DNA of 63,048 nt from Catajapyx aquilonaris (Eukaryota): the NCBI GenBank assembly GCA_000934665.2, contig JYFJ02002105.1:1-63048 (forward strand), read 5' to 3'. Both the position numbers and the translations under genes were made by a program. The notes below the pieces were generated by a model that saw only the letters and a list, made by a program, of their open reading frames with translations, ran no database searches and was not told the DNA's origin. Position 1 is the stretch's first letter; every line of letters starts with the position of its first letter. Shown here in pieces: positions 1 through 63,048 of this stretch.

Positions 1-667
1 CGCATGGCGGGACTAGGAGAGCAACCCCCCTTGTCCGCCATGAATGAGCTTCCGAGACAGCCGCCAGGTGTCAGCCACTTCTACGGGTCTTCCCAATCTC
101 CCATCCCCAATGCCCCCAACTCACTTCCATTTTACCTCTCCGTCCACCTCGAGAAATGACCCATGCGACCAAACAAAAATAAAAACAGAAAAAGATCTAT
201 ATACTGTCCATCATTGTGGCATTGATTTTGCTCGAACCTGGCGCCACAGAGGGCAGTATAGTGAGCCTGTGGCCATCTGGTGGTAGGATTGGAACATTTG
301 GAAGGGGAGACTGCTCGGGAGACTGAGGTTGGCAAGGCTAGGGAGAGGTTGGGTGAAGTGGGCCCCGGTGTTGTACTGTGAGTAACCAGTAACGTGTGTG
401 TGTGAGAGAGAGGGGGTGAGAGAAACATGTGTGTGTGTGTATGTTGGATGTTAGTATTTGGCAATTAAAGGCAGTTTGATAGTAACTGTGTCCTGTGTGT
501 CTCCTTGAGGTGCGGGACGCATAATTTCTAAATACACACATAGTTCTTCCAGGCCGCGACGAATCCAAGAGCTTCGGCAAATGCCGCCACGTGGCTCGGA
601 CTGTCAGGCGTCACTGACTATTATTATGCGGACCAAGATCCAATGGGCTTCGATGAATAATAAGCGT

Positions 668-785
668 GTAGGGCGTGGGCGTGTATCTGCTGAAAGATAG
701 GCCGGTATACGCTGAAGACACGTATACAGGCCTATCTTCAGCGTATACAAGCCTATCTTTCAGCAGATGCACGCCCACGCGCCTA
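668..785. repeat. ~120-bp imperfect palindrome (MITE-like fold-back)
   Basis: Arm 668-717 (TAGGGCGTGGGCGTGTATCTGCTGAAAGATAGGCCGGTATACGCTGAAGA) is a near reverse complement of 734-785. A third partial copy lies at ~805-823, followed by GGTTAGGTTAGGTT at ~838-851. Confidence 0.8.
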
Positions 786-1083
786 TATTTATCCGCCTGT
801 AACCGCTGAAGATAGGCCTGTACCCGCAAGGGAGGAAGGTTAGGTTAGGTTGGAACAGCGTACCTCATAGGAAAAAAATGTTGCAAATCATGTGTTTAAA
901 GTTCCTCTGCCTTTTACAACAATATAAAGTGGGTTTGTCTGCGATGGTGCGCTGCAAACACGACCTCGCGGTGTCCTGATTTTTGTTTTGTTATTATTAT
1001 TACACGCTTTATATTAGCTTCACTTTCTTGTCTGTGAGCGGATGTTTGTCTGTTCGTGTGTCCACCCCTCTCTTAGCCATTGC

Positions 1084-2303
1084 CCCGCCATCTATCGGTC
1101 GGTATTAACGTTAGGGGTGATTTCGCGTCTTCCCACACCATCTAGCGGTTGGGATTCACATTAGGGGTGACTATGCAGCATCAACGCCAGTTGGCGGCAG
1201 TAGTCACGTACCTCCCTACCATCTGGCGGTAGTAGTCACATGATGGGTGAATTTGCAACTACCATACCTACTCGCGGTAGTAGTCACGTGAGTCGGTCCC
1301 TTGCCGCACCATCTCAGCTACTTCCGTCAGCTACTTCCCCCCTCTCCATCACTTCTTGCTTTCCACCCCATTGGGGGGGGGGGGGTTCGCTCCCCAATTT
1401 GCCTATTCACCCATCATGTGACTTCTACCGCCAGATGGTAGGGAGGTAGCGAACACAGCCAATCACGTGACTACTACCTCCAGATGGCGGCAGTAGTCAC
1501 GTGAGGTTGTCACATCGCTACACATCTCCGTCGCTACTTCCTCCACATCATCGGGAGGTAGTCACGTGATTGGCTGTGTTCGCTACCTCCCTACCGTCTG
1601 GCGGTAGTAGTCACGTGATTGGCTGTGTTCGCTACCTCCCTACCGTCTGGCGGTAGTAGTCAAGTGATTGGCTGTGTTCGCTACCTCCCTACCCTCTGGC
1701 GGTAGTAGTCACATGATGGGTGAATTTGCAACTTCCATACCACCAGATGGCGGCAGTAGTCACGTGAGGTTGTCACATCGCTACACATCCCCGTCGCTAC
1801 TTCCTCCACATCATCGGGAAGTAGTCACGTGATTGGCTGTGTTCGCTACCTCCCTACCGTCTGGCGGTAGTAGTCACATGATGGCTGAATTTGCAACTTC
1901 CATGCCTACTAGCGGTAGTAGTCACGTGAGTCGGTCCCTTGCCCCACCATCTCAGCTACTTCCGTGGGCTACTTCTACTTCCCCCCTCTCCACCACTTCT
2001 TGCTTTCCACCCATCTCGTTGTTTCCACCCCATTGATGGGGGGGGGGGGGTTCGCTCCCCACACCATCTAGCGGTTGGTATTCGCATTAGGGGGTCACTT
2101 CGCAACTTCAACGCCAGATGGCGGCAGTAGTCACGTGAGGTTGTCACATCGCTACACATCTCCGTCGCTACTTCCTCCACATCATGCTCCACATCATCGG
2201 GAGGTAGTCACGTGATTTGCTGTGTTCGCTACCTCCCTACTCACATGATGGCTGAATTAGCAACTTCCATGCCTACTAGCGGTAGTAGTCACGTGAGTCG
2301 GTC
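1084..2303. repeat. Complex modular minisatellite built around GTAGTCAC(G/A)TGA
   Basis: Shuffled modules, including a 49-bp unit (GTAGTCACGTGATTGGCTGTGTTCGCTACCTCCCTACCGTCTGGCGGTA) three times in tandem at ~1558-1704, an inverted copy at ~1406-1478 and poly-G tracts at ~1373 and ~2038. Confidence 0.9.
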
Positions 2304-3010
2304 TGTTAGCAATATCCACTCCAGTCACCGGAGTTACTGGCTCTCAGTATCCAGTTCGCTTCCTCCAAACTACAGGGCGGGAGTAAATACTCCAGACTGT
2401 TTTTTAGTGACAAAGTGAAAAGATTACAAATCACAGCCTGGCACCGTTCAACTAATTCCCCATGTACTATACATCTGTCATTCCTTCCACTTGATCACTA
2501 AAAACCAGTTAAAATAAAAATATATAAAAAGCCTTTTTAAGAACACACTTTATATTTCCAAGTGCACTAAAAAGTAGAACATAATTTTCTTCCTCAATAT
2601 TCAGCTTTCTCTTTTACCTTGAACTGAACAGAAGATTCAATACTTTCTTTCCATGGAATTCAGCTACTGCAGTATTGTCTTGCTTTACTTATATTCTTAT
2701 ACGGCCTACATGACGAAAAATAAAGCGTGGGCACTAAATGACACATTATCTACTTCCATGGCATGAAATATAACCATGTACAGTATTAACCTCCTGAGAC
2801 CCCTGGTACAGTATACTGACCCTGAAGTGGACATCGCCTTGTTTTCCGATTCCATGGCGAGTTCGAGGCCACGTTGACTCCTCTGCAAATCACATTGATT
2901 GTCGCACCTGGATCAAACAAAATAATACATGATATTTCTCTTGCGGCGTTTCAGACTGAGCATCTTGCCGCATACCTCTTCATTGGGCTGGAGACATTTC
3001 TACGAGGAAA

Positions 3011-4198
3011 ATGGAGGCAGTATATGGGCCAAATGACCACTTCAACAGGATCCTCGTTCTTGATGTCATGGTCAAGGTGTTCTCCTACCTGTCAACGAAG
3101 GAGAAGTTGATGGTACTTCCTCGAGTCTGCAAGAATTGGGCAGTGGTCGTGCAGAACGACTCGAGGCTGTGGACGACTATGGCCTTGAAGGACGACGACA
3201 TCCCCATAGACATTTGCGTAGCTCAGCTTAACAAGATCCCGTCATTGCGAAAACTGGAGGTGCTGACACGTACCCGCCAACGTTGCGACAACATTTTGAC
3301 AGCTGTGGCCAATCACTGCCCTGATCTGGAGGAACTCGTCTTGCAGAACTGCATCGCCGAAGAAAAAACCATCCAAGCCTTGGTCGCGTCCTGCACTAAG
3401 CTAACATCGTGTGAACTGTCCTGTTTAGGCTTCTGGGAGGGACTGGAGGGACTGCTCTCTGTCTTTTCCATCTGCCCAAACTTGCAGAAGCTGCTCTTCA
3501 TTGATGTCCACTCCGAGCTGCCACTTATATCTGCTCAAGGGATACCTGGGAATTTCCCTTCTCTGAAAGAGCTGACTTTTGAACACCTGTCCGCTAAGTG
3601 GGAGATAGAATTGCTGACCATGATTGGGCCGCAATTAGAAAAGCTTGATGTCACGACGCTGGAAGATGATGTTTGGTGGCTGTTGGCAAATTGTCGAAAA
3701 TTGAAAGTGCTTCACATTGGAAACGCTCATAAGATGTCCAACGAAAACCTGCTTTGTGGAGTCGGATCGATGACCAACCTGCGTGACCTCACACTACAAT
3801 ACGCTCACCGCTTGACCCCTGAGGCACTGTGCCACTTCCTGGCCAGAGAAGTAGTCGTTGGGCGTCTGGAGAATCTGGACCTTATTGGCGTCACCATATC
3901 CGAAGAATGTCTGCGTCTCATCGCAGACAACTGTCCTGCTCTTCGTTCCCTCTCCATCACTTACAATTCCGACATAAGCCTTTATTTCTTCAGAGAACTC
4001 ATATCGAGATTGGTGATGAATCCTCGCCGATTGGTGCGTATTGGCCATGAAGATGCATTTGTACTCCAGGATTTTGTGGAAATTTGCAACCATGAGGACG
4101 GTCCTCAAGTTGAGTTTCACAATACTGGCATAATATATTGTGAAGATTGGAATGACTGCTACATGTTGGATTGCGGCTGTAACAATAAGGACTGCTAG
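3011..4198 (+). CDS. F-box/leucine-rich-repeat (FBXL-type) protein, intronless CDS
   Basis: 395-aa ORF with an N-terminal F-box (ILVLDVMVKVFSYLSTKEKLMVLPRVCKNW...LW) followed by cysteine-containing LRRs (CPDLEELVL, CTKLTSCEL, CPNLQKLLF, CRKLKVLHI, CPALRSLSI). A possible 5'UTR acceptor TTTCAG lies at 2949-2954. Confidence 0.9.
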   Translation: MEAVYGPNDHFNRILVLDVMVKVFSYLSTKEKLMVLPRVCKNWAVVVQNDSRLWTTMALKDDDIPIDICVAQLNKIPSLRKLEVLTRTRQRCDNILTAVANHCPDLEELVLQNCIAEEKTIQALVASCTKLTSCELSCLGFWEGLEGLLSVFSICPNLQKLLFIDVHSELPLISAQGIPGNFPSLKELTFEHLSAKWEIELLTMIGPQLEKLDVTTLEDDVWWLLANCRKLKVLHIGNAHKMSNENLLCGVGSMTNLRDLTLQYAHRLTPEALCHFLAREVVVGRLENLDLIGVTISEECLRLIADNCPALRSLSITYNSDISLYFFRELISRLVMNPRRLVRIGHEDAFVLQDFVEICNHEDGPQVEFHNTGIIYCEDWNDCYMLDCGCNNKDC

Positions 4199-6189
4199 AA
4201 GGTATGGCCATGAAATGCTGGTGAAATGCTTGATTATTATCATGAGTTCTGTAATGCGTAATATGCAGTCCTCTATATGGCTACATGTGGTCCGGCAATT
4301 AGCTTTCTGCTAGAGCACTCACTTCCTATTAAAATGTTTCCTGTTGCAGTAAAATTTTAAAACATTCGTTGATTTTAGCGCTGTACTGTTTGTAATTTTC
4401 TGCTCTTTTCCTTTCTTGAGCTCACCTACAGTATGGTATGAGTATGTCACAATTGCATTATTGTTCGGCAATTCAAATATCATGGAAGCATATAAAACAG
4501 GCATGGGCCATAATTTATAGTTTTTTTTTGTATGCGGGTCTGAAATGTATTATACATTATACAGATATGGGTGATATTTTTGCAAAATATTTTTATTAAG
4601 GATCTTTAAGCCTGGATAAATCATGGAAATGTGTCACATTTTAAGGAGATGTCAAATCAAATAAAGAGTAAGAAAAGACAAACTCATTAATATTTATTTA
4701 TGTTGAAGCCCTGCAGGTTTCGACAACGTTGTGTAGATAACCATATTGTTTCCAAGTTACATCAGGACTGGATGGGATAATTTCCCCGACATTTTATTCG
4801 CATTAGTTACAAACAAGCCGCTGTCAGGATTGTTTTTTGTGTATGTTATGTGCATATGCACTATACCGGCGTTAAACTCTCGATATTTTCTCCTGCAAGA
4901 CATGACTGCATAATTTCAATCTTGGAGTTGAAAATACCTTTATTATACGTACAGTACTGTATATTGTTGCTCATATAATTATGATTGCTTGATCAGACTG
5001 GCTCTCTTTCGAATCACACATGTTATAGATCGCATCAAAAGTAGCATGTTTCTGCGGCTAACTGAAAGTGAGTAAAAGACTGTAGTAAGTCAATGTATTT
5101 GATACTTCTCCTGCTGGACAACTTCAGATGCAACCACAGCACTGGTTTCTTCCGAAGGAACACAAGCCAAGAAGCGTTACCTCTCCACTGCTGGCCTTCC
5201 GCCTGTCTCGATTGCTGCAATCATGCTCCCATTGTGCGACGTATTGAATGAGAATTTTCCCTATGCCTAGCCCCCCAGAAGCCCACATCTTACCCCGATG
5301 GACATTTTTGTGGAGATACCTGTATGTGATGAAATGATGAAATGATCCGGTATCTCCATCACCTACGGAAAAAGAGTGCAACGGTAACGCCAGACATAAT
5401 TCTGTCTGAGCTGGTTAGACATTGAACCTATCTATTTATTATCTATCTGTCATTTCGAATAAATGCAGTCAGAGACAGCTCTTCATTCATTTCGTGCAGA
5501 AGGTAATGAAAAAGAAAAGCAACAGTTGTGTCAGGAAGCTTCCCAGTGCATTCGCGCCTGCAAATTAGGTTTAAAATGTTAACAATGGTAACCCTGGGAG
5601 ATTGTTTACAACTGTCGCTTAGATACGTAACATTAGTTATTATTTTCTAGCCTTCGTTAGTGGTTATATTCATTTGGTAGAAGCTCTCCTCTTATCGGTG
5701 TATCTTCACATCCTGGGCGCACATTGGCACTGTTGGCTTTCACCACTGCACTGGTACAGTATTCAACCGTAGATGATTCCATGCATTTGCAACTAAAATT
5801 AGTGATCAGAAAATATTAATTAATACATAGCCCTATACAATCGATCTTCACTGCATTGTCTCAAGAAGGGGCAGCCAGTTGGTGTGTGAACTCGGGACGT
5901 TATATTTAAAAAATTAATGTGACAAGAAAAGTCGAAACCTAGGCATCTTCCAAATGGCAAAATAATATACAGAACTAGATTCTGAGTGCGTAAGCACCTA
6001 TCACACCTTTGCTTGATACCGTAAGAATGATAACATATTAAGTAATAATTGATGAAATGGTAGCTATAATTATTTCTAAGTTCACAAATAAGCATTGAGA
6101 CACGTTGCTTTTTTTTTGCCACCCCCATACAACATAAAAAATATAACTTAATGCGGTTTATTTTTGGACTCGGCCAATGAAAAGTTAGA

Positions 6190-6915
6190 TAATGTTTGAG
6201 AAAAGAGGGGTATGAAGATTAATGTAGATAAGACTTAGGTATTGGTATTTGAGAGAGGACAGCAGGTTTCTCCTTGTATGTTGCAGGTACGAGGAAAACT
6301 GGTTGAGCAGGTCAACCAGTTTGCATATCTGGGTAGTGTCCTTGAGAGTAATGGTAGAATTGATGGGGAGATTGATAGGAGAGTTAGTTCTGGGTTGAAA
6401 GTGATAGGTGCCACAAGTAAATTTTCTAGAAATAAGGACTTATCTTCTGCCTGTAGGTTGTCTGTCTATTCTCACGTTATTGTTCCTTCACTTATGTATG
6501 GTAGTGAAGCGTGGGTTTGGTCAGATAGGCATAAGAGTAGGGTGTTGGCTACAGAGATGCGTTATCTCCGGGCTGTTTGTGGGGTTACCAAGATCGATAG
6601 GATTAGGAATGAGGAGATTTTGGAGAGGTGTAATGTTAAGGAGACTGTTAAAGATAAGGTGTGTAGGTCTACTCTAAGGTGGTTTGGCCATGTGGAGAGG
6701 ATGAAGGAGGAGGAGATTGTGAAGAAGGTTTATTTGGAAGGAGTAGTTGGTAAGAGGGGCAAGGGTAGGCCTAGGAAGACATGGTTGGACCAGGTGGGTC
6801 AGTGTCTTAAGGGTGTTGCTCGAGACGTTCATGTGTCGATAGGACCATGGACGTGGCTGAGGCTAAGGTTGTTTGTTTGGATATGTGTAAATGGCGTAGG
6901 TTAATTAATGGGTAA
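6190..6915 (+). mobile_element. 5'-truncated RTE-clade LINE fragment (RT C-terminal region)
   Basis: ORF 6242-6904 carries RTE C-terminal motifs: VEQVNQFAYLGS, LMYGSEAW, EMRYLRAVCGVTKIDRIRNEEI, LRWFGHVERM, GRPRKTWLD. The RT core and endonuclease are absent. Confidence 0.9.
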
Positions 6916-7191
6916 ACAATAAATTTCTCCTGTACTTTACGGATAACATTTGTTACCTCAGAGGTCAAAGGTTACCTTCTATGTCGATTACATAATCAGA
7001 ACACAGACTGCCTCGTTACGCTTTGCTTTAATGGCCAACAAGGTAGGAGTACAGCACTCATTACAACATTCTGTCACATATTTCGGATAAATAGAGTTAG
7101 ACAATGTATGTGCCATTGATTTTGTGCAGAAGAGAATGAGAAAACTCAATGAAGTTCTGTCAGAAAGCTAGGCCCAGTGCATAACTACTAT

Positions 7192-7961
7192 TAGTCCGGA
7201 CGTTAAGGGATTCAACCATGCATTTGGTGAAAAAAGCATGAAATTTGGTACAAATGTCCCTGAGACCATACCCTTCAAATTCAGATATGGCGCCACGCCC
7301 GTTTTCGCCCAGGAAGCGGGTTGGCTACCGTGAAGCGAGTGAAAAGTCTTTTTCTGAGCGAACTATGCTTCTTAGGCGGATATGTGCCAAACAAATGTTG
7401 TGGGGAAACATTTATGCTACAAAAAGTATATAGTAACCTTTCCACGTACTGACCGTATTTTCGGAGCTACAGCGACTTGAACCAAATTAAGGGACGAAAA
7501 AAAAAAAGTCAACCGTGCATTGGTGAAATTTTGTAAGAATGTCCCTGAGACCATACGACTATCCAGATATGGCGCCACGGCCGTTTTCGACCTGGAGGCC
7601 CGTAATTGCGGGTTGGCTACCTTGAAGCGAGTGAAAAGTCTTTTTCTGAGCGAACTATGCTTCCTAGGCGGATATGTGCCAAACAAAGGTTGTAGAGAAA
7701 CATGTACTCTACAAAAAGTATAAAGTACCTTTTCCAAGCACGGTCCGTATTTTCGGAGCGACAGCGACTTGAAAAAGACTTTTCACTCGCTGAAGGGTAG
7801 CCAACCCGCAATTACGGGCCTCCTGGGCGAAAACTGGCGTGGCGCCATATCTGAATTTGAAGATTATGCTCTCAGGGACATTTGTACCAAATTTCATGCT
7901 TTTTTCACCAAATGCACGGTTGACCCATTATTCGTCCCTTAACGTCCGGACGTCCGGACTA
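7192..7961. mobile_element. Non-autonomous DNA transposon with long TIRs and an internal duplication
   Basis: Termini TAGTCCGGACGTTAAGGGA ... TCCCTTAACGTCCGGA(CGTCCGGA)CTA. More than 130 bp of the left end recurs inverted at ~7770-7961 and as a direct copy at ~7487-7770. No coding capacity. Confidence 0.85.
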
Positions 7962-7971
7962 TAGTCACAAC

Positions 7972-7997
7972 CAAAGTATATAGAACTATATACTTTG
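7972..7997. mobile_element. 26-bp palindromic insertion with 9-bp direct repeats (transposon footprint or ultra-short element)
   Basis: CAAAGTATATAG-AA-CTATATACTTTG flanked by AGTCACAAC at 7963-7971 and 7998-8006. Confidence 0.7.
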
Positions 7998-8199
7998 AGT
8001 CACAACTACATGAGAAGGTTAACAATGAAGACCCTGCATAATAATTGTTATCGATGTCGCTTAGGTAACATTAGCTATGTTATTTACATTTGGTCAAATA
8101 GTCTGAAAGCGGCAGCTGGTATAGATCGGAGCAGATTTCGCAGTTATTGTGAGAGAGGTAGGCCTACAGATTAGACTGTAGATGATGTCATGCATTCTC

Positions 8200-8274
<75 letters not shown>

Positions 8275-8294
8275 TAATAATAATAATAATAATA
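8200..8294. repeat. (AAT)n microsatellite
   Basis: About 31 AAT units with one interruption. Confidence 0.95.
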
Positions 8295-9462
8295 AATCAG
8301 GGTAGTGATTTGAGCGAGACTTTGACTCTTTGTGGGTTAGGTCTATGTTGCACTGATGGAGAATGCAAATTGAAAGTATATGGTCATTTTGGGAGTTCCC
8401 ATGTGTGGTTTAGTCTCAGGTTAGGTTGAGTTATTAGGTTGAGAAGGGTAACAATAATGAATCTAAGTGATTGTTGTAATTTTGTAAACTGTCGCTTAGT
8501 AGCGTTACATTAGTTATTATTTAACTGGTTATCGGTACCGGTAGCTGTTAAAATAATTTGCTGCTGGTTGTTTCAAAGGGGAACACTACTACCTCGGCGC
8601 CGATTGCACTGTTGGCGTTTACCGTAGGTACAGTATTACTGTATTAGACCTTATATGCTTTTCAGTTAGAAGTAAGGATCAGATAATACGTAATGACAAT
8701 AGGATAGGCCTACATAGTACAGTGCAATCTTCCCGTCATTATCCCGCGTGGAGTGGAAGGGGAAGTGCAAGATGCAAGTGTGTCTCATACGGTCATTTTG
8801 TGAGTTTCCCTGGGTGGTCAGTCTCAAGAAATCTCACTTGACACGAAAGCATATTATAGTCAACCCGATACAACCTTAACTCTATACGCACGGGATGTTA
8901 CGGGTGGATAGCCCGATCTGGGATCGAGCCATGTCGCGGCGAGGGAGGTTACCGCAGCATCACTCCCCAAAGAGCAAATAATATAAAATTATGAATGTTA
9001 GTAAATGCGGAATGATCAGAGCCACCGTACAGTTTACTGTTGCAACAAATGGGTATGAAATGTGAATACCCCACACTGTCGATGGCGTAAACGCAGTTTG
9101 CACGTGATGGTGCTTGCTGTGGGACTGTGGTACGTATAATCAGTCTACCTCGTTGTAGGTCAGGGGCACATCCCATTTGAAAAATGACGTGTTGGTGATC
9201 TTCATCCTACACGTAGCCTACCGGCGAGAGCCTATAACCTAACCCAACTTGGAGCCAGTTGCACCGGAACGATACGAAGATTCGCGTGTCCTTGTCTTTT
9301 ACTAATACCTATAGTTTCATTGTCGCCATTAATATTATTATTTAATAGCCAGTTCAAACCCATACCTGAACCTGAATTTTGCGCTGGTACAAACTGCCCC
9401 ACGCTGTTTTGTATGCATTGTGTGTATTTTCAGTGCATATCTGAAGTACAGCAGCCATAAGG

Positions 9463-9534
9463 ATGACGATTTCTCCTAAATGTATCAGGCGGGAAAATAG
9501 GAATATAAGGATGGCTGAGAAGACACCCATGAAG
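9463..9534 (+). CDS. Small C2H2 zinc-finger protein, coding exon 1
   Basis: Acceptor TTTTCAG ends at 9433, with an in-frame TGA at 9442 and ATG at 9463 (alternative ATG 9511). Encodes MTISPKCIRRENRNIRMAEKTPMK, then a phase-0 donor AAG|GTAAAG at 9535. Confidence 0.55.
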
Positions 9535-9760
9535 GTAAAGTACACCCTCGTGCTACAGCCAAGCTTCCTTTCATGTGAATGCCTCTTTGCTTTGAGCTAC
9601 AAACATATCCTGGGGGTGTGTAACCAGTAGGACTCTAGAAGCTGTTTATTTCCTTTCAACTGACTGGCATGTTCCCTGTTGTGCATCGCTAGAACACAAC
9701 TCTCCTAATCATATGTGGGATGTATAATACTTATTGTAAACCACCGGATGAACATTTCAG

Positions 9761-10036
9761 AAGTGCCATGTTGGGAAGCCAAGTAGCTACGAGTGCCAGG
9801 AGTGCCGAAGCCATTTCCCAACCAGGCAGGGATTCAAGGATCATACAGTGGCAATGCACCCACCAGCACCCCTGCATGTCTGCACACTCTGCCCTGAAGA
9901 CAGGAATTCCTTCACCACAGAGAGGTCCTACATATTCCACATGATGAAGGTGCATGATATTTGGCGATGCGGAAATTGTGAAACATATTTCAAAGCGAGA
10001 CGCGAACTCCTGAAGCATATGAGGAGTCAAAAATAA
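9761..10036 (+). CDS. Small C2H2 zinc-finger protein, coding exon 2 (three fingers)
   Basis: After acceptor ATTTCAG (ends 9760) the frame reads KCHVGKPSSY-ECQECRSHFPTRQGFKDHTVAMH-PPAPLH-VCTLCPEDRNSFTTERSYIFHMMKVH-DIW-RCGNCETYFKARRELLKHMRSQK*. Three Cx2C..F..H motifs; ATTAAA at 10274. Confidence 0.8.
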   Translation, partial: KCHVGKPSSYECQECRSHFPTRQGFKDHTVAMHPPAPLHVCTLCPEDRNSFTTERSYIFHMMKVHDIWRCGNCETYFKARRELLKHMRSQK

Positions 10037-10370
10037 GGAGCTTGGTGAAGAATTCGTTGCAGTTCATTTCCACAGTTGTGGTTTAAATATAGCCTAATTA
10101 TGTTTGTTGGACCATCTTGGCCCTGATGCGCACTCCAATGATTGCAAGCTTCAACAGTACCTTCCGGTAGCTACTTCAAATGAACCGCTTCAATCTCAGA
10201 AAGTTCACTGTCAGGTGCCGGCCACATCGAAGTCTTCATACTACCCTATTTTTTCCTACTTCATAATAGTTAAATTAAATGATATGAAATGATAATATCA
10301 TAAATCATTAGATATTTTTATGACTTGTCTACAATACCAATATGGCTTCTCTCCGGCGCGACGTGAGATT

Positions 10371-10424
10371 CAAGATGGCGGCTTCCTGAGACACTTTTCG
10401 CTGGAATTTGGAGCAAGAAAATAG
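10371..10424 (+). promoter_or_regulatory. Probable ZNG1 non-coding first exon with YY1/Pho motif
   Basis: CAAGATGGCGGC (extended YY1 consensus) at 10371-10382 in a small CpG-containing patch. Donor AG|GTGAGA at 10425 pairs with acceptor TCCCCTCCAG ending at 10600, 5 nt before the ATG. The TSS is not determinable. Confidence 0.55.
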
Positions 10425-10605
10425 GTGAGAAAAAAGTGCTGGTTGAAGTAATACAAGCCGTAAATGATGCATAAACGGTTGCTAAGTATGCCTACTTTAA
10501 TCTGGGGTTGGTTGAAATAACTGGTTGTGTGTGAGCATTCAGGCTGTAGATTAGTTTTCCATTATAATGATTATTATGTTCCACTTTTTTTCCCCTCCAG
10601 TTGCA

Positions 10606-10798
10606 ATGATGGCCAGTTCATCTGATGATGAAGAAGTTCCTGATCTTGTCCCTGTCATTGAATCCACCCAATTCTCGCCGGTGCCTGTGACCATCATTAC
10701 CGGACAGTTGGGAGCTGGGAAAACGACGTTGCTCAACTATATCCTGACGGAGCAGCACCAGAAGAAGATTGCCGTAATCCTCAATGAATTTGGAGAAG
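10606..10798 (+). CDS. ZNG1: ZNG1/CBWD coding exon 1
   Basis: [17 protein letters not shown]...[39 protein letters not shown]; donor GT at 10799. Confidence 0.95.
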
Positions 10799-13700
10799 GT
10801 TTGACATGATTGTATGAGGAGGTGGAATGGAAAAAAATAAGTCTTAACCTACATGATTTTTTTTGTTAATGTGCAGGTGATGCAATGGAAAAGAGCCTTG
10901 CAATTGGACAGGAAGGAAACCTGTATGAGGAGTGGCTGGAGCTGAGAAATGGCTGCCTCTGCTGCTCTGTCAAGTGAGAACCACTCATACATTATTGTTC
11001 AGAAATTAGAAAAGCTTCAGTGTTTCTAGGAATCATTCTCGTTCTGTATACATAATTCTGTACAGTTCAGAACTAGCAACAAAATTGATAACTGGCACTG
11101 ATCTCTAGTTTTCATTAATCAAAAATTACGGTACCTTTTATGTTTGCTTGCCATTCTCTTATGATCTGTTGCAAACGTATTGCATTTCGTAATACACGAA
11201 TTTCCAATAGAATTTTCTTATTTTGATCTCCTTGTTACCTCAGCTTGAACTTGCATGCTATGCTGATGGAAGGAAGACCTTGGGATAGTAATTAACTCCT
11301 TGTAAAATCACATTATTGTCATACAAATATTTTTAGGCCTGTGTACGTAATGCACCAGGCTCACCAAGTTCATGCATCATGATAATTCTGCCCTACACAC
11401 ATTCTACTTTCCGATTCACACAGCATGAACCTTTTTGGATATATCCATACGCATGAAAGTAGTGCCCACCATGCCGGGTCCTACCGCTCCTACAACGTGC
11501 AGTTTGTGTAGCTACCACATGGGCTGCCCATGATTAGGCATTCGAATTACATGTACAGCACTGTTTCTTTGAGAAAGCCAGAGATACTGGGGACTAATTT
11601 TGCTGCGGCTCCCCGACCCCTCGGGCGTATAGATATCCAAAAAGGTTCACTCTTATGTGAATCAGAGAGTAACAGTGTGGAAGTGCAGTACTGGACACAT
11701 TAGCCGTCTCTAAATTTATTTATTTTTGTCGGCGGCAGCGCGCATAACCTGGCAACCTCGGCCGCCGGGCCAATTCAAACATCAACATATTATGGAGAGT
11801 GCTTAGTGTTCTTTCCATTGTTGCCACTGTTTACAAATCGAGTGAGTGACGCGGAGGACCCAACGACGGGTCTCTGCCTGCTTACACATCAGTAGCAAGG
11901 GATACGCAGGAAAAATGGGAAAATAATGATGTTAGAGGCAAGCCACTGGGGAAAATGTTCCCCGCTGGACTCAAAGAAAGGTTTTTGTCCACAGTGCACG
12001 AAATTCCATCCGGCATAGGAGAGGGGTAGACACCGCTTAATTAAAATCAGGGGTGCACTAATTGAAAGTGCATCAACTGACCGATTCTTTCAGTTTTTGT
12101 GTCTTTTCCCTCGGCGGAATAATAATAAGAATAATAAGAATAATAAGAATAATAACAATAATAAGAATAATCAGAGACGGCAAATGCATCCAGCACTGTA
12201 CATTCTTATATACCGAAGCAGGTTGGCGTGGTGGATTAGCCATCCGACTGCTAATCGGGAGGTCCTGGGTTCGAATCCCGGGGCCGGCAACCCTGGCCGT
12301 GGTTTTCTGTGGTTTTCCACGGCCTTTCTAGGATAATTCTGGGGTCGCTTTCGTATAATAGGCCACAGCCGCTTCCTTCCGTCCCTATCCTTGGAGGTTG
12401 AAAGGCAATGCTGGGCCAACCTCCCTAATATCAATTATAAAATGTACATTCTTATATGCAAGTGTCGATGATTCCATTATGTCTTTCAGGGACAATGGAG
12501 TCAAAGCTATTGAAAACCTGATGACTAAGAGAGGAAAGTTTGACTACATCCTACTGGAGACCACTGGCTTGGCCGATCCAGGTTCGGTATTAATTTACTA
12601 CAGCAGATTATTAAGAACAAGAGCTGATCAAAAAGCATATATGAAAAATTCCCTGATTCAAAATTTTCACACTGTCAAAAGTAGGCATAATTATGCAGAG
12701 TGGTATTTTGTGCATGTTGATAGTCCGAGCAGGGATGGCAGGGGATTGATTGACCAATGGCACTGTAAGTCAGGAGCTCTCCTGCAGTGTAATTGCAAGC
12801 CACAAAATTGTTACATTTTTCCTTTGTAAATGGTTAAGACTAGAACAGTTTACAATCCAAATCCCTCCATCATGCAGATGCAAAGAAGTATGAAAAAAGA
12901 TAAAGAGAGCCGCCTAATTTTAGGCAGAGTCAGGAAGAATTTGTACCCTCGGTAGAGGATGCATACTGACATGTGAGTTGCATCATTGCAAAGGAAAAGT
13001 TGAAAAGTATTATCCTTATCTCGCACATTTTCAGTAAGTTTTTTTTTATAGCCACACTTCATGGTGCAGCAAATTATCCAGGTGATATTCAACCTCAGAC
13101 CACATGTAGCATGTGTATCATGTTGGGTATATCTTGTATACCCATACTGTCCCTTATGTAGGATGCAAATTGCCAAAGATCATGATTTTGTGGGCTGGAC
13201 CTAATAATGATTGCCACATGTTCACTACTGGAGTTACGTCTGGCAACCCATGAGACCATGCAATAGTTCCAGCTATAGTTCTATACCAATCTTCATGGAG
13301 TCAGCTGTGGCTAGAGCCTCGTACCTCAAGAGATCGATTATTGCGTGGATAATTTGTTGTTCTACCTAAGGTGTTCACATTAAATTTTATTGAAAGTAAT
13401 GTGTTGAGAAAGATCTTGAACTCTCAGCTTTGAAATGACTGCCTTAGCTATTTGGTGGCAGCATCTTTCCTCCCATGTTTTGAGTTACACAAAATATGAG
13501 TTTTTTTTGATTTTGTTCCAATTAATTGTGGAAAAAAGTGCGATGGAATTATTTTTTTAAATACTCGCCAAAGTTAGATAAATTCTTAGGCCACTTCTCC
13601 GCATACTCACCTTTCCTATTGAGGCACTTGTCTTTTAAGTGGCACCAGCTTTTGAATGCCTAATGCGATCATAGTTCCCACCAAGTGCGAGGCTCACTCA

Positions 13701-16700
13701 GTAATTAGATTTCTCCTTACTGAAGGACACACTGCAGCCATAATTCATAGGTGATTGTGTAATGTGAATGGAGAAAAGTACACAAGTGAAAGTGCTGAGA
13801 GGAAATGGGTGTCAGAATTTTCAAGGACAAATTGATGTCCATGGTGACGAAGGTCAGGGGAGACATCTGACAATGTTGTTGAACAAGTTGACGAAGCAGT
13901 TCAACAACACCACTGGTTCAAAATTTCTGATCTGTTGGCTGATTTTCCCCTAATATTGTGGTCAGCTCTTTTTGACATGTGGTGCAGGAGAGCTGGGCGA
14001 ACACAGGCTTTGTGCCCAGCGCATTCGAGAACAACAAAGAGCTGAAAAAGTGTGTGTTAGGTTGGCTCGTTACCCATGTGGCAACCTACTATGGGGAATG
14101 CACTCAAAACCTGGTGTCACATTATGACAAGTGATTCAATCTGGAAGGCAGCTATGTGGAGAAATAGCATAAGAATGTATCTAACTTTTGTGAGCATTTA
14201 TATTTTTCTCATCACTCTGGTCTTGCTTTCATAGGTCATAAGAACTTCATTTAAAAAATTATACAGGGTGATTCTCCAGAATGGAAACCCAAACATTCCT
14301 CAATAACTTTTTAACTATGGTATGGTTCCCGATGAAAATTGACCTGTACTTACCTTGGCTCATTTTTACTGTATTTGAATGACCCTTACATGTTGGTTTT
14401 CTTCCTTACTGTGATGTGATGGTTTTGCTGATGTTTCTTGTAGTCCCATTCCTTGTGAACTGTGTCAGAGTTACGGCGACCCGACCATAAAGGCCCCGCG
14501 CCAATGTATCTCATCATCCACAATTATTCAAAAGCTAATCAAGAACAAGAATTTACATTTACTGTCCTCACAAAAGGAACTCCAATCAAACGATTAATAG
14601 AATTTACGTTAGAGAAATTACATTTATATTTTAAAATGAAGCTGAGCCAAATAAGATCTGAAAAGCTGATAGTTCACAACAGTTCCGTGTGAACTGGAAG
14701 CCAGTTGCAATACATATAGTTTAAATGCTTTGATGTACAATAATAATTACATTTTCATGTGTGGTAACATTATTGTGATTTGTTTCAGGTCCCATTGCAT
14801 CAATTTTTTGGATGGATAAGGAATTGGGAAGTGACATTTACTTGGATGGTAAGTAACAACAGAATTTATAGCTCATTTTGTCACGTATGTGATACTTTAA
14901 GCCCACAATTCACTTCATGCTAAAAGTTCATCAATTGGGAAATTCATTTTGCACTACTGTGTCTAGAAAGACAAGGCGTTATTAAGTTGTCAAAATGTTC
15001 ACACAATTGGCGCTTGCATAGCTAGACCATTTTATTTCCCATTTCAGTACTTACTGGAAGGGTCCTAAAATGCACAGCATGGTTAACTATCTGCTTGAAC
15101 AGATGCAATTGGTTACCATCCAGTGTAATGGAGGTTACCAAGGGCAATTGTCTTGCATGCGCAGTATTCGAGGCTGATGATTTTAGTGCCAAATTTACTG
15201 TATTATTGCAAGAGGCTGTTCTGTGTACAATTACTTTGCCTGTCCGCCTTTTTTGAGCAGTAACTGTTTATCCCAAATTTAATTGACTGAAGCTCAACTG
15301 AACCCCACTGGGAAATGTGATGCACTCTTTTGGCCTAAGTAATATCAGGGAGGTTTTTTCCTAGTGTGTCATCTGATTGGTAACATACTTGTTGGCCCAA
15401 AACAAGTCAAAAATATAGGGGTGAGAAATGTCGAGGGACCAACTGGCAACAAGGTAGCTAATAAGGCACATTTGGGCATCTTTGCGACAAAAGCTGCCAC
15501 TCACCCAACAGCTTTTTTTGTAGGGAGAGTGGCAAGCAGATTACTCTTACATACTTCGACCACGTCATCACTCATTGCATTGTAACAACAGTTCAAAAAG
15601 AATTGTCCCGTCGCGTCGAGCAGGCAGCCACGTGTCAGGATGAAAGGAACCAGTTACTGGTTCCTTTCATCCTGATGCCTGGCTGCCCGCTCAACGCGAC
15701 AGGACAATTCTTTTTGAACTGTTGATACAACAAATCCAGTGACAATGATTCCCAGGCGAAGAGAAAGAGAGACAGAAACTGCCTGGAAAGGCAATGTTCC
15801 ACTTTGGCACCTAAAGTTGAGGGTAATTAATCCAGGGTAATTAATGCGCACTTTAATCTACTGGGTCCATGGAAACATGAACCATAAGACGAGTAGTGAG
15901 AACAGTAATGGCTCATACCCATTCTTTCATGTGTATGCTAAGGGATGCACAACGTGTGGAGGATCTAGCCTTACTCAAGGTGTAGTTCACAAGCATTGGC
16001 TACTGGTACAGATGGAGCTAAAGACCGCAGAAGGAACATTACGACCTTCACAAATCAAATGCAGAGTACATCAACATCCGTCTAGGACTTGGCACTTATG
16101 ATAGTGATGACTCAGCCTTACCGATGCACCAGATGTGATTTCTTAATTGGCACCATCCTGTTCAATGAGCTTTTCCTGGAACAGACCAGCAACTACAGGA
16201 AACTGGCACCCTCTTAGCCTAATGCGAGGTAGATGGCCTCCCAGGCTCTTCATGTCATGGTAGGAGGAAGACATCTTGCAGGAAGAGAATCTTAACATCA
16301 TTATGTGGAAGATTCAAATCTACAAATACCATCACCTGGTCTGCAGGATGTTGCAGGAAGATCAGCAGCACCCATATCACTTTTGAGGATCTTCTTCCCT
16401 GCGATTTACCACCAAAAGGATAGTTGTGTGAATATCTTCTTTGGCAGGATGACTCTTGGGAAATTCTATAGATGTATGAAGCTCTGTTCACCTTCAAGAG
16501 ACACACACAAGAGGAATTACTAGAGTGCGAGTGACCCTTGCTGCTATGGACAGGCAGACTACCAAATGAAATGCTCAGTACAGGTGTGAGCAAGATTCCA
16601 AGTTGACCATCTGACAGATCCAGCCTTTTTGCCGGTGAGGCTCCCTTCTGGCACAAGCTTTCTTCATGAATATCCGCTACATTTTTTGATGGAGCTCCAT

Positions 16701-19700
16701 AATTGAATTGGGACATCTTTTGATGAGATGGAAGCTGCAGCAGAGGCACCCATCCAAGTCTGCCTATGCACCCAGCAATAAGACTCTCGTTTTGAGCATT
16801 TAATGTTAGTCCCTAGGCATGTGAATTCCTTCCCGGTTCTGTGGAGGAAATAAACAGTTAAATTAATTTGGCTTTCACTGAACTTCAATACCCCCTGCAG
16901 TTTGGTCACTGATGAATTCAGTGCAATCTGCATGGGGTAAACTTACAGGATTTGGCAAGGACTACCTTATGCTGAGTAGTCAATTTGTCCAGCAAATTGC
17001 ATAATTGCTCACTGAGCAAGAATGAAAGAAATGGGGTTTTCCTCATAAGACAGGTAAACACTTCCAGATAGTGTCACTTGTCACCTTTGGTTATAGCCTA
17101 CTTGTAATACGGGGTCCCAGAGAAAGAATAAGGGCCTCCTCTCCGAACTCGATGGGGGGTACACAGGGTGGAGTTCTTGGATTCTGGAAAAAGGCATGGA
17201 AACATCTTGTCAGGGTTTGATGTGGTTTCACCTAACAACTTGGTTGATGCATCAGATGCAGAATTACAGGTACTGGTTCCGAATATGACACAAACTTTTG
17301 ACAAGTTTTCTAGAGAAGAAATAATTGTAGAGATTGCGCTGCATAGGAGACATTTACGAGCAACTGAAAGCAGTGCAGAAATCTCCAACAAGTGGTTGTC
17401 AATGAAGTTTTTGGAGTTTATTGTGGATTTGGACTTTTGCGATTCAGTGCCAAATCTATCTTTGGCACTATGATTTTTTTGACTATTTGTGTGTCTATGG
17501 CTTCATGCGAGCCAAGTTTTTAGAAACTCACAATCAGACTTGAAAGGACTACCTGCGGTTCATCATGAGCCAATCAAAGCTCTGTCAAAAGCTTTGAGCA
17601 CTCTCAATTGAACATGAAGTTCTTAGCAAAAACAATTGATTTTGATGATGTAATTACTGTACTAAGTTTGTAGAGTTAAAAGCTAGAAAGCAGTATTTAT
17701 TAATGTTCTTTGGGTTTGAAAGCTGTTTAGTTTAATAGTCATAATTTTCTTTTACTGTACAAAATAATTGTGCATTTTTAAGTCACATTTTTATTGCTAA
17801 AGTTGAGCAAGCAACGCATTTATCAACTTTCATATTTTTAACAAATTTTAATGGGCTAATAGGAGACAAAAACTATGGTCAGGTAGGTCCACACAGTATA
17901 GGGTGGCTGGTGTTACACGGTTGGGGGCGGGGGTGACATCATATGTCCACCCCAGGCACCAAATGCCCTTGGTATGCTACTGCCCTGTAGTGCATCTGTC
18001 TGCATTATACCTATGAAGTTAATGGGAAGTTTCACATATTTCTTGCATCATGCATTGGTAAAAAGCGAGAATTTTACAAGTACTTCGGTTAAGTCCTTAG
18101 TTACTGTTAAGCATAGCAGAAACAGAGTGTTCCATTATGGTTAGAGCATTTTTGGCACTAAGTAGCATGTATTTAAAGCAGTTACTCTGGCCTAGTTGCT
18201 TCATGCTTATACAGGGTGTTCATGAAAAACACCGACAAACCTATATCACCCCCGACCTAGGGACCAGACGATCACATTATGTAGATGAGTGATTATCCCT
18301 GGGCCGCCTCATTACCCTGCAAATTGCCTTCAAACAGGTAGTATAAAATATCCTGGAAGTTAGGCCACCCAACGAACCCTTCCCCAGTCAGAAGGGTCTG
18401 GAAGGTCTGGTGGCCGGACTTTGTTGGTTTGTTGCCCACAGGTGGTAAGGCCTCTATGGCTAGTTACACCTGTAGATTCTATTTAAAAGTCAGAAGGAGC
18501 GATTAGGCAAAAATCGCTAATCAGCAACGAGTCAATTATCTCAGTAATGAGGCGGTGTAGACATAATGTCTCCTCTACATAAAATGACCCTCACGTTACC
18601 ATTGGCCACTGGTATCAGTTTGTCGGTGTTTTTCATGAACACCCTGTATGCTGTAGTCTATCAAAGATATTAGTCTGCTAGTAGACCAGTTTCCTAGCTC
18701 AGGGAGCATTTTCTGGGCTGATATATAAAGAATGGCATGCAATGTGTGACATAATTGCATTTCCATCTGGGTTTTGCATCTGCTCACCAAGTATTTCCCC
18801 TCAGCATACACAATTTAATTTGGTAGTACTTGTGGAAATTCTATTTAAGCCAACCTAACTGTAAGGAATGGTCCAGTACCAACTCCAAAATTGTGAGTGT
18901 CTGTCTGTAATGTCAATTCAGGATGTGTTTGAATGTCACAGTGAAATATTTTATATATACAGGGTTGGGCAAAATGTATGGCCTGATTTGAATCACGTGG
19001 TACTATGATGCTGTTTGAGCATGCAGGGGATATTGGCATGTGCTGGAGTGGGGAAGGTTTGCCATTTGCAAAAATGGTGTCGTGGTCGCCAGAGAACTGT
19101 CCATTCTTTGTGGAGACTTATTTTAAAATTTACGAGTTCCCCATAGCTCTACGAAGGATATTTCTTAGCCATTTTGAACTGGGATATCAGGACGAAGTTA
19201 TCAACCACCAGACAAACATAAGGTGGGTGAAGCAATTCCTGAACACATCATCATGCCTGGACCAGAATAGCACTGTCCAAGGACTCCTTGGACAGTGCTA
19301 TTCTAGGACACAACGGACCCCCACCCAAAGGGTATTCAACGCACCACTCCAAATTCCTGGGCTATTGGCCGTTCCAAGCGTCCAAAAAGGTTCTTCGGGC
19401 CACTTTGTCCCTTGCTTTCAATTGTTGCACAGCTGGATCTTGTAAGGATATAAGTGCAGGACATCATGGATGATGTAGCACAGGGAGTGTGCCAACATTC
19501 ATAGTGCCAAGGTGTGCCTATAACTGCTGATCACTAAGGGCTTGGGAGGGTCGGCTATGTCCTTGGATGTCCAGTGCTTTTTTGGTTTCTGATGCTGTGT
19601 CCCGGAACTGCTTCACCCCCCTCATGATTGCCTGATGGTCGGGGACTTGGTTCTGACGTCCCAGCCCAAAATGGTGAAGAAAGATCCTTCGCACAGCTCT

Positions 19701-22700
19701 GGTGGAGTAATTATTTTTAAAATAAATCTCCATGATGACTGCACGGTGCTTTGCAGATCAAGACACAATTTTTGCAAATGTCAAACCTTCCTTACTCCAG
19801 CACATGCCCATATCCCTTGCATGCTCAAACAGCACCACCGTACCACGTGATTCAAATCAGGCCATACATTTTGCCCAACCCTGTATATATATATGGGGGG
19901 GGGGGGAATCCCATGCACAATAAAAGCCTTAAAAAATTGAAGCAGCCACCCAGTATACTTGCGACACCAAAGTTCTCTCCTTGCTCATCAGAGGATTTGT
20001 AGCAAGGCCAAAATGCTGTAAAAAATATTGGATTTCAGACTCAGGCTAAAAGTCAAGCAAAGGATAGGTGATGGCTAAAAAGGCTTTTATTTCTTTGATT
20101 GGATTGCCCCTGACCTCACAAAAACTAATTCATCCTGTTTGGGTGTCATGATTTTCTTATGGAAAATAATATCTGAAGGGTTTTAAGTTGGTACAACTGG
20201 GCTTTAGACTGCCTTAAGCCAAGATTAAATGTGAGCGATTTGATCAGCGATGTGCTCACATGTGAACACATCAGCTTTACAGCTGAATACATTTTATTAC
20301 CTACATAAAAGAATTAGATTCCAAAAAGGTAGTCCTTCATATTTGAATATTCATGATATGAAATGCAACCATGCATGGAATTACCAGTACTGTACCTTCC
20401 ACTGTCATTTGTGTTGCCACTTTATTTAAAATGTGTACTGTTTCAGGAATTGTGGCAGTAATGGACTGCAAGTATGGCCTTCAGGTAAGCATAATTTCGT
20501 TCACACTTCTCTGAAAACATTCCCATTGTTTTTTTTATCAGTGGTTGAGTGGTGTGCAGGTTGTCAGCATGACGATGGATAGGTCACGAATATCACTAAT
20601 GAGTTCAGTGTAAAACTGGTGATGTTTATGCCCCAATGCAGTACGGTAATACAATATTGTAAAGTAGACAAGCTCATGGCCTGTGATATTTGATTCAAGT
20701 TGGACCATGACTACTGCGCTTTTTTGCATCACACTGCTCACACATATCAATACGTAAGACAGTGGCACTTTTCACCCAAAATTCCCATTACATGTAAGCT
20801 CAACAATAGTGCAATAATGTAAAAGGTATGATGGACTCTGTGAATTCAGCATTATAGGGTAGAGTGATGTAACTTTCTGTGTGACATAACTTGTTTTCTA
20901 CTTGCTCTACCCTATATCACCTGTTTTTGCATGCAGTACATTTAGGACATCGCTGAGGCTTCTACGATATCATTTTACAAGGTGTGTCCAGGTGTGAAAT
21001 CACTTGCAGCAAGTAAATGATAAACATTTTCTGGAAGCACTTGCTATTTTGCTAATGTTTTTCAAGTCAAAATATTTCACTGAAATGTTGTACTCCCCGT
21101 TTTTTTCCTTTCTCTCTCTCTCTCACTCCCAAGTTTGGGAGCAAGCAGTTTGAATGTAATTCCCAGTTCGACACGTAATTGAGAACTGGTCGTGCCGATA
21201 TATCCCCGTCGTGCGCACTAGTTGACAAACTTCTGCAATTAGGGAAGAGCTAACAGTCGGGGTTCCGTGAGCTCTCATCGTCGGCAAGTGGAAGGAGGCA
21301 GGGCAATAATTCCTCCAACCCACCACCCCCCTTCCAAACTGCTGTTAGCTATATAGCTATGGACTCTATACATGGTGTTTCATAATGATTCAAACCCACT
21401 TCTAGGGATCATTTTATGTTCGGTTGCAGGTGGCCGGGATCGTTAAACTCACTTGTCAGCCAAAAAGTGATAGGCCCTAATTGAAAAGGGCTACTGCCTG
21501 ATGATTTTATTCATAAAATTAAACCTGTTTTTTAACTTTCTAAAATTAAAATGGCATGGTTGCATGAAGGGACTGCATATTTGCCAGGATAGTCCATAAT
21601 TACGATTGAAGACAAATCAGTAATGAGGCTTCAGATATACCACACTACAGTCATATACTTAAATTAATCCACAGTTTCCAGGAACTCACCCTATAGACTT
21701 TTCCTCTGTTACGAAACACCCTGTGCGGAGCCTTGCTGTTCCATCAAGCCGAGGCGAGCTATCCATCCACGTACCCGCAGCGTGCATCCCATCATCCCCC
21801 TGCCTGCCTTGGCTTTGCGCCGCATCCCCTTCAGCTTATTTACCGGCAGCCACTCATCTTTTTCCATCCCACACTCTGTTGGGGAATTACACTTTCCCAA
21901 GAGAGATAGACCTCATTTCCCTGCTGCAATCCCGGGAAACCCACCCCCATCCACCCACCACCCTTACACACAAAACCAGGGGAGAGAGAGAGAGAGAGAA
22001 GCTCTGCCAAGGAAGCTAGGAGGGGTGTGCTCATATAAGAGGGCCTTGAAGTGTAAATGATCAGCCGATATTACAATCCCCAGCCCTTTGCCTTCTGGGG
22101 GGCAAAGGCAATAGTACTGTTTGGCTCCCTGGAAAATGTGACAGGTGAATCAGCACCACTGTTGCGCACAGAGTACTGACATATTCGACAATGAAGAGCT
22201 GGGAACCATTAAGACACATCAGTTTATTTGACTGCCGAAACTGACGATTTTATAATTTTGTAATGAATTTCATAAATTGTCAGTGTGGCTCAAAGATATG
22301 CATGCTCTACAAAAAAAATAATAAAAATTAATAAAGTGAGGCTTGAGTTCATTGCATGAAACACATTTTACCATTGCCGATGAATAGGTTTTCCATATGC
22401 TACAGAGAGTTATTTTTTGAAGAACTGAGATACATGCATGGGAAAAAAAATTGGTTCTGTGTTTGACGTTCAAAAGTTTTTCATTTACTTTGGTTACTAT
22501 TCATGTCAAGTTGCTTGTGAAACAGATATTACAAGTACTTATCATGACTAGTGGATTTTCCAATCACTTCTCCCTTGCTGTTGCATGTGCCCCCGACAGC
22601 CATTCAACCAACCATACATATCCCCTTGAATCTGGGCCGCCCACATTTAAATTTTCCTACTAAATCCCGGAAATTTTATAAGGAAATAGAAAAAAAATAG

Positions 22701-25700
22701 TTGTTTACTATTGAGAATGTAGCCTTCCAGTTTAAATCCACTCTTTCATCGACCTAAGGAAGTTTCTAGCCAGCGATGAATGTTGACAATCACCGTGGAA
22801 ATTTAAAATTTGATTCTATAAATATTGCTACTGTAGACACTAACTTGCCAAAGCAATCCTCTATTACCATGCAATAGCCTATACCACTTACATGACATTG
22901 CGACGTACCTTCCGGGAATGTTGTCCTGTACAAACTATAAAGAGTGATGGAAGAAGAGGGTGCTCTATACTTGTGGGACTAAGGTCTGGTTGTTATATGA
23001 ATGCTTATCGGATAATCACCTATAGTGTACTCGTATGTGTAGACCTCCACACTAGTGTATATACAGTATACTGTATAGTACTTTATTGGACGACCCTATA
23101 ACGTGTGCAGTGTTTTCATGCTCTAAACGCTGCCAGGCCAAAGTGCACGGATGGATGCTTCCCTGGTGACATGGCAGTGTCACGACAGAAAGCGAAGTTG
23201 CATTATCCGGTCGAGCAGCCTCTGCTGCTGCCTTGAACGCCTCCGCATAATGACAAAAAAGAGCGGTCTCTCTCTACTGCTTCTGTGTAATGTGGACTAT
23301 GGTTTGATGTCGTGAGTGGCAGGCAGCAGGGACGGGGAAAGACAATGAGGCCCCGGTCGCGGGCTGTCAATGAGTGTACCGGTGTATTGACAGAACGCCG
23401 GCACTGTCAAATACGGTTGCTCGCCGCAGCGGGCGTGTCATTGAGTCTCGGCAAACAAGCGCCCGCTTGATATCTGGGGCCTGGGCGGGGCCTCTCTCCT
23501 GGGCTGAAGAACCTAAATGAGTTTAACATGTTGATTCTGGCCCACGGGCACCGCCACCACTCCTATCCGACTTGTTTGGCAATAAATGTTATTGGAAAAA
23601 GGACGGCTGATTGTACAAAGGCAGGCCTAGTGCCGGACACACTCTTATGAGGCCCCCGGGCCAGTTGCCCTGGGGCGGGCCAGACCTATGTGCTGCTCTG
23701 CTGCTGCGAGGTGACCAAGCGAGAGAGCAGGAGGATGGGTGGGTGGGTGGGGGTCCTTGGGGGCTCATTCCCAACAGAGCGCCCCCATTTTGACCGCGCA
23801 CGCTCACCCCAAAATGGCCTCCGGACACACTTTGTCCCTTTTGTCTCCGCAGACCAAACCTTTTTTTCGGACTTTGCTCTTCCCAGGACGCCCTCGCCCC
23901 ATACTTGCTTGTCTCTTCCGCACCTAAGTGTTGGCTTATATCCTTTTTAGGGGACTATGGACTAAGCTAAGCCGCAGTCGATTTGATTAAATTGTGAGGG
24001 CAGTATTATGCGGCTTAATAAACATGGGTCTTGCGCCACGAGCTTCTGCTGTCCAAAAGCACCTCAGGTTCATCACTCTATAGGCTAACGTCAAAGGGAA
24101 AGACTTAAGCTCGACTTAGGTGTCAGGTGAATTAACTGCTCCGTAAATACAGTGTAACAGACTATAAAACACGCATTTGCTTAGATGCACGTGAAGACCT
24201 GCTGTGGTGTAAAACGATTTCTAGCATTAAGATATGGCTTTCAATGCATGTCCCTCAGGAACACTTTGATTATTCAAAGGTGATGTCATTTGACCGCTGC
24301 TTAAAATCTGCTTAGTAACATTGTTGATGACAACTATAGGGATTAGCAAGTGTTTCATTTTACGCTTGATGTTTCTTCTGACGATTTTCCCTCCTGTGTC
24401 TTTTCAGCAACTGATGGAAGTTAAACCTGGCTTCGAAACGAACGAAGCTCTGAGGTAAAGGCGTGATTTTTGTCTCATTCATTCTAACTTGTAGAAGTAT
24501 ACACGACAGGCAACTCTTGCCGTAGCTTTAATTGCAATATTTTCCCTGTCAAGTTTTGGCAATATAACAAAGGGCGGAATGAGAAATGAGGATTTGTGCT
24601 CGGTTGGCCTCCTCATAAGTAGCCGCCTGCTTTCTGCACAAATTAGTACCTCTCCTTGACTAAGTGTAAAAGACGTGACAACTTTGGACCCCCCCCCCCT
24701 CTCTTCCCTCAGGGGCCCCCCTCAAGAAAAAAAAAGGGAAAAGGGAAGTTTGGCGCTTTAGCCGAAATGAAATTCCATTCTACTCTCAAATTACAACATT
24801 TATAATGAATGTGTGGAATGCAAATAAATTGATCCCCGTCGCTTGGTCTGACTTGAGCAAATGCTATGCTAACTGAGCTGACACTAATTCAGTTATTTGG
24901 CGCGGATGACAACCCGCGCGATAAAGGTGTAATCGGATGAGGAAAGAACCGGAGGAGGGACTAATCAATTTGCGATCACGCTGAACGAAAAATGAAATTA
25001 GGTTTCCCGCTGGCAGGGAGAGGAGCCAGATTTAGGGCTAACGAGATCAAGATTTGCAGGCGCTGCTGTTGCTCCTCCTCTTCTCTCTCTCTCTCTCTCT
25101 GTCTGTAGCTGCATTTGCTCATTGCAGCAACCCGATATGCACCAACCATACCTCTCAACATGTCCACACACAAAAAAATTGCATTCGTCCTTTTATTTGG
25201 TGGCATATTAATATCCGCTGCTCTTTTCAGGCAAGCTGCTATGTCCGATTTGATCCTACTGAACAAGACGGATCTGGTTCCAACAGAGCAGCATCAAAAG
25301 CTGCTGGACCAAGTCAGGTCAGCGATTTTAATCCCCTCTAATTTGAACACGCGTACCTGCCTCTTTTGCAATACCTGGCAACCTTTTTGCATATATTCCT
25401 TTCTTAATATCCGCCACCCCCTTTTTGTGGGTGTATCCCACCCCCCCCCCCCCCATTTTCATTGTGCACATTTAATAATCACGCCCGCCCTTGCCAAGGG
25501 GACGTATATATAATCAGAGTGCCCCAGAATCATGGATCATCGGCACCATTGTTGTGTCGGGGCGGGATCCGAAGCAGAGGGGAATGCCAGGCATCCAAAC
25601 TAGCGCCGTCATTATAGGCATACGTCGACTATTTACCGTGCATCCTGTCAAGTCTATAAACGGCCGCTTTTGTTGCAGGTGCATTAACAGCGCGGCCGGA

Positions 25701-28700
25701 ATTATCTCCACGCAGCGATGCAGGTAAGGTCCCCAATACTAGCTCGCTCGACTGCTTCATCGCGTTTGATATATTCATAATGCCCCCTCCCGCCCGCCCT
25801 TTCCCCCATATCTGCAAAAACCCTGACAAAAGTGGCGCGCTTTTCCGACCCACTGCGTCCAATGTGGCGGCTGCCAACGCGGCATTCTAACCAAGGGAGG
25901 AGGAGGGGGGGGGACCGACCATTTCCCTGCCAGGGAAACTCCCGATTGGTTCCCCCCCTTTTTCCAGGAGACAAAAGGACGCCAGCGGGGGTGGGATTGG
26001 GATGTGCGCATATTATATTTGCATCCGATTGCTCACTTGCGCGGCAGGTACCAACAAAGGTCCCCACCTCTCTTTTCTTGTCTGCTGGCAAGCCTTAGGG
26101 ATCAAAATCACATTTTCCAGGGAGAGGGAGACCTTATGGAGATGGCCAGAACCTGCTGGAGAAAATGAGATTGTTAGGTGCTGTATTACCGGAGATACAT
26201 ATAACTTATACAATCAGAATGTTTCTGCTCCTCTCCTCTCCAGTCGTGACATTTCTGATTTGCAATTATAGCGGCGTGGAACAATCCCGGTTCTACTGGG
26301 CTGATTTCGAATGCTTCTTTGTTGAGCGGGTTGAGAGGAAGGATATTGGTGTCACCTTTTGTTGTCGCCTGCTGGGTTGTCACACGCGTCGCCACCCATC
26401 AGATATGGAAATGATCTTCAGACACCTCACTTCCAACCTATCTCCTTCCCCTTTTCAGTCACACAATGGGGCATAGTTCAGCTGAAAGGCTCATTTAGCA
26501 AACTACTCAAATTCGCCCACTGCACTTGTACATTTATTGAGCTCCGACGAAATAATAGTGGCCTCAAGCCTGTTAATCTATATATGTCTCTCTGGAGGGG
26601 CTCTGCTGGATGATATAGACGAGAGTTTCAGCTCACATGTATAATTATTCTGTGAGTGTAACAAACGGCTGCGAGAAAATTACTTTTAGCACTGAACCGT
26701 GATCATATTTTCATCCCTGTTAATTGGAGCCTGATTGCATCCCAATATCACTCCCCCCCTATCCACTCTTTCATTACTTTCCAGGATCGATTTGAGCCAG
26801 ATACTGGATCTGCACGCCTACGATGGAATTAAAGCGGAAAGGTACAGTTGGATACATTTTTATTGTGCATTTTATTGTATTCTGGGAAGAGCAGAACCCT
26901 GTGATTTTTGTGCCATATTTTGCCTCCAAGTATACATGAAACTGCAATTTTTCCGATTGAAAATTCGTACATTTTTGCCATATCATTTCCAAATCCTTTT
27001 CCCATTCTTTTCCGCCGACACCAGCAGAGAGGGGTGTAGGAGTGAGATGGGAATGAGAGGGGGGGTGTAGATAATTTAACGCATGGGGGCCATGTCGGGG
27101 CGGGAACAAAGACTTGTTTTGATCATCTGGGTCCATCCCGGCAGTCATGTGATACAAAAGGGGGGAAGCCGTCCAATTGGACATGGGGATAGGAGAGAGG
27201 AGGGGGGTGTATTGATTGTCGCCAGCTTCTCTCTGCAACATCCATCCATCCATCCTTCACCCCCCTCTCTCTCATCATCACCACCTGCCCTCTCACCATT
27301 CTGTATAATGCTTCTAGGGGTCAATGCGTCAACCCGCCCAACTTATTAGGAACCGTTTTCATCAGCGCCCCGGAGAATAATCGCTCTCCCCCCTGATTTA
27401 TGTCCCCGCAGCTTTTACCCTCCTAACCTCCTTTGCAAGTCTGTTTCCATCGGTGGGGGAACGTGATTTGCGGCCACGTCCCATCCATGATACCACCACA
27501 ATCGCGGTTTGTTATCAGGTGACTATTGAAACGATATTGGCTGATCCTGCTCATTCAACCTAATTTTAACAGCTAATCCTTATATATATATATTCTTTGT
27601 GGGTCGGCCAGTGTAACACCTCAAGGATACACTACCAAAGGGCATAGTTTCACCTTACGCTCTGACATGATCAGGTTTTTCTGGTGCATTTTGCTGTGTC
27701 GGATCAACGTCTGAGGTTGTGGAAAAGTTGCCCACGAGGCGCAGTTCCCAGTGACGCCTAAAATTTAATTCCAACATATTGCACTTAAATGACAGCAGTA
27801 AGCTGCCCTACTTCGTGTCCTGTCATCGGCTGCTTTGGAACTTGGGGGGGAAAAATCCGCAGATTTGGCCTGAAGTCTTCCCTAAATTTTTTTCGTTAGG
27901 TTTTACTGGATGTCCCTTGACAGAAGGCAAGTCCTTGTTCCCTTACACATCTTCTCCCCTTCCCCCCCAATGTGATCCAGCAAACGTCCTGTGTAATGGG
28001 GCCAACGAGACGGAACAAATGGCAGCTTTCCCCCCACATCCTCTCGTGATCCAAAGTATCGGGGATGGACCAAGGCATGGAACCCTAATTGAATTTCGCG
28101 GCTGTTAATGATTATTTGCAAGCCAATGAAGAGTTGCGCGACGCAGTCTGGCCCCCCTCTTCTCTTCATGGCCCCTTAATGGCCCCTGAAAGGGAGATCG
28201 GACCAATCCTGGAGTGTTGGCCGCCACTTATCCGGAAACAAACCCCCCGGACCATTTATACAATATTCATAAGTCGGCTGGCTGCGGATAATACGCTTAT
28301 TAAAGGAGGGTTTAACTCAATCGGCGGGTGAGTAAGGGGACTTGTGACTTATTCCCGGCCTAATTGATCCGACCGCGCGCCGTGTTTCCCGATACGATGT
28401 TGGAGACCCCACCTAATTGAAAAGGGATGCCGGGCCATGTTTCAGTTCTGTCTCGGTCTGACTGGGATGAATATATTTGATGGTTGCTGATTCCCTGGTT
28501 TTTTTCAGGCTGAAGAAGATTGCAGATGCTGAGGTAGCTGCCCCGTCAGCAGACCACATTGACAAGGTACAGCATCATTATGTGCAGTATATGGCATGAT
28601 CCTGAGAGTTTGTTCAGTATACAACTGTGTGATTTTGCCCTTTCAGAGTGTACGAACAGTGACTGTGGAAGTGAGCAAGCCTGTTCGTCGCCAACACCTG

Positions 28701-31700
28701 GATGACCTGGTGCAGCGTTTGCTCTGGGAGAAGATACCAAACTCGGTCAACGAGCCGATGGTCATCTTCCGACTGAAGGTAAATTTGATTAAGCTTCTTC
28801 CTTGCCGCCCCACAGTCAGTCAGCACACATGTCGAGGGGCGTGTAAACCCAAGGAGAGGCTCCATCCGTGTCGACGAAGCAGAAAATGGAAAAGCGAGGA
28901 GGCATCCTTGAGAAAGCATAATATTTCAGTGCCGGTTGTAGACGTGGGTCCCCCATTTGTCAGCGGGCTCATCCCTTTCGACCGGAGGTTTTTGGCGGGG
29001 GCGAAAAAGCAATCCCTCACTGTTTCTGCTGGGTGATGCTGGCTGCAGACTGGGGGTATCTGGAGTAGCTGCTTGAGAGCTGCATACTTGCCGGTAATTT
29101 GTCTCCAAGGGACTCGCACGCAACAGTGACAAAGCTGCGTCAGATTCTCACGCCTGAATACGCCACGTGCTCTCCAGATCACGGGGAAGCTATGCAACCC
29201 ACATAGTTCTTGGAATGAGACGGCATGTACTAATATTTCGTTGCACATATTGTGGACCTTCCAAACTCAGTATAGGCTCTACTGATGGCAGGTTAAGCTG
29301 AAGTAAGAGAAAAGAATAATTAGCCAGAGTGTGGCGGCTAATGGTTAGAGACGGAATTCAGAAACGTCTTCTAACATAAACGCACAGTTTAAAATAGTCT
29401 GGAGGCATTTACAGTTTAGCCAGCGTTTTAACTGATCGTTAAACACTAAAAGTAGTTTAACTGCCAACAGTGGCAACAAACTTTAATTACGGTTAACATC
29501 GCCCAGTTTATGGAATCACTTAATGTTTTATTTAAATCATAAACACGTCCCTTGCATCGTTGTATACTTAAATTTTTGTAACGTCGCGATGATTGTAAAC
29601 AGCGCGTTTAAGTTGTGTAGACAGGCCTGGTACATTATGGTATATACCGTTGGAATTATCTTTTTCAACCTGATTATGGGTACAGTTTGATCTTGAGGTG
29701 CGCTGTTTTCTAAAGTCTGGAGAGCTTTCAATATCAGCTTTAGTAATAAACCCTAATATTTTGCTAGGCTTATTGCAATTAAGATAATCTGATCAATGGA
29801 GAAGCCAAGGATTCTTTTTGAACAGTGATATAGAGAGTAATCCTCTTTGCTTTTCCTGTGTACATTTAGGCCGCTAATATTCCAAGTCTGTTTAATATGT
29901 TTACAAATGCCAATTACGAACTTTTTCATAGATAATGTGCAAAAATCTATATATTAATCACAAATTCATTAGTTATGGGAAATATATTGATTTTACTTCT
30001 GTCATCAGGCATACCGAACATTTCTTTCCGATGTATAAATAATAGTTGTGTTGAATGGGTGCCCAGTTTTGCCATCATTTGCTATATTATTATTAGTGAA
30101 AATTGCTGATGGAAATAATCCTTGCAAAAGTGCAACTCAATTTTTCATACTCGGTTGGGGGGGGGGGGAGTGAATATGTGGGCTTGAATACTACGAAATC
30201 GTTTTTAAAGTTTGGTATTGCCCTAAACCACATTTAGAGGTTGAAATATATACATACGTATTTATTATTGGTTTGAACTACTTTTTTTGAATTAATTCCG
30301 AGTTTGAGTGGCGCAATCAATTGTGGCTGCATGCACTAGGCGAGAATATCAGGATTTTGTACAGATGATATCCTGATGGGCCAGGCAACCAACATTGAAT
30401 TTATTGCGAGAATTTTAAGCTATACTCTAAATTATGTCACTGTCACTACAGGAGAGCTGGGAATAAAGTATGATTCGTAAATAATCTTAATGTCGCGTTG
30501 CCAAAATAGTTAAATTGCATCCTTCAAGAATCTATATTTATCCATTCCAGCCAAGGAAAGACTGCTTTCCCTTTCAGCAGACATTATTATCATGAATATG
30601 ATCGCAGAGCACTTGGACGTCTTTCCTCTGATTGGTACTGTATGAACCAACTGGTGGAGAAACTGCTCATGCCAAACATACCATATAGAGAAATAATTCA
30701 CATGAAAAACAGGGTGAATAGGCAGGTTGAGTAGATAAGCTGGAGACTGATGGGAGAAGATAGTATCAAACTGTAACTTTTATTATTCATATCTGAAATG
30801 TACAGGGTGGCCCATTGCTTCTTCGGTTCACGACAAAGAAAGAAGAAAAAGTGTTTCCAGCATACAAAGACATGTCCATTGTGCATGTTGCTTTCATTGT
30901 TGCAAACACTGATTGATGTAACATGGAGCGAGAAAGCTGAACTCTGCGTTGTGCTGCCCGCAAATACACTTCATGTTGGACTTTTCCAGTACATTCATTG
31001 AGAATTTTTTTTACGCCTGTGCAGGCCTCATTTTCATATTTCTGTTAAGATCTTTAATGGGTGCCACATTGAAGCCGAACTTGATTCCACATACCGGTAA
31101 CGCCTGACATGTCACTGATACCAGAGTTGTCTGGTTAGCCCCCCTGAAAGCCCGGAATGATATTTTTCGCTGGCACTCTCTCTGTCTGCCTCCGTGAAAG
31201 AACACAAAGTGGCATGAGTATGCCGTAGGTGTACACGCCCGAATGCACGTCAGATCCGGAATGAGCCAACTCTGGTGGACGTGGCTGGCGAGCCGAAATG
31301 GAAACCCGAGGCACAGATTGGCCAAGTTGTGAGTGGCAAAGCGACAGACGGGTGCGCACACGCATGAACGCCCATTGGAAGCAACACCACGTCACTATAT
31401 ACACTGTTGCTTGCTGGAAGAACGTCGTTATGGCATCCCCAGAACTCCATCTTGGGTGTTCCTCCCATTCCTCGCTAATAACTTGAAATTTCCATGGGGG
31501 CAACCTACTGTCCCGGTTGCACAATCGTCAGTTAACTGACGGTTGGTGTGACCCCAGCAGAAGACGTGTGGCGTGTGGTTCGGAAATGGCGCCGAATTTA
31601 TTTTTGTTTATGGTAGTAGCCCGTGATGGAGCACCCTCCACGTCGCGCTGCTTTTGCGGCAGGGCCAGAAGAATAACGCACCGTAAATGTTTGCCGTGAC

Positions 31701-34175
31701 AAACCCTCCCTGTCTGATTGACACAGGAGGGCCCTTTTAGGGTGATGACCAAAAAGGAGAGGTTTAGGAGGCCCACAGCCGGACAAAAGTAGCTCCCACA
31801 CTCCTCCATGTCCTACTTGTGGTGGGGGGGCCCTACTCTTTTAATAGGTGACAGTTTGTCAACACTGGAGGCCAAAGAGGGACACAGGACACTGGCCGAA
31901 ATCCCACCCTCCCCAAATCTTTGGGCGCAGCTGTATATCGCCCAACAAAAGAGTCCCAGACCAATGAATATCACTCCTCAACGGACCCCTGCCCTATTAT
32001 GACCGTGTAATTTAGTGTTTAAAGCGAGCCTTAAGCATGCGCTCTGCATTGTAGATGAAACATTTAATAGAGTCCTTTTCCCCTCCCTCCCCTTCGAGCC
32101 AGGATTTGCTCTTTTTCCAATCCGATCGGTTCCTCAGGTATATGGCCGTGGTAATCGGGCGGAAGGGAAGGTTCCTCTGGTTCAATGGGGCACAAACTTC
32201 CCTCACCTGCCCACCAGAGTTGTCGACGGCGGGACCCTTTTTCTTCTTACACCCACCCACCCACTCTATATTATATATATGGCCCTTGTCTTGCCACCAC
32301 ACGGGGCTTCCACAAAGCCCCCTTCTGAGCCTTGCCCTCCCCTTGATTTGCAAGCCAGGAACACGGCCACAAAAGGGAAGATGGGGAGGGCTAATATTTT
32401 CCTCTCAGAATGGAAATTCTGCTCGAGCTGGTGTGTGCAGCAGGATGTGTGTGTGCACTGGCACAATAGGGAAAAGGAGGAGAAAAATGAATAGGCTGTT
32501 TGGAGGGGCAGGGGAGAGTTAAGCCGAACGTCGCGGACCTTGTAATAACTGTTGTCTTGCATATTCAATGGTGTTCAGGTGTTGGTAGGCGCATTCATTG
32601 CTTAGGTGGTTATCTGCTGGGTATTCGTACAGTGTAATTCCACTTTAGTGTGCAAGTATAAGTGCGATGATGAAGACATTGCAGCAAGTCACTTCATGTA
32701 TTCAAATTGCAAGTAACAATTGCTTGATTAATCCACCAAAGGATGGATTAAAGCTGTCCGTAAGTTTTTATAATATGGCGATTGGATTGACATTATTCTT
32801 ATTAGCAGCTTGCGTCCAGTGTTGTTTTTTCATTCATGCAGTATAATAGTAATAGGCTAACAGTTTGTAACATGCGCGCGCACATGAACTCAATTGTGTG
32901 GGTTTGAGTGAACAATTTTTTGAAAGTGCATGTGTGGTGAGTTACCCCAAATAGTGTTACAATATTATAAATTCAGAATCCATACAGTTCACCATTACTT
33001 ATACGGTTATATCGTTTGGCGCTATCCGCGTTTTTCTGAAATTAATTCACGCATGTTGCGTAAGTTTTCATATTTTATGTGGTGATAAAAAACAAAACAA
33101 AATTAATAGCCTTATTCGCGACGATTGCCAACTTCACGTTACAGGAGGTGTAGTTGTTAGGGGCGAGAATCTATTCTTGTTTCATATGTTGGTAACTCCC
33201 AGGTTGAATGATCGCTGCAAAAAAAATAGCCTTTTGATATTCATGAGTTTTCCCCTCCCCTTTCCCGTCTCCGTTTGTGCATTGACGGGTACAAATCCCC
33301 GCCCCTTCAATAGGCAACTGAGGAGCTAGGCCTAGGCCTAGGCCGACCCCATTTTGTTCAGGCCAGTTTTGCGTGGCGTCGTCTACTTAGAGGGGCTGGA
33401 GGGGTGGGTAGGGGGAGGTTAGACCTACTCCCCGCCTACATAATCGGGTTCAATTATCTGTCCTCTCCTTCCAGCCTGTTATCCGATTGCCAGCTCTCGT
33501 CCCTTATTAAGTGAGATTAGGGGGAGTTAGCTGAATAGAGAAATAAACAAGGCGCCGACGCTTTTGTTGCCGCGATTGGTGGGCGTGACCAGGGGATGGT
33601 CGGGGCGTGGCCGAGCCATCTGCCCTTAACCACGAGATTACCCAAGTTGCAAATAATATGTCCTAATCACTAGGTTCAATTCCTATACTTCTGGCACGGA
33701 GAGCTTTTTGTCCGCAAATTTCAGCAATTTTATGTTCAAATGTTAATCTTTTTATGTAAATGGTACCGTATGCTGGGAAAGGTGTTAATCAGCCTTATTT
33801 AAACTTTTGGTATAGAAGTCAATTTAATGGAGTTTCCTTACATACGAGCAGTGAGGGTTAGTGCCATCTCCACAAATATCAGATCTTGAGACAGAAGCCT
33901 ATATATAACAAGTCAATTAAGTTTATAGTAATTGTTACTAATGGCTGTGATGATTTGTCAAACTGCTGGCAAGAAATACTCTTTTGTCACAGGGTTGTCT
34001 GCAGTTCAAAAGCTTGAACACGTCCTTTCCTTGCATGCTGTGCGACTTGATATATATGTCCATGCTTACATGCAACGTGAAGTTTCTCAGCGCCCCATAC
34101 AGATACTGTACCTTCATGCCTCTTATATCAAAATAATCATACTGCTGATGTACAATTTCTCCAAGCATATTACAG

Positions 34176-34240
<65 letters not shown>

Positions 34241-37200
34241 GTCGGCGTCGTTTAGAAGTATGAAGTCAAAGACAAATCGCCACATCATTTTTCATAGTTA
34301 TGAGCTCGTTCAAGACAAAATTCAACAAAACAATGGATAAACAATCCATTGTTTTGTTGAATTTTGCCTTGAAGCTCAAGTCCACATGGTTTTTAACCAG
34401 GACTTGGGCTTTTTGTTCCATTGGGCCATTTTAAGCATATATGTTTGTAAATGAATTACTGTGACTCATGAATGTCATACTCGTAATATGGTGCTTGTCA
34501 GTAAATTGATGACGGCTTTTTTATATAATAGTTTTTAAATCACAGATGCATGAGTCCTCACACAATAAAATAATGCGCCGGTCTATAATTAATATGAATG
34601 CAGATTTATCATAGATGCAAATCAGAGATCTGGCTCAGGATCCGGTTCATTCCATAATATCGAGTGGGGTATAGCTCCCATCAAAAGGTCGAGTGTGATC
34701 CCCGACACCCCCTGAACATTCTCTCGACATGAGTGTGCCTCGCCCCCTCTCTTTCTCCCCCCATTCTATCTCTCTATACATATAATTTCCCCACCTCTCT
34801 TTCTCTCACTCACTCTTCTCTGATCCGATGGGTGGGTGGGTGGGTTGTCTATCCCCAGGCATGCTGCATTTCAGGAGGTAGGTTTGCCATGGCAGCCACT
34901 CAAACCCACCCCAGTCATTGTTCGGCTGCTCTGAAGAGGATCCGTTTCAGGTCTCCCCCCTCCCAAAATGATATGTTAATTGGCGATGGATGCAAGAGGC
35001 GTGACTCAGCACTTCTTGGCGCAAATGATGCTATTTAGTATCGTGTTCATCGGAAGGGATTAGAACGAGGACGCGATTACTCCTTGGCTGCCCCCAAATC
35101 TGCCTTTATGAGCCTTCTCAATGGCACGGCCTGCTGATGCCTAATGAAGAGCTTGTCGCTTTTTACCATGGGGGGAAAAGAGAGGGGGAGTGGAAAGAAA
35201 GGGACTTGCAAATTCCTGGGATTGCACAACCCCCAAGTGTTTGGTGCCATAAATTCAAAGCCACTTGTAATTAAAACCTGCTGCTTGCCCAGTGCGGATA
35301 GACCCGGAACAGGAGGTCAGGAAGTTCAATAATATGTAGTGAAGGTGATGAGTAGCATAAAATCACCTTTGGAGCAAATTGTGACGTTTCCTTTTTAAGA
35401 TTTAAAAAAATAATGAATAACGTGAAACCTGATTCTGATTTTGACCTCATCCTCATTTCATTGCTTGATTGTTATGTTTTCGGGTTTGACCTGCGGATCA
35501 TCTCTGCCTGCATTGTCACGAATTCTTTAGAACCGTCGCCGCTTTTCAACTCGCCGCGTTTGATGCCTCAATAGGCGGCTTGTGAAAAGGTTCGAAACTG
35601 GCCCAGCAAATTTTTTTTTTCTGAGGTTTTAAAAAAAAAGTTTTAGAAGGAGGGTGCTCTCCTTTTGATAAGATTTTCCCTTCGGTCCCTCCCCAACAAT
35701 GCTGAGATGTACAAATATTTGGTAGGATGAATATTACGTGGGAAACGCATGCCAACCGGTCCGCAACGGATTTTGAGAGGTTTCTCGGGAATAGGTCTCT
35801 GTCTCTCTTTTTTTTTTTTTTGAAACTCACGAGGTCTGGCGAACAATCCCAATCGTCCTTATACCAGCCCCCGGTTGATATGAGTCGTCCCATTATGAAG
35901 TTTGGGGACTAATCTTGTCGCCTTTGGGTGTCGGAAAAGGCCCCGCTGCTGGGGGGAGGAGATGGGGGGGGACTGCGAGGCACGCCGTGAATGTGTACCA
36001 TTTTCATCAAACACGAACGGTCCCAAATGGAGCCGGCCGGCCAAGTGAGCACGAAGAATGTCGTGTTCGGCGCGCCCTTTCATAAATTTTGCACCTCTGT
36101 GTCATAACTCGGGGCAATATTGTCTTTCCAAGAGCAACGCCCAGCCCGCCTGGAATGTTTAATATTTCGCGGCGCCCGGAACGATGCGCAAGGATGAAGG
36201 AAAAGGGGGGGTTTAAAATTGTGGGGGGGATGCTGCATCCGAAGAGGGGAGGATCAAGAAGCGACCGTCCATCCCTTTGTTGCCATGCCACATTACTTCG
36301 CACCAGGAAGCATTATTGATATTGGAACCACTTCCGTTCTATTTAACACTCCCCGCACTCTGTCTCTCGGCCTGGGAATGTTTGCTACCGAACAACAAAT
36401 ATATGCGATGCCTCTGGTTTGAAAGCGAGCTTATATGTGAATGTGCCCGAATCGATCTGTATGTATATGCTAGCCGCTAGCCTCTGCTATAAAGCCAACC
36501 AATAAATAGGAGCATTGTTTTTGCGAGATGGTGACGGTCCATTTGAGGCTGTCGCAAAAAAAAAATTGGATGGAATTCAGGCCGCAATATCGGAATATTG
36601 TGCTTGAGCGGGTTGAGCTGTTGGCGTATAAACTTGGAGGGTGAATGACTGGCTGGGTTGTGCGCGTAATTATTATGGTAATTTTCCAGACCCTGTTTCG
36701 GCTGGGAATGTATACTGGTAAAGGAATGAGTCCGCTATGAGTTGCCGTTTTTTTCAACTCACAAACTTCTTATGGCGTCCCCATATCAGCTATACCAGCG
36801 CCGAAGCGGAAACCCCCTTCCCTACGGTTGATAGGGAAGGGGGTTTCCGCTTCGGCGCTGGTGTAGTTTCCAAAAGTGTGGCGATCCTGGCGGCGGACGA
36901 AGCCTCCCAAACCACTAAACTCAAACTTATTTTTTAACGTGGAAATGGTGGATTGAATTGATTCGTTGTGGCGGAATTGTGTGTACAACCTGCTTTTCTA
37001 TTACTTTCAGGGGATTGCATGGATCGAGGGTCACACTCATCCCCAGATGCTTCAAGGCGTAAACGAGATCTACGAATCGGACTTCCTGCCCAAAGCATGG
37101 TCAGAGGACGAGCCCAGATTCACCCGGCTCATACTGATAGGTAAGAGAATTGCATAATCCCTCAGCAGCCTGCTTGAAATGAATAGGACCAGAGAGCACT

Positions 37201-38313
37201 TATCGCAAGTTTGTCCCTCAAAAAAAAGGAGGAGAAAAAAAATAATGAAAAAAGGGACGGAAATCCGGACTTTGGTCCTTTTCTGCTCGATTTCACTCCG
37301 GGTATAAGAAAGCCTTGAATACGGGATTGGTTCCGGAGAAGCCCATCCCGCGACTTGCCTTTGAATGGCTCGGACTCTCCTCAATCTGTGCAGCCTCTAT
37401 CCTTCATTAGATTAGTAAAAATAGTTGGATTTGGCTGGGTAAATATTGGATCCGGGGAGAGGGGGGATTATATGGCTGATTTCAAGTAGGATTCCTGATC
37501 CATCAGCAGCTGCATACAAGCCGAACCTTTTGGAGGCTCGTCATGAGGAAAATTGCACACTAGTTCGGCGCAAAGGATCTATTCACTTGCCCGCCTGCCC
37601 ATAAACGTTTATATATTTACCTAGTCCGTGGTGACATTTCACGCTCGGCTCCACGCCAATTGGGGGATTCGGATCCATTTTGGAGCGAGAGGCGCACGTG
37701 CATGTGCTTTGCTGGGTCCCCGGAACATGATGCATTAAAACACACTGTGGGACTCGGTTGATCTCGTTCCCCTCACACACACACTGCTGAAGCACCAGCA
37801 CTCACTCATGCTCTAGTTGGTTTGTGCTGTCAGGAACCTCTGACGCGAATGGAAAATATCTGACGTCACTTGGGGAAACACATTCAATCAAAATGATACC
37901 AGGTGCATCAAGATGAAGTCTCTGATTTTGTATTGTATTCTTAATCAAACATTCTAGTAATTTGCATACAACCGGGCTTTATGGGTTGGAATATATACGC
38001 TCTATCTCCCGATGGTATCCCTCAATGTAGTAGAACACTCTTAAATTCGCTATAGTTTACGCCTGCTCCCAGTAGGGCGCAGAGTTGTTCCAAAAAATGC
38101 GCTGGCATAATCTCACCCCACCTGGAACAATCTCACCCCAATTGACAGGTATTGGAAAACTATCGGCCTATTGTGATCGCACATTTATAACAGTAAAGAC
38201 AGTAACTTATTATTACACCACTCTAATTCAGAGTTGATTTTGTTGCAGGAAAGCACCTAGAGGAACCATTGTTGCAGAAGCTACTTGGCGATGTAGCTGA
38301 CAAATCTAGCTGA
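10606..38313 (+). CDS. ZNG1: Zinc-regulated GTPase metalloprotein activator 1 (ZNG1/CBWD, COG0523 family), 13 coding exons, 366 aa
   Basis: join(10606-10798,10877-10973,12490-12581,14789-14848,20447-20484,24408-24454,25231-25317,25679-25723,26785-26841,28509-28566,28647-28778,37011-37140,38249-38313) = 1101 nt, open and all GT-AG. Motifs: Walker [20 protein letters not shown], Walker B LETTG, NKTD, CobW_C domain (LLWEK, FRLKG, QGVNEIY, RLILIG). Confidence 0.95.
10877..10973 (+). CDS. ZNG1: ZNG1/CBWD coding exon 2 (CxCC motif)
   Basis: [33 protein letters not shown]; bounded by GTGCAG and GTGAGA. Confidence 0.95.
11396..11680. mobile_element. Degenerate MITE-like inverted repeat in intron
   Basis: TGAACCTTTTTGGATAT (~11427) pairs with ATATCCAAAAAGGTTCA (~11633), with flanking GATTCACA/TGTGAATC. 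Confidence 0.5.
12118..12171. repeat. (AATAATAAG)n microsatellite
   Basis: Compound AAT/AAG repeat. Confidence 0.85.
12212..12442 (+). mobile_element. tRNA-derived SINE with perfect 15-bp target-site duplication
   Basis: A box TGGCGTGGTGG, B box GGTTCGAATCC and body GGCCACAGCCGCTTCCTTCC. TSD TGTACATTCTTATAT at 12197-12211 and 12443-12457. Confidence 0.9.
12490..12581 (+). CDS. ZNG1: ZNG1/CBWD coding exon 3
   Basis: [30 protein letters not shown]; bounded by TTTCAG and GTTCGG. Confidence 0.95.
13670..14167 (+). mobile_element. Internally deleted, decayed mariner transposase remnant
   Basis: N-terminal part [48 protein letters not shown]-terminal part [15 protein letters not shown]...[19 protein letters not shown]. 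Contains stops and frameshifts. Confidence 0.8.
14789..14848 (+). CDS. ZNG1: ZNG1/CBWD coding exon 4
   Basis: [20 protein letters not shown]; bounded by TTTCAG and GTAAGT. Confidence 0.95.
15580..15730. repeat. 150-bp palindrome (MITE-like hairpin)
   Basis: 75-bp arms around GGAACCAGT-T-ACTGGTTCC with about 7 mismatches, mostly at CpG positions. Confidence 0.85.
17168..17982 (+). mobile_element. Decayed hAT transposon 3' fragment (dimerisation domain plus right end)
   Basis: [23 protein letters not shown]..., [22 protein letters not shown] match the hAT C-terminal dimerisation domain. The end GGTATGCTACTG resembles a decayed CAGTGGCGTA-type TIR. Confidence 0.8.
18212..18646. mobile_element. 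Tc1/mariner-type MITE (435 bp)
   Basis: Perfect 29-bp TIR CAGGGTGTTCATGAAAAACACCGACAAAC with TA on both flanks. Confidence 0.9.
18960..19883. mobile_element. Tc1/mariner-family fold-back element made of two transposon 5' ends
   Basis: TIR CAGGGTTGGGCAAAATGTATGGCCTGATTTGAATCACGTGGTAC inserted in a (TA)n run. Inverted homology extends ~300 bp, and both arms encode a transposase-like N-terminal HTH (VETYFK...RRIFLSHF...RWVKQF and MEIYFKN...RRIFLHHF...RGVKQF). Confidence 0.85.
20447..20484 (+). CDS. ZNG1: ZNG1/CBWD coding exon 5
   Basis: [13 protein letters not shown]; bounded by TTTCAG and GTAAGC. Confidence 0.9.
24408..24454 (+). CDS. ZNG1: ZNG1/CBWD coding exon 6
   Basis: [16 protein letters not shown]; bounded by TTTTCAG and GTAAAG. 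Confidence 0.9.
25231..25317 (+). CDS. ZNG1: ZNG1/CBWD coding exon 7 (NKxD)
   Basis: [29 protein letters not shown]; bounded by TTTTCAG and GTCAGC. Confidence 0.95.
25679..25723 (+). CDS. ZNG1: ZNG1/CBWD coding exon 8
   Basis: [15 protein letters not shown]; bounded by TTGCAG and GTAAGG. Confidence 0.9.
26785..26841 (+). CDS. ZNG1: ZNG1/CBWD coding exon 9
   Basis: [19 protein letters not shown]; bounded by TTCCAG and GTACAG. Confidence 0.9.
28509..28566 (+). CDS. ZNG1: ZNG1/CBWD coding exon 10
   Basis: [19 protein letters not shown]; bounded by TTTTCAG and GTACAG, phases compatible. Confidence 0.85.
28647..28778 (+). CDS. ZNG1: ZNG1/CBWD coding exon 11
   Basis: [44 protein letters not shown]; bounded by TTTCAG and GTAAAT. 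Confidence 0.95.
34177..34239. repeat. (AAT)n microsatellite
   Basis: About 21 pure TAA units. Confidence 0.95.
34301..34378. repeat. AT-rich palindrome
   Basis: 30-bp arms TTCAAGACAAAATTCAACAAAACAATGGAT / ATCCATTGTTTTGTTGAATTTTGCCTTGAA with one mismatch and a 5-nt loop. Confidence 0.8.
36794..36862. repeat. Perfect GC-rich hairpin, 31-bp stem and 7-nt loop
   Basis: ACCAGCGCCGAAGCGGAAACCCCCTTCCCTA-CGGTTGA-TAGGGAAGGGGGTTTCCGCTTCGGCGCTGGT. Confidence 0.9.
37011..37140 (+). CDS. ZNG1: ZNG1/CBWD coding exon 12
   Basis: [43 protein letters not shown]; bounded by TTTCAG and GTAAGA. Confidence 0.95.
38249..38313 (+). CDS. ZNG1: ZNG1/CBWD terminal coding exon 13
   Basis: [21 protein letters not shown]; acceptor TTGCAG, phase matches exon 12. 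Confidence 0.85.
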
Positions 38314-38339
38314 TTTTTTATTATTATATATTTTTTTGC

Positions 38340-38345
38340 AATAAA
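38340..38345 (+). terminator. Candidate ZNG1 polyadenylation signal
   Basis: AATAAA 26 nt after the stop codon, preceded by a T-rich tract. Confidence 0.55.
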
Positions 38346-39943
38346 AACTGGTGCACTCTTTCATCGCTTGTTTTTAAAAAAAACTGGAACACCCCCTCCA
38401 GTGTGGTTTTAATCATTGGGGCAACGGCCAAAAATGAGGTTGGCGAAGAGTGTACCCACCCTCGGGGAGCTTTGGATGGTTCGAGGGCATCTTTCGCTGC
38501 ACAACACGTTCCGGTTAGCAAAATTATATTGCAACAACGCCTGCAATTTTGGCCTACTCCCCTTGTGATTTTCCACCGATCCTCCCTCCCCTCTGGTCTA
38601 AAAAATACAGGGTGTATGTACAGTGTGCATGGGCGATTCTTGTGCGGCGTCTGAGTGTGGCCTCCTCCACTTGATGACAATCGCGCCTCCATTCCCAGTG
38701 TGTTTCACAAAAGCCTCCACCGACTTAATTAAACCCCCATGTCACAAAGGCGCCCTGGGGGGCTCCTAATATCGCAAGAGTTGGGGGGGGGNACTTGATT
38801 ACGTTGACACTTTTTTTTTCGGAGTGACGGATTAAATCATTGCTGGCTCACATTGCTGCGGGGCGCAATGTCTTTGGGCGCATTGTTGGCTCCGCTTGGT
38901 CGGGCTAACGTGTTTGCAACTTTGCCATTGCAACCACTCCTGCAGAATGTATACGTATTGCAACTTGGATATATACCGGGCGTGTGGTGCGGAAAACTTT
39001 TGCGAAGAAAATCCACTGGAACATTAATTTTGGTTGCAAGAAAAGTGGCGAAGTATTGAAACTTGTTAATGTGTATGAGTACCAACACTTGGAGACACTA
39101 GCTGGATGGCAGACCCCGGAGTTAATGATGCATTTCCAACCATTCTCTAATATTGAAAATATGTAGTTTTTTAAAAAAGGTTTGTACTAAGCGAAAAATT
39201 CCTACATGGATGTGCAAAAGAAAATATATTAACTTGTTTACAGGGAACATAGTTGCAGTCATTAATTGCCAAATTACGGTTCTTCATAAGACAAACCAAA
39301 TAAGATATCGAAAAATTACCCGCGCATGACTGTTTTAAAATTAATGTCCTTGGTGCATGACATACGGGTATATTCCTAAATCGTAAATGCAGTGGTATAA
39401 CATAACGAACCACACACCCAGTCTGCATTGTGATTTTTAGCTTCATTTGTTGCCTAAAATGATTAACAAGATATGTGTGGTAACAATTTAAAACTCAATC
39501 AAAGTGTATTGCGATTCCAGCATGGATAAGACTCACTTGGAAAGTATGAAATTTCTTCCTTGCTCCAGAGTTTGACAATACATGTGCACATAGCTATATA
39601 GTTTAATTATTTTCGCCAAGCACCAGTACAATTTAATTCTCCATCCCAGCTTCAAAGGCAAGCTTTTCGAATAAGAGTACGTGAGGACCAATATAATTAT
39701 ATTATCCTATCCACAGTGAATAAACCAGTTTATGTTGGACACTTACCGTTCCAATACTATGTCCAACGCAGGGAGGTGTCCAACGTATTATAACTTATAC
39801 AGGGTCTTCCCGAAGTCGTCTACGAAAATGACACGGGTGGGAGGGGATGCGTATGGTAAAGGCATGGCATGGATCTGAAAGGCCGTTGATGCTACGTCTA
39901 AGAGATGTCTACTTTTGACATGGGCGATGTATATCCTGACAAG

Positions 39944-40067
39944 TATGGATACTTCCGTGCATGCTTGCATTGCTGGTTGCTGGAGTCAGGCGGTTGAGCA
40001 ATGGTTTGAGAGTGCGAGCGCCTGACTCTGGCAACCAGCAATGCAGGCATGCACAGGGGTATTCATA
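39944..40067. repeat. Imperfect inverted repeat (~49-bp arms)
   Basis: TATGGATACTTCCGTGCATGCTTGCATTGCTGGTTGCTGGAGTCAGGCG pairs with CGCCTGACTCTGGCAACCAGCAATGCAGGCATGCACAGGGGTATTCATA across a 26-nt spacer. Confidence 0.8.
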
Positions 40068-43000
40068 TTTCTGGTTCTAGGTTACTGTGGTAAGTTGGAG
40101 TACGGTACTCTACACTTTGCCGCATGTAATGAAAGAACTTCATTTACTTTGATCATGTCATTTACGAAAGATCATATTAATGATCATCATGACAAATCCT
40201 CATTTTCAGATCCATTAGCTAACTAGATTTCTAAATAATATCCCCGGAGCTTTGTATAATAGATACCTGTACTTTATGCTTTATAGTATAGTATGTATTC
40301 GGTTTTAATTGTCTATATGCATACTTTTTTTTCTTTGCCCTCTGCCCTTTCCGAGCCTCTATTATGAGACAAATATTGGCCAGATGTCCATTTCCAATTT
40401 GTTGGGTTTTCCAACAACATTGTTTACATATTGAAAAGGGTGCTGGTAGTTTTGTGCTGCCGGCTTCACTATACGTTTAGTTGATCATATCCCTACTGTG
40501 TGCCTGTCTCTGATCCTTTTCCTCTGCCGGTTTTCCCGAAGCGCCGAAGAAGAGGGGCTTTTGTCAGGAAAAGAGACAAAAGGCAAAAGCAAGGGAGCCG
40601 CTCGACAAAAGATCATCGGGGGGAAATATTTGTCAGAAATGTCCGGAGCCTTTAATATGCATCCCCTGAAAATCCTGCCGGAGTTAAAACAATTGTTTGC
40701 CCGGAGCCAGAGTCGTCCCGGGCTCAGATATTGCACGGCATCTAGGGTATTACAATAGGGGCCTATAACAGCTGTAGCTTCAGAAACGTCTCGACTAAAC
40801 ATTATTGAAATGCTGAGCTGTGCTGTTTCTCCGGCAGGATTATTGTTTCCGGTGCTGATTACTACCCTGGCAAAAACTGGGACCCATTGTGTGTGCCGTA
40901 GCTATTACTTGCCTCCAGTATATACACACACACATTATTGCGATGAAAGATGGCGTCTGAAGAGCAAGGGGGTGCCTTCCCTCGTTCGGGCCGTTTGCTT
41001 GTCACTCAGACTCAACTCGAGTGGAGCCCAAGCAACCCATTCTGCTTTGTAGCCATAACCCCCTCAGCTATATTTGGACTCGGGATCAAACTCTTTAGCC
41101 CATTTGTTTCCATTCTGCCACGCCATGTAGCGCTTTATCAGATTTTATAATGACGTATTGGGCAAGCCCTGAATTGAATGGTTGAAAAATTAAGTGAGAA
41201 CACCGGAACATGGCCGTGCTGGTCTCCACGAATCTGGATAGAGAAAATAAAACGCCCATGACCCTGCTGCAGAAGCGATATTGCGGAGTTAAAATTCATG
41301 GCTTGAACAGGAATGCAGGCAGGTCCCGCTTATAAGACGGGGGGGTTGTGCCAGCCTGCAAGTAAACATTTGGCTCCATAGCAATATGGGCCTATAAAAG
41401 CCGTGGAGGGAATGGAATGCCAACACGGGCTCAATATATGAGCTCGCCCCGAGTCCTGAAAGATTCTGCAGCAAGGGCACAGCATCCACCACCTCTCATT
41501 TATAGAGAGAGGGGGGGCCATATCCAGAGTGGGTTGTCAACAGCCCTCCCCTTGTCCCCTCTCCAAAAAGCTGGTGAGAATGGGCCAAGCTGTCCGAGTG
41601 TGTCTCCAGAGACCCGCAGGTGTCCGGATTCCCCTGGTACGAATCCCAAGCCCTGCATAATATAATGCACCACGTGCGATGCCGCCCTTCCTTTTCCGTC
41701 CACGGAGTTGCCTCGGTACAAAATTACTTAAACTATAATTCTGGGAAACTGCTAGAGGGGGGAAGGGGAAAATTTAACAGGAAAAATTAAATAACAGAAA
41801 AAGGGATGGTTGTGTGTATCTTCCGGCAGAGTGGAGTTGCTTCTAGTGCTGTGTTAGCAACTGTCTTTAGCCATCCGGAAACACACGCAGTGCTCCTTGT
41901 CTGCTGAGCACTGGGCGTGAAGGTACCAGGGCAGGGACTGATTCTTTCGCGTGTCGTTTTTCACACCCTGCTGTGTAGTCTACAGCCTGCTGGTGTGTGT
42001 GTGTGCCGGAATTAATCCGCTCATTCCCTAGCGTCGCATAGCCATCTCACATGTACACAGGCTGGTTCATAACACTTTCACATACTGATAGGGTGAACTA
42101 TAGGATCATTTTAGGTATAGAGAAGTCATTTGGGCTTCAGCTTCAACAATGATATAATTCATATATTAATGATGTAAGCAACAGCCCCCTTTTTTATTGT
42201 CAAACCTGTTTTGTTGACGCCATCATGTCAGCACCCATCCGCGCATATCGTGCTGCTGTATACAGACGGACAATTACTTAAACTGTAATATGTGGACATG
42301 TTAGAGGGGGGGTAGGGAAACCTGGTGCCACATTTTCTGCTTTCCAGGAGAGCGGGCCAGTGTCTGAATCGTCGTCTGTGTTTCCCAGCATCCGTCCCCG
42401 AGTCCGCCGCTCTCTTTGTGCCGTCTTTAGCCATCCGTAAATTGGTGGAGTGTGGCTGGGGGAAGGGGTGCAGGGGAGGGTACAGGGTGAGTCAAGACCA
42501 TCCAGTCGCAATTGGTTCGAAACGCATTAAAATATGAAATATCTGTGAGAGATGTTAAACAAACAAGTAGCCTAACATATACATGTAACTTGTATAGGTG
42601 GCCGCATGTGGAGCGCACCTTGTTGTGTCTCGCCAGTGTATATCTACTGAGTAGGCAGTACCTGTCCTTTTTTTTGAATCACCCTGTAGAAGCAAGCAAG
42701 CAAGCAATGGTGAGCAGGCTGAAGCAAAAGCTCCCGGGTTTCCATCCAAGCCAACCAACCAGACGCAAAACCATCCATCCATCGCTGCTTCCCGGAGTGA
42801 AAAATCAGCCGGCGGGAGAACCGACGTTACCATGGCGGTACATCAATGTTGACATAACTTAATTGAAGCGAGTGGAGTCGGAAGCGAATGGGAGTTTAAT
42901 ACAGCATTTTATTGCCGCATTCCTTTCCGCCCGGATGCTGCGTGGCTGGAGAGATCTAGCCCCCTGATGCTGCCTGGGCTCGGCGACAACATGGCGTTCG

Positions 43001-46000
43001 TGATATATTATTGAGGTGCGCTGGCACACAAAAGGATCCCCAGCCTCTCATCCCCCCCCCCNCCTCTTCAAAAACGGCGGCCGCACGAATGAGCCCAAAT
43101 ATTTTCCCTGTTGTCGTAATGAGGCGTTATTGCACTGCCTCAAAACTCGGGGAAGGGTTCCCCCCCACGGACAAAAGAATGATGGCTGTTGGCTGACGAC
43201 CAATAAAAGCAGAAAGGGGAGAGATGGAGGTATATAAATAATGATCAAAAAAACATAACATGCGGTCGCCTTCGGCGTGAAAATTTTAGTACAGCAGGGT
43301 GAGAATAAGACATATCTGAAAGGAGTCATTAATATTCATATATAGAGTGACACTGATCTACTAATCACTCCAGTAGCACATACGGGATTTACCGATGGGA
43401 ATGCGCATGTGCATCTGGAGTGAATAATCCATCGCCATGCACCAAAATTCCAGTATATAGTTGAGCTCAAAATGTTTACAGCAGTGTTTGCGCACTGCTT
43501 TTTAACATACAAATCCTTCGCGGATATACATAAATCTGTGTTGTCCTATTAAGTCGCGCGGCTGCATAACGTTCGTCTTATTCGGCTCAGTCGGAAAACC
43601 TCAGCGTAGAAGTGTCGCCTTTGTGAAAAAAAAGTCCTAAATCCCTCCAGACCCGAGCCATAAATCCGCCCTATTATAATGAATTATGACGTGGGTTTTT
43701 GGTGACAAGTGCGAAAAAGCCCGGATCCGCATTCCTATAAGGACACACCATTTGTCAAAGAAAAAAATTTGTGGGACACCATTATGATGATCCAATAACT
43801 CTTTACCCAATTTTCTCTCTCTTTTCGACTAGCTGTTTTTTTTAATGCATTTTTCCGACTGGGTGTTGGGTGGATAGCTGTTTTACCCCTCCGTAGGGCC
43901 TCAACACCCTTGGCTAAATATTTGCACAGAGTGACAAACTTCTCAGAGAACATGGGCAGCTGTTGCGCCGCTCTGGAATTGTAATTATGCTGGCCAAATC
44001 AATAGAAAGGACGGGGATTGGGACAGTTGGGCCCGTCGTTCACACCAGGTTATATACAGCTTTTATATATACAGGCACCTTTTTTGCACTCTCAATTAGC
44101 AGTGCGCAACTGACGGATTTAGCTAAATTAGACTGGCAAAGTATCCATTGGTATGGAGCAGTGCTGGAATTACTCGAAAAAACACGGCGGTTCCTCCAAA
44201 CAATGTCCCAATTTGGGGATGATGGCCGGTATAAGTTTAAGGCAACCTCCGGCGTTCATAATGAAGGCTTGATGAACACTGCTCAAGGGGGGCATAATTC
44301 GATAACCATAATTGCATGGGGGTAGGCCAAGGAGAATGAGCCTTGCTTGGCTGCTGTGTACAGGATACTGGGAGTGGGTGGAGTGGGTGGGGATCAGCAG
44401 AAGTTCATTGATCACACCTCCTTTTTTTATATACTATCGGGAAAAGAGGTTTCTTCCCTTGTGCTTTTGTCGGCGAGGCACAAAACTCGTGGCCTCTTAC
44501 ATCTTGTTTTGGCCGTCAATCTCAATTCCCCAGTGTCAGTCTGTATCTCCACCGGCTGCCTATAGGCTCACCTTCTACAAGCCCTCTTCAATTTGCAAAA
44601 CTTCGGGCCATTTCAATCACTTATCCACATGATGCGTTTCTGATGGACGATAATCGAGTTCTTCCTTTCAAATCGCTCTAACGAAATAATACTATAGGCG
44701 CTACTGATGAACGGTAATTGCTTTTGAAGTTCGCCTGACTCGAGAGCCGAGCCCGGGTAATCCAATCGTGGGGAGAGCTTGGGCCTCCAGATCGGGCGGA
44801 GAAGGACGAGGATTTGCCCCCTTCTCAAACTTGTCAATACCTTTTCCGCACTAGTTGACACACAGCGAGGATGCACCGACTGAGAAGAGTCCATCTGCCT
44901 TTATTTCCAACACTGCATGGCAGCCATGTTGCTTCCCCTGGGCGTGCCGCGCATGCGCAAAAAAATGGTATCGGGAGCACAGTCCTTCCTTGCTGGGGTC
45001 AACTTCAATCTAACTATTAATTTTTCATATCATAAGTAAATAATGTCAACAAGTGATCAGACGTAGCAAGGGTTGACATCAGAGGTGAATTATTAAAAAT
45101 AGATTCAACCAATGGTCCCGCTTCTTTTTGCCTCGAACTTATTTGCCCATGAAATGTGCAATAAAGCACAAAACGCTGTCAACAAATCCGGACCTTATGG
45201 ACACTAAAAATCAATTACCAAGCATCATTGTTCGCGCAAACGAGCTGCAAAATGTTTCAAATTCTCCTGCACAAATGCATTTTATAAATCCGGACAGGGG
45301 ATGGATCCACAATCCCCCAAAAATAGCTTTCAGTTCTGGGAAGCACCACTGGAAAAATACTGGCCATAACGGTGATAAGTCACATCAAGGAGAGCTGTGT
45401 GTGTGCTGGCCACAAATAAACACAAACGACGCTCGTAATTTGGTGCCCTGGATTAGGACCGGAATGCTTGCCTCTGGGTGGCCACCAGGGTTACATCCAC
45501 GTCACTTCCGGCATCTCAACAATCCAATCTAAACCCTATGTATTGCATCCCCCACAAAATGTTTTGGACAAACTTATATCATGACGATATACTGGTGACG
45601 ATATAAAATCAAATTTTTTTTTGTAACTTCCACCTTGATAGAGTGCTGACGGTTTTGTATTATATGCCCAGCAGCTGTTACCCTCATTTTCTAAACCTCT
45701 CCTCTAAACCATCCGGAAGCGAGTGCTACATTGCACAGAATCCGGTTTCAAAACTATGTGTCGTCTGCAAAGTGAGAAATTTCGGCCTTTTTCCAAGAAC
45801 TGACTGCCGCAGTTGGCTTGGTTTTAACGGTGGACAAAACTCCAGGGGAGGTCCTCGGCCTTTTCAGAGACCTTTTTGGCCATTTAGCATTCCCTGTCTG
45901 GCCCCCAAAGATCCTTCTTGCTTCCACTCTATCACGTCCCATGTCCCCTGTTTCCCTTATCCTCCAGAAAATATTGTGAGGATTATCTCAAAGCAGATGC

Positions 46001-49000
46001 AGGATTTTGGTTTTTGCTGCGTGTGGTCCATCCTTCAGGGTTTTGGGGCCGAAAGCGGAGTCATTTACTGGAATTATTCGTATAGTGAACATTCCTGCCA
46101 TTTTATCTAGATTGCACCCCAAAAAATATTATAATAACTGTTACATCACGCCTGCTGGTGTACTATTCACGTTAGTAATACACGAATTCTGGGGAGTTTC
46201 AAAGCAATATTTGCAACTCCGCATTACCAGTGAAATAACGCAGTTGCACAACTACGGATAATTTGTAAATGTTTGTGGCGCAAGTTAATTTGCATGATTA
46301 AATGTGGCTAATAATTCGATCGATCATGATCTGACGGCTATAGTTTAGTAATCAACATACCGTGTCGTTACATGTCAGCTTCCATGGGACATGACGTACA
46401 AAATACATATAGTTACATATACGTTAGAAGCTTATTAGTGTAGATGCTGTGCACAGGAGAGACGCAGCTGTTGTCGATAGCAAGCAGGCGAGACGTTTCT
46501 TTCCAACATAAACAAATCAGTTGGGCTGCGAGACGTTTTGAATGATGGAGCTGGATCCAAGGAAAGGGGGGGAAGATGGCCCCTCCTTTTTCCGCTTCTT
46601 CTCACACAGCTACACAGTTCACGACACCTGATCTACGGTCCTGGTTCAAGAGGAGGTGAACCCCAAGTTGGAGTCAAGCAGTCTGGGGAGCTCCCTCGCC
46701 AGAACTAAACGGGGAGAATCAACCCCTCACACCACTCACAAGATATCAAAAACAGCTGCCCAAAGCTCCCTTTCCCAAACTAAATATTGTTGAAGCCGAT
46801 TTTGAAAGTTTGGAGAGTGATTATTCGAGGGAAGAGAGCGGGGCGAAAATATTGCGTGCTAAAGTCAGTGGGAATCCTTTTGAACCGGATTGACTGATGA
46901 CACTCCTGGGTGTAAGTCAGTGCAGGATAAACAACAGGATGCTAAAAAAAAGATGAGTCTGTTCCAGGCCAACCTAACTGTGGCGGATTTTTTTTACGAA
47001 CGCAACCGAGAGCGCACCACAGTTCGCGCAGCTGGCACGGTTGGCATTATCAATGACACCTCTTTGTACAATGGGTGTACTCAAGCGCTACACTTATTTC
47101 CAACGCTATATGCTTGGGGAGAAATAATATGGCCGACGTTTGCGACATTGCTACGTGAGTGTTGGTGCGCACTCGGTTGTGTTCGTAAAATAAATTCATT
47201 GTAGAATAGCACTTGCTATCTGTCCCTGTCCCATCGTGTAAACAACCAATCACATATTTTTCTGGAGAACAAACTTATGAGCTAGTAAACATGTCGTATT
47301 TGGATGTCTGTGACGAATCGACAAAAAAAATATGGGCGTCCCGCAGTCTGCTTGGCTGGGAATAAATGGTCGGACAGGACGTGACCCGCGAACAAGCCTG
47401 GCAGATGCGTGCAAACCCATGACGGCCGGAGAAACCCATTTGGAATTTGGGTAAACTAAGAAGGGTTTATACGCCGGGCCTTCTTCTCTCTCTCTCTCTT
47501 TTTTTTGCAGCCCTTTTTGGTTTATGTTGGCATGATTTCGGCGTCTCTTTTTAAGCCGATTCGTAGAGATTGCAATTGGAGCAGGTTCGTATCCGTATGG
47601 CGCGTATGGTTGGCACCAGCTTCCAAAATGCGGTTTCAAACACTTGAGTTGATAGCATCCGGAGAGACCACACGAGGGTTACAAAGCTACTGTCAGCTCC
47701 AATCGCGGCATAACTCGGCTCAGTTATCTGGAGCACGGTTGTGTTGCCAATTTCGCGCCTTGTTTGTTTGCGTTTGATTCCCAAGCGGGCGCCGCATAAA
47801 AGTCTGGCCCTTTGGCAACAACCTGAAGTGCTTTTCTTTCACGTGGAGCCGACAAGCGCACAAATCTTGGGACAAGTGGATCCATCATCAACCACTGCGG
47901 GGGCTTAAGACCCAAGCCCTTTGAGGACGGACAGCAAGCCAGGCGACTACAACCAGAGAGCTAGAGAGAGAAAAAACGGAGCTAGAGGGGGGTAAAAAAC
48001 GAGGTTGTGAAAAAGTTCTCACATGAGCCGTCAACGCCTGTGTCGTTTTACGAGCAAATATTTCCTCTGGGAGCCAAACAGCAGGCGAAGGAAAAGGAAG
48101 AGAGTCTGAGGGACGAACTAAACATTCGCTGGTCTCGATAACTTTTGCATATGGCGGGCCTCCACTTTGTAACCCAACCGCGCTATTTATATGGGGACGG
48201 GCCCCTCGATGCGCAGATGTGCCAGTTGTTTTCATTGCGTCGTATCGCAAATAAATCATCGCTTTGTTGAAACTAAGGTTTTTGGCGAAAACCGACACCT
48301 GATGACTCGTATACTTGCCACACGTTTTGTCGGACCGGATTATAACAGAAGAGCTGGGCGACAAAATGTGTCAGGTGTGGGCTTTATTTTCATTGGACCA
48401 CCGCGGGTATGATGAAAACTTGTGGCACGGTTCGGTGTTCGGTCCTGGATTTATGTTGCGGAGGATAAACATTGTACCATGCGTTGATAAGCAATCTGCG
48501 TGTGGTCTCGCCCGATAGCGGTGAGTTACGGCGTTAATTCCGCATGTACCATACGACATGTAGCTGCTTGTAAAATTTACCACGGCTTAATACTTCTCTA
48601 AGCCGTACATGTGTACACCGTTTTTATCGGCACGAACCGATTGCCGAAATGTGCTGAAAGTGAAAATTTTTGTTCCTAATTGAAAAGGCACAAACTTCAG
48701 ATAGTAAGTGGCAATGCAGTATATATAGAAACCAGCGCACTAGTATAGTGTACGTAAAATTCATCATCGGATGTTTTTATCCGACAGCAATATTATCATT
48801 ACAATGATGATGAGTTGTCGTATTTCTTTGGCAAAGTCTACTACACTTGAAGGCTGCATTGCAACCAACAAGCACCAGATGTATGGTTGAAAGGACAAGG
48901 ACATTATAGGCGAGAAAGAAGGGCCCTTCACTTGTGACGCCACCTGTTGGCTCATTACGGCATAATTTGCATGCATACGAGCCCTGGGATATTAAACATT

Positions 49001-51629
49001 TTAAGAGACACAAAACTGGAGGAAAGGTTGCAAGCAAGGGCTGCTCACAAGTGGGTGTATACAGCATGGCACAATAATAAGCACAACTGTTTTTAGTCCA
49101 GTTGTATATATGATTTCGCTTTAAGTTTGATTCCGGTGAGTGGCATATAATTCGAATAATGTATATTTCTAAGAGGGTTTTGAGCCGATTGCGACCGCAG
49201 TGCAAGGGTGCGAATCAGCATGCTATCGGCGTGGGCAAACCGTGCCATGTGGTCAAGAGTCCCTCGTGAAGAGCCCTCGAACGGCCATGTTTGAGCCTAT
49301 AGGGGGGTGGGGGGGACATGAAGCACAGGCACTGCATCACGCAGCACTGATTTATGAAAACGGCCGTCTGCGCCTCATTGTGGTGATCGCGGGGCCAAAT
49401 GAGCTCCATATGTAAATGTTAGCGATGGGCCACAAAGGATGGGCGGCGTTTCCAACCACCCTGTTTCCCCCCTTCAGTCGCATATACACAGGGCTCAGCA
49501 CTATTGCCACTACAGGGTGCAACCACCCATGGACCACTACAGACTTCCACTTCAGACCGGTTGTCGGAAAAATGAATCGGATGAGGGAGAGAGGTGAACC
49601 GTTTTGAGAGAGGCTCTGCAGTCCGCTCCACTGGCTCCGATTGCAGATTTACCTCAAAGATGGCTCTATGTCGCGGAAAAGAGCCCGCATGTTAACTCAA
49701 TCCCTGGCGCCAAGTGGGCCTTTGGTTTTGGAGGCAAGTGCAACCCGGGGGGGTATACAGTTAAACAATTCAAAATCCAGCCACTCCCCAGCAGCGCCAT
49801 CCAATAAATTAAAAACAAAATGTGATTCCGTTCATCAGAGCGAATATATCCACAGTCGAGCGATCACACACATTAAACCGCAACGATGACAAAACGCTGC
49901 CGTATCGCATTAGGGCTGCAAATTGTCCATTAACCTGCCCTCTCTCGCTGTTTATGAATATTCATTGCGAAAACAAATTCTATTGGCTTGCCTGGCAGCA
50001 GCTGGGAACAGCAAGGGGCAGACCCAAAATAATTGACGCTAAACTTGTCCCATCGGGTTGTGTATATGTGTAGTGCGCGTCGATTTGCATAATATGTGAT
50101 TGGCTGCAGTAATTTAGCTCGTACATGCAAAATGATCGAAAATAATTTTTTTTGCAAACACCCTGTGTAATGTGCGTTGGCTGTGCAATTGTTGGGGCAG
50201 TGAGTGAAAGCAGAGAACGTTGGGACAAGCAGCTAGGAGACGGGGGGAAAGCGCTGACAAACTCTTTGGCCGCATTTTCTTTCGCTCGCAAATTGTTTCC
50301 CATCTGTCTGAATGAGCCGATCCAAACAGGTTGATTAAAGCGACCGTTCGCGCGCTCAATTCTTCCCCAGCCTTCCCAATTACACTTGATTGAAAAAGAA
50401 GATTGGTTCGTAACATTCATTGGCAACTTGCCTCCGGAACAAGGGGACCTGGGACCGGAATTGTTCCCGGACGCTGTAGCACCAGTTTGCGCTATAACAC
50501 CCACTCCAACACGCAAAAAAACACGGCTCGAATGTACAGGAGGATGCAAAAAGTGCCTCCAAAAAAACGAGGCACTGCTGATCGCATTGTTATAATAAAA
50601 CGCAAGTGTCATCGATGAGCAAAATTGTATAGTTACTGGCATACAAATATGTAAACAAATTAATTATAATTGTCTGGAGCACCTTGTACATGTCCACCAC
50701 ATGGCAGAGCGTCACATGCAGCATGCCTATAGACAACAACAACAGAAAAAAAACTCTCTGTGCAGTTCTGTACTGCTGGCAAAATTGAGTGCCGGCAACC
50801 ACAATGAGCTGATATGCAAACAATGGCTCTCGTTGCGAATTTGCATCCGACTCGCTGGCTTTTGAAAACATTACATGTATTAACGTCATCTCAATAACCC
50901 AGCCATGTGGACATATGTTGCCCGGCAACAATCCCCAGCCCTTTTATTCATGCGAATACATTTTCAGCTTTTTCTCTCTCTATATGTCTCTTCATGGTGA
51001 TGATGCTTGGATTACACTTGTATCCAACCTGAAGCCATCAGATGGCCACTATGGCGGCTATAGTCCTGCCCTGTTTGCCACTTGTTTTGAAGGAACTTGC
51101 CAAGATGCTTATCGGTTCGTTAATTAGCTGAGGTCATGCCATCAAGGGTCAGGCCTTAGACGAAATGTAATTAACGGTAGCGAATTGCTTCATTTATTGA
51201 CTGTGTCCATGGTAACATCACGAGGCATATATGTAAGTGCATTGCAAAAATATTGTTTATTCACTGTGTCACTGTCGGCTTCGCATCTAGAGATAAATCA
51301 AGCTGACACGACAAAAGGTAAATGTATTTCGCAAGTTGACTTTGTTAACGCGGTTACATCGAGTCCGCACAACAATAAAGAGGGATGAGCCACGCCATAT
51401 TTCATGCACTAAACAGGATTTAAAGCTTCTTATCTCTCCATCTACGTTATGCAACCAACAACTAACATTGGAGGGCTCACCTTTTTTTTCTCTCTTTTTC
51501 CTGCGTCTATTTTTCCCCCCCGGATAATACGATTAAAGATACGCCGCGGTCGAGACGTGAGGACATTCTCTTTATCCGAGGCGAGTTGTGCGACAGACAC
51601 ACCCCAAACGCGTCCAGATTGACTGGTTG

Positions 51630-51805
51630 AACCCGCCCAATTCCACGCCTACATTGGGTGCTCCGTCCAATGGGATGATGTGAAAACCCGCCCCTCCATG
51701 TTCCGGAGGGGCTTGGTGGGGCGCATGGGGGGTGCTAAACAAAAGAGGCACGGTTTTCTGGGAGAGCTTATAAGCCGGGGGTCACTTATCGCGTGTTTCA
51801 AGTCT
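51630..51805 (+). promoter_or_regulatory. FoxD proximal promoter
   Basis: GC boxes CCGCCC (~51633, ~51688), CCAAT boxes (~51637, reverse ~51653, ~51667), forkhead-like TAAACAA (~51736) and TATA-like TATAAG at 51769-51774, ~70 nt upstream of the ATG. Confidence 0.6.
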
Positions 51806-51842
51806 GGTTATGGCGCGGCAGTGAGTGAGTTAGCTGTCTGGC

Positions 51843-53051
51843 ATGTGTTTGGCAATGGAGGTGGTGACGGTGAGTGACCTGGACGGGGTCAATCCGGATG
51901 ACTCGCCGCTGGACCTTAGGGGGGCCACGGTTGACTCGGACTGCGATTCGGACATTGGCGATATCAATGTGGATTCGGACGACGGTGAGCAGATGCAGCA
52001 GCAGGTCAGCCAGCCGGAGGTGCCGCAGGAGCCGGTGTCGGAGGTCAAATCGGACGATGAGTCCAAGGAGAAGAAGAACAACAGCATGGTGAAGCCGCCG
52101 TACTCGTACATCGCTCTGATCACCATGGCCATCCTGCAGTCGCCGCAGAAGAAGCTGACCCTCAGCGGCATCTGCGAGTTCATCATGAATCGGTTTCCGT
52201 ACTACAGAGAGAAGTTTCCGGCGTGGCAGAACAGCATCCGGCACAACCTGTCGCTGAACGACTGCTTCATCAAGATTCCTCGAGAGCCTGGCAACCCGGG
52301 GAAGGGCAACTACTGGACGCTCGACCCGATGGCCGAGGACATGTTCGACAACGGAAGCTTCCTCCGACGAAGGAAGCGGTACAAGAGGCAGCAGCCGGAC
52401 TTCTTCAGAGACGCCGCCGCCGCCGCCCTCCTGGTGGGTCAAGACCCTTACCACCCCATACTGAGCCCACACCACCCGCTGCACCATCACCATCACCACC
52501 ATCCGGTCCACCACCACAACCCGTACCCGTTCCTGACCCCGCTGCCCCCCGCTGTGCCCCTGCTGGGACCATCCGAGCTGGCGCGTCTTTCCCTAGCGCC
52601 GCTCAACCTCAACCCTTTTGCCCTTCCGAAACCGATACCGGTCAGCACCAGTCATCTGGTCGCAACATTGAAGAGCAGCACCCCGGGGCCGACCACCAGC
52701 AAGAACAACAATGGGTTCAGCATCGACAGCATCATGGGGAACAAGAGCGATCAGGTGACCAAGCCCACTCCGATGGCACCCAGGATGACCCCTGCCTCGG
52801 CCACGCTGCAGGCCATCAAGTCGAGAGCCGCGGCTTCCACGTCGTCAGCGTCGCCAGCGTCCGTGTCGCCGCCTGTCAGCAGGAGCTTGGAGTCGGCCTT
52901 CGCACCTCCCGTGCCGGTCACCAGCTTGACCCTGATGGGTCACCACAACCCGCATCAGGGGCTGGACAAGTACAGGCACTACTGCGCGGGAGCTGCGTCC
53001 CTGTCGCCCGCGGCCGCAGCCGCAGCCGCTGCAGCCGGATGGGCCCGGTGA
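51843..53051 (+). CDS. FoxD: Forkhead box D transcription factor (FoxD; fd59A/FoxD3-like), single coding exon
   Basis: 402-aa ORF (the ATG at 51855 has better Kozak context). FoxD-class forkhead domain [99 protein letters not shown], acidic N-terminus, His run, eh1 motif FSIDSIM and poly-Ala tail. Confidence 0.97.
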
Positions 53052-56000
53052 GCTAGCAGCCGATACGAAGGTCACTGCAGGTCAGAGTATTGCTATCGGT
53101 GGGGGCACCCGGCCGACGGACATTGGTAATGTTGAGGGGGGAAAGGTCAAAGGGGATTACACACTCGAATTGGGCCGGAGGCAGCAGTTGCAATTATTAA
53201 GCAAAATCAGCTTGTATACATTTTCACCCAATCAATTGATTTATTGTCATTAATATAAGTTCCTGCAGTCTTTTTATGTTATACGTAATGGCCAAGTTTT
53301 ATTGCACTATTATTGAAGGATTATCTGAATTTTAAACTAGGAGCTTTTGTTTCATCTCAGGCCCGTTTGCGAATTTGTTTGTTCGTTTCTGAAATTGCTT
53401 ACCTGATGATATAAATTTGCATATTTTCTAGACTCTAACATGCGATCCTTCTCAATTCCTAATCAGTATTTTTTGGGGGCATTATGCTGATGACCCGCCT
53501 CAAACTGCTATGATTAATTATCTCTTAGAGACGAGCCATTAGTCGCAAGGTTGCAATATAGACTGATTTAAAGTGATAATAATCACCAACGAGTCAATGT
53601 GGATTTTGTTGCAGACTTAGCGCTAATATTGCGTGTTCCTTTTTATTTCCGCGGGCATGACCTGTAGTAAGCGTAATGACCCACCAAACAGCGATGTACA
53701 TAATTATAGAAATGAGTTATAGTGTGCCAAAAGAAAAATTCCGAGAACTGTCCTTTGGACCGTTCCACTTGCCAAAGAACTCGACTGGGACATTTAATTT
53801 ATTTATACCGCGTAAATATTATTGTGAATGTAAAATGATGGTACATATAATTATTATCATTATTAGTGCGTATGAGTGTGTGAATACTGTACATGTAGTG
53901 GATGTATTTCGAGTTCACTAATATTGTGTTGTACTTGTACATACATAATGATCGTCCATGTCCTGCTGTGTATAAGTTATACCTCCCTTATATAGATGTT
54001 GACTCTTGTTAAGTTGTGAAAATTAAACGAAACGCTGGACTCTGGGAGCATTCCTGAATAACTGTTGGCAGCATATCCACCCTGTAGTTATACACAGTGT
54101 TTCTGAAATGAAAACATTGATCAGTGACACAACCGAAGGAAAAAAAAAACGTAGTGTGCTTCTTATTGTTGCTTAGAGGACCATCTCAGTGCACTACGCA
54201 AGAATGATAGTACAAACGAATTTTTTGTAAATAAATGCAGTGCGATGTGAGGAAATATATAGTATGTGTACATCTTCAAATTTGCATTCTTTCAATTGTG
54301 TTTTACCTGTTGTGGGGGGAAAACCTACCAGCATATACACTCTGAAATGTTTTGAGAACTGGATTGATTTTTTAAAACTCAATATTTGAGTCATATTGCT
54401 CTGATTTTTATCCTGAAATTGCTCAAACTCTGAAGTTGATAAATTGAAATATTTCTCTAAATTTTTTAGAGTGATATTATGGACAATTATCGACCCAGTT
54501 TGTGTTGGTGGGTTTGGCGTTACAGCTCCCCCGAAGACCAAACCTTCTCTTTTTTTCCGAGGCCCTCCCGACCGCTCAAATACACGACATTGCCATCTCG
54601 GAAGCCCCAAAGCGGAAAAGTTACCGCATGCTTTTATACGCTGGATGCGCTACACTTTCTTCGCGAAACGGGTTGTGTTGTCGCCCTGGGCACCACTGCG
54701 CCAAAAACGACACTACAAACGCATTTGTCACTCCAACGCTGCTGGAAAACTGGTTTGCAACTCGCCACATTTCCAGCTACTGTTTCCACTGCGACACGTA
54801 AGTTACTTGTCGTCATGTGCGTGGGAAGGGTGTGATGACGGACAAAATTTTTTTGTTTCAATTTCTGGGGAAAAAATGTTTTCTTATCGTATGTACGACT
54901 TATCGCAATGTGAATATTTACTTCCGCGGAAAAATGAGGCTTGAGAGGTGGATAATGATAGCAAGGTGTTACAATTAGATTAGTGACCATGACTCAGATT
55001 TTTTTTTCGAGTTCATCTTGCCTAAATATTGACAGAGCAATACACAATGGAAACGTTTCATTATATTTTGTGACATTATACAGCTGTCTTGAGATTACTT
55101 CCCTTCCTCTGACGATAAGCATGAAACATCTGGCCCTTTTGTTGCAATTACAATGTGATGGCGCAATGTTGTGTAAATTGTGAAGAAATCATCCCGCTCA
55201 TAAAACCTGCATAGTATAAATTCAACAACAGCAACAATTTAATATGGAACTGGTGACGAAAATCCTTGTTTAATCATCCACGTACAAGCCTTATCAAGAA
55301 ATTGTTTCCTCTTAGAGGTTAAAATGAGGTATGCCTGCTGAACATGCTTTCCTTAATTGCGTTAATAGCATGTATAGCTTTGTATTTACAGGAAATTGCG
55401 GCTGAGCCTGTGGAAATCTTATGAAAATATTGACAAAGGCTCGTCTAATCTGTACACCCGGAAATTTTCAGGTACATTGATCTACACCGCTGCGATTATT
55501 TTTCCCTTTTTTGTTGATATACGCCTGACCGTGAAACATGAGCCTAAGGATTCCGATTCTAGGCTCTGCTAAATCCCAAGGGATCAGTTCGGTCGGGCCC
55601 AATTTTTTCCTGGAAATTTCAAGTCAACCACGAAGCTTTTTTCCCCCCTCTACTGTTCCTCCTGATCTGATTGAAGAGTCCCCTGCGAGCCATTAATCTG
55701 TGCCGGGTCCTTCTGGGGGTTTAAACAATAACCCCTTCGGAGTCTGCAGGAGAAGAGGATCCCCCTCGTTTGTCTCCTCCTTTTTCCCCCCCTCCTTCTA
55801 CTTGATAAATGAAACCCAAACATTCCAGATGAGCAGCTACCTCTTTTGAGCGGCGGCCAACAAGTGCCAACCACACCATACCTCCTTATATCCCTTGACA
55901 AGCAAGCGTCTCGGTCGCCAGCATTTTCAGAAATAGGGCCCTTTGCCTCTCTCTGCCACAGCACTATATGCTGTATAACTAACTACTCCACTGCTTGGCT

Positions 56001-59000
56001 TGGCCCTAATTCCCGCCGGTCCTATCAGTTTCACTCGAGGAATGTCTCCGACCCTTTTCTCATGCTTCTTTGCAGGATTCCAGGCGAACCGCACACTGAC
56101 CTGGGACGAGACGGGGCTGTACTGTTATGATTGTACACATAGTATGTACCAACTTTGCAGGTGACTGCGAGGGCGGGAGTTTGTTGTTGTAAGGTGAACT
56201 TATTTTTACTGCTGTTCTCGACTGTTGGGTGTATAACTGTCAGTCGTCGGATTCAGGCATCGTCCAAACCGGCGTCCTATACATAGTGTATATGAAATAC
56301 CATCTGAATTCATGAGTGGTTTCTGACCGTGAAATGGCAACTGAGATTCAATGTCAACTCATATAGATATAACATTATTAATTTGAACTGTTCCAAACTT
56401 GTTATGACGTAAATAATAAATCAGACACAACTCCAAAAAAAATAACAGGCATGTATACTCGTATATACATCTTGACGTTAGAATCGTATTAGCTTTTTAT
56501 TTTGTGCAAAATATTCTTATCCTTTCTGTACGTCAATGTTTACTGCTTTTGAATGATAAGATTGCACAAACTAGCTCAGCTAATCTTTTCATGAATAAGA
56601 CAATTTTCAATTTAAGTAAAATATTTGATGGGATCAAAGAAAAATTACTCAAGGAATTGCGTATTGAGCCAGGTCAAACAGATTTATCACAGGAAAGCAC
56701 ATGGTGATATATTTAAAGTCGAATGAAAAGCTACTCGGAATGTACAGCTGAGAGAGATTAAGGATTAATTGTTATAAATGAATTAATTGACCCAATTGAA
56801 CTTTTACTACAACCTAAGACTTAGGTATTCGTGCATCTTATGGCGTTACTATTGCAATAATAGGAAACGATTTTGCTATCTTTTACTGTAGCGCGTTATA
56901 TGCAAACTTACAGGCCTATACGAAACATTGTACATGTAATACACTATGAAAACGAACGTTTCAGCTGGCGTTTGATTTGCATAATATTAACTTATATAAT
57001 ATTTACTACAGTAGTTGCCTATATCTCCTTGTTCCGAGTTGTGCACTGTATATACAAGTTTACAGCATTGCTGTAGCCTATAGCGTAAGCAATTTTATGG
57101 AAGCAGTACTGCCAATGGATCATTTTTTGTAAAGTAATCTTTTCTGGGCCTTAAAATAGAATTTACTACGCAATCTGAGCACAATCCAAAAAAGGAAAAG
57201 TAGTTGTTATGAGTTGTTTACCCCAGTAACCTGTCAAATTATTGTTTTCTTATATACGGTATGTGGTTTTTGCAACAGTCAGGGCCAAACCACGTGATTG
57301 TTGCTTCTATTTAATTTTGTGTTTGTCGCCATTAATTCTCCACCGTGCTTTAGCCTCATTACTCGCCGTATTATTGGAGGTGTCAACTATAGTAGTTAGC
57401 CACCGGATATGTCGATTACTCAATATATCTGTCACTCCAGATAGAGGCTTAAATTAATATTAGTTCAACCCCCAGTTTCGAGTACAATATCCATCATTCA
57501 GGCAGAATGTCAGGATAATATATTTCCGAGAAGGGTATTAGAGCGGATAGGAAGCAAAAAAAGGGGGCGATAAGGAAGAAACTGGGCAAAAAGGAAGGCC
57601 CTGTCCTCTGATTAGGGAGTATAGAAGCTAACTCAAGGCGGCATGAAGTAAAAGTCGTTCCCTTTTGGGCCCCCCCTACTCTCCCTTTACGTCTCTCGAA
57701 AAACCAGAGCCCTGCCAGGAATCCTTCCAACGTGTTGTGTTAGTTAACTGCCTCGTTTGTTTTTGAAATGGCCAAGATGAATGGGGGTCTACCCGAAATA
57801 GGCCTAGTCAGTCGGAAGGACCAGATGGGTACCGCCCTCTTTCTTGCCTCACAAAACCTTGACTCATTTCACCCCCCCTCCGGCCAACTCAAAACCCCTT
57901 GTATATATCAGGGATCCATCAAATAAGAAGGATGCAATATTATCACTTTGTTAAAAACTTGGTCGGATTAGGTTTAGTTATTGCTACACCAACGTTTTTC
58001 TCGTCGTCAAACCGCCTTCCTTTGTCGGATTAAACCGAGTCTTCTAAAAGCGAGGATGTGTTTCATAATATGTCTTTATCTTGTCGATGGATCTTGTAAT
58101 AACAGGCCATCTCTCGTAGGCAACTTCCTGGGGTGTTATTTCCTCGTTTATGGCGGCTGTAAAGAGCTCTGGGCTATCGCTGTTGGAAAACACACATCAT
58201 GCGAGGTGAGCTTACTAAACAAATAATCGACATTAGATTTCTCGAATCTTCCAGCCCTGAGTGGAAGAGAGTTCAAAGGAAGCCGGCCGAGTTGTGCCAA
58301 ACCAGGGGATAAATCAATGGTGACATGGTGTCCGTGATGGTAACCGATCCATTTATTGATAACAGTTGAAAACCCTCTTTCTTTTGAGTATAAGCCGGTA
58401 TTTTATTCAAAATCTATACATTGAAAATAACAGTATTGTTTTTTTCATTGCAAGCAAATTTTGCGCGCATGATTTTTAAAAAATTGCAAGTTAATATGTT
58501 AACACCCTTGGGTATATTATTACCATCATGTAACTACAGCTCCTCTCCCCTCTTCTTCATCTGTTTCCGCTTTGTCTGGCAGAGGCAGCAAATTAGTCCC
58601 AATTTGTCAGCTTTAATAGAGTGGTTGGGGGGGCTTCTCGTTACTAACTAGGTTGCATGCTTGGCCGTTACTGCCAGATGCCGACGCCTCTGCTGCCGAC
58701 TCGTTTGATAACCATATTACACCAGTCGGAGAAATAAGGTTTTACAGAACACTGGTGTGTATATAGAAACTCACCAGCGAAGATTATCATCTGGCTGGGC
58801 TTGGAATTGGATCCGTTGGGTAAAGCCTCGCTCATCTTGCCAGAGGAGTTAACTCCACTCCATGAACTGCTATTGCCGACAATTGCCCCGGATTTCCGAG
58901 CAGAATTTCAATCTTGGGGGCTTCAGACGGAAGGGGCCGAGTCATTATTATTCCTCTGGATCTGCAGTCGAAAAGACTATCGCAAATGTAGATACAGCAA

Positions 59001-62000
59001 CGCCAGAGTAAGGCCAACCATCTATACTTAAGCTTACACGTGATATTCGTACAAAATAAGTTGATGATAGTTGTCAGTCAAATGCTGTCAGTGATTCGTT
59101 GCGACTCACCCTGTATAATAGAAGTGCAAGAAAAGTTTCAGATATAGCGCATTTCGGTGTACTGAATAATGCACAGCATAATTCTGCATTGTTTTTTCGC
59201 CAGCACTATAATGTTAGTCCACTAAAGCGAGTACTGGACCTAGGGCAATGTCTCTCGAGTAATGAAAATTCTCCCTCTCGCATTATATAATACGTGAGAT
59301 GCAAGCATTTTAGTTCAGAATGTCGGAATCTAGCTACAGGAAAATGCTTTCCAGCAGTTGAATAATTTCCTTCTTTTTCTGGATTTTTTTTTTCTCTCTC
59401 TCTCTCTCAAAAAAATGGACGTAATCATATTTTCAAGCGTGCATTAATGTACGAGCAACATTTAATGCGACAGAAATCGCCTAATATAAATCCCTCTGAC
59501 AATGGAATGATTCGGCCCGATTTTTCAGTCTTATCTTTTTAAGTAGGCAACGGATTGTTGACTCCATCAGCAACCATCAGTTGTAAACTTTTAATGGGTT
59601 GCTGGGGGTAAACAATCCGTATAACTTCTTCCCATATTCACGGACTTGGGCAGTGACACCACTTTCTCCTGCCAGAAGAATTAGTGTCAGTGTTTTGGAA
59701 GAGCCCTTTTTGTCAGTTGCGACTGCTGGAACATGGCTGAGAGAAAAGGAATATCCTGCAGATGGGGGGTGAAATGTATTAGGAGCGGTGAGCATATAAA
59801 GAGGGCGGTGTGGGAATGCAAAAGAGAATGAGACTTGGGGGACCACCGAGGTGGCAGTGGTCGGAACGACAAACAGAAGAAAATCCTGGTGTTTACTGGG
59901 CTTGGCGGGTGTATCCTCCTTGGTTCCTTTGCTTGGCTATAGAGACGTGCGCCGAGGCTGATCCAGGCTCAGGTAATGTCAACACCAACCAAGCTCCTGG
60001 AGAAGACGGATTATTCCCTTCCCAGTTTTCATGAGGGTAGAGGCCAAATTACATGCATTGGCACAGTTTTGTACTATACTACCAAACACCCAAAGCAGAG
60101 ATTGAAATGTGTCAGGGCACTAGCAAAATACTAGAAGCCATTCCCCCCTTTTGCTGCTGCTTGGAGGTCATAAAACTTGGCCTAAAAATACACCGCCGGA
60201 AGGACCCAGTGTCACGGCTCGGGCCATAAAGCCCCCTCGTTTTGTCTGTGCCTTTTGCTGATGTTTCCTAACTGATGTCCAGTTCTGTGAAAATGGTAGC
60301 ATCCCCCAGCTTCCTCTTTTTTTTCGTATTTGGAGGCGGGAGTATATATGGTCCGGGAAACAATGCCTTCCTCTCGGGGGCAGCTGGCGGATGCACACAA
60401 GAGCAATAATTTATTCATCTGTGTCGCGGATGGATGTCGTCGTTGCCGTCGAGCAGTGGAAAGCACTTGGGCTCTGGGAGAGGAAGCGGTCCAAGTTGGG
60501 CCGGAAAGAGATGGAGCTGCGGTCGGCGGGTGGTATTCGAACAGGGAAATTCCATTACAAGTCAGAACAACTTTTCCCGGGGCCCTGTTTCCACACCATC
60601 GATCCCGCCCCTATGTTGGGGTCTTCCTGGCCAAAACTTTTCCTTTCCATTCTCTCTGGAGCTGCTGGAAAGAGAATCCCTTCTCTCTCTCCAGCTCCAG
60701 AGAGACAGACTACTCTGCTGATTTCCAGTCGACGAGGCGAGAGAAGAAGAGAGAAAAAAAACTTTTTTTATGCAAATAGTTTTGTCAATGAGGCTCAAAT
60801 ATTTAGTCAGAGCTTTGGACGCCCGGGTTCCTCCAGGATAAACATGTTAGCCTGGAGTTTAGCTAGTGTTGCTGCTGGATAAAAGGAGACTCCAGCTCCT
60901 CTTGCGACTGAAGGAAGAACGTTGATGATTTCGTGAATCCCGCGATGGCTCAAATATTTAAACGCCCACTGGATAAACATGTTATCCAGGAGCCTGGAGT
61001 ATTCGTGATGGAAAAAAAAGAGACGAGAGCGCCACCTGTGTTGAGAGAAAACAACAAAAAAGGGGCGCCCGTGATCTATTAGCAACTGATGATGCCCATC
61101 TGACACCTAGTAATGAGTGGATAAACAGTAAGGCGAACGGACCTTTGTTCCAACCCCGGGCTAAATTTAGCAGGTTTACCCACTCTCTCGCCGTCGTTTG
61201 GAACAACTTGAAACAACTGTCTCTTCTCGCCTGAGAGCATTGGAAACTTGTCAAGCCACTTGAGATATCTTTTCCCTCCCCAACCCCACACCCTCCTCCC
61301 ACCCCTTAGTATGCACTTTGCAAAACTGAGCCCCCCATTTGCCAAGAGAAACAAGTCATCTTTCCAGAGGAATTTGTTGCCCCGTCCTCTTTGACCGCCG
61401 AAAGTCGTTTTCGCAAGACGTGTACTATTTCGGTGACAAATCTGCTGGGGGTTGATGAGGAATGTGTGGCGGTGACAACAAAGTTGCTGGAGAGGGGTGG
61501 GCCTGGTCTTAATGAAGTTGGACACATGGACAATTAGCATGGTGGGGCCTAAGTGGAATCAGCAGGACTTGGAAAAGAAGGAGCCATGCTGTCTGAGGAA
61601 GGTCCAGACCCGCCAACAGGGGTTTTCTTCTAGGGGATCTCCTCCCACTTCCTTTCCCATTTACGTTTTTCGGGGAGGAGGCGCAGCAGGGTCGGGATCA
61701 GGTTCGAGGACCCTTCTGGCCCCCCCACCATAAAGACAAACGTTTGGATCCGGAAGCCTGCCACATTGCCCTTTGGTGTCCGATGTACAGCTAAATTTTT
61801 TTGTGCACTGTTACCTATAGGCCGTGTAACTTCCCAATAACTTTCAGCAGTTAGAGATTGGCCGCACCCAGTCCTTTTCATCTCCTGTACTGTGTGAACG
61901 AACGGTCCGCATAAAACCCCCGCAATCGAGAGGGTACATTTCCGATCGAAGCTTGGCAAAGATCTTTACAACTGTGAATTGGACCCCTCTTGTCCATTTT

Positions 62001-63048
62001 CTCCCCGCCTTCATCATCAACCCTGTACACTTTCTCCCTCACAAGTTTCCAGCTGCAATTTGCCCATATTATGGCCCAAGTAGCCAAATGTGGCTCTGAC
62101 AATGGCGTCTCTTTTATATAACAGCGCCAGCCAGTCCTTCAAGTCAATAGTTACTTTGCATTCTTCCTTTCAAATCCAAGCAGGCCCCCCCTTGTATAGA
62201 TGTTCCAGCATTTTCCTACACGGTTTCCACTCTCGCCATTATATTCCCCTGGAAGAAGCACTCGTTATGCATTTTCCTCAGATTATGGGCGTGTATATAG
62301 GGTTGGTTGCTGTGGGGTTGAGGAGAGGCGGAGGGAGAAGAGTTTCTAAACTTTATCGGGTAATTTTGTCCACTTAAAACTCCGCTTTTAAAATTGGGCA
62401 GGCGTTGTAACGCTGCAGGCGGAGATCTTTTTTAATGCGGGAAACCAGCCTGGGAGAAGGAAGAAAAAAGAGGAGGAGGAGGGGGGCGGGGATTATATCG
62501 ATTCCTCTAATGACCTTCCTTGGGGTCTTGAAGAATTTCTTGCCCGTCAACGTGTAAAATAGGAATTCAGCACAAAGAGAGATGAAGGAGGGAGAGCCCA
62601 TCAGCACCTGAGACTCTCTTCTCCTTATATGACAAAGTTGGGCCACACATTACAAAAACGGACAGAACTGGTACATTATATTCTCATTACATAAGAAATG
62701 AACATTTTATTAGTGGTTGCATCAGAAATCATAGGAAACAGCGTTATTTTAGGACTATCGACAAATGAAATCTTTGCGAAACCGTTTCATTACGAATTTT
62801 CCATACTGATTTCATTTGCGTGCAAATAACGAGGATCCTCTTACACGACATTCTCATTTCCCTGCTTTTTTATTAACGTGGCTATTTATTGCAGAGATGT
62901 ATTCTAGGGAAAGTAATGAAAGACCAATAACAATTTATTGGCCAAGTCGTAACAACGCACAAACTTTATCTGGATACATTTGTTTCTGTGACGTCAATTT
63001 CTGCGGTGCTCCTTTTGCGAAAATAGCAAAATGAAAAGAAAAAAGTCT

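Follow-up and report, generated by a model that had tools for sequence, protein, structure and literature searches.

The ZNG1 (CBWD) gene lies directly upstream of FoxD on the same strand of the Catajapyx aquilonaris genome, and this pairing is real, very old and already known as a catalogued pair of neighbouring genes. We think it probable that ZNG1 is a bystander whose long 3' introns, together with the spacer between the genes, hold FoxD enhancers, so that breakage is selected against. FoxD would then be the developmental target and ZNG1 the housekeeping bystander of an ancient regulatory block, FoxD enhancers would sit in the long 3' ZNG1 introns as well as in the 13.5-kb spacer, FoxD would lose regulatory input if the two genes were separated, and selection would have kept the two together since before the arthropod/vertebrate split. 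The window that we analysed (63,048 nucleotides) is one entire contig, JYFJ02002105.1, of an assembly of 285.6 Mb in 20,583 contigs.

Results and discussion

Gene models of ZNG1 and FoxD

The preliminary description had put the ZNG1 stop at 38313 and the FoxD start at 51843; both positions are exact, and the 13-exon and single-exon frames are intact (Table 1). Eleven ZNG1 exons were placed by tblastn with 15 ZNG1 proteins as query and the remaining two by scoring splice-compatible candidates, where the first scored 15.7 vs -5.5 for the runner-up (98 candidates) and the second 17.1 vs -9.9 for the next acceptor (26 acceptors). Joined, the exons give 1101 nt with no internal stop, and all 12 introns are bounded by GT-AG.

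Table 1. Features of the ZNG1-FoxD locus, in positions of the window unless given as amino acids.
Feature	Position	Strand	Description
Probable non-coding first exon region of ZNG1	10371..10424	+	sequence only
ZNG1/CBWD (COG0523 G3E GTPase)	10606..38313	+	13 coding exons, 366 aa; ATG at 10606, TGA ends at 38313
ZNG1 exons 1-5	10606-10798, 10877-10973, 12490-12581, 14789-14848, 20447-20484	+	
ZNG1 exons 6-10	24408-24454, 25231-25317, 25679-25723, 26785-26841, 28509-28566	+	
ZNG1 exons 11-13	28647-28778, 37011-37140, 38249-38313	+	
ZNG1 introns 3-4	12582..20446	.	CpG-depleted; young dispersed repeats in intron 4
Young dispersed repeats	about 18200-18650 and 18950-19890		ZNG1 intron 4
DUF4817 helix-turn-helix, transposon-type	19521-19757	-	ZNG1 intron 4
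ZNG1 introns 5-12	20485..38248	.	intron DNA totals 17.2 kb, of which intron 11 takes 8,232 bp; mostly single-copy, not CpG-depleted
ZNG1-FoxD spacer	38314..51842	.	13,529 bp, gene-free by Pfam, Rfam and ARAGORN
Dispersed palindromic repeat, ~280 bp	about 39795-40070		in spacer
FoxD	51843..53051	+	single exon, 402 aa; ATG at 51843, stop ends at 53051; same strand as ZNG1
Forkhead domain of FoxD	aa 84-168		

The predicted ZNG1 protein exceeds the PF02492 cut-off, shares 54-60% identity over ~350 aa with its best 25 ZNG1 matches (insect, vertebrate and other), and groups with animal ZNG1 in a 29-row tree that separates the animal clade from three fungi with support of 100/100. Its motifs are PDLVP at aa 12 (the N-terminal P[DE]LVP motif), GQLGAGKT at aa 33, CLCC at aa 91, ETTG at aa 120 and NKTD at aa 187, so that Walker A, the CxCC metal motif, ETTG and NKxD of the cobW G-domain are all present. 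Set beside known ZNG1/CBWD proteins (COG0523, Pfam cobW + CobW_C), every checked motif is there, and the comparison of motifs and identity found no departure. ZNG1 transfers zinc to METAP1 in a GTP-dependent manner, and the Catajapyx gene most likely encodes an intact housekeeping zinc-chaperone GTPase. Upstream of its ATG, a CAAGATGGCGGC motif at 10371, presumably of YY1 type, is followed by a donor after 10424 and an acceptor ending at 10600.

Four Catajapyx ZNG1 introns, at aa 147, 160, 175 and 219, coincide with breakpoints of vertebrate isoforms and truncated models; for insects and Priapulus the breakpoints that coincide with introns are at aa 147, 160, 175-204 and 302-305, and other truncated models end 3-10 residues off an intron and are uninformative. 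On these model boundaries, at least four intron positions appear to be shared between the Catajapyx gene and its vertebrate counterparts. Human CBWD1 presumably has 15 exons.

In its forkhead domain FoxD shares 91-98% identity with 15 FoxD proteins, vs 80% with FoxE3, 66% with FoxC2 and 53-69% with six further Fox domains in the same genome, and the domain falls inside the FoxD clade (support 95/94), separate from FoxC, FoxE and the genome's other Fox genes. In the search of the genome with the FoxD protein, the second-best Fox had 68% identity. FSIDSIM at aa 292 is, we assume, an eh1-type motif, TATAAG stands upstream of the gene at 51769, and comparison with FoxD-class forkhead factors found no departure. 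Family and protein searches recovered a single ZNG1 locus and a single FoxD in the genome; a candidate second ZNG1 gene, on the 2.1-kb contig C12172, matches the 5' end of ZNG1 at 94%, looks allelic and was set aside.

Both gene trees uphold the earlier view of the host as an apparent protostome, since an arthropod is indicated in each. In the 29-row tree ZNG1 lies among arthropods (84/86, a node drawn open), and the winged insects form a clade (96/91) that excludes it. The FoxD domain has four insect FoxD as its sister group (99/91), in an analysis that had no crustaceans. The trees thus point to an arthropod, probably a hexapod of an early branch or some other pancrustacean.

The spacer and the integrity of the contig

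ZNG1 adjoins FoxD tail-to-head on one strand, with FoxD downstream, and we take human CBWD1 and FOXD4 to share a strand as well. The preliminary description had found no recognisable gene between the two, and this held: a Pfam search with the 154 stop-to-stop frames (>=50 aa) of the spacer brought none to its cut-off, and Rfam and ARAGORN gave no match there. Such a scan catches few small exons, since only two internal ZNG1 exons were recovered in the same way, and it could overlook a lncRNA or a small-exon gene in the spacer. A possible intervening gene, an ANK_LRRK2 match at 50599-50862 (E 0.0036) and the single Pfam match listed for these frames, reached 17.6 bits vs a cut-off of 27.5 and was dismissed as noise. 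AATAAA occurs at 38340, just 3' of the ZNG1 stop, and the spacer is mostly single-copy, with copy counts that are lower bounds.

We regard it as scarcely credible that the adjacency is due to chance or to an assembly mis-join in the Catajapyx genome. The assembly is fragmented, and the spacer contains a ~280-bp repeat, both of which would favour a mis-join, but the repeat is short and at most 84% like its longer copies, and the window contains no gap, its only Ns being two single bases that end homopolymer runs. Four DNA sequencing runs contain 95-98% of the sampled words; all come from a single study that may have supplied the assembly, and they are therefore no independent evidence. The same pair also recurs, by accession order, in 8 of 10 other invertebrates, and it stands in a published catalogue (PMC7530604, supplementary tables).

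Linkage in other species and the published record

Our comparison set comprised the 10 invertebrates that were present, with a sequence length, in both the ZNG1 and the FoxD match lists, species lacking either gene among the top 120 matches not being counted. The two genes are on scaffolds of identical length in 10/10, and in eight of these (seven insects and Priapulus) their accession numbers are at most 4 apart, accession order being a proxy for gene order that gives no strand. The neighbours, as ZNG1/FoxD, are Zootermopsis (XP_021927591-3/XP_021927594), Nilaparvata (XP_039277740/739), Macrosteles (XP_054277263-4/265), Laodelphax (RZF41417/41418), Blattella (PSN41726/41724), Cyamophila (KAL1462260/263), Bacillus rossius (XP_063225160-2/156) and Priapulus (XP_014668248-9/251, on a 284-kb scaffold). 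For Lineus and Diaphorina a chromosome-sized sequence is common to both genes and the numbers are not neighbouring, so that adjacency is neither shown nor excluded; an older Diaphorina assembly has ZNG1 and FoxD on separate short contigs, which speaks against the pairing. Second entries for Macrosteles show that accession numbering is not always positional.

The preliminary description had proposed ancient microsynteny, and the published record bears this out. FOXD4=CBWD1 is listed as ancient GRB_ID 39 (pair 39 / 11.0) in Tables S1, S3 and S4 of Touceda-Suárez et al. 2020 (PMC7530604), where it is drawn from the set of Irimia et al. 2012 with GRS key 01011101 and is found in 5 of 8 non-vertebrate species (N_NVsp 5, maximum 8). 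Table S3 places FOXD4 and CBWD1 at consecutive chr9 positions, and the same source gives FOXD1/2/3 as unlinked to CBWD, the bystander having been lost. Our own lists agree with this, in that FoxD3 and ZNG1 share a sequence in neither of the two vertebrates present in both (0/2), which is what the published table leads one to expect of an ohnolog that is unlinked. The tables further record a duplicated conserved region, one copy of which is in human CBWD1 (hg38 chr9:160124-160231) and the other close to FOXD3 (chr1:62999340-62999446). The earlier dating of the linkage to early bilaterians stands as regards its antiquity, and the age itself may be greater, because Table S4 labels the ancestry of the pair 'Metazoans' (PMC7530604).

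The definition of GRBs and the method are given by Irimia et al. 2012 (PMC3514665), whose main text does not name the pair; randomised gene order yielded 0.015 conserved pairs per replicate in that study. The order reported for X. tropicalis, Kank1, Dock8, Cbwd3, a Cyp gene, FoxD5a (10.1101/2025.06.11.659201), counts against strict adjacency, and the accessible portions of PMC4077281 and PMC10496407 add nothing on the pair. A full-text literature search, which does not reach supplementary tables, found no paper whose main text describes the pair for invertebrates. Whether the pairing had been reported, which the preliminary description left undecided, can be answered in the affirmative for the pair itself (PMC7530604), and the linkage in this lineage and in hemimetabolous insects is possibly unreported. 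Because the pair is already in a published catalogue, the Catajapyx locus confirms rather than discovers it.

The locus has the hallmarks of a GRB in that a developmental transcription factor is in tight linkage with a non-developmental gene of an unrelated family and the linkage extends across distant lineages. As in GRB 39, the same two families are adjacent, with FoxD as the developmental gene and CBWD/ZNG1 as the sole long-intron bystander; it differs from the human form in its coding span of 27.7 kb vs a 58-kb human bystander (PMC7530604, tables), and from the vertebrate form in belonging to an arthropod outside the winged insects. In Isl-Scaper and Otx-Ehbp1, which are likewise conserved between phyla, a developmental transcription factor also adjoins an unrelated bystander with long introns, but these blocks carry reporter and 3C/4C evidence, whereas for FoxD-CBWD the consulted parts of the two sources (PMC3514665, PMC7530604) list the duplicated conserved region only. 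Our literature search found no functional test of the FoxD-CBWD block.

Intron length and candidate regulatory DNA

Evaluating ZNG1 as a bystander, we compared its 27.7-kb span over 1.1 kb of coding sequence (ratio 25.2) with 16 housekeeping controls from the chaperonin and adaptin families, which have ratios of 1.09-3.57 (median 1.58); 16 of 25 control contigs were used, nine being left out for single or partial matches or a position at a contig end. Introns exceed 1 kb in 8/12 cases vs 3/43 control gaps (one-sided p = 2e-4), a contrast that may be inflated because the control search favours large exons. The unusually long introns expected of a bystander are therefore present, relative to controls biased to large-exon genes. 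Part of the length of introns 2-4 is young transposon DNA, which weighs against the bystander reading, and from 21 kb onward at least three short repeats occur among the candidates scored. A search for nested genes in the introns, over 106 frames of >=70 aa, returned a helix-turn-helix of transposon type and, besides this, two exons of ZNG1 itself. A tRNA-Ser call at 12218-12289 was weak (30.7 bits) and repeated genome-wide, and it was rejected as a SINE.

Under the bystander reading, introns 5-12, including intron 11, are the candidate home of FoxD enhancers, and we infer that elements in ZNG1 introns act on FoxD in Catajapyx. The placement of enhancers in introns is partly supported, by published evidence for vertebrates only and indirectly here by introns that are long and mostly single-copy. 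Comparison with 39 metagenome FoxD loci, all distant, six with >=5 kb upstream and none reaching the ZNG1 position, revealed no conserved non-coding element; the best spacer match has E 0.21, and the introns give nothing at E<=1. Non-coding metagenome matches did not rise above a reversed-sequence control, apart from a 38-bp AT-rich match (E 0.004) that was discarded as its position does not correspond. A ZNG1 exon was present in none of 80 metagenome Fox loci retrieved with a forkhead-domain query, these loci being short and distant.

The linkage might also have been kept without intronic enhancers, if FoxD regulatory DNA is confined to the spacer and the region downstream and if breakpoints near a large regulatory zone are rare in slowly rearranging genomes. 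The lack of any conserved element in ZNG1 introns against the 39 distant loci agrees with such inertia, as do the young repeats tolerated by introns 2-4 and the much regulatory space outside ZNG1, no Pfam match being found across >=10 kb downstream of FoxD (64 frames). We nevertheless consider inertia unlikely, since introns 5-12 are long yet mostly single-copy and match the spacer in CpG level, a duplicated element lies inside vertebrate CBWD1 (PMC7530604, tables), and random order produces so few conserved pairs (PMC3514665).

CpG profile along ZNG1

CpG observed/expected (o/e) is 0.35 and 0.32 in ZNG1 introns 3 and 4, 0.59 in intron 5, 0.63-0.84 in introns 6-12 and 0.79 in the spacer; the 80-bp intron 10 has zero CpG. 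Intron 2, at 0.74, is without depletion, which counts against a 5' methylation pattern. In 1-kb bins the mean is 0.36 at 12-21 kb vs 0.69 at 22-38 kb (p = 1.3e-4, with bin limits picked after seeing the CpG data), and the exons show the same step (p = 0.02), with 8 CpG observed vs 25.5 expected in exons 1-5 and 31 vs 41.1 in exons 6-13. Control genes range from 0.20 to 1.0 and, because all are <4.4 kb, are silent on whether 5'-only methylation is normal for long genes. The CpG depletion that ends around intron 5 is thus a lead, and by its base composition the 5' half of ZNG1 looks like a methylated housekeeping gene body, unlike FoxD.

This bears on co-regulation, in which enhancers or a chromatin domain would be common to ZNG1 and FoxD, both genes being needed in the same cells. 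Same strand and adjacency agree with it, and nothing further does. The tail-to-head orientation means that the genes have no shared promoter, and ancient co-regulated pairs are mostly 5'-5' head-to-head with short spacers, whereas 13,529 bp separate these two. With the gene-body pattern of ZNG1 not seen in FoxD, and ZNG1 lost by three of four vertebrate FoxD ohnologs (PMC7530604, tables), we judge co-regulation very improbable.

We tentatively propose, as a somewhat doubtful extension of the bystander reading, that germ-line methylation of ZNG1 ends around intron 5, the CpG step being the border of an unmethylated FoxD regulatory domain that covers the last ~17 kb of ZNG1, that the block is widespread in early-branching arthropods and hemimetabolous insects, and that holometabolans may have lost ZNG1 altogether. 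Holometabolan names number 0 among the 120 listed of 2291 ZNG1 matches, and beetle names 14 among 120 listed FoxD matches. Loss of ZNG1 in Holometabola may represent erosion of a bystander without genome duplication. A full-text literature search found neither a CpG-marked border nor a holometabolan ZNG1 loss.

Implications

The Catajapyx locus is a compact 42-kb arthropod version of the block. To the catalogued pair we add a full gene model, an extension by accession order to seven named insects and one priapulid, and two indirect genome signs that fit a regulatory block, namely intron length and CpG. Intron 11 and the spacer are the places to look for FoxD enhancers, and, if the CpG step is the edge of the FoxD domain, the extent of such domains in arthropods could be read from CpG profiles, with no need for chromatin assays.

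Sequence flanking ZNG1 and FoxD

The gene-free zone extends past FoxD up to the contig end, as a Pfam scan of the frames of at least 60 aa in the interval 3' of the gene (53052-63048) returned a match for none of the 64. Evaluating the opposite flank, we found an F-box/LRR frame and a C2H2 zinc-finger frame 5' of ZNG1, the latter probably representing the last exon of an adjoining gene, such that the 5' side of ZNG1 would be compact, unlike the FoxD side. Between these two lies a frame that, judged by eye, resembles the C-terminal portion of a reverse transcriptase of the LINE type, and for which a Pfam search gave no match.

Features in the ZNG1 5' flank and introns
Feature	Position	Strand	Details
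Tandem arrays	1558-1929		48-49 bp unit with CACGTG inside
F-box/LRR frame	2960-4198	+	intronless, 412 aa; F-box-like 32.8 bits, LRR 52.6 bits
LINE-like frame	6239-6904	+	
C2H2 zinc-finger frame	9752-10036	+	frame end ~570 bp 5' of ZNG1 ATG
tRNA-like sequence, intron 2	12218-12289	+	ARAGORN tRNA-Ser; Rfam 30.7 bits
Repeat family, intron 4	about 18200-18650		young; inverted ends; many copies at 95-98%
Second repeat family, intron 4	about 18950-19890		young; inverted ends; many copies at 93-96%
DUF4817 helix-turn-helix frame	19521-19757		inside second intron 4 repeat
Intron 11	28779-37010		8.2 kb, longest of ZNG1

Repeats and a probable second allele of the ZNG1 5' end

Within the introns, the tRNA-like sequence is probably a tRNA-derived SINE, and the ~180-bp stretch around it has copies elsewhere in the genome at 82-90%. 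Both repeat families in intron 4 are likely non-autonomous DNA transposons. A separate contig of the same assembly, G000:C12172 (2120 bp), matches positions 10721-12892 at 94.4% with agreeing ZNG1 exon residues, and it is probably an uncollapsed allele of this region.

ZNG1 in other lineages

The short isoforms annotated for ZNG1 in Zootermopsis, Bacillus rossius, Schistocerca, and Priapulus all diverge at the position of intron 11, a hint that several lineages have a long intron or an alternative last exon at this point. Holometabolous insects were absent from the 120 ZNG1 protein matches listed (of 2291), and beetles accounted for 14 of the 120 FoxD matches listed. It is possible that ZNG1 has been lost, or is diverging fast, in Holometabola.
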